Assembly (NCBI GenBank): GCA_963924565.1
Contig: OZ004612.1
Coordinates: 26,350,001-26,414,000 of the forward strand
Length of the DNA: 64,000 nucleotides
Direction of reading: 5' to 3'
Origin: Ascidiella aspersa
Taxonomy: Eukaryota
How positions within the stretch are numbered: the stretch's first letter is position 1; each line of letters starts with the position of its first letter. The notes below the pieces were generated by a model. It searched no databases. It saw only the letters and a program-made list of their open reading frames with translations, and was not told the origin of the DNA. Both the position numbers and the translations under genes were made by a program. This document shows, one piece after another, positions 1 through 64,000 of this stretch.

Positions 1-3000
1 ACCACATATTAATTTGGTCCCAAATTATGGCAAATCACTTGAAGATATTTATTACTTGAATATGTGCACTATCATTTAATGTTACAAAAGTTCTGGGAAA
101 GACAATTAGACGCTCTATGGTTCGCTTAATGACTATGGTAGAATAATCATATATTAGGTAAAGGTAAAACAAAATCTAAATTTTGCGTCCAATATAAGGC
201 AAGTGGTACAACTGTAAAGTTGTTTTTAAAAAACTATAGCACATGATGGACATACAGGGTATTTTGTCTGAGACTTAATTTTCCTAACAAACTAATACAA
301 ACTTGTTAAAAAGGATAATTTCAAGGCACGAAAAAAGTTTAACCTGCAAGCGACATAATCACTTGTCCCTTTCGATTAGACGGAGCAGTTTCTCTCATTT
401 CTCTCCCACAAAAAGTTGCCGAGAATTCCCAGATGACGCTGTCGTGCGCACAACTTCCCTCCAAGGAAAAAAGTCACGCAACCGAGATAAAAAAATTACG
501 CGGCTGAATTTGGCAGACTCGATTTCCCGTGGGGCTTTTCCCAAAACTAAAGGTCGCCCGAACCAAACGCTGGAAACATCTACGACCGGATCTAAATATA
601 TAACACGGCGAATCAAATTGAAGCGAAGAGATAGCAAGAGGCTTGGGAATATTTTATTGGAAGCTTGTCCCAAAGGCACTGAGAGCAATCCTAGTAGGAA
701 GTTTTGTAAAAAGAGTCACCAAGTATTTTGTGCTATATAAGTTGAAACCACGTCCGTTTTTTCTTGCGACACTAACAAGATAAATTTGTATTGTTGTTGC
801 AACACGCAACGGATGTCTAAAGCCTGTGTTGCTTGATTCCCACTATATGAAGTTCTTAGTTGAAAAGTGCATTGGTCCTTACCTAGCTAAAAGCATTACC
901 AATGTTTTATCACAAATGGGTGTATACGCACACAGCTTACAAAAAGTTGCAAACGATTGGGGAATTTGAATCGACTCACAACTAATAAAACTGAATTTTA
1001 TTATTCACAAAATCCAAAATCCAGAAACTAACGCTAACCGGACAATTACGGAATGTTTTAACTATAATTAAATCAACGTTTGGCTAAACATATAAACGTA
1101 ATATATATTCATGAATGGGTGTGTGTGTAATCGGAGTAAGCCGGGTAAATAGCCACTTTTTGTTCACCCTGATGGTCAGTTCAAAACCAACCACAACCTA
1201 TAGACGTTTGTGCGAGCAATTACTCGATTGTTTTCCGCCAAACACTAGGCTGTGTAACTAATACAAACGTCGATTTATTCGTATGATATGTCCCTTGTAC
1301 ATGCTGTACTCCGACAAAGTTAGTGGGTTCTTGTTATAAAAAGTCGAATCAACGAATTATACATCCTATAAGCCCTGTGAACAATGTACTCGATTTCTAA
1401 ATGCAAAAATGTTCTATACATATTATACGGAGGACTGGCTAAAGGCGAGTAACGCAGTAATTAATCGTGTAAGGGTCGTTAACGATTTTTATCGAATACT
1501 TTTGCATCTAGAAATAAAGTGCATGCCATGAACGCAGGAATGGTGCAAATAAATGAGCTAATTAATGGCATTTGACTGACCAAGTCCCATTTATGCCTGA
1601 ACCCACGTTTAAGGTAATTACAACATACGAAAAATGATTTATTTTTGCGTGTCCATGAGGTGCTGCGTTCCAAGCTGTCTTTGACATTGACGTTGTTTTA
1701 TTATGTGGTGTGTCACCAAATCGCAGCTTGCTTGAAGTTCAACTTTATTGAAAATCAGTTGGACCAGACATAAAGGTTTCAATTAAGTCGGCTCATTTAT
1801 AGTTTTTGTGCATTAAACCATCTAAAAGATCCAGTGTTGCAAACAAGTGTACTTGAGTGTACTTAAGTCAAGTTATTAGTTTAAGTCAATTCAACACTAC
1901 AAAGATCTCAGTGTATATTATTGGTAATGCCTACTGTAAAATCAAACTCAAGTGATCCTTTTAAAAAAATGTGAAATAACCGTGTTAGAACTAGTTTTTC
2001 CCATATGTTTACCTTTACAATTAAACAAGGATTTCGGTGTCTGCGAAATTAGCTTACCATCTTAGCCAGCGGTTCGTCAAGGGATTAAAATCAGCTAATC
2101 AGCGTTCGGCTGATCAATAAACCCGTAAAAATAGCGCAGGCAATGCAAGTTTCTCCTATACCCGAAAAGGGCAAAATTTGTTTATTGGTGTTGACGTACA
2201 GGCAGGGCGCAAAAATGTGATGGACTGTCTGTGTAATCTTCTCAAGCTTGGCAGGGCTTCAGAGGCGCGGACGAAATTATGTCAGTCGTCAGGGGGGTAG
2301 GGGGGGGGGGACGGAGACGGTTAAACCCCGACTGTCAGGCGAGGTGTAAAAACGGCAACAAAGGCATTAGCGCAACTGCAAACATTCGACGCTCGGCCCG
2401 TCTGTAGTTTGACTGAGGCAAGGTAAACGCCCTCTCCGTTGGTGGCACTTTTTCGTGGCGGATGACCGTTTAACGCTACATCTGCAGAACCGTGTCGCTT
2501 TATGGTAGACGGCATTTTCTAAACCGCGGACAATTTTATTGCTGTCGAAAAAGCCACACAAGCCAATTTCCGTTGTTTTTACCTGTTTTTGAATTTAAGG
2601 CTGATGTTTCGAGAGAAGTGTAGCGTATATCAGATATTTGGAGGTTGTCATTTATTGCATTCAAACGTTTATTTATTCAACTTTCAGTAATTTTTCTTTT
2701 TTTGTTAATTCAAATTTCCATCCGTTGTCGACACAAAAAATATAAATACGTAGAAGTAACCACGACGAATGAGTTCGAAAATCGGGATAGGACCTACACC
2801 TGTTGGAATATGTCCTAAATTATTCGAAAAAGTCCTAAATGGCTGGATCTCACTTGAAATTCTTGCATTTGAAGATTTATTTATCGAAAGAGATAATTTT
2901 TATTTTTTTGATTGGTCAAATTTCTATCCGTTGTATACTGTGCTGCTATTTCCAGTTTAGTCTGGTCAATAAGGTTCGTCGTCTCTTGCATTTTAACAAT

Positions 3001-4860
3001 TAAAAGTTTTGGTAACCTCATCCTGAGAAACATGTTCGGCTAATTTATCGTGATGTTTAAAAGTTTTGTAGCACGAAGTAATTTGTATTTGCAGTTTAGT
3101 ATACTGTTTATGTCAAAACTAATTTACAATATTTTTACCTGCTGTCGATTAATTGTGTTTATTAAAAAGTAATAATAGAAGTACTAATGCCGGCATGAGG
3201 CTTGTGGTTGTTTGCAATATTGGTTTAATTGCTAAACGTTGGAATTTGCTTTGCAAAGAAACGCTGTACAAAATTTAATTATTTAAAATGGTTTTAGTGG
3301 TTTGTGTAACCTCAAAAACTCATTACCATATTGCCACGATTAAGCCGGTCTCAGCGGAACTCAAAACCAGCACTCTTGTCTCTGGAAGGTGACAAATCAC
3401 TTTGCCGCTCTGACACAGTTTAACCTTTGACCCTTTTCGCCATCTCTTGCGCGCCAGAAAGGATTGAATCCGTGGCACCGTGGCACAACAAGCTCAGTGG
3501 CTGCGACCTTTTAAAGAAAATTACTTTTCGACTTAAAAAGTCCCCGGCATCCTACGCCGGCACAGGAATGTCAAACTGGATTGGTTCGCGGCATACTTGT
3601 CCATTTGGGCGCCGTTAAGGCAGTGTGTGCAGTGTGCAACACTTATGGGTCATTTACAAAGTGTTGGGCTTCTTTAGCTTTGGTTGTTTAAACAAATGGT
3701 GTTACTTTTGTAGAATTGCAGCACTCTAAGCGAGGGAATTCCGGTTCTATTGCTTAAAAACAGTTGTCTCCCTATTTCGCGCTCTTATTTGAATTGAATT
3801 ACTCATCGCAATTTGATTAATTACTCAACCGTCGCTATCGCCTCTTTGGTGGCTACAGAGCAGTTGAGGTTTCAATATTCGGCAATTGAGGCTAAATTTG
3901 TGTTTTTTATTATGACTTCAGAGAACTTCCTTGTGAATTTCAGTGACTTTAAATTAGAGCAGTGGGTGCACAAAACATAATAAATCCGTATGAGAGGTTC
4001 TCTACTCTTAAATAAAATTAAAAAACACTGTATTACAGTGTTAGACAAACTTTAGTTAAAAAATATTTTTTTTTTAGTTGTTTTATCTAAAGAATAAAGG
4101 ACCAACACACAATTCTTGTTTGGTTCGCTGATATACTGCATTGGTAAAAAAAAGCAATAAAGGCATAACCCAAGTATGATTTCAAATGAGTATCTACACA
4201 ACATATTGTAATTTTTACCATTTAAAACGACAACAAAATTATAATTTTTATATAAATACTTTTCTTCAACAATACATAATATAACCTCAAATATCATTCT
4301 TTGCATTTAAAACAGTCTATTGCACTAACTAAGGCATCAAGTTAGTTTTGGTACAAAACTTGAAACATATTTCGTCTCTATCAAATTGCCTATTCAGGGC
4401 CATTTCAAAGAGCTGCGTATATGAAATATTGTCTGGGTGAAAGGGCATACAGTGTTTTTCCATGATAATGATATAGATTCGGATATAACTGTTGCACAAA
4501 ATTGTGCCTCCAACGTCGAAAACGGGGCCCATAAGAACAGGGTTTGAATTCAAATTGCAGTTTACGACATTCAGTAACAATAAAGGGCGGATATTATCGA
4601 GTGACTTCCAAGGGATTTACTTCAATGGTGACCACATTAAAGCGAAAGGTTTTTTCTTTGGATTGTGGAAAGTTATACACTGCTTTCCCAGTGAATTACA
4701 CGTTTGGGAGAAATTCCGTCCTTTATACTTTAAGTGGCCGAACGAAAACAGCAATAAAAGATAAATTTCTATTTGTTGCGATTGTGTTTGCTTTGCGAAA
4801 TATTGGTCAGGGCCGTGTCCAATATTTCTTAAAGTTTATTATGAATTATTGATGCCAATG

Positions 4861-5088
4861 CTGGGACTTGATTATAACTTGGGTCACTAATGACTTGAGC
4901 TGGGAATTGGTTTTTTATTGAAAATATTATTTTTAGTGAAAATGAATCAACTTGGACTTCAGTTATTTTGCAAATGACTTGACTGGGGCTTAAGTCATTT
5001 AACAAATGACTTTTCTTGGACTCAGGTTATTTAGCAAATGACTTAACTGGGACATTAGTCATTATGAAACGACTTGTAAACAACACTC
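4861..5088 (+). mobile_element. Family C element, 3' part
   Basis: ACTTGGGTCACTAATGACTTG, repeated AAATGACTT units, ends GACTTGTAAACAACACT. Confidence 0.65.
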
Positions 5089-5605
5089 TTTTTTACCATT
5101 TCGTCAGGACGTGTGTAGACTTCACAGAAGCGATACCGAAACATGTGGATTCTACCAATAAACGGAGCTTAAAAGCTATAACGCGACAAAATCGAAAAAC
5201 TTCAAAAAAACAACGCAAAGGTTCCCAAGCCGCTCAGCTTACGACTTTAAAAACGTAAACGGGAATAAAAAAGTGGAAAATCGTGTGTGGGTGGGTTTGA
5301 TCCCTCCTCCCACACCAAATAAACTATAGCAAACCTCAGGCTTTGAATGAAATCGCGACATTGTATTACGTCACAAGGCGCGTGCGGCGACATCAAAGGC
5401 CTACCTGGCGGAGGGGAATCACCGTCTCGATGGCGGATCCGTTTCGCGAACCGTGTTTCGTCGCGGATCTAATGACGCTCTCGTGTTTAGACGAGCCTCT
5501 TCAAAGGTGCGCGGGTAACGTTATACGTTAGGAGTGCCGCCGCTACATCTGATGCTAATACTACTGCTGCTGCTTCTGCTGGTGCTGCAGTTGTATTGCT
5601 GCCTA

Positions 5606-5989
5606 TAGGGATGTCTGATATTAGACGTTTTATATCGGTGCCGATATACGTTATTTTAGACAAACTGTATCGCGACCAAATGCCAAGTTTACGCCATTGC
5701 TTTGCTCAAATAAGCAAAAAATTATCTTACAAGACATTAAAAGGCATTATTTCCTGGTTATTTGGCTAATATTTTCGACGTGGTTAGGCCCCTTAGCCTG
5801 TTCTGCTATATTACAATGTTTAATTTTTTTCTTTTAAGGTAGAAATCGCTTCGTTGAATCGCACATTATGTCTAAAATTATTAATTTGGCATGGGATCGG
5901 CACCGGTCCACCTTAGTATCGGACATAACCAATGCTACCAATTGATATCACGTATCGGCGCCGATCCGATATTATCGGACATCCCTCTA
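5606..5989. mobile_element. hAT-like MITE with TAGGGATG termini and CCGAT/ATCGG subterminal repeats
   Basis: AGGGATGTCTGATA ... TATCGGACATCCCT inverted ends and multiple ATCGG/CCGAT motifs. Flanks GCTGCCTA / GCTGCAAT form a degenerate 8-bp TSD. Confidence 0.7.
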
Positions 5990-7054
5990 GCTGCAATGCC
6001 AAATTTGGGGAAATTTTCCACATGTGTTACGTTTTGCTGCAGTGGAACCACTATTTTACTATAAATTCAAAACCACTATTTTGCTATACAAGTTATACTT
6101 GAGTATATTAAAGCTTGAAATTAATTAAAATTGCTCCAAGCGCCTTAGATTTAGATGATGAGGGAAGAGAGTGAATTCAATTTGCGTTGACCTCGCTAAA
6201 ATTACTCTTTTAATATATTACCCACTCGCGTAGCAGCTGAAGATCATTCGCGAACCACAAGTACAGTGGTATAGGTGTACGACGTTTCAAGAACCACTGT
6301 TTTACAGCATATAATGTCTGATAACGCGTGTGTCAGCTCTTGTGCAAACCTTAAAGGGCAGCGTTTTGCTTATATCTATACCCACTATTATTTATATGTT
6401 TTGTACTTTATAAACTTCTGACTCATTGGCTAAAATTCGGATACAGTATATAAGGATTTTTGAATATTACATATAATAGGGCTCATGCAATTGTCTTTAT
6501 TTAGCAATTTAACAAAGTTGTCAAACCCCAATTACTGTAAACTCAGATCATTATCATCGGATGGTTTAAAGGGGCGCTGAGAAATCGCCTGATCGACGTT
6601 GAGCAATTTGTCCAGTTTACAAGACCCAACAAAGACACCTACATTGTACCACTTGCCCGAAACAAGGCCATCAAAACAGCGGCGTCAAAAAATCGAAAAG
6701 ATGGGGCGCGAAGTGTAGGGTTTCGGCAACACGTTTTGGTACTTATACGTTTAGAGGGCGACCCTTCGAAATCCTTCCAAACGCGCGAAACTGGAGAGGG
6801 GCTATTAAAATCGTTTTTTTTTTTTGGGGGGGGGGGGTGTTAAGGGGGTCGTTAATCGCGTTTCAGCCCCGTATCACTGACATGTGCCCACGTCTTTCAA
6901 ATTTTCGCTCTTGCCAAATCGTGGCCGTTAAGGGAATGGTGCTTCTCGCAAATTACTGCGCAGTTCTCGGGACAACATAAGGTAATTTAATAGTTTTTTG
7001 TGCAATCGGTCATGGCTTTTTGAAAACAATTAAACGAAGCAATAATCCGGTCTC

Positions 7055-7690
7055 GCTATGTCTCCAATGCTATTCGAAACCCTTATTATTATGTTAGTTT
7101 CTACCCTATTTTTAAGGTTTGACTTTGCTGACCGCGAATAAGTTTAAGATGCCTCAACTATTCTATTTCAGTAAATCTATAAACAATCTTTGAGGCCTTA
7201 AAGCAATTACGCGCGAAAACGCTATTTCTCCAATGCTATTCGAAACCCTTATTATAATGTTAGTTGCTACCCTATTTTTAAGGTTTGACTTTGCTGACCG
7301 CGAATAAGTTTAAGACGCCTCAACTATTCTATTTCAGTAAATCTATAAACAATCTTTGAGGCCTTAAAGCAATTACGCGCGAAAACGCTATTTCTCCAAT
7401 GCTATTCGAAACCCTTATTATTATGTTAGTTTCTACCCTATTTTTAAGGTTTGACTTTGCTGACCGCGAATAAGTTTAAGACGCCTCAACTATTCTATTT
7501 CAGTAAATCTATAAACAATCTTTGAGGCCTTAAAGCAATTACGCGCGAAAACGCTATTTCTCCAATGCTATTCGAAACCCTTATTATTATGTTAGTTTCT
7601 ACCCTACTTTTTAAGGTTTGACTATGCTGACCGCGATGAAGTTTAAGAGGCCTTAATGAATATTCAATTACAGTAAACCTATAAATAATC
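7055..7690. repeat. 166-bp tandem repeat, ~3.8 copies
   Basis: TCTCCAATGCTATTCGAAACCC recurs at 7061, 7227, 7393 and 7559. The first three units are nearly identical and the fourth diverges. Confidence 0.95.
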
Positions 7691-9169
7691 GTGGTTCTTA
7701 AGTCGCCGAAATGATGAAATAGCGTTCGTCATGCGCTCCTATAGAGAAATACCACGGCGCCGAAGTTGGATCATAGTTGAAAACGACACGAAAGATCCTC
7801 TTACATCACATGTCTACGCAAAAAACTTCAGTCGGCTAAAATTGCGCACATTTCAAACATGCGGAATAAAATGAAGGCAAATCGTAGCAATTTAGCAGGA
7901 CGAATGCAGTCCGATTTATCAATCACGCGAACCCGACCCAAAATCCCCGAGAATTACATTTTTCCAGTTTTCCATGTTTCCCGATGGATTGCTTTCGCAT
8001 GCATGCTGCACGCGTGCCGCTTTTGTGCGTTATTAAATCAGGCATTGGCTTGCTCCACGAAAAATCGCACGAGTCCGAATGCCACGTGTTAGAAGCAGAT
8101 CAAAGTCGGCGAGATCACAGGCGGTGCTGGTAGCAACACGCGTGAGCCAAAACTAATTGGAGAGAGATTGAATTTCAGCCGGTCGATAACTTATAGGCGT
8201 TTGAACTGAAATTGTGACGGGGAGAAGGTGTTTAAAAAAACACGAGCTTCTATTAACTTCCTGTGTTTTTTTACTTTGCCGCTTTTAAATCGAGGTTAAC
8301 ATGCCGCCACTATTGTTTATTAGTTGTTCTTTTTTTGGAAGCTCTGACATGCAAATCGGTCCAAAATTAATTCGAAATAACAAACTACATTCCCACCAAC
8401 TTCGAGAAAACTCTATGACTGAAACAAACTTGATTTCAAGCTTTCAAACCTGAAATGTATTAAGCAAAACTTTAAAGTAATTTTATAAAGCTAATGTAAA
8501 GAAACTTGGGAAATATAATTAAAGCCGTCAGTTAAAGTTTGAAATCCGAAGCAAGAAAAACTGAATAACGTTTGTAACACGTTTTTATATGAGTTCGTTT
8601 TGTAAAGCAGCTGGATAACCCCTTAAAAGCGAGATAACATAATCCCAATCCGGTTGTATGAAATGGCCTTAAAAAATTACCTAAACGGTTGCAATGATTT
8701 ATTGAGAGAATAAAAGGAAAAACATGTTATAAAAAATAAAAAATGCATTGATTGCAATTACTTTAACTTTCAAACAAATGTTTATAAAAAAATTAAAAAT
8801 TGTAATGATTGCCAAACCGCAGTTCTAACTTAACATTAAGATCAGTGAAAAGCCAAAACTGTCTCACTAAATATAGCCATATATTCGTGTATAGGTATAG
8901 GTTTTTGCCTACTTAGTAAAATTTACAGGATGTACAATAAGGTATGTTTTGATTTTGGGGTATTTCAGTTCTGTTAGACGATAATGAGCTAGGTCCTGAC
9001 TAACACATCGAAAGTTCTTTTGGTGCAGAATTGACCAGAAAGTTAGACAATTTTAGGAAAGGGGCGCAGTTTATTTTAAAAATTTCTTGTTTGCCAAGCA
9101 ACCTGCAGGTTCAAAGGCTAAGTGTTCACCTGGGTGCAAATACCCCAACATTCCCGCCAAGTAACAAAC

Positions 9170-9780
9170 AACATAGTTGCGTAGGTGGCACAACGCAAAC
9201 TCCCAGCGAGCGTGCGAACCAAAGTTATAAGGGGGCGCGTCGCCGCCTAAATCAACAGGGGCGTCGAAACACCAAGATAGATAGAGAAAAAACCCAAGGA
9301 TTAAAAGGCGTAATGCGTCACGCTCCAGTGAACTTCAACGACCGGGCAAACGCGACACGTGACGGATCACGTGACGCCGGTTACGCTCCGTTGCGCACAG
9401 AGCAGCGGCGGCTAAAAATGATAATAAGTAGTTAGGCGGCGATGACACATCGATTCTATAGAGCGCCGGTCCATTGTGACTCATCACTTGTCGCGCCAGC
9501 TAGTGTGTTTGCGCATGCGCGGGCGCGTGCAATCGCGATCGCCTTACGTATCGACTTGCCCCCTCACCCTTGCCCCCTAAATAATGCCCCCCCTCGAGTT
9601 TGACGAAGCGAAAAGGGTTACACCGAGTGTCGGTTTTGTTTTGGGTGCTCCGTGTCGCGAAGGTAGGGGGAGGGGGCACCGGTCACGATTTTTTCGCGGG
9701 GGGGGGGGGAGATTATTCATTCCCTTGTCATTTCGCCGAACTGTTGAGGCATTTTTCCCACACCGAACGCAAATTTAGTG
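9170..9780. promoter_or_regulatory. Promoter-like CpG island (NRF1, tandem CACGTG E-boxes, AP-1, G/C runs)
   Basis: GCGCATGCGC at 9511-9520, CACGTG at 9356 and 9368, TGACTCA ~9477, C-runs at 9559-9593 and G-runs at 9666-9709. Confidence 0.4.
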
Positions 9781-11486
9781 TGTGAAACATTTAAGATATT
9801 CTGATGGAAGATATAGGGCAATTGCTGTGTTTGTTCATGGTAAAGCTGCTAAGATGATACACTGATTTCCTTTTCCTCAAAATAACATGAGACACAACTT
9901 GATTTTATTTCGTGGTGATGTTTTGTGTGTTGTGGGCGATTTTTAGAGGCGGGTAGCTTACTTTATTTAATTACCTTGCAAAAATGTGACGGCTCATTTT
10001 TTCAGGAAACTGAATTATATGTTATTTATTGAAATTCCATAACTATTGCAGTAAAATGTGATTTAACAATCGTGTTTATGGTTTTCTCATTGAAAATGTA
10101 TACCAAATTATTAAACGTTTAACAAGTCGAAAATGCCATGTAGATATTCATGGGTAAAATATTAAACCAAAAAGCGACCACTTGCAACGCAAGATTAGTT
10201 CTATAGTGTTTTGATGATATTTAAGAAAATGTGCGAGGATTGTATTTGGGTGAAACAAATAGAATTGAAACAGCTTGCAAAATTTTCTGTCCATGACGCA
10301 TTGAGTTGGTTGTGTTGGGGTCATAGAAAACAACTGTCGCAACATGTTTTGGGTAAACTCACCCTTGTACTGTATATGGGGCAGTGATATTAATCACCCT
10401 TTAGGTCCCAGCTAAACAGAATGGAAACGTGAATCATTCGACATTAGAACACGAGCGAAACCCTTTCAGCATTTTGCCTTTTCCGGTCGACGACAAACCT
10501 CTTAAAATTCCGCGTTCGGCAACAAATTTTCCAAAATTTTGATATAAAAGCATAACGTGGGAGAAACGGAACACGGAAAAGGTAATTTTGTAAGTAGCGA
10601 GGACAAGGTATGGTCACGTTTTTTACTGGGGAAAGCGGATTTGCAAATCCGAAGATTACGCACCGGACCTATTTGGATTCCGGGACTTGAATCGTATTAA
10701 AACAGCCGAAAAAAATAGGAAAAGGATGTTGTAAAAGGTGCTTATATTTAAAAAGTTATACTTGTCGTTTCAAGGTTAGGGGAGGAAATTCAAACTTATG
10801 GGTCACGAAAGTAATCACAGTGCCGATGTTTATTGCAATTGAAAATAGATTAAACCGACAGATACAGGATGTTTACGTTTTCCTTATTTTTGACCCAATT
10901 GTCATTAAGTTACATTTGGGTCTCTGATTTTTCTTTCAAACATGTCGAAAATTACTTATAGGGGGTTAAAGCGCTTTATAGGGAGTTAAAGCGTTTAAAA
11001 TTCGGTAAAAATTAATACAAAGTCACCGCGACCTATTGCTATGGTGACTGTCTTTTTTTCCGATTTGCCTCAACGGGCGGATCTAATTTGGCCAAATCAG
11101 TATACATTGGTGCACGTGGTTAGAAATGACCTCTGTGATGTGGTATACGATCCATATCCACCGAACCTCACGAAAGAGAAAGAATACAGAGCTAAACTTA
11201 TTGGCAAACTATACAGCGAGACGGTCCCGGGTATTTGAAGTCGCCATTTAAAGGAGTCTATTATAACTGGGGTCTATATAGCGCGCGGCCGCCGAAGCCT
11301 GACTAAGCCTTCATTTAGTGGCGAAGGTTGATGTGGCGAAATCGGTCGGCGGCCCTTCAAAGCGAAATGCGAACCATGACGGAATAATTTCGCCCAGGAT
11401 CGACCAAACACCAAAACGGCCAGGTTGACTGGCCAATTAGTTTGACTGGCCAAGCTGAATATGAATTTCAGAAGCCATAAAATAAG

Positions 11487-11822
11487 TAACTTGATGATGA
11501 ATCTCAAAGCCTAAAAGGTGGAGTAAATCGACATCATCTTGATAAAGTCGTTTCGCTACGTAACTGGTATCATCATCAGTTAATGTGTGCACTGTACCAA
11601 TTCAGCAATTCTGCACATTAACCGATGGTGAATAAACTGCTTAACGAAGCCCCTTTTTTAGAATTGCGTTCCAACTTTTATAAATAAGGTTTGGATTATA
11701 TTTCAGTCGCATTACCTGATGATAATACAAGTGTGTATGGAAAATTTATTTTCAATATGATGCCTCTTTGCTCGACATTTTTAGCTTTGAGATTCAATAT
11801 TAAGCAAAATTACAGATCCGTG
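11487..11822. mobile_element. Palindromic MITE family B copy (diverged, longer spacer)
   Basis: TAACTTGATGATGAATCTCAAAGCCTAAAAGGTGGAGTAAATCGACATCATCTTGATAAAG ... GCTTTGAGATTCAATATTAAGCAAAATTACAGATCCG. Confidence 0.7.
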
Positions 11823-12901
11823 TATAAGAAAGTTAAATACATAACATAAGTGTTCTTTAAATTTTGTGCCGTTTTTATAAGTCGTCAGTTTCCAATTGCA
11901 ACTCTTCAAAGCAGTTAGCTGTTTGTTTTTTTCCATTTTTTGCACAAACAAAAAGCGTTAAAAGGTGTGCTTTTGAAGTAAAGCATCCCAAAACAGCCCG
12001 AAATTTTTTGAAGGCCCGGCGGCCGAGCGATAAGGAACGCGCTGAATGTTTACCAAACAGCTTGTTTTGTCGCGGCTCGCTGGGAATTCTGGACGCCTAT
12101 ACTATTCCCCCCAGCCCAGCTAATGTGTCGCCGGGGATTAGGCCGGGTCGTGCGAACTAACCTGAGCTTTTCCTTCATTAAATCCCGACGCTTTTGTCCC
12201 TTCAATAGCTTCTCGGATACTTTTGAAGCCCGGGTATTCCCGACGGGGTGAAAATGACGTGATTGGCAATTTATTTTTTTGCCGCGCGAAATGCTTAAAA
12301 GTGTGTGTTGGAGTTGCTGTGGAAACTTAAAAAAGGGGCAATTGGCGGTTATTGGAGCGTTTCAGCTTAATTTGTTAAACTTGGAACCATATTTTTCCAT
12401 TCTTGATTAAAAGTGTATATCGGTTTAGCTGTGAAAACTTTTCAAAAAAGGGCACTTTTTTTGAGCCGTTTCAGCTTGATTTTTTCGAGTTTGGCCATAT
12501 TTTCCCATTCTTGACTAGTAATTTTAGATGTTGACTTTAATCAAAAAGTGGCAGCTATAAAGTAGGAACTTCTGCCATACTTTATCAAGCAAAGTCAGTT
12601 ATTCTGTCGTGCTGTTGACCTTATATCGAGAATTTGGACCAACGTGAAAAAGTGTATTGTCTCTTAACTCACAGTGAGATACCGTTTGAACAAGATTTCA
12701 TTTTCCTTATATTGTACAGCTGTTGTAAGTAGACCTAGGCAAAACTAAATTTGTAAGGGTGATTTTTGGTTTTCAATTAGCATTTCAAGGTTTCCCTCAT
12801 CAAAATTAAAACATCAGTTCAACAGCAAAGTGCAGCTATAAAAATATCTGTTTCTTCTGGACAAATATAACAGACTGCTTGCCTAATTGGTTAATGTGCC
12901 T

Positions 12902-13030
12902 TAATCCCGTACACATATAATCCCGTACACATATAAATCTACAAGAAATACCTAAATGAACCTAAATGAAATCTACAAGTGATACACAAATGAAATCTAC
13001 AAGAAAAAATCTTGAAATCTACAAGAAATG
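12902..13030 (+). repeat. Short tandem repeats (TAATCCCGTACACATA x2; AAATCTACAAG x4)
   Basis: Directly visible. Confidence 0.7.
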
Positions 13031-13254
13031 CCATCATACAGCATTGCCGTAAGGAATACAATTCCCACCTGAACGCCTGCCTTACATTTGCGCACACATA
13101 ACGCCGCTGTGTGAGTAGCAAAAAACATGGCGCAAACCAACATATAGGCCAAAATGGCAGGAGCAGAAAAACAGTGCACAGGACCAGGACAATGTATTTA
13201 ATGACTGACATAGCAACGAGAGGCCACTGTGCAATGGTCTAAGTTACTATAAGT

Positions 13255-13444
13255 ATAACTTGATAATGAATTGCCAAAAAGGCCTATAGTAGATCGCGTC
13301 ATCTTAATTAAGACGTTTCGATACGAGCTTGTATCATCGTCAGTTAATGTAACTGAGAAATACATCGTTTTAATCAAGATGATGTCGATCTACTCGACCT
13401 TTTATGCTTTGCAATTTATTACCAAGCCAAATTACAGATCCGTG
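13255..13444. mobile_element. Palindromic MITE family B copy
   Basis: Left arm AACTTGATAATGAATTGCC...AGTAGATCGCGTCATCTTAATTAAGACG pairs with right arm CGTTTTAATCAAGATGATGTCGATCTACTCGACC...TTACAGATCCG. Confidence 0.75.
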
Positions 13445-13569
13445 AAAAGTGTACCCTACTATGAGTAACATGTTAAAGTTTTCTTAGTTAGCGTTTGTTT
13501 TTCTTGGATATTTAACGGTAAGCTTTTGGGGATGATTGGATAGACTCCACAGAGAACTCATCAACTTAA

Positions 13570-14270
13570 AATGCGCTCCTCAGCTAATTTAACAAAGCGG
13601 CTCCCGGCCTTGCCAAGTGTCAGGCGATTCTAATTGGATTAGCTCCTTCCAGGCGTACACAGTGAGCCGTAGGGCGAGCCTAAACACACACAGGGGCCTG
13701 CAAGGAGCCCCCTACCCCCCAGGGAACCCCACAAACCCCCGAGAACGGCTCTAAAAGGCTAACGCAATTGATGAATCACCGTTGGGCGCCTTTTCGTGGG
13801 AAAAACGGTCCCCGTAAAGGTCCCCCTCCCCCCTCGGCTGGGAAAATGATTTGTCTTAGACAAGCGGTGTCCCTTCGATCGCAAGATAACAGATCACGAG
13901 GCAGAAAAAAAACGGGGGCCCCCGGCGAAAAAGCGCAAAATGCTATTAGCGCCTTAAATGGCTCGCCAAAGCAAGCGTGAAGCGTCCCCCCGCCCATGAG
14001 CTAAAGAGCGTGCTCGGGTACGTGTGAGCGCGCCGGCATTAGGCTACAGTTTATCTCGAGTGACTTGTCAGTCAGCGGCTCTTTTTTAGGGAGATTTCCT
14101 CGCCAGTCGTCGCCGCTGTTGTCTTATGGACGACGAATCCCTGTTACCCCAGTTTTGCGACGCTCCCAGAGAGTAAGAGCGCCTTTTTCTCTTCATTTCT
14201 CTTTTGTGTTTTCCCTTTTCTTCTTTTTTCTGTTTCTCTCTCTTTCCCTGTGTACACATCTCTCAGGTGG
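13570..14270. promoter_or_regulatory. GC-rich regulatory island with paired-type homeodomain P3 site and GC box
   Basis: TAATTGGATTA at 13631-13641, CCCCGCCC ~13988, C-run cluster at 13708-13740, long polypyrimidine tract at 14182-14250. Confidence 0.4.
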
Positions 14271-15766
14271 CGACTATGATTTGTGTAATCCAAACTGTGT
14301 ATCTCGTCCGCCGAAGTTAATTGCAAATTGTAATTTAGCACGCTTATATATTTCGTTTTATGCAATTGGACCTTTCCTTGGCTATTAGGGTTTTCGCTAT
14401 TTTTTTGCTATTGGCATTCTGTGATTAGACTTGCTACACTATTTCTCGAACTAAAATGAAATTGGTTGTACGCCTTTTGCATTGCAAAAAAATCTCTATA
14501 GTCACACCATTGCGAGATCCGATATTATCGAATCAAGGGATATTCAATGTCAAGAGGTAGTATCGGTATTTATCCAACACTGTAGAGATGCGGATCCTAT
14601 GTATAACTGAGAAACTCGTTTGAATTATGATTTGTTTTCTGGCAAGTGTTTTCTTTTATTGAAAAGTCCATTTGGCAAAAGCATAATATTTTTAAAATCT
14701 AATTTGACTTGGTAAGAATATCGATGTCCATACAGTAGTATAGGTAGCATTTTGAACGTTTCGAATTGACCGATTTCATTTCGCGAAGTAAAGCGCGTTG
14801 CGTCCATTTTAACAATGCAAGTTGTCTTTCAACGACGTCACCTGGTTTGCTGTTTAAGTAACTCGTTCGTTCTGCTGTCAGTTTTGTTGGGGGCAGGCCG
14901 GATTAATTCACCTGCAAACCAAGGTTTGTTCTGCCATCGCTAGTCTATTGTCGCTGTTCGTGATACTGTAGCTGTTTAGTGCCTTATATCAAACGTGGAA
15001 AGCACATGCATTTTTCCGTAAAATGTCGAAAAACAGAATGCTTAAGCAGAGCAAAATCCACCATTTTGATATACACATGTTTGCCAAGGTTTTCAAAATG
15101 TTGTTTTTAGTTAAGCGCTGCCTAATTTTCATGTGAATCCTATATCAGTGCAATGTTAAAATATTTGAATTTTGGCGATTCAGCACTAAACGTCTTAGAC
15201 AGAGTTGTTCGAAAATCGATCGAAAAAAGATTTCTAACCGAGTATAGTCTAAAGACTATTATAACACATTACAGAAGCCCCATTTTTCCTTAAGAAGTAA
15301 TACAGCTGCCAGTTATTAGAATAAAGTTAAACGCGGCAGTTAAATATAAATCAGGCTTATATTGTAAATGAATTTCTTACACGATTTGTAGGCCCATGAA
15401 ATGTGTTAAAAATATGTCAAGTTTGCTACTACAGGTCACGCTTGAACATGTCATATGTACGAATGGTTTTACCTCCAATTAACTCTAAAATAACCCTAGA
15501 TTTTAAGTGCGTGTTCTATTGAAATATTCGGCGCGTATTTAGGAAATCAATGCACCCTTCCTATAACGATGCGACTGTAACTCCTGCACAGCCAAGAAAG
15601 CGGTTAGCCTAAAGCAAATACGGAGGGCGTAATGGGAGGTATAGTGATGCCTACTTCATACTCTGAGTGCTGACAGAAGTTGCAAAACGAAGGAATTCGA
15701 CTGAATGCTTGTCTCGTGTGTGGCAACCGGCCGGACAAAGTGGCGACTGATAAAGCTGCTTCGCAC

Positions 15767-16150
15767 CAGTGTTAAAATGACTTGACTTAGGTACACTCAA
15801 GTCCCTGTTTTCAAATGACCTGACTTGACTTAAGTCGTTTTTGCCAAATTACTTGACTTATATTTTGAGTCATTGAGTCAAAAATAACTTCGTTGAAATA
15901 AGTGGTTTTAGTTAATGTTTTATTATAAAAGTTGGCTATTTATCTTACATTTGCACGTAAACGATTAGATTATTACATTGTATTATTCTATGTTAGCGTT
16001 ATTGCTCGTATTCGGACAAGTTTACGGACTCCAATGTTTAATTGTTTTATTTTTATATCAGCGATTGCCGATTTGTAGTTGACTTTACTTGGGCCACTGA
16101 TGACTTAGACTGCTGGGTCTTTACTTGCTTTTTTTGTAAATGCTTGACTA
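15767..16150 (+). mobile_element. Family C element
   Basis: CAGTGTTAAAATGACTTGACTTAGG...GACTTGACTTAAGTC...ACTTGGGCCACTGATGACTTAGAC. Confidence 0.65.
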
Positions 16151-16437
16151 ACAGGACCTAAATCTCGCAAAATCAACTGTTTTACACCGGTGTATCTCCG
16201 CCAGATACACGCTTAAAGCGCTCGTAATTTCCAACAGTGACTCGCCTAGGGTAAATCGGCAAACTACCCTGCCCAATCCACGAGACGGGGATGCGAACAT
16301 TTTTGCGCACATTGTGCAAAATAACGCCACGTCCCCTGTTGCAATCCACGGCCAATCTTTTTTTCATTGATAAGGCAAATTGTTGTTGATTTTGGATTAG
16401 TAAAAAATATTTATATCTTTGAGCATTATCGCTAGAG

Positions 16438-16512
16438 TTTGTCGTTAGACGTGTAATGAATATCAAACCCATACAGATGATGTACTGTAGCATATTTTGA
16501 ACGTTTTGAATA
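16438..16512 (+). mobile_element. MITE family A fragment (a second fragment lies at ~14718-14770)
   Basis: AATATCAAACCCATACAG...TAGCATATTTTGAACGTTTTGAATAA. Confidence 0.55.
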
Positions 16513-17999
16513 AGAAAATGTTGCAAATGATCACATTGTGTCTTTCATTGTTGCAAATAATCTTGCATTGTTGCAAATAAATAAAGAATTGTATTAAAAG
16601 TTTAAAATATCTTATACATGTTCTGGCGTTAATATTCATTCTGCATTTTATCTGTTTATTTGCTACCATCAAAAATGCTGTCTTTTCTCTGCATTTTAAA
16701 AAGTATGAACAAAAAAGTTGCAATGTTCATGGTGCGTAGTTTATTTTGCTTCGCCACATACTTGTTTAGGAATGTGCTTCAGCAATGCTCTAGTATTGCA
16801 ATACTCAGCAATCAATACGGGTCCTTGAGACGTTCTGAACAATCCACTTAGCTGCTTGGCGTAAGTGTGAAACGTAGAATGAGAAACCGATATCACATGA
16901 TAAGTGTTATAATAACCTGAGTCAATGGCTTGACGAGGACTCGAGTGTTTTTTGCCAAAAATTTAAAAGTTGACCAGGTAAAACATATTTATTTTAATTT
17001 GTGCTGACAATGCGAAATAATGACAGGAATCAAATGACCTTAAATTTCGTAGTGAAGACATTTCAGATTTATTGCTGAAAAACATTATTTTTCTGAAACA
17101 GTTTTCTCATTATATGTTTAGTTTTTGGTGTTGTCAATGCGAAATAATGCTAGAACTTTCGACAAACATTAAACTCAAACTAGAAACGGCGACAAGTTTG
17201 CACGTGTGAATAAAATTTAGGAGAAACAATTGAGAAACCGTGATAGTAATGTCAGGCAGTTGGCAAAAATGTCATTGACATTTGGGCATATTTTAGTTTT
17301 TGGCGACGTATAAAATTTGAAGAAAGGACGCTTTTCAGTTTCATAAACCACAAATGTTCAAAATACTTATAGCTAATTGCATGCTGTAACTACAGAAGTA
17401 TAATAGGCTTTTTGTTCATAGAAAGACATTTATTTTTTTTTCTACAATGATGAGGGACTGTTTTGTACCTTTAAAACACCTCAAAACAAAATACTGCACA
17501 TAAAGTCATTTTTTACCTTAATACAAATTTAGCTTTGCACTTGAAACTCCACATATAGGCACGCGGCACACAGTTTAAGAAAAGCACTGCACAATCCGGT
17601 TAAATCCATTTGAGACAAGTGTGAAATTTTGACGCAATTGTAAAACCAGGAGAGAAGCGAAACCAACAACCCCTTGACACGAGGCACATAAGTGAGGCGC
17701 TGGTAAATGGCGACAGGGGGGAATGAAGGCCGCTCTCCTATAAGCACCAATTAATATTAAAGCGAGCAAAATGGGATTATCCGACGGCGGCCAATCCTCA
17801 AGACACCAAATCGCTTCCCACAGCGCGCGTCAAAAACAACATATAGATCCCAGCTAAAGTGGATCATCATCGCTTTGATTGGCTTGTTTGATTAGGAGCA
17901 GAGATTCGTCTGCATTCCATGTGTACAATCTGGCGCGTGCAAGTTGTATAGAGACTGCTCATGGCGTGTTGCGCTTTGATTTGCTTTGCGGCGGATTCC

Positions 18000-18970
18000 T
18001 GTGATCCGGCAATTAATCGCTGTGAGGTGGATATTATTGTTGTCGGCCCTTTGACGGAATTATCGCTATTCGGGCAATTATTCGCGTGTCGCAAAGTTGT
18101 TTGATTTCGGCCGGATCGCATCAATTTATTTTCGTTAAGGTGTGAAGCGACTGGTGTAATTTTAATCAATCGTTTATGAAAAATAAATTGGTGTCCAATT
18201 GGGTTTTTATTTATGCTCTATTTTCTAACGCTATATCACCAGAGACGGCTTTATTTTGAAAGGTCTATGCTAAAGTGTAGTATCGAACATAAAAACCAGG
18301 AGAACAAATATGCTATTTTGTGGTAAAAATGTCAAATCTATAACTTTGAATATAGAAATATTTAAATATAAAACTGCAAATTTTAAGTTTGTTTCCATTT
18401 AAACAGATGATTTTAATAAACTCTAATCTGTTTAAGCTTATCACATGTTAAACCTTGGATCATCATGGTTGGGATTTTAGTCATAGGTTCTTGTAAAAAT
18501 ATCAAAGCCCATACAGAAGTAGGTATCATTTTGAACGTTTGAAAAACTCTCTATTCATTTTCAACATAGTGTGAGATGTATATTGGAAACGTTTACAACG
18601 CTACCTACTTTGACAAGGGCTTTTATATTTCTACAACACGTTAACTATTTTACGCAAAAAAAAAACTAAATTGACGTGAAAAAAACACTCTAGCAAACAG
18701 TGGGCCATTTTGACTCGCATGATGGGCAACATTTTCGTCTGAGGAATCCTAAAAAGTTCAGGTAAAGTTATGTTACCAATGCGACGGCGCGTGTTGGTTG
18801 TACAGCTCGTTATCATTGGGACCCGATGAGTTTTTGAAGCGGAGTTTATGTGACCCAGCAATTAATCGCTGTGAGGTGCTGGATATTATTGTTGTCGGTC
18901 CTTTGACGGAATTAGCGCGATTCGGGCAATTATTCGCGTGTCGCAAAGTTGTTTGAATTAGATTCGGCCG
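18000..18970 (+). repeat. ~115-bp direct duplication (18000-18113 and 18849-18970)
   Basis: GCAATTAATCGCTGTGAGGTG...CCTTTGACGGAATTA...TTCGGGCAATTATTCGCGTGTCGCAAAGTTGTTTGA is present twice at about 90% identity. Confidence 0.9.
18455..18632. mobile_element. Palindromic MITE family A copy
   Basis: ATATCAAAGCCCATACAGAAGTAGGTATCATTTTGAACGTTT with a diverged inverted right arm (AAACGTTT...CCTACTT...GGGCTTTTATAT). Confidence 0.75.
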
Positions 18971-20023
18971 AGCCAGTTTTTAAGCAATTAGTGCAGGCTA
19001 TGGTAAAAATTGAAAAAGCATTGAAACACGTTTACAAAATAACGCAAATAGAATTATTACAACTTAGAATTAGCAGATTAAAAAGTCATTTTTTGGTAAA
19101 AATGCCGTTTCTATAGATTTCTCATGAAATGTTAGTCAATGGCAAAATTTGTATAAAATGAAAAGGGTGTTATTCCCTTCGTATTATACATTCGGAAAAT
19201 AATTAAGTTTAAGGATTGAAGGAAATTAAATCCATGTAGTTAGGGTAATAAAAATAGGGAAATAAATATGCTGTTTCTTGCAAAATAATTTTCTTCCTAA
19301 AGCTCAATTAAATGATGTACGAATGTGATTTGCTTTCCATTTAAACTGGTGGGATTCTACGATAATACAATTTGTCAACGTCCAATAGATAAAACATTGC
19401 CAAAAATTGTTAAGCTACAAGTGTTTCACGCAAAGAGTTTGACAAATTTCCGCTTATACTTGCAAATGCAAAGAGAAAATGGCGGACGCTATCCCATTTT
19501 GCCTCGGCAGCTTACGTACATCTCCCAAACTGCAGCAGTCTACTGGAACAAGTTGTTGTTTCGAATGCTGCCTGGCTGGCGACCCAACCGCCTTTGCATT
19601 ATACATGCTCCCATTCGCTATAGGCGCGACAGGCAGGTATGCTGTGGCCAGGGAAGTTTTACTGGCGGGTTCTGGGGGCACGGTTTCCCCCTTGCAATGG
19701 ATACAATAGGGTATTGGCATGTCCCCTTCGTCTTTCGGTTGGCATGCAATGCTTTTCTTCACTTAGTCCTATACGTATGCGTGCTGCTTTGCCAAAGAAT
19801 TGACGAAAGGCGCTGCGTTGAAGTTATTCTGTCGCTGTTTCCCAGTTGCGCAATTGGTTCGGGCTTTTCTAATTGAAATTGCTAGCGAACGGACTCGGGG
19901 GAAACTAATGGACTTGCCAAACGCTTTGAAAAGTTCAGAAATGCAACACCCGCTCGCTACACCGCAAATATCGGCGCGTTAAGTTTAAGCAATATAACAA
20001 CACGCGATTTGGAATTGTACTGT

Positions 20024-20252
20024 TGAAAAAATGTCCAACCTATAGTTTGCGCAAAAAACATGTTTCAATCCATATATAAAACACGTGGTATGCCAAACCA
20101 TCAATGTTTAGTTAAAAATATTTTTTCAGTTTAAGAAACAAAAATCGACACGAGTTTTAGCATAGTAATTGTCGAAAAAAATGTCCAACCTATAGATTGC
20201 GCAAAAAATGTTTTTACCTAAATGTAAAACACGCGGGTTAGCAACCATCAAC
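20024..20252 (+). repeat. ~151-bp-period tandem duplication
   Basis: AAAAAATGTCCAACCTATAG.TTGCGCAAAAAA...TAAAACACG...AACCATCAA occurs twice. Confidence 0.75.
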
Positions 20253-20339
20253 ACTTTGTCAGAAATTATCTTTTATGACGTTTGCTAATTGTTAGAGTTA
20301 ATTGCGAAAAGTATCATTTGATAAATAACAAATCACCGC

Positions 20340-21100
20340 GTAAATATATCTTTCCGCCAGGTGGCGATAAAGCGCTCTGCAATGGCCGTCAGGTTACACA
20401 CTGTGCCTCGTGAAGATGTTTAAATTCGTTTTTGAGGAAATCGCGTAACATGCCGACGTCATCAACATTTTTGACGTAAATTAGCGCATGAAATGTCCGC
20501 AAATTGTCTTTGTAGTGTTTTTATTTAGGGAAAATTTCGAATGTGTTTATCTGTTGATTTTACGCGAATCACTTACAGCGAATATTTGCGTGAATTAAAC
20601 AACAAGCAATTCAGCGTATAATAGTGACGCGAAACTCTCCGGGAATTCGCCTGAAACGCTTTGAGGAGCAAACGCGTAAAGCGCGCATGGCGTAACGCCG
20701 CGGAAAACACGAAAAAGGCCCAAAATGTCGGCTGGCGGCAGACTGAAGCGGACAGCAGTAGCAGCGGCGGCGGCGGGGAAAGGTGTATTCTCTCTCGGGC
20801 GCGTTTATAAACAACTGAATGGCGCATCGAGGCCAATTGTCACCTTTTGTTGCTGTTAGGTTTCGATTGAAAGCAGTGCTTCGCCTTTTTCTCCGGTTTC
20901 TCTCTTTTTCGCCGGGCGCTTTCTCTCTTTTTTCAGCAGCCTTCTCTCTTTTTTCGGCCGCCGCGAAAGAGTGGTTGGGGCAGCCGTAAGAGCAACAGCA
21001 GCGGCAATTCGCGCCTATTAATGTGTCGGATTGGCGACGGGTAACGGTAGTCGATTGGACTCACCTGTCCGAGACGGTTCTATAGGCACTGTTGCTCCTT
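20340..21100 (+). promoter_or_regulatory. CpG/GC-rich proximal promoter or enhancer region of Six1/2
   Basis: One of the strongest CpG islands, 0.7-1.4 kb upstream of the ATG. Contains TTTATAAA (~20804), CCAAT, three TTCTCTCTTTTT repeats, a CTCF-like CCGCCAGGTGGCG (20354) and a MEF3-like TCAGGTTAC (20389). Confidence 0.5.
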
Positions 21101-21681
21101 GTGTCAATACAGTTTTGTAAGACGGACTTCTTGTATCAGGATTTTTTAACCTTGTTTGCTAGACACATACTCAAGTTCAGGACAGAAATAATTCGATGTT
21201 AATAAATGCAGCATCTACTATGGTGCAATTAAACGACACAGTATTTGAAAAAAAAATTTGTAAGCTTTGAGTGAAAATACAGCAGAGAGGATTTAGCAGA
21301 ACGAGTTTAAAAATGATGCCGCGTTTACTATATTTATTTTCGCTTTTTTATTCACGGCAAAAAGTGGAAATATGTAAACAGAGTGTTTAGATTCGAATGG
21401 CGAATCCTTCAGGTAAAATCGCAATGCAGAAATACTTTACGACTTGGCGAAAATAATGCACAATACGCATGCCGCCATTTTTTGCTTTTATGCTGAAGTT
21501 TGCGCGAGGTGTCTTTAACTAACGGTGCTTGTTTGTTATCTTTAACGCTATCCAGGCCAATCAACAAACTATAAAGAAACTGTATTTAAAAACGTGCGCC
21601 ATTTGCAACACGCACGAAAGCAGCAAAAGAAGAAGCGAATCCTTGAAAGGTACGGGATCGCTTCTACTGCTACTCAAGTAA

Positions 21682-23620
<1,939 letters not shown>

Positions 23621-23784
23621 GAAAAGTCTCGGGCTGCACTGCGTGACTGGTACACCCACAACCCTTACCCCTCACCCCGCGAGAAAAGGGAACTGGCCGA
23701 GGGCACCGGACTGACCGTCACCCAGGTCAGCAACTGGTTCAAGAACAGAAGGCAAAGAGACAGAGCGGCTGAGGCCAAAGAAAG
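23621..23784 (+). CDS. Six1/2: Six1/2 coding exon 2 (rest of homeodomain)
   Basis: Acceptor ttttgtgcag|GAA. Encodes [54 protein letters not shown] (K50, WFKN), in frame with exon 1. Phase-2 donor AG|GTGAGA at 23784/23785. Confidence 0.97.
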
Positions 23785-26204
23785 GTGAGAAACAGGACTG
23801 TATGCTGTAACTGTTAATTCCTGTTTGCTTGTTTTGGTTTAGTTCTTACTGATTTAACGACAATCAGGCGTCAAAAATGTTCTTTAAAAAAATGTTTCTT
23901 TGTATTTCACGAAAATCAACCCATGAAGAGTATATACTTAGAATTTCAAATACAAAAAACTTGTAGTTCCTATTGCAACTAAATAAGACTGTTAAAAAAC
24001 CAATCGATTTGCAGCCACAACTATCATTTCGCATTGTGTTTATCGTTTTTTATTCGTTTTATTTAAAGCCTACAAATTTAATAACCTCTGTTAGTTGCGA
24101 AAAACTTTAATAAGAAATAGATTGAGACACAACCTTGTTCTGATGTTATTAAAAGGAATGCGAACCTTTTTATTTGATCTGCAAATCACAATTCAAACAT
24201 CAAACTAACGGAAATGTGTCTGGGGATGGACTAAGACAATTGAATAACTTTAGTTGCAATTCTAATATTTATCCAATTTCCTTTAAAACAAATGCTACTT
24301 TACCAATGCGTGTTTTCAGTTAGTCTAAATTGGGCAAACTGAAAAACATTCTAAAATAATTCAAAAGAACAATATCGAGCTGTCCAAGTAAGCTGAGGGA
24401 CATTAATTAACGAATGGGAAAAAATAAAAGGCAACGAGCGCTTGTCGGGTTTTTGAGCTCATTGTAGCTTGAACAAAAAGCGTCTGAAAGCGTTCAGTAG
24501 CACCAGCAAGCGTAGAACGTCAAAGGGCTGTTGGTTGTCCACAATAAGAGGTCGTAAGCTGATACGCTACTGACATTCATAATATGGCAGTTGGACAGGT
24601 GTAGCTTGTAAATTCGCACAATGCCGTGAAATCCAACTGCTGCTCATCGTTTTGCTGCTTACTGTGGCGCAATCAGTAATAAACAAATCGATATCTACGT
24701 TTAAAACCAGCCGAAATAGTGCTCTTAAATACTTGATTTTTATTCGACTGTGTTGTCAAAAGCGCAGTCACAGCTAAAATATTCAGTTGATTTAATCTTT
24801 AAATAAAAATCTAGTCAATGATTACCTTTCTTGTTTATTTAAATATTGTGTAGGGAAACATTTCCGTTTTTTCTTGTATGTTACACAATGCTATAGTTTG
24901 TCGTATTGCAGCCTTTGTCGTTTCGATAATAACAGAATACAACAAAAGTTCAATATTTTCACCTGCCTTGATTTGCAATTGACGCTGTACTGATGTCGAT
25001 TGGAATCCGGTTGCTGAGCTAACTAAAGTCGAATTGTATATTGCAAAAAATAGCAAAAACACCCTGTGTAGGAGGTGTAACATTTGCGTAAATGCTTCCT
25101 TTAAGAAAAACATCGATAAAATGTTACCCCCTTCTTTTATTTTTTTTCCAAAAAACATCACATTATTTAACCAAAGGCCACATTTCTTTCAATCGTCTCA
25201 AACACAGACAATAATATCATCAGCCGCATATTTTCAAAAATCCGTCAAAAAGAACCACGAGTCCAGTTATTTCTATTAGCTGGACGCAGTCACACGATTT
25301 AAGCACTCTTTCAATTACGGTTCAATTTGTGTATCAGACATTTTTTGCTCAGCTTACAAAGAGTGATCAACAGTCACGCTTTAAGTTGAACTATAAAAAG
25401 ACTATAAATTTCGCCCAACAGCATTTTTCCAGAGCCGAACACAGTAACCGGCGTCCGCCATTTTGTTTTTTAACTACTCGACGGGGTCGCGACTTCCAGT
25501 AACCCGAGGGCAGCGAGGTGTTGAAAATAAGCAGTCAGCGTGACTCATCTTGGTTTAAGCGCGCAACGCAATGCGATAATGACCAACTAATAGGAAAGCA
25601 AAACAAGCCTGATTCTAAGGTTAAATATTGCGTTTTTGCACGGTTTGTGATGTTTGTTGTTTTGCGTAACCGGCAAAGCTGCACTGCCGTCCATTTTCAT
25701 TTCGAATTCAACTTATTAGCATTTGTGTAATACATTTTCAAAGCTTATAATGTCAACATTGCTTGTGAATATTGCTTCTAAGTATGATCAAGGCTACATT
25801 TGATATTTTGTTAAGGACTAACAATACGGAATTGTCGTGTATTTACTATCCTACTAAACAATTTATACAATTTTGAGCTCTTAATTTGTAAAAGAACAAT
25901 AGTTTCGCAAATACGACGCGCATATAAGATAAGATTTAACGGCATCGCATATATCATATTGCTTACGCGCTGCCCCAAAGAGCATTTAAGCCATAAATAC
26001 ACACTTGTTCTTAGTTTGTGTAACTTTAAGCAAAGCATAACTAGTACTTGCATTTTTTGCAATAGAAAATTTTATTTTTGAAAATAGCGATTTGAGCTGC
26101 AGTATATTTTAGAATCTAACTGTCACTTCTTTATAAGTTTTAATAACCTATAAAGTACACGGTTGTATCAACACTTCTGTAAACGTCCGTTTCTATTTCC
26201 GCAG
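23785..26204 (+). other. Six1/2 intron (GT-AG, phase 2, 2420 bp)
   Basis: GTGAGA donor and ttccgcag acceptor. Position just after the homeodomain (AEAKER) matches the intron position in vertebrate SIX1/SIX2. Confidence 0.92.
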
Positions 26205-26757
26205 GGACGGAGGCGAAATCCCTCAGGCCGGAATGCCGCTGCAGGCTTCGGGAATGGGCACGCCGCCGCAGACCGGGATGGACGGCATGCCACACGCGGG
26301 ACATGGAGGCTCGATTTCCGGCGACGGCTTAGAACCAAAGCCGGGCTTAGATGGACTTACACACCATCATCAGCAACAAGTCCTACAACACCAACAGCAA
26401 CAGCACCATGAGCAGATGCTGCATCACCAGCCTCACGCTCACACGCCGCCTCATCACGCCATGAACCAACATCACGCCATGCCGCCTCACAGCATGATTA
26501 TGAGCACGCTTCACGACCCTCATGCAATGTCGCAGCACCATAGCGGCGGCCCGGTTCCGGGACACCATTACACCGTAGCCGGCGCCGAAGGAGGCCACAT
26601 GGCCCCGTTGCACCACCCGGACATGTACCCCCCGCCACCGCCGCCCCACCTGGGTCAGATGCCCCCCCATCACCTGTCCGTTTCGGCACCCGGTGGCATG
26701 CATGAGTCCATGATTCACGGAATGGCCCAGAGCAACCCTGTTGAGATGGGAACGTAA
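26205..26757 (+). CDS. Six1/2: Six1/2 coding exon 3 (His/Pro/Gln/Met-rich C-terminal region)
   Basis: Acceptor ttctatttccgcag|G completes the split Arg codon (AG+G). Reads DGGEIPQAGMPLQ...NPVEMGT to TAA at 26755-26757. Joined CDS 597+164+553=1314 nt = 437 aa plus stop. Confidence 0.92.
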
Positions 26758-28230
26758 TGGACACGGTTGTTTTTTTTTTTGTTTTGTTTTTTGTCATACT
26801 TCCTATATTCGGAAAACACATTCCGCATCCGAAAGAAGGCATTGGAACTTTTTTCAATCGGTTCTTTATTTCGTGTATGCCGACTTGCCTGTAATTTTGC
26901 CGGGCGAACCAACCAATCAAAGCGTTGCACATTTCAAATTGAAAGTCATGGCAAAAAATTGGTTTTAAATCTCTAAGATCTTGGTGTTTTTAAAACGTAT
27001 AGCGAGCATTTTGGTGATTAAAAAGCTGCCACAAATTTGAAACGCCGTGTTTCATTAGAAACAAATGGTGCAACTTTTCATGGTATACAGGCAAAAACTT
27101 CTGTACTTTTTAAACTGGTGCCATTGGTGGGAAAAAAATAAAAACAGATGCAAATTGTTGGCCTTGCATTTGTTTAGCCAACACTTTTATGCCTAACCGT
27201 GAAATAAGCCAACGTTTTTGCCCGAAACAGTCGTGTTAGTGTTAACCGCTCGTTATAGTTATCGCGTTTACCTTTTACCCGGTGTTAGCAGCGCATTTCC
27301 TTAAATATAGACCCGTGTTAGTTCGCCCAAAGAGCCATAGGCTTAGAAAAGGCGAGTGCTCGCAAAAAGCTCGTTTTTACGGCCATGTGTTTTCACTGTT
27401 ATCTGTCATGTTTTATTCAAAGGCGCAGCCGCTTTACGGCACAGAAAAAGCGCGCACATTCTGTTTTTTTGCATGTTAAGCGTTGGACCAAAGCGATCGG
27501 TATTTGTTGATCGATTGGATTGTTTATTAGCCTTGATGTAGATGCAAAAGAGGCGGTTATTTAATTGCGCGAACCATTCCCTTTGCGAAAGTATTGTGCG
27601 TCGCATGCTGCTCTGTACTATCACGACATATTTAGTTTTGGTAATTCCATTTTTCGGACCAAAAAGCCCTCCTGAAAACGTTCCACGTTAACATTTTCCT
27701 TCGTCTTTTTGTGTGTGTAGAAAAGTTTATATATACATAACTTTATAGCGTCGTAACATTCCTACAAATCGTGCACTGCGATATTCAATTGCTATCTTGT
27801 ATTATTACGCTGTCATTCTGCAAAGAATCTCACGTTAAACTTTTTTTCAAGTGTTGTTCGTAGCCCTTTGAAATCACATGACATTTATCTATCTTCAACT
27901 CTCCATTTCAAGAGTAACTCCATGACGGTATATAGAGACAACGCCAACTGTTAAACTTGCAAGTTTTATGTTGTCCAAGTTTGTCCATTCCTTGAATGCC
28001 TAACCCCGACTTAAGAAAATATTTACCCGGCTGTTTTCTTGCAAGCGGTGTGTTTTGCCCCAGCAATTGTCTGTGTTTTGTTTTTGTTGTTTTCTTTTTA
28101 CTTTTTTACTTTTTTTGTTGTTGTTATATGCGCCGTTTTAGAGCGTATTTATAACCTTGTACGAGGTCGCCGCAGTGTTGATCGCACAGCGCTGTTTGAC
28201 AATAAACGCAAAAGCAGAAAATCAAAGTCA
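26758..28230 (+). other. Putative Six1/2 3' UTR with candidate polyadenylation signal
   Basis: U-rich sequence follows the stop codon. AATAAA at 28201-28206 is followed by a pyrimidine-rich stretch. Other AATAAA hexamers exist (e.g. ~27137), so the end is uncertain. Confidence 0.4.
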
Positions 28231-29228
28231 CTCTATCTCATTTCTTTACAGGAAAGGTTTAATATGCAAACAATGTTCTGAAAACGGAAGGGCCGATTTA
28301 CAACACTAAAGGTTCTTATAAGATCAAAGAGGTTGAACTAAAAAAGGCTGGTTCTTTTACGAAGCATAGTAATAATGTTGACTAAAGAAAGCGAACAGGA
28401 AAACTGTCTTTAACTTAACTTGTCAACTTATCCGTATAAAGTTATATACTATGAAATAAACACAGTAACAATACAGCATACTTCTTATTTAAAGAAGTTT
28501 CACAAAATGTGAACTCCTAACGCAAATGTCGGCAAACCGTAGCGAACATGCCCCGGTGATTCAATAAATAAAGAAGATTATTATAACAGAGATTCTTAGC
28601 AATCCAACTGGCTAGGGTTCTCTCGTGTTCTGTAAAGCAATATTTGTAGTTCTTAAGACCGGTAGTAAGCACAGTTTAGGGTGAAAAAAAAATCTCTGCA
28701 TATATGTGATGCTGTTGTACAGTATACACAACTATTATTAGAACTTTATGGCTTTGAGATAATATGTTGCCATTTTGCAAGATAGTTACGCTTTGTTGGC
28801 ATTCGGAGATTACACCATACGATTTTCAACTTAGTATAACCTGACTTAAATGGTTTTAACTATGATAAATTTACAAATCTAAGTATGCTGACTAAATAGA
28901 TAACATGCAAATTCGTACACGAATATCGGTAACGAATGACTTGTGTAAAATCCTTGTGTTTAAATCAAATTAGCTTTCCCACATCATATACGATAGCTTT
29001 TTTGACGTCAAAACAAGGTTAAATATGTCAGTAATAACCTGTTTTGATGTCCTAGTAATTTTGTTAAACATCAATTTTAGGCTACACTAACATTGGTCGA
29101 CAAAACGTATAATTGACCACAATTTAGATTTGAACAAATAAGAATAATTTGGACAGTCCCAAACTAAAAAGCTCTTTCATGCTCACTATATTACTATAAA
29201 CTTAGTTTAGCATAAATAGTTCAGCTTT

Positions 29229-29345
29229 TGAACATGGTGGTTTAAGGTTGTAGTAAGACGTAGTAAAACTATCAAAGCTCATACAGAAGTGTAGCATTTT
29301 AAACGTTTTCGACAACTCTTTATCCACTTTCAACATAGTGAGAAG
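29229..29345 (+). mobile_element. MITE family A, left arm only
   Basis: GGTTGTAGTAAGACGTAGTAAAACTATCAAAGCTCATACAGAAGTGTAGCATTTTAAACGTTT matches the family A consensus. Confidence 0.7.
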
Positions 29346-30777
29346 ACACTCAGCTTAGCTTTGTTTGGCTTTTTTTTATAAAATAACTTAAAATATCGTT
29401 TTTTGTATAGAAAGAGCTTTGTTAAAAATTCATTAAACACCTTGGAACAGGTTTCAATAGAAACCGCATGTACTAATATTTGTTTTGATATGGGTGAAAA
29501 TCAAATTGGAAGGCTGAATATCGAAAAAGTCGGAATACACAAAACTCAGAGGGCTGCAAAGCTTGTATATGTATAATCATACAAAATCGATCATTACTTA
29601 TAAAAGTTTCACCCCCCCCAAAATATAGGATGAATATCATAGAATCGAGGAGTAATGATTAAATAATGCTGTTGTTGTTGCAGGAAGAATAAAAGCAAAT
29701 ATTAAATGCCACACAGATGTTTAAGTGTTAAAAATTGAGTGATTCAAAATTAAAGGGAAAACTTTTAAGTTTCAACTTCCTTGTTTGTTTTCATACTTAC
29801 TTTTTGCCAGAGCCTAAAGCAAATACATTATTGTGAAATCCATTATTATGTTTGTTTGATTGACGTTGAATTGTATCTGTTGTGATAAAGGGTGGATTAA
29901 TAATAAATTCCCGGAAGTTGAAGTCAATATTTTATAAAAATAAATTAATCCCAAAACGAAAAACTTCCTTATTTGTCTGCCAAAGACTACAATTTCGATT
30001 TGTTTGCCTAATTTTTGCCTGTGATTGCAATAAAGCGTCGATTAATATTAAACCCCCAAATTTTTTTGTAAATTAAAAAAAAATGATCCCACAACGAAAA
30101 GTAAAAAAAGTTATGTTTAACATCTTTAATTGTTTTTGACATTTACAAAGCATACAATTTCGGCATTAGTTTGTTTGCGTTATGGGTGATGTGTTGTAAT
30201 ATAACGTTGATCAATAGTAAATTGTAAAAATGATGTAAAAATGTGTGGCCATAGTACACTACAAAATTGAAGAAAAATAACCAACTTAAGTTGTCCAGAA
30301 CTTCTCTATAAGGCCTTTTGATTTCATCTCACATCGAAAGCAAACAGTTTGGCTATTTTCTTGGGCGACAATAGCTTGCAAAACAAGCAAGGCTATCTCC
30401 ACGTGCGAAAGCGCAGTTTCTCGCCGGTGGGAACTTTGCAAATCTCGCGTCAGACTTTCGGTAAAATGGAGGAGACAGTCAACGACAGACGAAAGTTTCG
30501 CGCGTCTCTTTCGTTCAAAGTACAGTGACGTATCACGCGATAAATCAAATGAAGGGGGTAGCGTCTCCCCCCCCCCCCTTCCCTCCTTACAAACGAAAGA
30601 GTGGTTCGATCAGCCATGACGTGTATGAGATAAAACACTTGACAGATTAATATAGTTTTTATTATGAAGAATACATCGATCTGACGAAATGGGTGTTTCT
30701 GTATTAATATCCTATACAACCTAACATTTCAGATGTATAAATCCTACTCGATCAAAATTAGATAGTTTATTACGATC

Positions 30778-31092
30778 CAAGGTTGGCAATTATTTTTGAC
30801 AAAAGGCCGCATTAGAAAAATGATACAGGCTCTTTTGGGCCGGGTAATCTGAAAAACATTTAATATAGAGTGTGATTCATTTTTGAAAGCTGGTATAATC
30901 CTTGTTTTGACAAACTGATAAGAATAGAAATATATGAGGATGCTTTTAGGTGTAATTTATTAAAAAAATTGTTTAAAAGGGAAAATGCGTGAAAGGCCTA
31001 TTTTACTTATTATAGAAAATGAAACGACTGCTGGAATGAATTTGTTAGGCTGTCTGCTCAAGATGAAAGAGTACTTCGCCTTCCAATCTTGG
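30778..31092. mobile_element. Degenerate hAT-like element
   Basis: CAAGGTTGGCAA start with GGCCGC/GGGCCG subterminal motifs and a weak inverted end (TTCCAATCTTG). Confidence 0.3.
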
Positions 31093-33643
31093 CATTGGTG
31101 ATTTAAATTTTAAACACTTGGATTTGGATATCTTCATTTCAATTTGATTTAGGACAAATTTTTTGAGATTACAATGTACATGTTAACAAAAACAGATTTG
31201 ATTTTCAATTTAACTATATACATAGGCTTGGACGATAGCATAATATTTTACTGTTTTAATAACATTCTTTTAGTTTGAAAATATTGTAGAGTATTATCAT
31301 ATGAAAAGAGGTTATAATCACCACAACTGTAACTGTAGCGCCATTTTAATGCTCGGCAACTGCAAATTTAACGTATATTTTGGGCAATACAAACGTTAAC
31401 GAAAATAAAGCGCACGCGATCGAAAATCCAAAAGTTAATTAGACAAAGGCGACAGCTGCTACACGGTTCTTGGCGCCGACAAACAAGATTTTCTTGTATT
31501 TTTCCTTTCCGAAAAATATGTCAAGTTCGCGTGCCGCAAGGAGCGCGACCTCCAAAATATTGTCGAAAACAGATACGATTTCGGACGGCGAATCAGAAAA
31601 GCAGGATAAACAGTGGCCTTTCCGAAGTAATCCAAGCAAAAGTCTGGCGATGCGACGCCGTCAAAACAATGTCAGACCTCTCGCCGCGTAACACGGTATT
31701 TAAACGGCAATATTTAGCCGATGCCCCGAAGTGATAATTTATGTATTGTGAGCGCTTTTAGCTCTAGTAGGGAAAAGGTTGGAAAATGTATGGCGCGAGC
31801 GTGCATAATTTATCGCAGCCTGTCGCGGCTGATTTTTTGGGTGTTTTTCCGTGCTCATATTGGAAAAACATATAGCAGAGTTTGAAAGGCGACTGCGCAT
31901 TTAAAAAGGCGCCATTTAAAATCACGTTTTTTTTACAATTGTAAATCGATGTACACAAAAATAAAAAAAATACTAACTTGCAAATTCAAAACCTAAGAAA
32001 ACAAATGGAAGAGCTGTCCCTATAACGCTTGGAAAAAATCCTTTGGATTTTTTTTAACACGCCAATGAAAAAATGTCCATTTACATTTTTTAACGATTAA
32101 CGTAGAAGGAAAGTCTTGTCCAGCCGGCAAATAATAACTTCGACATATTTATTTGGCACTTCATATATTTTTGAAAATCGTTGGAGGTTTTGCCTTCCCG
32201 AGTAAGGTTGTATAAGATGCAGCGGCAGACACCTGCATCGTCACACATAACGACAAATTTAAAATTTCTAACAAGTTGGTTTTGCAACTTGGCTCATTTA
32301 TAGTAAACAGATATTTAAGTTGTCTAGTAATCTTTGGTGTTAAATTCTGGCTGGGATGCGACCACATGGCAAATCTCAAGATATCACAAAAACAAGCCTG
32401 TCAACCCCAGAATGGTACCCAAATTTAAATCGAGTGCAAATTTGCACAAAAATTTCACCGATTCCTAAACGCACCAGTTAAAGGAGTTCATAACTTAGAC
32501 AGATCTATCTGACACGTATGCAATTTGCAAAAATTGGTTTACACTTTTATCCCAGGGAGGCAATGTTGACAAACTTGTTTCGCTACTGTAAAAAAGGGCG
32601 CGATCGATTTGGTATGTATAGAAAGTAACGCAAAAAAAACTAAAATCCCATAATTCAAGTCCATTGTTTGTTCACAGTTATATTAGTGTATTGTTTCTTC
32701 ACAGTTGCATACTAGTCTATTGTTTCTTCACATTTACAGCCATTAAACAAATATAAACCAATGTAGGCATTTTACTAATCAATAGAGTGACTCTAACCTC
32801 GGCAAACAATTTCGATAATTCGATTATAAATATCGTTAAATCAAGCAACAGATATTAAAATTTCTCCCAAACTAATTTTTGAAAGACACAAACACAGATG
32901 ACATAAACACAGTCATAGCTAGTAATTAGAAAGTCCAATTCAGTAAAAAAATTTTGCTACGTGTGAATTGGTCACAAAATAGCGTTAAGTTTAGCGAATT
33001 AAAATAGAACAAAAGTGCGGCAACCCTAAATTGGACGATAATTGCAGCAACCCCAATTCTAACTATACTAAACGCAAACAAGTTTTAAGCTGTTTAAGGT
33101 CTTTAGTCTTAGCAGTTCAAACAGTAAAGAAACAACAGAAACAATTGTACGTAATCCGCCAAAAGATAATCCGAAGAATTTGCCCCGTAATTCCTTTGGC
33201 GCGTGCCAAATTTGGGTTTTTTCTTATTGTTACAGCTCTAAGTAGCAATTAAGTTTTACTCTAATTGGGTTTGCGCGGCACAACTAATGTTACATTGTAA
33301 ACAAGTTTTTTTTTAATATAAGGTGTTATTTTATGTGGGAATTTTTGTCGTAGGGAACCAATGTTTTTTTTTAAATCCATAAAAACCAAACGTTGCACAA
33401 AAAAAAAACTGTAGGCTAATGTTGATGTCTTTCTTTTGAAAGCTCCCATAAAATTATTTATAAAAAACTAAATTGGATTTGTGCTTGGGAAGTCAACTGA
33501 TGTTTTTCAGTATGACAAACATGCCAAAGCAACCAACCTATAAGTTTTTAATTTTTTTTTTATTAATTTGTTTAAACCTTTTTAACTTTAGGCTATTTTT
33601 TTTCTAATTTTGTTCACAGAAACAAGAAAACTTTTGATACATG

Positions 33644-33853
33644 TTGGAGCATAATGGTTGGAGGTTGTTGTAGTACAAGACGTAATAAGAATATTAAAAC
33701 CCATACAGAAGTCAAAGCCCACATGCCATATATCAAAGCCCATATGCAAGTTGGTAGCATTTTGAACGTTTCGAATATCTCAACAACAAAAATGAATAAG
33801 GAGTTATTCGAAACGTTCAAAATGATACCAACTTGCATATGGGCTTTGATATA
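33644..33853. mobile_element. Palindromic MITE family A copy (full left end, near-perfect inner hairpin)
   Basis: Begins TTGGAGCATAATGGTTGGAGGTTG. Arms 33729-33777 and 33805-33853 form a 49-bp inverted repeat with 1 mismatch. Confidence 0.8.
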
Positions 33854-34477
33854 GGAACATATTTCTACGATTTAAGTCATTAATTCGTTGAGAAGCGCGC
33901 ATGGTATTTTCTAACAAAGCGAGCTGCGCAAAATATGATGGACGCCATTTGAAAAAGCACCCGCATTGGGGATAGAGATGACAGCTAGAGACAGACCAAG
34001 GCGACAAAACGAAAACAAATTCACTCCGTCACCGTCATAACGTCAGCGGTCATTTGAAAGGCCTTGCGACCGTCCCGAACGACAAAGTGGATGTTTTGGA
34101 TTGTTGCCCGTATACAAGAGACCCAATGATCGCCAGTCACAAACAAACAAATAGAGACGGAGAAACGAACTGCTGTTGTTGTCCTGCTGATGTTTTGACG
34201 GGATCGGAAAGACCAAAGCGCTCCGCTCGGAACGGACTAATCGAGTCTTTGAAGCTCGATTGATCGATGACCATGCTAGTTGTTATTACTTGGCACCTCT
34301 CTGAACGCCGACGGACGACGGTGGTGTTTTGTCTGGTCGTCCAGACTTTTGGACAACTGTAGATATTTCTAATTGTCTTAAGACATGCCAATGGGTTGTT
34401 GGTTGATTGTGTGACCGGTATCAGTTCCAACCTATAAGTTTTATATTGTTTAATCCCAACGATGATGTTTAATTTAC

Positions 34478-34666
34478 GTAATAAAAATATCAAAGCCCCT
34501 TCAAAAGTAGGTAACATTTTGAACGTTTCGAATAACCTCTTTATTCAAAGAAATAAACTCTATTCAAAGAGTTATTCGAAACGTTCAAAATGATACCTGC
34601 CTACTTCTGTATGCGCTTTGATATTCCTATTGCGTCTTACTACAACCTCCAACCATTATGCTCCAA
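34478..34666. mobile_element. Palindromic MITE family A copy (full right end)
   Basis: AATATCAAAGCCC...CATTTTGAACGTTTCGAATAAC and its reverse complement. Ends CAACCTCCAACCATTATGCTCCAA. Confidence 0.8.
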
Positions 34667-36604
34667 TGTTTATTTTTTAGTTTCGGTTGTATTGCTGTAA
34701 TAAAAGTTTCCACGATTTATACAATTTTACTAAAACTGTGAACAAAGTCAGTTTATATCATACAAAAACCAAAGCAAAAACGCTAACCTTTGCTTACGAT
34801 CTTTGCCATTCTCACACTTATTACAACGAAATTGCCTGTTTTCCTGAGATCAGTATTTCCAACTGATCACATTTGAATAAAGCGAAAATACTGTTCGTTT
34901 AATTCTAATTTAAATAATCAACTCTAATTTTTCTTTACTGCTGTTAAGTCCTGCCCAGACACGACTAAGATTGATGGACTGGTCATGCATGAATGTTGGC
35001 TATTGGCGCTGTTACGTTAGTAATTGTATTTTTATGTTGGTGTATGCCATGGGTTTATAGATTGTTATAATAAACAGGGGAAAGTGATGCCTTGTGTTTT
35101 TCGGTGGGTAATAAAATAATAATGTGCATTTTACCCTTAGGTTTATGAACAGTGGCCTCAAATTATTTAGTTTTAATGAGATTAACACTACAACTTTGCA
35201 TATTGTTGTGGCCTAAAATGTCAAGTTACATCTCTAAATGTGTTGGATTCAAGGTTGCACGGGATAAATTAAATAATATATACATAGCAGCTTTCGGCGT
35301 CTATCCTTTACTTGACATAAAATTTGCGATGATCATCTACGATAAATATAAATTAACTTAGATTCGTCGTTTATGAGAAAATATACGCTCCTGCAATTTA
35401 GACACTCAGAATTCCTTAAAAGCAGCGCTGAAGATTTGCAGCGGCATTCCTTCAAATATAACAGACGGAAAATTTTCTTCCAGACATATTTGACCACCTG
35501 CAAAATGTCTGAGGTTGCTGAAATACCTTGAGTTCTGCTGGAAATGTTGACGTTGCCCTTGGTCGTATCTAGTCGGACCATCTTCGGACTAAACGAGCAA
35601 TAATGCTACATGTGATGACTAATAGCGCCTAGCTCGCTAGAAGTGATAACACGTTTGAGTCCAAAATTTTAACCCAACATGACTTGAGTTGTTTCCGGAA
35701 GTTTTATGGTTAAAACAAGTTTTCCGGGGATCGGTTAACAACGAACACTATAGTTATTCTAGTATGGTTTCCGAATATCGAATAAAATAACCTGTAACCT
35801 TGTATATTTTCTCATGATCATTTAATAAATACTTTTTAGTAATATTTTATGTAGTATATAGGTTGTATATAAATCAATGAATCCGAAAACGAATATCAAA
35901 CGATCATTTGTAATGGATGGCAATGAATCTGAACGAAATGAGTTTTTCTTTAATCTAACTAAAATTTAATTTATAAGATATTTGGAGAAACAACAATAAA
36001 AATTAATTCATTTTTATGCTCGACCGATTGCTTTAAGTTACACCAATCATGCAACCGGCCGATGTTTTATTTTGAACATGAATGGCAAACGGGTGTCCAT
36101 TACATAAAACAAACGGAAAAAATACTATGCTTTATACAAAGCGAATTTTAAAATCTAGGCCGGATATTATGAAATAAACAAGCTGAAAAGGCATTTGTGG
36201 TTTTCAAGTTGGAAACAACTTTAGTATAGTACCAGTTATCCCACTGTCCAAAGACCATTTAACCCGGAACAAAAAAGCGCTGTCTACAAAACAGCAAAAG
36301 CGACATAGCCGCAATTGGCCATTATTATAGAAGTCCAAAAAGCCATCGACCCGAAAAAACGTGATCGTTGGACGATAGGCTTCGAATGAATAATGCGCGT
36401 CTAACGAGAGCCACGTGCGGCAAATTAAAACGCGATTTCACGCCCGTCTATTTCCAGCGTTTGCCACTTGCCCGTTGAAAGTTGCTCGACGACCAACGGC
36501 CGTATTTGTGTGCGATGGATGAATGGGAGCCGTGTGCCGGCACTTTGCACGTGGACCACCTTATATGGCATTTATGTAGATGCTGGTAACGATTGTGCCG
36601 GCCA

Positions 36605-36870
36605 TCCGCCGGTTACCTTAGAATGCTGTTTTGTTAAAATGGATATATTGATGCAATTGTTTCTACATTTGACCGGTTACCCAAAAATGTTGCTCTCATT
36701 GTAGAACGGGATTTTATTATAGACATTTTTCTACGGTTGGCTGGTTACCCAAGAATGCTATTTTGAGTAACGGGTTTTTTTGACACAAATTTCTCTATGC
36801 ATTTGGCCGGTTACCCAAGAATGTTGCTTTCTTTGTGTAAAGGGCTTTATTAATAAACAAACATTTTCTA
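36605..36870. repeat. Degenerate ~66-bp tandem repeat, 4 copies (dimeric)
   Basis: GGTTACC-N-A(G/A)AATG core at 36611, 36675, 36743 and 36809. Units 1/3 and 2/4 resemble each other. Confidence 0.8.
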
Positions 36871-38633
36871 AACGAACGATATAATAGATATAACTTTGTA
36901 TCTGTAGTTTTTTCTCAGCAACACGTAAACTATATACAGAGTTCGTTTTTAATTCTGGAAACGTAAAAATGGATTAAGAGTTTTCAACACAGCCTTGAAA
37001 CGCTTAAAACGTTACAAGCCGAAAAGTTGAAATCTTGGATGTTCTCTTTTAGTATTTAAACTTGAAGTTTCTCGTCAAAATTGCATTTGGAAAGGGTAGG
37101 ACGACAACGTTTTTTTATGAAAATACATTAATACATGCCCACTGTGACGAACGGTGAAATACTCCTGTAATAAACAGGCGTGAAGAAAACACACATCATA
37201 AAAATGTCGCGCACGACCAAAATACAACTCAAAACTAGACAGCAGGACGCGTATATTTGTCCGAACCGCGACTGACCTTTCGAAAAGGAAGTGGACAGTC
37301 AAACAAGCGTTGGAGTGGACAAAACGTCTGTATGGTTGCAACGCAACTGCGGCGGAAAGGCCATCATTAGCGGAACGTCTGCGCACAAATGCCGTGAAAT
37401 TTGCGCCGTTAATGATGTAAACATGGAACATGGGCGCCTGAAAACTCGTCCGTATGGTGTGTACGTTATGCCGATTATTTTATCGTTTGTCTGTATGCGT
37501 TATTTTTTCTTGGTTATATCGATGGATACGTCTGTTGTTTTTTTTTCAATCTTTCGTTCTCACTCATGTAACTCATATCGATTTTGTACCTCACCTTTCA
37601 AGCTTTGTTCCTTATCTTATCACGTTTTTCTTTTAACATCTAATAATTAGTAACATTCGGCACTTACACCATTTCCCCCCTCGTTACGTTTGCTTATACT
37701 AATACAGTTCAAAGACACTTTGTGTAGCGCTTGGCATCCGACAGGCCGTTTAGTATAAGGGCCTGTAACTTGGTGTAACATATATAGGGTTTTAAAGCGG
37801 TATGTATAAAAAAGTATTTACCCTAAATAAAAATGTCGCTTGAATTTCAATGTTATTTTTGTAAAAAGTCGCCTTAATTTATGTTTTGAATTTTGCAGAA
37901 CAAACGAAATAATTATAGGAAGAGGCTATTTGCTAGCATCGCTCGGGTTCACCCATTCGTAATTATATATTTATCTGTGTTAGGGTTGGGTTTAGCGTTT
38001 GGGTGTGGATAATATTAAATTCAATCTTTCGAGTTTTGTACGATTTCCGTTAATTATAGTTTCTAATATACTTAATTAACTTTGTTTATCAGGTAAATAG
38101 TTTCAGAAAATGCCTATTAACTATTTGCCCAGCTTGCTCAGGTACACATACACCCATTAGTGATTATATATAGATTTACCTAACTTTGTTGTTCAGTTAA
38201 ATGTTCTCTTCCTAAATTGAATGTTTACTCTAATCGACAAGTATCACTGTACGAAGTTTCACTACGTTGACGCAATATAGTCTGGCGGATATGACTTGAG
38301 CATTCCAGCAATATAGTTTTTTGTCAAACACCTTTTTCGTTTGCGATTTGCTAAACCGTTAGGCAGCAAGTTGCAACCCACCAAATTATATTTTTAATCT
38401 CAGAAATTAAAAAAATAACGAAGCCCATATCAGACAGATTTAGAAAACGGTGATTTATATGAACAAATCATTGTTCATTCTAAACCTCTTGGACGAAGTA
38501 TGAAAGTCCAAGTATATCGTTGTTTTACAAAAAAGTTATGTTAACGTTAATTTGAGAGTATAGTTAAGCGAAATCCAGTTGTAAATCTTAGCTAAAATAA
38601 TGGATGACGTCTCTCTTGTACGAAACTTTACTT

Positions 38634-39241
38634 CAAGTTCTATAGTGTACATTTTGTTGTTGAACATTACTTTACAACGGGATTCTTACCTTTATCTGAG
38701 TTTTCGTTTAACACAAATAAGCGAGGCTGCTAAATTACTGAAGGAAAACAACAAAAACCTTGGCGCAACAGCAACTGTGTTTGCCTTGAATGTGAAATCA
38801 CGATGCAGGACAACATATAGCGTTCCCTTGATAAGGCAAGGCTGGGAACTGACAAATGCCTGCCCATTGGCTCAACTATTGAATTGTCCGAAGCGGCATT
38901 TATCAAGTGTTTCCACATTAAGCAACGTCGGTAATTAATGCGCACAGCTAGCAGCTACAAAATAATTTATCTTGGTATGGGTTCGGTGGTGATGCGAATA
39001 AATTCAATCTTCCGATTTTTGTATGATTTTCGGCATGATTTTACTCTATGAGTTGTGTAGTGTACATTTTGTTGTCAGGCAATAATTTCCAACGAGATTC
39101 TAAGCTTTATCCGAGTTCGCGTTTACCTCAAATTAACAAGACTGTTTTATTACCAAAGAAAAGCAAAACCGCCTGTGTTTGTCTTAAACGTGAAATCACG
39201 GCGAATAGGAGAATATATGGCGCTCCCTTGCCAAGCCAAGG
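38634..39241 (+). repeat. ~200-bp diverged direct duplication (38634-38841 and 39051-39241)
   Basis: Shared anchors TAGTGTACATTTTGTTGT, CTTTATC.GAGTT, CTGTGTTTG, GTGAAATCACG and TCCCTTG...CAAGG in the same order. Confidence 0.8.
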
Positions 39242-39800
39242 TACTGCCAAAGGTCCGAATCTTATGACACCGTCAGTGACGAGTCCGCGGGTCGCGACAC
39301 CATTCTGTCGCGCGGGGTGCGGCTCTTTGAAGCCGGCCGCGCGCGAAAATTAAGGGAAATGGGTGGCAATTTAGAAAAATCTTGGCCAATTTGTCGGCTT
39401 GCCTACCGCGTAAAACTCTCCAAGTCGCCGTATGAAGGGCCGGGGCATGCGGGGATTTAAAACTCATATATAGATATAGGTTGTCATTTCGTTTTGCGGC
39501 TTAGGGGTATATGTATTTCCGCCCGGCGTCATTTGCTTTGATCCCACGCGCCCACGTGTTTTCTGTCTCTCGCTAGGAAGCGGAAAACGTGACGTCACCG
39601 TGCGATTTGGTGACGTCAATAGCGCGTGCGCGTCTAGTGTTGTTACATCCCGACGCCATGACGACATAATGGCATTCGTATTGCTGCTTGAATGTTGCCG
39701 AATAAAAATGACGCTGTATAGGTTACACTGAGCGGAATGTGTCGCTAAATATGGCAGCGGTGTGACAAGTATGGCGAAAAATGGACAATGTGTTGGCACG
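39200..39800. promoter_or_regulatory. CpG island with paired CRE palindromes
   Basis: GTGACGTCAC at 39589-39598, TGACGTCA at 39611-39618, CACGTG ~39552, GCGCGAAAA ~39341. Confidence 0.4.
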
Positions 39801-40192
39801 TTGGTTGGTTTCGATTTTTTTTTAAGAATTTGCGTGACGGACCCACATCAATTTTTTTAGTGACTCACTTGTAAATATCATAATTGAAAACAATTAGGTA
39901 TAAAGAACAGTTAATGAAATGGCTATGCGCTAGCTTTGTATATATCATGTGTTTTCCGGTGAGTTATAGGACATTTTTGCGATCACGTGGAAACTCCTTA
40001 ACGAATATATTTTGGAGTGCAAATTTAAGTTGTATTCGTTAAGTAATTCCAAACTAAGCTACAAATATTAAACAAGGATTTTATTTACAATAATATTCTA
40101 ACACTTTCTTTTTGAACTTTTTTGACAAAAATTATCATTGTTTAACGAAATGGCAGAGTGACGGAAGCTTTCACAAAAAATACTTTGTAAAG

Positions 40193-40335
40193 TAAGAATA
40201 TCAAAGCCCATGCGGAAAATTAATTTGGAATTGAATAGACATATTGGGAACGTTTAAAACGCTTCACCTATATTTTTGTATGTACTTTAATATTCTTACT
40301 TCGTCTTACTGAAACCTTTAACCATTATGCTCCAA
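40193..40335. mobile_element. MITE family A, internally deleted copy
   Basis: AATATCAAAGCCCAT start and right end CGTCTTACTGAAACCTTTAACCATTATGCTCCAA. Confidence 0.65.
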
Positions 40336-41316
40336 AATACAATTTTGTGTATGGTCTTAGTGCCTTTTACAGGGCAAAAAGAATTTTCTTCTCAAAACAA
40401 CATTAGTTTCAGCTTGGCGGAAAACACGAATTGAACCGTGGACACGCGCGACTGGAATTATTACAGGCAACATATCCTAAACAAACAATCCCCGTATCGC
40501 TATTATTAATTCACACCCGTATCCCCAACGTACAATTACATGGTTCAAATGCCCACATAGGTGTAGAAGTCACCGAAATAATTGCATATCAAAGCAAGGA
40601 CACGACCGCCAATTACAAAAACAGCAGTGGAACGCTTTCTGTTAGAAAAGCAGAAAAAGCGGATAAATGGATCAGGTTTAAAATGGATTGCTCTTCTGTC
40701 GGAGAAACTCGATTTAAGGAACAAAAACAGTCGCTCGTGTAAAAACAGCGGCATTTAACCCTTTTAAGGGAACCTTACACGAATAAAAAATTAGGCGAAA
40801 CGTATCAGGTTCGTGCTTGATTGTCACCCAGAAGGTGCTAGCCATAACAGAAACGCGCCAATTACAACAAAACAAGATTCGCAAGAGATGAAAAATTAAC
40901 ATCCAAGTGTCGGGTTTGGGAGCACGAGAACCGTGTCATTGGCGGCCCGTTGTAACTCTGTAAGTGGAAATTACACGTGGCCACATATAGGACCGTTTGG
41001 CCTTTTAGGAACCCTTAAAGGGCCATCGGACACCGCCGCCGCGGCCGGTCACCTCCACCTGTTACGTCACAATTTTTTCTAAAGAGTGAGAGGAAATTCT
41101 TGACAATCTCGCGCCGGCGTAATTTAAGATCCTTTGATGTTGCGATGAGCAAAGATAAAAAGAGCAAGATTTTTAAAGCAAGATTTTTTTATTGTCGTGG
41201 AGATCTTGTTTTAAATTGTTGGATAGCGTATTTTACTCCTTATATATTTTGCATGACTGTTACATAAACATTGCTGAGGATAGTTAAAACAAAAACATTC
41301 AGAACTATTTTTTGGA

Positions 41317-41430
41317 GAATCTGTAATGTAACTTGATAATTAATTGCAAAGCCAAAAAGGTCGAGTAGATCGACATCATCTTGATTAAGACGTTTCATTA
41401 CGAACTTGTATCCTCTTCATTTAAAGTGAA
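41317..41430 (+). mobile_element. MITE family B, left arm
   Basis: ATCTGTAATGTAACTTGATAATTAATTGCAAAGCCAAAAAGGTCGAGTAGATCGACATCATCTTGATTAAGACGTTTC. Confidence 0.75.
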
Positions 41431-44400
41431 TGAAATCTAACCTCACTTATAAAAGATAGGACATAACTGTTATCATTTTTTCCTTTTTATCTGTTTAAAC
41501 AAAAGCGCTTTTCCAAACGTACAAAGTGTTTTTTCGAAAGATTCTAGAAAGCTAAACCACACAGCAATTTCGCATGATCATAATTTAAAATGAGGCAATT
41601 GGAATAATCAAGATCCATTTTTTTTTGCTCGACTGAATCTAAATGATAAAATTTTAATTTCTTGTCACAAAGGAAAGCAAAATATGTGATTTAAATCTTC
41701 ACACTGTACTCTATTATTGGGTTTAAAAATATAAACGTCATCAATAATAAAATGCCAATTTTCAATATTTACATAGGCATGGTTAAAATTGTACAAACTA
41801 ATATCGCAAGTATTTTTCCCGCCTTTGCCAGTCTTTACAGCTATCTGGCCTTTCATGAAAAGTGATCGCTGTCTCCTGTGAGTTTGGAACAGTATAACAG
41901 AAAAACAGTATATGGGCCTATAGGTTGGCTCGTCTTTTGTCGAGAAAGCCAATGCCAATCCACGCCCATGTTTCGCGCATTCTTCATGAAACTTCCTGCC
42001 GTGGAAACAGTGTCACTGCCAAGGGGGCCGCATATGTCGAATGCATAATCCAACACCGTCCTGTTGCCAGCCACAACACGGCAGCGTTGGCAAAAACTTG
42101 TTCGCTTGCGTCATTCGCTTTCCCCACTTCTACTATGATCAACTTAACATGGATACATTCAAGGGGCCCACGCCCCGATTGGGTTGCGGGGTAATTGGAC
42201 CCCGCGTTTAATTACCCCCGATGGGGCAATGACGTAAGGGTTTAAGGGGTATCTCGGTGGGGCATTTTGGGGGCGCCAGTCTGGCCTGAAACACTTGGCT
42301 TTCGAGTTTTCGAATACAAGCGCTGTAGTCTCAACAAGGTTTGTGCAAGAAAACAATCAAGTTTTTGTTCTCGTGGTGAACAGTTAACTTGCGTTGTAAA
42401 CTTTACCCTTCACCTTTTCTGTCCACTTCCTTTACCAGTGAATAAAGTGGCTGTATTGTATTGGCATGCATATAGTTTTTGCTGTCGCTTTGCTGCTTAT
42501 TTAAAGACTTCAAGTAGCCTATTGACAAAATGTTTTAAATTATTTGCCTGAATTTAATTCCTTATCAAAATCGAAATCCGTATAAAATTGTTTATTTCGT
42601 TAACCTTTTAATAAAGTTGATATTTGTAATGGAAATGATAAGTCTGAATTCCTGTAATACAGTATGTGTTTTAAAGCGCAAATTCTACTAAGATATCATT
42701 TTTTTCTTGTTTTATGAAATTCTTGTTTTTAGTAAAAATCACAGCTCATTAAAACAGTGAAATTGAAATATAAAATCAACAAGATAACATAAAAACAAAA
42801 AATAAAGTCGCAAGGAATTGTATTTTCGGTTTAAACATTATTAATATTTCTTGTCAAAACGAATTTTATGTTGAAGTCTCACGCTTTTACGCTATTACAA
42901 ATTGGACCAGTAGATCATCAGAAGCTCTATTATAGCAAAAAATGCCGATTACGGCTTAAGTGTTAGGTACACATCAAAGGAGAAATCAGGGGTCAAGTAT
43001 TTCTTCAAATCCACTGCAATTTCTCGGGTCATTTCCGCTTAGGAAGCCTAACCCCCTTGCACGCAGTTCCGTTTCCACGCCGGAGACTTGATATCCGTCA
43101 GATCTAACCGAAGTGACTTTCCACGGAGTAAGCTTTAGATGGTTTGCAGGAACGAGAGGAGACCGTCATGGGAACTGAAGCTTGGTTTACGTGAGAATCC
43201 CTGGTTCGTTTGCTCTTGTTGTTTATACTTCGCACCACGATCAGCCTTTACTGTTTTACCAACACTTGCCGGGTTGTTTTTTTCGTTAGTGGTTGCAAGG
43301 AATTCGCTTGGATTTCCTTTTAAGCCCTTATACATGTTTTTTGTTGTTTAATTTTTCGACACAATTACAAGACACTTTGGTAGAAAGCTGTGTTTGAATT
43401 GTGTTTTCAGTTGTGAAAGTTTGTGTTGGTGTACTATAGGTCAACATAAAAACATGTTTGCTGTTTTCATTACCGATAAGTTCCCTTGCCGAGTTCACAT
43501 TTGTTTGGTATAACAAGAGCAATCCGGTTTGCAATAATGTTAATGCTACAGGTTCACTGTTTTCCTATGTCTTTGTGGCATTTGTAATATTGAAGGCTTA
43601 TATACGAAATTGATTGTAAAAAAGCTCTTTAAATCAACCCATTTATTTTCTAATCATTATATTGTCTGGGCACGACGAACTTATTATAGCGACACTCAGC
43701 CAGAAAGTTTTGTTTTTTTAATTTTTACTTGGTTTGCTGCGTTTAATATATGTTAGAGTTCTGCGCGATCCCCCTAAAACATGGTAATTTTTGCCTTTTG
43801 CGTGCTCGAAATGCCTGTCAACACCTTTATTGGCACCGACGAAGCTCGGGTATACCGATCCATAGCTTAAACTTCGTATTGCGTATATGTGACTCACAAC
43901 GTTGTCTAGAGTAAATGTGGCGCCTGTGTCAGACAAAATGGCGAAATATGGCAGCGCACGTCAATCATATTTGTGTTTTGCCTTCGCCGTGCTCACATCT
44001 CAAGATGCAAATGACTGTCGCATAGGTTAATCGAGGTCATCATTTTCGTAGACAGCCTTAACTGTGCGTAGGAAGTTTATATATTTTTTACAATGAAGTG
44101 AACTTTCAACAAAAATAATAAACGCCATAATATTTCAAAAAATCGACATTTTTCACTTGGATTTTTACATTGATAATGAAATTTGTAAACAACGAAATGT
44201 CGGTTCGTCAAACACTATATGGCTATATTATGTTTATTAAAATTACCAAGAAAACCCGTGTAATGTGTTCCGACGTGAATTTTTCCCAGCGTTTGTCGTG
44301 TTTGGAAAAAAGTTAAAACTATTTTTACTATTTGTCATTAGAGGTTTCCCATATAAATGCTTTTTAATTTAATTTTCACAACAAACCACAAATGTTGTGT

Positions 44401-45375
44401 GAACAAAACTAATATAAAATCGACAAAAGGTCTAACCTTAAACACCAACAGCGATTTAAAGAAGCAAATAAATTGAAAATGTTCTAATAAATGATAAATT
44501 AGAAAGATAGATTTGATTCGATTTGGCTATTTGGATAAACCATAAATAATCCTACAAAAGTAGCTAAAAAAAGCACGCTTTACACGGAATTGTGAACAGC
44601 ACTTTTGAAAGTCGCCAAAACAAACCATCAGTGATCTTGTAAAAGGCGCAGAAGGACCCTGAGAAAAGTACAACTTGCATAGCATTTTCATTTAGGCCTT
44701 GCAAACCAGCCCTTAAAGAATTAAGCGGGCCACTTAAGCCCGAAACGCGCTGACCGCAAGCGAGCAGAGGCAAAAAGCTCGAAGCAAAACACCAGGACGA
44801 AATTGCTTGTAATCACACACAAGAGGGTCGATCGAGAAACGGGGCGAAAGCTTAAGCGAAGGGCTTGGCGATGGGCGCTCAAGACCCAAAGGCTCGTTAT
44901 GTTTTCTCCAGGCGGCCACGGCAAATGTCAAGGCGATTGGGCATGCGAAACAGCATGTAATTTGCCCGCTGTAAGCGACTCTTGGCTCCCCTACACACAC
45001 ACACATAGGACGTACAGGATGTTGCTGTATTTCCACGGGCGATAATGCATAAGCAGAAAAGAGCGGCGATCAAATCTTGGAGGCCGCGAGATCGCAATCT
45101 CGGCCGAAGCGGGCTTGTACCAAGCGCCCTTATCGCAACTCGCATCGACATAATTCGGCGCAATGCCACGCGTTGGCTCCGGTGCTTGGCCTCTGCTGCC
45201 TCTAACTGACGCTAACTTTACTTATGCCACAGAATACATACACAAAATTGCATGATATCCGTGTGGTCAATTGACTGTACTGGCTTCTTGTTATGTGGTC
45301 AGTTTGAGTTTCCTTTGCCCAACTTTATATTGAGCATTTTCCGTGCATCGTGTTATACTTTGTAATGGGTTAGGC

Positions 45376-45595
45376 TGTGGTCAGTTTAGATGAGTCCAAT
45401 TTACACATGGTCAGTTCACATGTGTCTTTTTTACACGTTGTCAGTTCACATGCGTCTATTTGACACGTGGCCAGTCCATGTGTGTCTATCTGATACGTAA
45501 TCAGTCCACATGTGTCTAATTGACACGAGGTCAGTTTGCTGATATCCAACTTGCTTGCGCCTTGATTGTATGTGTCAAGTTTTCTCATGTTCAAT
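45376..45595. repeat. Degenerate 30-bp minisatellite, ~6-7 copies
   Basis: TGGTCAGTTCACATGTGTCTATTTGACACG-like unit. It produces the 10-aa periodicity seen in minus-strand ORF 45370-45594. Confidence 0.85.
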
Positions 45596-47265
45596 TTAAT
45601 ATAGTTTTATTGTTTCCACTTAAATACAACAAATATTTACTCGTTTAACATTTAAGGCGACATAACGTTAGCAAAATACTTCCAGCAGTTTATTCACTTT
45701 AACTTTTCCACAGCCGAGCAAATTAGGAAGCACTCATATTTCGGAAGATGATTTCTCGTTTCATAATAGCAGTCCCCTTTATCTCCTGACCCGAGTTGTC
45801 CTAAATGTTTGCCCCGCCACCTTGACACACGAAAAAAATGTTCCAAAATTGCGAATAAGGCGAAAAAACGCCAAAAAGTCGGCGCACGTCCGCAGCCGAC
45901 CGCGGACATATACTGTGTCGTTTTCTGGGCGAAATTAAAATTCCTGTGCCACGATAATCGTGCCCTGCATAAGGCGATACGGGCTTACATAGATGGGACA
46001 TGTGATGGGCGCATGAGACAAACAGGGACTTGGTCCGCGATAAGGCGTATTGTGCTATTACACAAACGACTTGGCTTTTTTCGACTTACTGTTTTCGCTG
46101 TTGTTTGCTTTTCTGCAAGCTTTCATTTCACGTTTTCTAGAGCGTCTTTGGATTTGACCAAAATAGGTTCCACAGACATACTCCTTGCACGTTTAATCAA
46201 ACGGTATAGAAATTGTTTACAAGGCATCAAAATTACAAAGACTTATTTTTTTTTTGTGCTAAACAAGAAACATTTACATTTAATTTTAAAAGGTTTGAAA
46301 AAATGTAATTTAAAAATGTAATATTCTTACAATGGATTGCTTTCCTTTTGGGCTGAGTTTTACTCTAATTTTCTCAAAAATAGCGAGTAGTTTTCAAGTT
46401 TAATAAAATGAAGTTTTAATATTATTGTTGTTTTGTTTTTCACAAAACGAGTTCTGTTAAATTGACAACCTTGAAAAATGCTATTTCTTTAGGATTATTT
46501 GAGAATTGCAACAGTCCCTTGAACTTTTTAACGGTCTAGAAACAGATGCTTTCGCATATATCAAATTGTAGCAAGAAACTAAAAAAAGTTTGTTCTTAAC
46601 ACGTTTTTTTTTAAACAAAATAGGAAGAACCTTTTATAGGCACTATGTTTTTGACAAGTATTGTGTGGTATATTAATCATTTTAAGTTTGCGAGTTAATT
46701 TCAGAATTGAGTGAAACGTCGGACTTTTGCTTTCTGATGAGTCGAATCGTCAAGTCAAATATAAACCACTATTTATTTTAGTCCTTAAAAAATGATCAGC
46801 GGTTTGCAAATTTAAACCTTAACGAATAATCAAAACGACCAACGTCTAAAAATCAACGATAGCACCATATATAGGGTCACAAGTCTGTCGCCGCAATTTC
46901 AACTGCTCGCGCTCGACGCGCCAAACGGGAAATTGCGATTTTGGACGGAACTCTAAAACTGTAAATTGGAAAGACTGGCGCTTTGGCCGAGCTGGGGGGA
47001 ATAGGGTCGGGGGACGTAATGGCCGCGTCCGGGCGTCATTATCTTGTCGAATTATGTCGCGGGCGCGCGGCGCGAGAAAATTACGGCGACTAATTTTCGA
47101 CTATGCGCCTCTTTTTTCTCGATGCTGGTGCTGCGGTCTGACTCCGACTGTTGATGTATTCTTGATAAAAAAATATGGTTTTGGTTTCGTATAGCAAAAG
47201 TAACTGTTTTTAGACCAATTCATTTCGATTCTTTTAGATAAAACAAGATGTGTAAATCTCTAAAC

Positions 47266-47555
47266 CAGTGGATCCCAAACTTTTTTTGCTCGCGGCACAC
47301 TAAACAAATCGTAAATATTTTGCTGCACACTTTGAACAGAACAGCAATAGAGTAACTTTACAATCGCCCTTAATCCACGACAAGCTATATGTAAACGTCT
47401 CAATAATATTAACTTGTAATGGGACAGTGCATATTTAAGTCTTTTCTTGCGTGTATGCTATTGGTAATTTCATTAAGCTAAAAGTACAAAAAGCTTCGTG
47501 GCACACTTGGAAATCTATCAAGGCACATTAGTGTGCACAGTTTGGGAAATCACTG
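47266..47555. mobile_element. Non-autonomous hAT-like MITE (CAGTG...CACTG), 290 bp
   Basis: TIRs CAGTGGATCCCAAACT / AGTTTGGGAAATCACTG. Flanks share CTAAAC (left CTCTAAAC, right CTAAAC), a partial TSD. GGCACAC subterminal motifs. Confidence 0.75.
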
Positions 47556-49714
47556 CTAAACCATGTTTGGGATATTCACCTGGCGTAGAGTGTTGTCAAG
47601 TTCCACGCCTGTGATACGACTTACGTGAACTTAAGTCACTGCTTGAAACAGTGAAAGACTTGACCAAACAGTGAAAATACTTTAACTCATTGTGGGCAAA
47701 AATACTTGAATTAACTCATTTGATAAAAAGATTAAAATCATTCAGAGGCGTATTACCACTGTTCTTATTAAATAACTTTTGGTAAGGTGTCTCATTTCCT
47801 CTAATATTGTAGACGTAAAAATACAGTTTCCCCGCTTAATGCTAGTGGGTTGTTAGATGTTATTAAGTCTGCTTTAAAATGTAATGCAATACATGGGAAG
47901 AATCTAGGCATTTTAAACCAAAATTTACAAAGCAAAATACCTGTTTAAATTCCAGAAAAAAATGAAACCATTGGAAGGCCGCCTGACTCGATTCAAAGTA
48001 ATTTCTCAATTGGTTTAGGAGTTTCTGAAACTTATATCCCGACACAGACCACAAAGTGATAAAAATAGGCGATTTCGGTATTTGCCACTATACTTTATCC
48101 GAATAGCCAAGTCGACTAAGTCTATTAAGATATGAGTAACAGAGTTGTAACTGCGCAGATTTGAACTGTAACCCAAGCTTGAGCGGACGCCAATTCGAGA
48201 TAAATGCCATCCCAATAACCTGCCGTTCTCTCCTAAAGTGGTTTTCCAGCAATTTTTTCGCACTATTAGCGGTCATAGATAGAGGATGTTGCTTTCAGCG
48301 ATAAACCGCTTTTTCGCTACTCGATGGCAGTTTATCTTCATTTACGTTGCTTGTGTAAACAACAAAATGTCACCATACATCTCTTGATACTATGAGATTT
48401 CCGATACAACATTTATTCCAATACCTATACCCGATTTTTGGACAAAATATCGTAAAATGATCATATATCAAATGACGTCATTACAATGCTCAAACAATGA
48501 AAAATAGATAAAATTGAGCTTTTAGAGGTAGAACTTTTATTTGGGGATTCGACCAAATTTTGTTTTAACGTAAGAAGTTTAGTTTACCTCAGTTGATAAA
48601 TTCACTTTTCCAGGTAGAATAACTGCGATGGATCGCCAATCAAAGCTGGAATTTTAACAGTATCAGATCGACACCGTTACCTCCTTATAGTAACGAACGA
48701 GTTCTGATACTTATACCAAGTGGATTTGGGTTATAAGACATCGACATACAAGTTTAACTTTTCTTTAATGTATTTTGTATATTACTTATTTAATGTTTTA
48801 TTCGTCCCTTCTAAATGACGTTTTCCGAAACTTTAGCTTTCAAATTTATCTTTTAATTAATTATTTATTATTGGTAACAGTAAATTAACTATCATTATAT
48901 AAACTCAGCCAGCTTCTAAAATGGAGTACGCCACAAATACATAAAAAGATTGTAAGGTAGCCTATAGGCAAAAAATGTGCTTACCGTCATTTTATTAAGC
49001 TTATGCACAAGGCGCATGTTTCTTGTGCATTAGGTTTGGATGTCAAAAAAAAAGATAAGAAACACCATATCCTTTATTCAGTATTATATTGTGTAAAAAA
49101 TACGTTAATGCATTTTTAATATTGGGGTTACCAAATTTGTAGGTTTATTTTAGGAAAGGTTAAAAAACATTCAAAACACTTCGAATGAAATAGTTATATG
49201 TAAGTATCGAAAACGAATTCCCAGCATTACGCATAACAGGAAACTATCATTTAAGAATAAAGCGGAAACGGCCTGTTTACACTTGACCACGGCACTGACC
49301 ACCACTGACCAACGGAAAGGGAAAGGCACGTCAAAACATCGTTCCCCTACCTTCATACACGCGCCAACGTACAGGAACCAGTGTTGCAATTAGCACCTGT
49401 TCACTGTCCCGGGACTCTGTGATTCACGCGCCTCTATTACGTCACAGAGGCGACAACAAAGGGCGGCACGCGCGCGACGCGCTGGTCGCGGGGAGACGGA
49501 CTTTGGTTTGATTTGAAAATCGCCCGAAACCGCCTTTGATCTACGACTTCCGATTCCAACGTAGATCGACAAGCAGATAGATAGACGCCAGTAAGAAATT
49601 GACGCCTCTCGTTTGACTTGCTAAATGCTGCTTTGCTATACCTGCGTCGGCGGCGATTATTCGGTAATTCTTTAGGCTTATTTATGCGTTGTTAATTTTT
49701 TTTTTGGTTATCTG

Positions 49715-50235
49715 CAGTTTTGTAAATAAGTCATTTTTAAATAACCTAAGTCCCAGCCAAGTCATTTCTTAAAAGAACTTAAATCTAAGTCATTTGTTAA
49801 ATAACTTAATTTAAAGTCCATTCGTTTGTAAAATAACTTAAGTCCAAGTCAATTCATTTGCTAAATAACTTAATTTAAAGTCAATTCGTTTGTAAAATAA
49901 CTTAAGTCCAAGTCAATTTGTTTGTAAAACAACTTAAGTTCAAGTCGAGAGTTTTTGAATAAATGACAAGTCAAGTCCAAGTCGAGTCAAAATTAGAGCA
50001 AGTTAATTTCTAGTCAAGTCCTTTTTTTACTAAATTAAATTTTGAACTATTAAATTGGTAGCTCGTCTAATTAAGCAATAACTCGAATACAAAACAACAA
50101 AGACGCAACATTTAGAAATAAAATTGTTGTTTTTTGTGAAAAAAAACGATAAATAACCTATAATTTAAAAAAATCTGAAAAAAAAAAAAAAAATCTTAGT
50201 CGAGTCAAGTAATTTTGCCCAAAATACTTAAGTAA
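49715..50235 (-). mobile_element. Family C element with internal ~30/64-bp tandem expansion
   Basis: AAATAACTTAA-(TTTAAAGTC/GTCCAAGTC) units repeated 6-7 times over 49738-49945. Confidence 0.65.
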
Positions 50236-50627
50236 AGACATTTATTTGGTATGTATTCTATGGTATACGCTTCAATGGCCCGAAATATTATTTTTACAGA
50301 CAGCTGAGATTGACCTTTTTCTTATAGGCAACCTTAGGAAAGTATTTTTTAATTTATTTTTATTTATATCAGTATTCTTTTCAAAGATATCGACTTGATT
50401 TTGTCTGGTTTTGGCTTGTGACATGACAACTGACAGGAGAATCATGGACTTGGGTGATAAGAATCATAATTTTTAAACTGCCACCGTTTATGACGCGACG
50501 TCAATGCTGACTAATTCTACTGGATATCTGGAATTTCATTCTGACGCTTTACCGTGCGTCATAAAAGCAATATTTTGCAAAATCTTCGGGGTCGGTCAAC
50601 CCGTTTATATTTCACTACCGTATGGCA

Positions 50628-51114
50628 CAGGGGTGGCCTACCAGTCAGATACCAAGAACCGCATTTTTTACTTGGTTAACCGCAAAGAACCACACCTTAT
50701 ACACACATGGAAAGAAAAAACAAATAGCCTATCATTTCATTTCTTGCTTACTTCCACAAAGCAATCGCACGAAGCGCGAAAAATAGTGCCATTATTTGGT
50801 TAAATAGACAAAATTTTAATTTATATGGAGACGCGGCGCATTGGATGAACAAGATGTATATGTTTCGATATAATGGCATTTATCAATATTATTTGGGCAT
50901 ACATTTTGCATTTATCATGTTTCAAAAGTGTTACTAATAATATTATGGCATGGCAGAGTCGGAACCGGAGGTAATCCATACCTTAACCAAATTAAATTGA
51001 TACACTCTAAATAAAATCTATAAAAACAACATAAGTGCAACATGAACGTAAAAGCCGCATATAACTCGGTAAAGAGCCGCATGCGGCTCGCGAGTCGCGT
51101 GTTGGCCACCCCTG
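50628..51114. mobile_element. Non-autonomous hAT-like MITE, 487 bp
   Basis: TIRs CAGGGGTGGCCTA / TTGGCCACCCCTG (12/13 match) and subterminal palindrome GAGCCGCATGCGGCTC. TSD not preserved. Confidence 0.8.
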
Positions 51115-52010
51115 TTATATAGTATAACAAATCTTGAATGGAAAATTAAAGAAAATTATAAAATAAAAGTGCATTGACACAACTGTTTCTGGGCCAGTTG
51201 AGGTGATTCAGGTTATATTAGTTACAGGTTGTTATGGGGATCCACTTAAATCCGACAGATTTATGGTTAAAAAGTATTTTTTTCGTAAATATTCCTTTGC
51301 AGTTAAAAAAGCGACGATGCCGGGTAGGGCAATACAAAACTAAATAGAATGCAAGATTATTTAAAAAATCGATTTTTTTTAATATTTGTTTGGGGTAAAA
51401 CGAGAGGAAGAGATTAAAGCAAAGTCGGTCTCTTAAAAGAGAAAAAATATGAAATAAAAGAAAGAAAACCTTTCACATTAAACAAAAAATCCCTTTAGAA
51501 AACAAAAAACTCTAAAACATTGATGAAACCGAAATGAAAACCGTTCCAAAGTTGCCTCGCCACCCAAACTAAATATTTCCACCCAACGGAACCCGGAACA
51601 TTTCGCATTACGTAATACGCCAAGGCAGGAAATGCACTAGGGCAGGGTGCGGCACCTGCACATAGTATCAGCATTACAGACTGAATGTAAGCAAACCGAC
51701 CGTATTCGCGGTTCGCCTCAGTCCGGTGCAAATTTGAAACTTAGAAGCGCGCCCAAAACCGGCGCAAACCGGATAAGGCGGGTTTCGGAACGGCCTGTTT
51801 GCGGGCATGACCGGTGTCGGTTTCATACAGTCGCTTCTGCTGTAAACAAGGGTTGTCTTTTATTGCAAGTTAGGAACGATTAAAGAAGCATGGCTTTTGA
51901 ACTCGCCTTTTTTTCGGGTAAGGCAATACGGTGCTGGGTTGCCTGCATGGGGCGTCCTGTGTAAGCTAGCTGTTTACGCTTTCAACACCGAGCCCGGCCC
52001 CCAGTCATGC

Positions 52011-52567
52011 AGTCATTGTTGCAATGAATTAAGTCACTGTTTTCGAATGACTGAACTTGGCTGAAGTATTTCTATCAAAACAACTTGACTAGACTTGAGG
52101 CTTTTGATCTAAATGCCTTAACTTGACTTAATTTTTTTGATCAAAATGACTTGACTTGAATTGACTTACGTCTTTTAGACAACATGACTTGATTTAAGTA
52201 TTTTGGACAAACGACTTGACTTAGAACTAAGTCATTGTGTGAAACAACGTGGGTTGAAATCAAGTGTTTTCACAATAAAAAATACTTTTATCTCAACTTG
52301 TTTACGCAAATTAATATACCTGATGTTGCGTATTTGTTATTTTTTAGTTATGCCCATACCCAAGAGAGTTTACTTATTTTAATAGTTTAACATTTTATAT
52401 ATTTTTTCTTTTTTTGTGGCAATGATTTGCATTGAATTTAACTTGTTCTAAATTTCACTTGACTTGGGCAATTGTTGATTAGGACTGGGACTTGACTTGG
52501 ACAAGTTAATTTGTACTTTACGATACTAGGACTTAAATCATTTCAACATGACTTGTTCATAACACTG
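52011..52567 (+). mobile_element. Family C interspersed element (GACTT/AAGTC pentamer-rich, CAGTGTT/AACACTG end)
   Basis: Dense ATGACTTGACTT motifs. Ends GACTTGTTCATAACACTG. Same layout as copies at 4861-5088, 15767-16150 and 59234-59556. Confidence 0.7.
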
Positions 52568-53232
52568 CTGCGTAGCTAAAAAAGCAAAAACGGTATGTGA
52601 TTAACACCATTAGCATCCGTTGTTTTGGCTTCGTGCTTTGTCCAAGGCTCGAGCAATTATACTTACTTTCTCATGAGAATCGTGCACTTTTTCATTTAAC
52701 GAAACCCGCAATTAATCACCTTGTTTTGCCCTTGTCTTGCATTTGAATGCGTCAGAACGTTCTTAAGCAGATCCCTCCGCATATGATTCGGTAATTGATA
52801 CAGCCTAATTGCTGCTCGGTATGCAACGTATTTCAGTGAGTTGACCTTAGTAAAGTATCAGCCATATAGCTTGGGTTTGTGTTTTAATTATTAACTGCCA
52901 ATGACTGAACCTCATATGAAAGGCTGCCTAAAATACACAAAGCCAAATGCATCACTCTTCGAGATTTTGCTATCGCAATAACAAATTAGCCCGCATGGCC
53001 TACAGCTTGTGGTAATTTTAAGCGTAATCCTGTTTCAGAGCCTGCTGGTATCTAATTATGGAATAGACAAACGACTGCGCTCGGCAGTTGAGCGTTCACA
53101 CCTTTGCAAACACGCCAGTCTATAGGTTAATTTTAAAGGTAAATTTCGTTGCACTTTGCCCAACTGTATACATTTTATTCCACAACAGCCAGTGCTGGTT
53201 GTGCAGTGACGCGGTAAATCTTGAACTAACAG

Positions 53233-53670
53233 CAGTGTTGTAAACACGTCATCTTGAAATGACTTAAGTCCCAGTCAAGTTATTTGTGAAATATTATAAG
53301 TCCAAGTCAAGTCTTTTCAAAAAATTAAAAGTCAATTGCCAGTCCAGGACATCAGTTGCCCAAGTCAAGTCCAGTAAAGTCATTATTAGAGCAAGTCCCC
53401 TTCACGCCAAACCATAATATTAAATAAAAACGTTGTACGTGCAAACCTTGAAATAAATAGCTCAATTTTGTAAGAAAAATTAACACAAACACTTAATGTT
53501 ATCCAAGTCGTTTGATTTAAACAATTAGGTCCAAGTCAAGTCATTTATCCAAAGCGTAAAGTCAAGTAAGTCATTAAAACAAAACGACCTAAGTCCCGTC
53601 AAGCCACTTAAAAACACTATCTTAAGTGCAATTATGTCCAGTCAATAAGTTAAGTCCTTACAAGACTCAT
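53233..53670 (-). mobile_element. Family C element, inverted copy
   Basis: Starts CAGTGTTGTAAACACGTCAT with dense AAGTCAAGTC motifs. Reverse-complement layout of 52011-52567. Confidence 0.7.
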
Positions 53671-54504
53671 AAACGGTGTGTTTTTGTCGCTACAAACAAA
53701 GCAAAACAAGTACTCTGTGCAGCTGGGGTTAGTCTTTGATCACGAAACACACAGGCAGCGCCCTTAATCCAAGCAAATGGCAACACGCAGCCAAAACCGG
53801 TTGCAGCTTCCCACTTTAAAAAGGGGGCTAAGTCCCATGGGGCAAGTTCACCCCGGAGTACACGAACCCAAAAGACTGCCTTCGATCGCTATTTGAAGAC
53901 CTCGTTTGAAGTAAATCATAGAGGCGCCGCAAAACCTACTTTGCTTAAGAAGACTTACGCTAGTCAGAAAAGCAAAATTATTTCGTTTTGTTGAGTTAAG
54001 AATAGTCTAATGCAAATAGGCCTCGTTTTTTGTCCAGTTTGACTGTTTTTACCCCAACGTACGTTGAAGACAGCCAAATGGTTTGCGGTTGCAAGGAGGT
54101 TGCCAAAGCGGCCACGGTTTGTTTGCCGGTCCCCGAAACCCGACGCCATTTGGCCGGGCGCAAAACCCTTTTTTCCGGACCGCGCGTTTGCCTGCAAATA
54201 ATTCACTTCTGACAGATGTAACCTTTGTAATTGCGCCGGGGGGAAAAAAACTCTCAGGCGCTTAGCCAGCATGTCTTTGCTTTGCGAGATTGGCTTGCAA
54301 GTTTCGGCCGCCTATACGTCATCCACTGGTGGTGAGCATGTTTACAAACCGTAATGCGTTGAAGGGTCTAATTATCGGTGTCTGCGAAATTTCACTTGAA
54401 GCAAAGAGTTCGTTGGAGGATTTTCCAACTGACGTCGAACAAATCCGTTTTGTAAATACGCTAAGAAAACTAATTACGTTGTTTGTCCGTTTTAGTACTC
54501 GCAT

Positions 54505-55350
54505 TGTGTTTTTATGTGGTTTGTATTGTTTTGTTTGGGTGATTGTTTGTGGGTTTGTGTGATTGTTTGTGCGTGTTTGCGTTTGTGCGTTTGTGTTGTT
54601 TTATTTGTGCGTTTGTGCGTTTGTGTGTTTGTGTGTTTGTGTGTTTGTGTTTTGGTGCGGTTGTGCTTTTATGCGTTTGTGCGTGTGCGAGTGTGTGTTT
54701 GTGTGTGTTTGCGGTTGTGCGTTTGTAGGTTTTTGGGTTTGTACGGTTGTGCGTTTGTGTTGTTTTATTTGTGTNNNNNNNNNNNNNNNNNNNNNNNNNN
54801 NNNNNNNNNNNNNNNNNNNNNNNNNNNNNNNNNNNNNNNNNNNNNNNNNNNNNNNNNNNNNNNNNNNNNNNNNNNNNNNNNNNNNNNNNNNNNNNNNNNN
54901 NNNNNNNNNNNNNNNNNNNNNNNNNNNNNNNNNNNNNNNNNNNNNNNNNNNNNNNNNNNNNNNNNNNNNNNNNNNNNNNNNNNNNNNNNNNNNNNNNNNN
55001 NNNNNNNNNNNNNNNNNNNNNNNNNNNNNNNNNNNNNNNNNNNNNNNNNNNNNNNNNNNNNNNNNNNNNNNNNNNNNNNNNNNNNNNNNNNNNNNNNNNN
55101 NNNNNNNNNNNNNNNNNNNNNNGTGCTTTTATGCGTTTGTGCGTGTGCGAGTGTGTGTTTGTGTGTGTTTGCGGTTGTGCGTTTGTGGGTTTGTACGGTT
55201 GTGCGTTTTTGTTGTTTTATTTGTACGTTTGTGTGACTGAGTTGTTCGCTTAGTGAATTTATACATTAGTGTTTCTCAGCGGTTTTCTCGTAGTGTCTAT
55301 ATGTTTGCTTGTCTGCTTGTTTGTTTGTTTGTTTGTTTGTTTGTTTGTGC
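54505..55350. repeat. GT-rich (TTTG/TGTG/TGCG) low-complexity tandem array spanning an assembly gap
   Basis: Nearly A-free T/G sequence. The block GTGCTTTTATGCGTTTGTGCGTGTGCGAGTG occurs on both sides of the gap. Confidence 0.9.
54775..55122. other. Assembly gap (348 N)
   Basis: Run of N. Confidence 1.
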
Positions 55351-57413
55351 GGGTGGATTTGCTGGATATACCAACTCATCATTTTTGTAAAATGATGCCT
55401 CGAACACAACACACTAGAACAACCTATCCGCTACACCCATTCAATTTTTGAACTCACGCAGCGGTAGTTTGTTTCAGAAACGAAATTCCTGACGAACCGA
55501 AAAATAGCTACAACAACTCCGGAATCAATTAGCGTCTCGGTCGCCCGCCCAAGGCCGCGGAGCTTCACACGTAGCCCCATGGGGCGAATCAATTAGCCGG
55601 GGGCCTGCTCTCTGTTGCGGCTAACCCAGCAAAGCAACAGCAGCAACAACATTCCCCCGGGGCAGTGGGTAAAATGCCGGGCGAGGACTTTTTCTCACGC
55701 TCAGTGAACGGGTAATTAAGTTGGGACGAGGCTTATCTCTTAGCAGGACGACGCCCGAGTCTTGGCGCCTAAGCCTGGGCCCCAAACTGTCTGCCTGATT
55801 GAGAATGATACGTGCGCGCGTAAAGACAACTTTGCTGATGCCCTGTGTTTTGCGTTGGCGTGATTTGGCTACTGTTAAATTGAACTGCCCCATATTTCTT
55901 CCGAGTTTGCGTCACATTAGAGCTTCCTGCGAACGCCTGATTACGGATATCGTATTCCGCTTCACTTTAAGTGAGCTTATCTGAAAAAAACGGCTTTCAT
56001 CCCATAGTTTACGGTTGTTTTGTTGTTTTGATGGGAATGTTAAATATATTGATGCTAAATCGAACGGAATGTTTCGTGAATAAGTTGTTGTTTTCTGCTT
56101 TAGCAAGGCATTGCCAATAATGCAATGCAACAGTGATAATGCATTTTTAATACTTTGTGTTGATTTCTATTCTTTTTCACACAAAATGGCGCATATAACG
56201 AAAGTTTTATCCAATACCATTTTTTCTCAGATTCAATAGGCAAAAACGCTGCAAAAAATACACGCAAAAATATATAAGTTTATCATTAGTTTAAGACATT
56301 GCATCGGGTATTTTTTAATTAATAATTAGTTGTTGTTAGTTGCAAATCGTTTTCTGGCTAAAATTTCGTACATTAGTTAGTGTTGTGGTCGTCAACCATA
56401 GAAAAGTTATTTAAAAATTAATTATCGGATAGATAATAAACAAAAGAGGGAACACTGGTGTTACCAATACAATCATTAGACATTTTTGTTCCGAAGAGAG
56501 TTGTAAAATCTCTGTTTCAACTCGCGGTATTCCAGAAACGACGTGAATTATTAAGGGCGGTTAAATAATGACATGCTGTTCTTCTGTTGGATCAACAACA
56601 GTCTATCAGCTTAGAGTTTTGTCCACATCTCGTGAATTTTATAACATTTGTTTGCCAAACTTTGTTGCAATGCACAAAGGTTCAAATGTATAGTTTTTAA
56701 ATGAACTCGCGAAACTATATTCTTACATAAGAAACAAAACGAAGCTTATAATATATACTCTGTAGCGCGTTTGTGTTTGGATGCAGAACACAGTTCAGGT
56801 TACAGCGAGACATCGTATTGGATCCAAAGCCTAATTCGAAAAGCATCTGGTCATTTTGCCACCCCGGCCTTCTGAAGAGTGTCGCACAGGCGTGGCTCAT
56901 TACGGGATTTCGCTCGGGATTATTCGTCTACAATTCAGCGCAGAAAAGTTATACGGGCCTGGATTTGGTCACCACCTGTCCTGTATAGGTTTCTGTTTTT
57001 GAGCAATTCTGCTCGCTTAGCCACTATTACAGCTTTCGCAGTGCGCGTAAACCGCAGTAGAGAAAGATTCTATGGGAACTGAGAGGACAGAAACAAATCT
57101 TCCTATGCAAAACGGCGTGTGGTCTCACTAGGAAGAGATAAAAACGACTGACGGGGCTTTACGGCCAGGCCAATTGGCAACAATAGTCGGCAACAAGATA
57201 CAAGTCAGGTGCGGGCTTCGAGGAGTCGGTGACGCTAGGGCAGAGCAAGTCTTTTGGTTGTAGGTCGAGCGAGGCCGATTCACACGCTTGCCACTGCCAG
57301 GGGTCGTTGACCTTTGATGCAGCGGAAAAAGCTGCCGTTTAAGGTTTTAGGATGTTTCCGTTGCGCTAGCGAATTTGCACGAACGATTAAGGCGGGATTA
57401 AATTAGATTTATT

Positions 57414-57583
57414 AAGGATATCCAAGCCCATACAGAAGTAGGTGTCATTTTGAAAGATTCGAATAAATTCTTTTTAATTTTCAACATCACGAATAAAAAG
57501 GTATTCGAAACGTTCAAAATGATACCTGTATGGATTTGATATTTTTATTACGTTTTACTACAACCTTCAACCTTGATGCCCTA
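57414..57583. mobile_element. Palindromic MITE family A copy
   Basis: AAGCCCATACAGAAGTAGGTGTCATTTTGAA ... TATTCGAAACGTTCAAAATGATACCTG...TTACTACAACCTTCAACC. Confidence 0.75.
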
Positions 57584-57585
57584 AA

Positions 57586-57672
57586 TGAGATTTGATAGTG
57601 AATCTGGAAGCCAAAAAGATCTAGTAAATCAACATCATCTTGATAAAGACGTTTCGATACGAACTTCCGTGC
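57586..57672 (+). mobile_element. MITE family B, left arm fragment abutting a family A copy
   Basis: AAGCCAAAAAGATCTAGTAAATCAACATCATCTTGATAAAGACGTTTCGATACGAACTT. Confidence 0.65.
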
Positions 57673-59233
57673 ATAGGGTAACTATACCTAAATTAGACTT
57701 CAGTTTGAGATACAGTTTAGGAAGGATCTTCATAGCATTTCAAGACCATTGGCAAAGTGTTGAAAGTGATTCCCCGTTATAATACGTATTAAAACAAAAT
57801 TATTATACTTCATAAACTCGAAAAAACATAAGGAATCATTACCTTAATATACGATCCTTTTAGCACTGCAAAAACTACTTAAGGATTAAAAAAGCAAGAC
57901 TAAAAATCATTTAAACACGTTTTTTTTTGTAAGTTAAAAAACATCCGGTATTGTGTGAAAATATGAAGTGTTTACATTCCTTTTTTTTTGAAGAATGAAG
58001 CAAAAAAAAGAACGAAGCAGGAATACTTTGTGTTGGGTATTCCAACCAATTCGCTCAATAAAAAAATTTAACGATTGTCATTAGGCTTACAAGAAAAATC
58101 TTTCCATGAAAAATAAACGCGAGCGTAACCAACGTTTTCCTGCAATTCTTTTGGCCTGAAAAATCCTTCGTAATGTTCCCAAATGAGTGCAAAAAATCGT
58201 GTTCACACCTGTGCATCTCAAATAGTGTACGGAAATCGAGGATTAACTTGCGTTTTTCTCCGCTTCCAAACTTCAACCTCATAAAAAAAAACTTTTCTTG
58301 TTTAACCAAACTACTTGTTCTACATATAACATTACCAGTAGATGAGATGTATATACGCGTTCCCGCTAAGTCGTTAAGTCCATAAAACGGCTGCGCGAGT
58401 CAGGTAGGAGAACGATTCTTAATTTCGCGGCCGCCGGAGTATTGAATATCCGAGCGGCGCAGCGACAGCCCGGTACATTATATTTAAATTGCACTGTTTC
58501 GCCTTGATATAGCGACGTCGGCGCCTTTGATTTTGGTCGCTTACACCCTAGTAACTGTCGTTCGAGCTTCCGTTTCGCAAAACGCACCGAGATCAATTTA
58601 TTCCTCACCTTAAACTCCGGGGTAAACCGCAGTCTGTGTCTTTCGAAGAATCGCCTTCAAGACTATCGACTGTCGGATTTGTCAAAGTCAAAAACGAACC
58701 TGTTGTGTGTGTTTAAGTCTGAAAGAAGAAAGTGCACCGCTTTGAAGGGAATTGAGATATAAGAGCAGTTATGGAAGGAATATTCAACGTTGTACAACGT
58801 TTCCAAACCATGTATAGGGGTAATTTTGTTTTACGACCTTGTGTATTTCTCAGACAATTGCGCCTTGTTATTCATGGTGAACAATACTGGTAGGATTGTG
58901 GAATTGCATAAGCAATCCATAAATAGTAACAAAGCTTTAGTAAAAATAACTTGATTTTAACCTAATACTCTTCCATTGGTTTCTAATGATGCAAAAGTTA
59001 ACAAAATGGTAAAAAAAAGGGTTCTATTATCTAAAATATTTGTTTTAACATTTTTAGTTGTATTGGTAAATGGAATATTTTTTTTACCAACTTAGGAACA
59101 TCACTTTTACAAAAAAATATGAGCAAGAATTTGCAAAAAGGAAACTGCTCTAGTTATTTTTTTAATAATAATTTCTTCTACAATTTCTTTTAGTAAAGCT
59201 TGCTCTAAAGTTAATAAAAAATTATCAGAATCA

Positions 59234-59556
59234 AGTGTTGTCAAGTTTTAAGTCTTTTGGACGAATGACTTGACTTGGACTTCAGTCCTCGTGCGAATTT
59301 AAATTTTTGGGTTTAAATTAAGTGTGTTTCATTAAATTTTTCATAAAAAATGGCATACTTTTCTCAATTTTCGCACGTCCTTGCTGTATATTGCGTTTTA
59401 ATTAATTATACTTGAGTTATTTCTCTTGATCGAACGAGTTTACCAACTTTAATAGTTTAACGTTTTATTTTTATGTTAATGGCTTTATTTAAAGTTAACT
59501 TGCTTTGATAATGAATTGACTGGGTCTTAAATAAAAATGACTTGTTTACATAACTT
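59234..59556 (+). mobile_element. Family C element
   Basis: AGTGTTGTCAAG...AATGACTTGACTTGGACTT...TGACTGGGTCTTAAAT...ATGACTTGTTTACATAAC. Confidence 0.6.
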
Positions 59557-60116
59557 TCAGAATCTACAAAAGGTTTTTTAATAAGTTTACAAAAAAATGA
59601 GAGTGTACTAAGTTATCAGTGTGAATCAACAACAAATCTGCAGCCATATCATGTACTGTAGGTAGCCAACATATATAAATAGCACTTTACAAATGGTCCA
59701 CAAAAGGCCTTCATAAACCACGATAAGCTTTTTTACCACGCGGAAAATCCAATTTACCCAGGTTGACCTTCAATGCGTCACAGTCTCGAAACTGTTCGTT
59801 AAGGTCGCGCGCACTCGAGCATGACGCAAATTCGGGCAAATGTAGATTAATGGAACTCGGCGGCGGATAATTTGCCTCGGCAGATGTTTGGGATGGGGAG
59901 AGGGGGCGGCGTTGTAAAAAACACCGTGTTTCGATAGTTTAGGTCGCAGCGTATAGGCCAAAGGACTGGGAATTGATCGAACAGGGCTTCTCAGGTCCAT
60001 TTTCTTGTCGCACACGGGACTTTCGACAAAAACATTATACACGAAACGATTTGGTTGATACGGGATTGTTTCGTGCTTTTTTTCCTTTGCATTCTATCAT
60101 GTTTTAAATTTTAACA

Positions 60117-60211
60117 CAAGTCATTCGTCAATAAAACTTAAGTCAAGTCAAGTAATTTTAAAACAGTGACTTAAGTGCACTTAAACTGAGTCAAGTCATT
60201 GACTTAAGTCT
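60117..60211 (-). mobile_element. Family C fragment (other fragments at ~1832-1899, ~47589-47740, ~62200-62305)
   Basis: AAGTCATTCG...TTAAGTCAAGTCAAGT...CAGTGACTTAAGTGCACTTAA...AAGTCATTGACTTAAGTC. Confidence 0.55.
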
Positions 60212-61708
60212 TTACGATAAAAATGCACATTTTGCCGGAGTCGAACCCGGTTTATTTTTCACCGAATTCGAGGGTGATTCTTTTGGGCAAACACGGTTGG
60301 TGAACCACTGGGTTTGGCGTACGGCAAAAGTGGGGGAAAGTATGCTCGTTAAACTTGTCAGGTGTGAACACGGGCTCGAAACTTCGACCAAATTTTGTTC
60401 GACCCAGGGCGTCGAAATTAAAGTCAGGCCGCTCTGCAAACACCCTGGGCACACATTTTCGATTGCAGAGCCCCCTAATTCACCCACTACCCTCCCCCAC
60501 GTACCCTCGTTCCCCCTTGGGTTTGTGTGAAGCGAGCCTGATAGCGGAAAAGATTGGAAAATTATCCGCGCCTAATCAAACTGATGCGCGCCGCCCGGGG
60601 GACCCCGACACAAATTATCTCGTTTTACCCTCATTTCGGGGGTTGTTCGGTGCACCCTGGGACGCAATAAACGCGAGGGGAAGGGGCAAGCGGTTGGGTG
60701 GCTTTGCTGTTTTGGAAGTGCAGGGTTAGGGGTTTACTGTGTAAATATTGGGTTAAGTTGGGTTAGGTATAGGTTAAAACGAAATAGGCTTGGGGTTTTG
60801 GTGACACATAAACCGAATTTACGAAAATTGAACAACTATGTGTTGTTAAGGTTTAAATTTGTACTTTAGGAATGCAAATTTTATAATAATCTTCAACTTT
60901 GACAGAACATATTTTTTAATATTGAGTAGTTGACTGTATATATATATATACATAAATTCAAGCGTTTTTTGTATGGTTTAGAATAAGTGTACTTTAGCTT
61001 TTGCCATTCGCGATGAACAAATTACCATTTATAAGGTTTAATCAATCAAGTTAAACTGAATCTTAGAGGTAAAGATTTTCCATCGTTCGTTATAAAATAA
61101 GGGCCGGGTTTTTGTCAAGGCAATGTACACAGCTGACAAACCTTCCGTTTCGATGAAGAAAAACACTTGAAAAAAACGACCAAAGCCGTTCCTCCTGCAG
61201 CCAATTTGGAGGCACATTGCATTAGTCTCTGTGTGAAGGCAAGCATAATCGCTGTTCAAACAATAGCGAACCGCCGAAAGCCGAAAACAAGACCTCGCAT
61301 AGGGGCTAATAGTTTAAAACTGCGTCAAAAACGCGTAATTTGGGCGAATTTGCGCGCCCCAATTTAAACGATTACCCGCCAAGGACTATATACGCGCGCA
61401 GGAAAGCGCCTTTACCTATCATTTACGCAGTTAATGATCGGGATTCCGGATTGATCCCAAAGTGCGCGCGCGCTAATGAAATAGAGCGCTGCGAATTATC
61501 CTGGGCGCATTATCTTGCTCTTAGCCTAAGTGGATTTAGTTTGGAGAGACAACACAGGAGCGGATGCTTTGATAGGAGTCTAACGTTCGCGTTTTTGTTT
61601 GTAGTTTGCGATTTGGCTGACGGAATTGTTTTGACGTTCGCACATTACCGAAAGGCCATAGTCGTCTATTTGGAAGTTGTTTCTAGCGTTTAAAAGTATA
61701 GTCTATAT

Positions 61709-62111
61709 CAGGGGTGGGCAAATGTATTCAATGGAAGAGCCATTTGCAGAAAATGCAAGCACCAAAGAGCCTCAAAATTATTTCAATACAAAAACGATAA
61801 ATAATGCAAGGCCAGCCGCAAAAACAACAGAGTTGTAATATAACAAAATGGTAATATTTAACACAATAATAACGGTAATAGCAAAAAAACACGCACAGTA
61901 TTTATTAATATCAGTCTTATGTTAACTAACTCTTCGGGCTTTATGTCTAGTGTTACGTCATAAACGAAAAGCTGGCCTAAATAAAGAAAAAAAAGCAAGA
62001 AACGTTTATCAACGGTACTCTTGGTGACCTTTACAATTCTTTTGAAATTTTACAATTTAACTAGAAGAGCCACAAAAAACATGCCGAAGAGCCGCAGTTT
62101 GCCCACCCCTG
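61709..62111. mobile_element. Non-autonomous hAT (Charlie-like) DNA transposon / MITE, 403 bp
   Basis: 14-bp perfect TIRs CAGGGGTGGGCAAA / TTTGCCCACCCCTG. Perfect 8-bp TSD GTCTATAT (61701-61708 and 62112-62119). Subterminal AAGAGCC repeats. No ORF. Confidence 0.92.
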
Positions 62112-62454
62112 GTCTATATTCTTTGGTTCCAATCATTTTCATTGCATATTTGTATATCTTTTGACTGTATACTTTTGAAAATTAGCAATTATATTATTGT
62201 TGTAATGACTTAATTCACTTAATTGTCTTAACTACGCTTACATCACTATTTTCAAATGATTCAAGTGAACTTAAGTTTATGGTAAAAGTGCTTGCTGACT
62301 TGACAGAATTATCAATCATTAGGTGTAATAAATTATAACATGTTATTTGTTTCAATTTTTTGGTGATTGGTTTGCAAACTAATGCTCAGAAAGAAACACG
62401 TTGACCAAATTATTTTAATTTGACTTTTTGTCAATGATATTAATTGATGATCAT

Positions 62455-62558
62455 TGATCATACAAGTATACGCATGATAACGTTGTTTCAAGATGATGTC
62501 GATTTACTCGACTTTTTTGGTTTTGTAATTCATTATCAAGCTACATTACAGATCCGTA
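62455..62558 (-). mobile_element. MITE family B, right arm
   Basis: TCAAGATGATGTCGATTTACTCGACTTTTTTGGTTTTGTAATTCATTATCAAGCTACATTACAGATCCG is the reverse complement of the 41317 arm. Confidence 0.75.
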
Positions 62559-64000
62559 CATGGTGTACCCAAACAAACTTTCAAGGTATTACAATAATTC
62601 CATAGTTTTAGATTTCTATATTCACCGACAATCTAGGCAAAAATCAGAGTGCAATTAAATATTGAAGTCAGCTTCCATTTTTTTTACGATTCTTTCTTAT
62701 TTTTAAAGGCGCTCCGGGTACTTTATTCCATTTTTACCCTTTCCCAATAGAAAACGTCCTTGGGCGTGGGGATTTCTCGTGCTGGCGTGCCGTCCAGATG
62801 GCTGACGAATTTTCCAAAGGCGGATAGCGATAAGAAGTGAGGCGACCGCGATCAATCTTACTTTCCACCACTGGCCTCCATTTGGCACGCTTCCTAATCG
62901 ACCCGGGCCCTGACTGACAGGTGCCAACGGAAAATCCATCGTGACGTATTTTGGCCTCGGCTTATGACGTCACAAACAGTCGGGGAAAGCACCCGAACGT
63001 GTCCAAGGTCGCGGTGTCGCTTTTTCGGCAGGGCTATTTATGTTAGACGCGTTTTTAAAGGAGAATTAGGCTTCCGAAGGTTTTGGCTACAGCAGATGGA
63101 CGGGTATTTTTAAGAGTCGTGTTGTCTGTATATCTATCGCAGCCTGCATACTTGAGAAAAGGCCATACCGCGTCACGACGACAAAATGTCGCGAGGCGTC
63201 ATTTGGCATGACCACGATATATGGATAAAAAGCGATAAAAAAATTAAAATTTATTTGATATGTTGAATAAATGCTACCCATATTGCAATAATATTCATTC
63301 TATACGTCGACGTACAACATCCAACCAACCAAGATACTAAAAACTAAATAACCAGGAAATATAAACCAAAAAATATTTGTAATAGTTTTAGGGTATAGGA
63401 ATCATTTAAATTAAAACTCCAAATTTTAACTTCTAAACGTCGTATTTTAGAGCAACAAAGTTGCTTTGTAATGTCCTCGATTTTGCCGCATGACCAGTAG
63501 TTTTTATTATTATCTCTTTTGGCTTATATATTATAAATATTAATATTTCGTACTTCCGCTATATGTTATTCGATACAATTTCAGTGCTTAGAACAACTTT
63601 ATTTATGTACTATTTAAAAGGATTTGAAATAGTCGGTAAGCGTATCCACACTCAATGTAAGGGTAATAGGCCATTTTAAGCTGATCCCAAGGTTGTTTAA
63701 ATTAACAAAACATATTGGGTAAACAAAAGTACTTCATATATTCTCCAACTTGCGTCTGAAAACATTCAAATAAAAAAGCACAGCATATTATGCAAGCATC
63801 CTTAAAAACATTATATAACACCGGAGTTGCTTAAACAAACACTGGCTACAGCAAAATTATTGAACCGTTTTTTCTGTGGAAGAAGAAGCAAAATACCCTT
63901 TTCTCTCAAAATAGAACAACACATATTTGGTATAGGAGTTTCGTTCAGTATGAGTTCTTCGAAAACAGCTATTCGTAGATCGCGGCTTTGTGGGTTGACT

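What the first reader, a model, noticed from the sequence alone, without database searches (positions are those of the whole stretch)
300..63250. Quasi-periodic GC/CpG islands at ~1.1-1.3 kb spacing across the whole window
Reading through, 200-600 bp GC/CpG-rich blocks alternate with AT-rich troughs with notable regularity. Approximate centres (kb): 0.5, 1.6, 2.4, 3.5, 4.6, 5.4, 6.8, 8.0, 9.4, 10.6, 11.3, 12.1, 13.9 ... 42.1, 43.1, 43.9, 44.9, 45.9, 47.0, 48.2, 49.5, 50.6, 51.8 ... 55.7, 57.1, 58.5, 59.9, 60.5, 61.4, 63.0. That is about 50-55 blocks by eye. Apart from one local duplication the islands show no evident homology to each other and are non-coding, so neither a repeat nor exons explains them. 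The pattern continues through the introns (24.5, 25.5 kb), with exons occupying some peaks. Inference: a sequence-encoded beads-on-a-string architecture, either regularly spaced cis-regulatory modules or a ~6-nucleosome-scale chromatin or mutation-bias pattern. This is my best candidate for an undescribed system here.
Basis: partly seen in the sequence, partly recalled or inferred. Interest (0 to 1): 0.75.

Follow-up and report, generated by a model that had tools for sequence, protein, structure and literature searches.

The report
GC-rich regulatory islands around Six1/2
About fifty short GC-rich, non-coding blocks surround a sea-squirt eye and organ development gene (Six1/2); they are spaced more evenly than chance but form no true repeating lattice, and they are most likely an ordinary dense cluster of gene switches.

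Summary
The islands are real.

The spacing is more even than random placement:
- Spacing CV is 0.43, against 0.66 for random placement.
- The autocorrelation dips to -0.19 at 550 bp and rises to +0.10 at 1150 bp.
- The spectrum has a broad hump at 0.9-1.6 kb.

There is no lattice. Shuffling the order of islands and troughs reproduces the whole autocorrelation and spectrum. Island pairs are depleted only below 750 bp, and a comb test is not robust.

The window is the Six1/2 homeobox locus of an ascidian related to Phallusia. The same autocorrelation recurs in 8 pieces beside other homeobox genes, but not in 16 arbitrary pieces (p=0.002).

The islands are non-coding and untranscribed in one RNA run. 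They are nearly free of repeats and carry about half the variant density of the troughs.

Best reading: a cluster of GC-rich cis-regulatory modules, a kind published for Phallusia and Ciona, separated by AT-rich spacer that tolerates transposons.

The scan had already noted such islands in other windows of this genome (s1-790819, s1-801572, s1-791225).

The parts
391..612 (.). GC-rich non-coding island
   Evidence: segmentation
2125..2531 (.). GC-rich non-coding island
3357..3662 (.). GC-rich non-coding island
5276..5616 (.). GC-rich non-coding island
6595..6958 (.). GC-rich island; long open frame (p=0.01), not checked further
7901..8191 (.). GC-rich non-coding island
9103..9771 (.). GC-rich non-coding island; its ORF 9031-9435 has no Pfam match
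11109..11445 (.). GC-rich non-coding island
11986..12282 (.). GC-rich non-coding island
13076..13185 (.). small GC-rich island
13558..14210 (.). GC-rich non-coding island; holds the only non-coding block (13741-13980) that aligns to the related ascidian contig L030
14827..14956 (.). small GC-rich island
15564..15776 (.). GC-rich non-coding island
16172..16331 (.). small GC-rich island
17623..18083 (.). GC-rich non-coding island; 17985-18107 is duplicated at 18833-18959 (89%)
18761..18929 (.). GC-rich island, second copy of the local duplication
19476..19957 (.). GC-rich island; long open frame (p=0.015), but ORF 19325-19876 has no Pfam match
20614..21109 (.). GC-rich island just upstream of Six1/2 exon 1 (candidate promoter or 5' UTR region; inferred)
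21607..22462 (+). island holding Six1/2 exon 1 (coding 21757-22353, SIX1_SD domain)
23605..23799 (+). island holding the Six1/2 homeodomain exon (PF00046 match at 23624-23764)
24463..24617 (.). intronic GC-rich island
25424..25587 (.). intronic GC-rich island
26172..26773 (+). island holding the last Six1/2 coding exon (ORF 26233-26757; 61% identical to the C-terminus of Phallusia Six12)
27251..27458 (.). GC-rich island downstream of Six1/2
30363..30607 (.). GC-rich non-coding island
31485..31818 (.). GC-rich non-coding island
33934..34357 (.). GC-rich non-coding island
36311..36617 (.). GC-rich non-coding island
37219..37445 (.). GC-rich non-coding island
38792..38900 (.). small GC-rich island; part of the local duplication 38636-38841 with 39051-39241
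39181..39752 (.). GC-rich non-coding island; ORF 39048-39353 has no Pfam match
40843..41105 (.). GC-rich non-coding island
41889..42346 (.). GC-rich non-coding island; no RNA reads
42994..43242 (.). GC-rich non-coding island; no RNA reads; 0 variants in run X2
43808..43991 (.). GC-rich non-coding island; no RNA reads
44661..45258 (.). GC-rich non-coding island; no RNA reads
45780..46076 (.). GC-rich island; long open frame (p=0.025), but ORF 45809-46321 has no Pfam match and there are no RNA reads
46873..47137 (.). GC-rich non-coding island; no RNA reads
49268..49620 (.). GC-rich non-coding island
51573..52031 (.). GC-rich non-coding island
53706..53918 (.). GC-rich non-coding island
54039..54381 (.). 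GC-rich non-coding island
55448..55932 (.). GC-rich non-coding island
56805..57370 (.). GC-rich non-coding island
58368..58672 (.). GC-rich non-coding island
59742..60012 (.). GC-rich non-coding island
60257..60749 (.). GC-rich island; long open frame (p=0.015), but ORF 60355-60729 has no Pfam match
61169..61609 (.). GC-rich non-coding island; ORF 61340-61693 has no Pfam match
62736..63166 (.). GC-rich non-coding island
54544..55208 (.). GT-rich 8-bp minisatellite in a trough, interrupted by the assembly gap 54775-55122
50628..51126 (.). AT-rich interspersed repeat of about 500 bp in a trough, with many copies on all chromosomes
47214..47400 (.). very high-copy repeat in a trough (read depth hundreds of times the single-copy level; also seen in RNA)
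7054..7690 (.). 166-bp tandem repeat (3.8 copies) in a trough

Best explanation
The window is the regulatory landscape of the homeobox gene Six1/2 (sine oculis type) in an ascidian related to Phallusia.

The 300-400-bp GC-rich islands are most likely constrained cis-regulatory modules: enhancers, silencers and promoter-proximal elements. They sit at about 50% GC because they are packed with binding sites and are kept by selection.

The AT-rich troughs are unconstrained spacer. This DNA has drifted to the AT-rich mutational equilibrium and absorbs transposon and minisatellite insertions.

The apparent 1.1-1.3 kb period is short-range order, not a lattice. Islands almost never lie closer than about 750 bp centre to centre. 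Spacer lengths are gamma-like (shape about 3) rather than exponential. A dense one-dimensional packing of this kind gives one nearest-neighbour peak and an even density.

What is shown and what is inferred:
- Shown: the statistics, the gene, the absence of coding and of RNA in one run, the repeat exclusion, and the recurrence at homeobox loci.
- Inferred: that the islands are regulatory, and why short spacers are missing. Candidate reasons are a need for modules to act independently, room for a few nucleosomes between them, or many small insertions summing up in every spacer.
For: Gene and organism:
- The ORF at 21757-22353 matches Pfam SIX1_SD (E=1e-49).
- A homeodomain exon lies at 23624-23764.
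- Exon 1 is 94% and the last exon 61% identical to Phallusia mammillata Six12.

Islands and their spacing.

No lattice: the renewal shuffle reproduces the autocorrelation and spectrum, and pair distances are flat beyond the first shell.

Link to developmental genes:
- I took 8 of 8 fetched 10-kb pieces lying next to the best distinct homeodomain hits. Pooled, their autocorrelation is -0.194 at 500 bp and +0.089 at 1000 bp, almost the same as the window's.
- 16 arbitrary pieces give no negative lobe.
- Per piece, mean autocorrelation at 400-650 bp is -0.108 against +0.024, Mann-Whitney p=0.0022.
- Spacing CV is 0.43 in the window, 0.53 in the homeobox pieces and 0.77 in the arbitrary pieces.

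Non-coding:
- 8 of 49 islands have an unusually long open frame, and 2 of those are Six1/2 exons.
- 0 of 8 island ORFs outside Six1/2 match Pfam.
- There are no tRNA or Rfam matches.
- The RNA-seq run X6 has zero depth in 27 of 30 bins of 41501-47400. The 3 bins with reads are repeats.

Constraint:
- Against a second individual (X2), islands carry 11 SNPs in 1578 bp and troughs 38 in 2927 bp (one-sided p=0.04).
- 0 of 6 indels lie in islands. SNPs and indels together give p=0.012.
- Interspersed or self repeats cover 2% of island bases and 14% of trough bases.
- The one non-coding block that still aligns to the diverged relative L030 lies inside island 13558-14210. The reversed-sequence control gives 0 hits at the same score.

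Motifs: binding-site-like words are enriched in islands. TGACGTCA occurs 6 times against 0.3 expected, and CACGTG 16 against 5.6.

Literature:
- Madgwick et al. (bioRxiv 10.1101/371005; sections 13 and 14 read). ATAC peaks in Ciona and Phallusia are GC-richer than other non-exonic and exonic sequence and are conserved. They cluster around regulatory genes, at 5 or more per 10 kb.
- Li et al. 2007 (PMC2394749; passages read). Drosophila cis-regulatory modules have GC 0.45, against 0.37 for other non-coding DNA.
Against: - No chromatin accessibility, binding or reporter data were reachable, so a regulatory function is not shown for any island.
- The variant test is small (49 SNPs over 4.5 kb from one contig set). 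It weakens to p=0.10 if the 2 unplaced differences are counted as island, and AT-rich DNA may simply mutate or misalign more.
- Repeat exclusion is partly circular. The repeats are AT-rich, so an insertion makes a trough by definition.
- Cross-species support rests on a single block.
- The related contig L030 carries the same gene in a more compact locus, with few clear islands and no negative autocorrelation lobe. The regular architecture is therefore not shared across ascidians, and part of it may reflect genome expansion rather than function.
- The comparison sets are small (8 and 16 pieces). The arbitrary pieces sit at fixed coordinates, not random ones, and I did not check what they contain beyond one rDNA piece.
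- A simple hard-core model with a 300-bp minimum gap still under-predicts the autocorrelation dip (-0.115 +/- 0.024 against -0.186). The cause of the exclusion is unexplained.
Confidence: 0.6

Rival explanations
1. Neutral compositional mosaic. The islands are simply the older, single-copy DNA of the locus. The troughs are younger AT-rich DNA added by transposons, minisatellites and small insertions as this genome grew to 308 Mb. The even spacing arises because every spacer received many insertions. The islands need have no function.
For: - Repeats lie almost only in troughs (14% against 2% of bases).
- High-copy elements sit at 50628-51126 and 47214-47400.
- 7 of the 8 longest gaps hold detectable repeats, against about half of the shorter ones, and gap length correlates with repeat content (rho 0.34, p=0.02).
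- The relative's locus is much more compact. Intron 1 is about 300 bp there and about 1250 bp here. It also lacks the pattern.
Against: - Old unconstrained DNA should itself have decayed to the AT-rich equilibrium, yet the islands stay near 50% GC.
- Removing the detected repeats does not make the gaps more or less regular (CV 0.60 to 0.65).
- The pattern is tied to homeobox loci rather than being general.
- Islands carry about half the variants of troughs.
- Only 14% of trough bases are demonstrably repeats, though I had only 240 kb of genome to compare with.
Confidence: 0.2
2. A spacing-constrained chromatin scaffold. GC-rich units of about two nucleosomes, separated by enforced AT-rich linkers of 400 bp or more, are written into developmental loci. 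They would organise nucleosome arrays or seed Polycomb/Trithorax-type domains, and the spacing itself would be under selection.
For: - Short gaps are missing beyond what a 300-bp hard core explains.
- Island density is very even (Fano 0.21-0.33).
- The same autocorrelation appears at 8 homeobox loci.
- GC content is the main determinant of intrinsic nucleosome affinity, and GC-rich regions of about 600 bp mark enhancers in zebrafish (Veil et al. 2019, PMC6396415; passages read).
- CpG is not depleted in the islands (o/e 1.19).
Against: - There is no long-range phase and no negative correlation between successive spacings. The renewal shuffle explains every spectral feature.
- The comb test is not robust.
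- Spacing still varies from about 400 to 3100 bp.
- The related species' Six1/2 locus lacks the pattern.
- No chromatin data were available.
Confidence: 0.1
3. The islands are unannotated exons of coding or long non-coding genes, and the troughs are their introns.
For: - Exons in this genome are also GC-rich peaks. Three islands are Six1/2 exons.
- 6 islands outside the 2 Six1/2 exons that scored have long open frames, against about 2.4 expected by chance.
Against: - 0 of 8 island ORFs match Pfam.
- No RNA-seq reads lie on the six islands of 41501-47400 in run X6, although only about 6% of that run was read and it is one sample.
- Arbitrary loci, presumably genic, show narrower peaks and a different autocorrelation.
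Confidence: 0.05
4. Chance, or the eye imposing regularity on a noisy GC profile.
For:
- Any smoothed noise shows quasi-regular peaks.
Against: - The unsmoothed 50-bp autocorrelation has a dip that 0 of 400 random-placement simulations reach.
- The pattern replicates in independent loci.
Confidence: 0.03

Closest known systems
[quoted passage not shown]
   Same: - Short non-coding elements (median ATAC peak 119-219 bp there, islands about 300 bp here).
- GC-richer than other non-exonic DNA.
- Clustered at 5 or more per 10 kb next to transcription-factor genes. Here there are 5-8 per 8 kb at Six1/2 and at other homeobox genes.
- The organism here is a relative of Phallusia.
   Different: - Accessibility was not measured here. 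Islands are defined by composition only.
- That paper reports clustering, not a sub-random (even) spacing. I saw no statement on spacing in the sections I read, and its supplements were not opened.
Conserved non-coding element arrays (genomic regulatory blocks) around developmental genes in animals (Polychronopoulos et al. 2017, PMC5728398; Vavouri et al. 2007, PMC1852409; search listings and abstracts only)
   Same: Dense arrays of mutually unrelated, single-copy, non-coding blocks flanking and inside homeobox genes.
   Different: - Conservation could be shown here for one block only, because the available relative is too diverged.
- I recall that vertebrate CNEs are reported as relatively AT-rich. 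That comes from no call.
Elevated GC content of Drosophila cis-regulatory modules (Li et al. 2007, PMC2394749; passages read) and GC-rich high-nucleosome-affinity regions at zebrafish enhancers (Veil et al. 2019, PMC6396415; passages read)
   Same: Regulatory modules stand out from AT-rich non-coding DNA by GC content: 0.45 against 0.37 in flies, and 0.50 against 0.34 here. GC-rich blocks of a few hundred bp favour nucleosomes.
   Different: The contrast is sharper here, sharp enough to see the modules by eye. The spacing statistics are not part of those descriptions.
Vertebrate CpG islands
   Same: Blocks of 200-800 bp with GC of 0.5 or more and CpG o/e above 0.6.
   Different: - The surrounding DNA is not CpG-depleted (o/e 1.07 in troughs), so the defining contrast is absent.
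- Most islands are not at promoters.

Membership tests
Cluster of cis-regulatory modules / CORE / CNE array at a developmental gene | Elements are non-coding | tested here: met
   46 of 49 islands lie outside the Six1/2 exons. 0 of 8 island ORFs match Pfam. Long open frames are found in 6 islands outside the Six1/2 exons, against about 2.4 expected. There are no RNA reads on 6 islands in one run.
Cluster of cis-regulatory modules / CORE / CNE array at a developmental gene | Clustered in and around a developmental regulator gene, and not genome-wide | tested here: met
   The window holds Six1/2. The same pattern occurs in 8 pieces beside homeobox genes and not in 16 arbitrary pieces, p=0.0022. 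The samples are small.
Cluster of cis-regulatory modules / CORE / CNE array at a developmental gene | GC content above that of surrounding non-coding DNA (as reported for ascidian ATAC peaks) | tested here: met
   GC is 0.50 in islands and 0.338 in troughs.
Cluster of cis-regulatory modules / CORE / CNE array at a developmental gene | Sequence conservation or purifying selection | tested here: inconclusive
   One non-coding block aligns to the diverged relative, and it lies in an island. Variant density in islands is about half that of troughs, p=0.04, or p=0.10 in the worst case.
Cluster of cis-regulatory modules / CORE / CNE array at a developmental gene | Open chromatin or transcription-factor occupancy | not testable with these tools
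   No ATAC, ChIP or MNase run for this organism was listed.
Cluster of cis-regulatory modules / CORE / CNE array at a developmental gene | Enhancer activity in a reporter assay | not testable with these tools
   This is a bench experiment.
Periodic array (lattice or tandem repeat) | Long-range phase coherence at one period | tested here: not met
   The pair-distance histogram is flat beyond 1 kb. The renewal shuffle reproduces the autocorrelation and spectrum. The comb test gives p=0.018 and p=0.18 depending on threshold.
Periodic array (lattice or tandem repeat) | Units related in sequence | tested here: not met
   Self-BLAST finds only two local duplications among the 49 islands.
Vertebrate-type CpG islands | CpG o/e high against a CpG-depleted, methylated background | tested here: not met
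   CpG o/e is 1.19 in islands, 1.07 in troughs and 1.16 over the whole window.

The most novel reading that the evidence does not exclude
The spacing itself is functional. In this ascidian, developmental loci would be built from GC-rich modules of about two nucleosomes, kept at least 400-500 bp apart by AT-rich linkers. That would be a sequence-encoded chromatin scaffold (for nucleosome phasing, or for seeding Polycomb-type domains) rather than a mere collection of independent enhancers. The exclusion zone would then be maintained by selection.
Probability: 0.1. Interest if true: 0.7.

Novelty: new member of a known kind. Interest (0 to 1): 0.3.

Why it matters
If the reading holds, regulatory modules in this genome can be read straight from a GC profile. 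That would give a cheap map of candidate enhancers for Six1/2 and other developmental genes in a relative of a laboratory ascidian.

The one feature I did not find in print is that the modules are spaced more evenly than chance, with few neighbours closer than about 750 bp, and that the same statistics recur at other homeobox loci. That is a modest quantitative point. It bears on how closely enhancers can be packed and on how spacer DNA evolves.

It is not a new kind of system.

Tried and rejected
True periodicity: rejected. See the pair-distance histogram, serial correlation, renewal shuffle and comb test.

Vertebrate-type CpG islands: rejected.

Hidden exons: largely rejected.

RNA genes: none found.

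Transposons as the source of the islands: rejected. Islands are single-copy.

Transposons as the sole cause of gap lengths: not supported. Removing the detected repeats leaves the CV unchanged.

Repeat mapping with the whole-genome DNA search: it led nowhere. Only 39 of 8935 first-look candidates were scored, nearly all from one repeat family.

Cross-species conservation, attempt 2: the metagenome scan returned one usable relative (L030, with L031 and L032 overlapping it). It is too diverged. Only the exons and one non-coding block align.

Run X3 ('organism B'): I hoped it was a diverged relative. It gave low-depth pieces almost identical to the window, so it says nothing about conservation.

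Genome-wide sampling:
- I planned 40 seeded-random pieces and 40 pieces at 10 homeobox loci.
- The comparison therefore rests on 8 homeobox pieces against the 16 fixed-coordinate pieces fetched first. One of those 16 (L019) turned out to be rDNA. Leaving it out does not change the autocorrelation.

Literature: four searches found no paper on regular spacing of GC-rich islands or of enhancers. These cover only the held library, and no supplements were opened. Khoueiry et al. 2010, on a composition signature of ascidian enhancers, was seen only as a reference entry and was not read.

Full report
**What the window is.** The window is G000:C6:26350001-26414000 of a 308.6-Mb assembly with nine chromosome-sized contigs. 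It is AT-rich (GC 38.4%) and has no CpG depletion (CpG o/e 1.16).

The one clear gene is a Six1/2 (sine oculis type) homeobox gene on the + strand:
- Exon 1 (coding 21757-22353) matches Pfam SIX1_SD at E=1e-49.
- A homeodomain exon lies at 23624-23764.
- The last coding exon is the ORF at 26233-26757.

Exon 1 is 94% and the last exon 61% identical to the Six12 protein of Phallusia mammillata. The organism is therefore an ascidian related to Phallusia but not P. mammillata itself. Earlier notes of this scan also call the genome a sea squirt. There are no tRNA genes and no Rfam matches.

**The assembly gap.** The N run at 54775-55122 lies inside a GT-rich minisatellite (8-bp unit) that is present on both sides, at 54544-54765 and 55123-55208. 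It is in a non-coding trough, so reading frame is not an issue. Its true length is unknown. I left that trough out and the result did not change.

**Are the islands real?** Yes. GC in 200-bp windows has sd 0.085, against 0.034 expected from sampling. With Gaussian smoothing (sigma 60 bp), GC>0.43 and length of at least 100 bp, I get 49 islands:
- median length 307 bp;
- mean GC 0.50, against 0.338 in the troughs;
- 27% of the window.

Other settings give 30 to 58 islands. The other five (1.6, 4.6, 10.6, 48.2, 50.6 kb) are weak bumps that did not pass. These five are the ones that would fill gaps of double length.

The label 'CpG islands' does not fit. CpG o/e is 1.19 in islands and 1.07 in troughs, so CpG density simply follows GC.

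**Is the spacing regular?** More regular than chance, yes. The autocorrelation of unsmoothed 50-bp GC bins falls to -0.186 at 550 bp and rises to +0.100 at 1150 bp. The Welch spectrum has a broad hump at periods of 0.9-1.6 kb, with less power at longer periods. Centre-to-centre spacing has mean 1301 bp, median 1156 bp and CV 0.43. Gaps have CV 0.59.

I compared these values with 400 simulations in which the same islands were placed at random:

| Null model | Spacing CV | Autocorrelation minimum |
|---|---|---|
| Observed | 0.43 | -0.186 |
| Random placement, no minimum gap | 0.656 +/- 0.095 (p=0.01) | -0.038 +/- 0.036 (0 of 400 as low) |
| Random placement, 300-bp minimum gap | 0.514 (p about 0.1) | -0.115 +/- 0.024 |

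So a 300-bp minimum gap nearly reproduces the CV but not the dip. Island counts per 8 kb are 5, 8, 7, 6, 5, 7, 5, 6, giving a Fano factor of 0.21.

**Is it periodic?** No, not in the sense of a lattice.
- All island-pair distances are depleted below 750 bp (0, 1, 3 per 250-bp bin against 9.4 expected), show one first-neighbour peak at 750-1000 bp (14), and are flat after that.
- Successive spacings correlate at +0.10. A jittered lattice would give a clearly negative value.
- Shuffling the order of the real island and trough segments 500 times keeps only the length distributions, yet reproduces the autocorrelation at every lag tested. It also reproduces the spectral ratio (1.88 observed, 1.90 +/- 0.27 in shuffles).
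- A comb (Rayleigh-type) test finds a best period of 970 bp. It gives p=0.018 at one threshold and p=0.18 at another, which I do not count as robust.

The pattern is therefore short-range order: neighbouring islands avoid each other and spacers have a typical length. That criterion is not met, so the observation survives in this weaker form.

**Is it special to this locus?** It is special to a class of loci.

I fetched 16 pieces of 10 kb at two fixed coordinates on the chromosomes. Their pooled autocorrelation decays quickly (0.17 at 100 bp) and has no negative lobe. One of them, L019, is an rDNA unit. Leaving it out changes nothing.

I then took the best distinct homeodomain hits in the genome and fetched the 10 kb next to each. 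Their pooled autocorrelation is almost a copy of the window's:

| Lag (bp) | Homeobox pieces | Window |
|---|---|---|
| 50 | 0.53 | 0.565 |
| 100 | 0.42 | 0.45 |
| 500 | -0.194 | -0.157 |
| 1000 | +0.089 | +0.040 |
| 1050 | +0.085 | +0.064 |

Per piece, the mean autocorrelation at 400-650 bp is -0.108 for homeobox pieces and +0.024 for arbitrary pieces (Mann-Whitney p=0.0022). Spacing CV is 0.43 in the window, 0.53 in the homeobox pieces and 0.77 in the arbitrary pieces.

The scan's earlier notes describe the same kind of islands elsewhere in this genome: 17.4 Mb upstream on this chromosome, in front of a ZEB gene, and in a third window (s1-790819, s1-801572, s1-791225). I did not re-examine those places.

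**What are the islands?**

Not coding, and not RNA genes as far as I can see:
- 8 of 49 islands have an unusually long open frame, and 2 of those are Six1/2 exons.
- None of 8 island ORFs outside Six1/2 matches Pfam.
- An RNA-seq run of this species (X6, about 6% of it read) has no reads in 27 of 30 bins across 41501-47400, a stretch with six islands. The three bins with reads are repeats.

Not repeats:
- Matches to 240 kb of other genome sequence or to the window itself cover 2% of island bases and 14% of trough bases.
- The troughs hold short interspersed elements, an element of about 500 bp with copies on all chromosomes (50628-51126), a very high-copy element (47214-47400), and tandem arrays.

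Some sign of constraint:
- Contigs of a second individual (X2) differ from the window at 11 sites in 1578 island bases and at 38 sites in 2927 trough bases (0.70% against 1.30%; one-sided p=0.04, or p=0.10 if two unplaced differences are counted against me).
- None of its 6 indels lies in an island.

Motifs: words that look like binding sites are enriched in the islands. TGACGTCA occurs 6 times against 0.3 expected, and CACGTG 16 against 5.6.

**Cross-species check.** A scan of metagenome contigs found a 49.6-kb contig (L030) that encodes a Six1/2 exon 1 with 92% amino-acid identity.

At DNA level only four things align: the three exons, and one non-coding block at window 13741-13980. That block lies inside island 13558-14210. 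A reversed-sequence control gave no hit at that score. So 1 of 1 alignable non-coding blocks is in an island, which is anecdotal.

The relative's locus is much more compact. Its first intron is about 300 bp, against about 1250 bp here. It has few clear islands and no negative autocorrelation lobe. So the even architecture is not common to ascidians. This gives some weight to the neutral-expansion rival.

**What is known.** Madgwick et al. (bioRxiv 10.1101/371005; I read sections 13 and 14) mapped open chromatin in Ciona and Phallusia embryos. The peaks are short (medians 119-219 bp). They are GC-richer than other non-exonic and even exonic sequence, and are conserved within Ciona. They are clustered (5 or more peaks in 10 kb) next to genes for transcription and signalling.

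Li et al. 2007 (PMC2394749; passages read) found GC of 0.45 in Drosophila regulatory modules, against 0.37 in other non-coding DNA. Veil et al. 2019 (PMC6396415; passages read) describe GC-rich regions of about 600 bp with high nucleosome affinity at zebrafish enhancers.

The islands here fit this known kind. In four searches of the held library I found no paper on an even, sub-random spacing of such elements. That is not proof that none exists, and supplements were not opened.

**Verdict.** The evidence for function is indirect.

Why short spacers are missing remains open. Three possibilities are:
- modules need to act independently;
- a few nucleosomes must fit between them;
- many small insertions have summed up in every spacer.

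This is a new example of a known kind, with one modestly interesting quantitative feature.

Noticed in passing
L019 (G000:C5:12345001-12355000): One of the arbitrary comparison pieces is 55% GC throughout. It is a ribosomal DNA unit (18S, 5.8S, 28S) with 51-bp and 101-bp tandem repeats in the spacer. The repeat unit is about 7.5 kb.
   Followed up: yes
window 47214-47400 and 44062-44258: Read depth is hundreds of times (47214-47400) and about five times (44062-44258) the single-copy level in DNA runs. RNA reads are also present. These are high-copy, transcribed interspersed repeats lying in troughs.
   Followed up: partly
window 50628-51126: An AT-rich element of about 500 bp, with at least 37 copies at 74-82% identity spread over all nine chromosomes and many on C8 at 0.7-1.7 Mb. 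It is probably a non-autonomous transposon family.
   Followed up: no
window 41501-47400, run X3: A run labelled as a different organism (B) holds low-depth pieces almost identical to this stretch (0-5 differences per 151 bases). That suggests the same or a very close species is present in that sample, rather than a diverged relative.
   Followed up: no
G000:C6:26146865-26149358 and G000:C1:31038596-31040300: Two further Six-family genes. One lies about 200 kb upstream on the same chromosome, on the opposite strand. The other is on chromosome 1. The Six genes are therefore only partly linked here.
   Followed up: no
window islands (whole window): The palindrome TGACGTCA and its half-site variants are strongly over-represented in the non-coding islands (6 occurrences against 0.3 expected). 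Earlier notes of this scan report the same palindrome packed into coding exons of this genome.
   Followed up: no
window 38600-39353: A local tandem duplication of about 200 bp (38636-38841 and 39051-39241) gives two similar short ORFs. There is no Pfam match for the one ORF tested.
   Followed up: partly
arbitrary pieces L006-L021: Their pooled autocorrelation has a weak positive bump at 600-800 bp, with narrow GC peaks (median 204 bp). This may be the exon-intron rhythm of ordinary genes. I did not check it against gene models.
   Followed up: no
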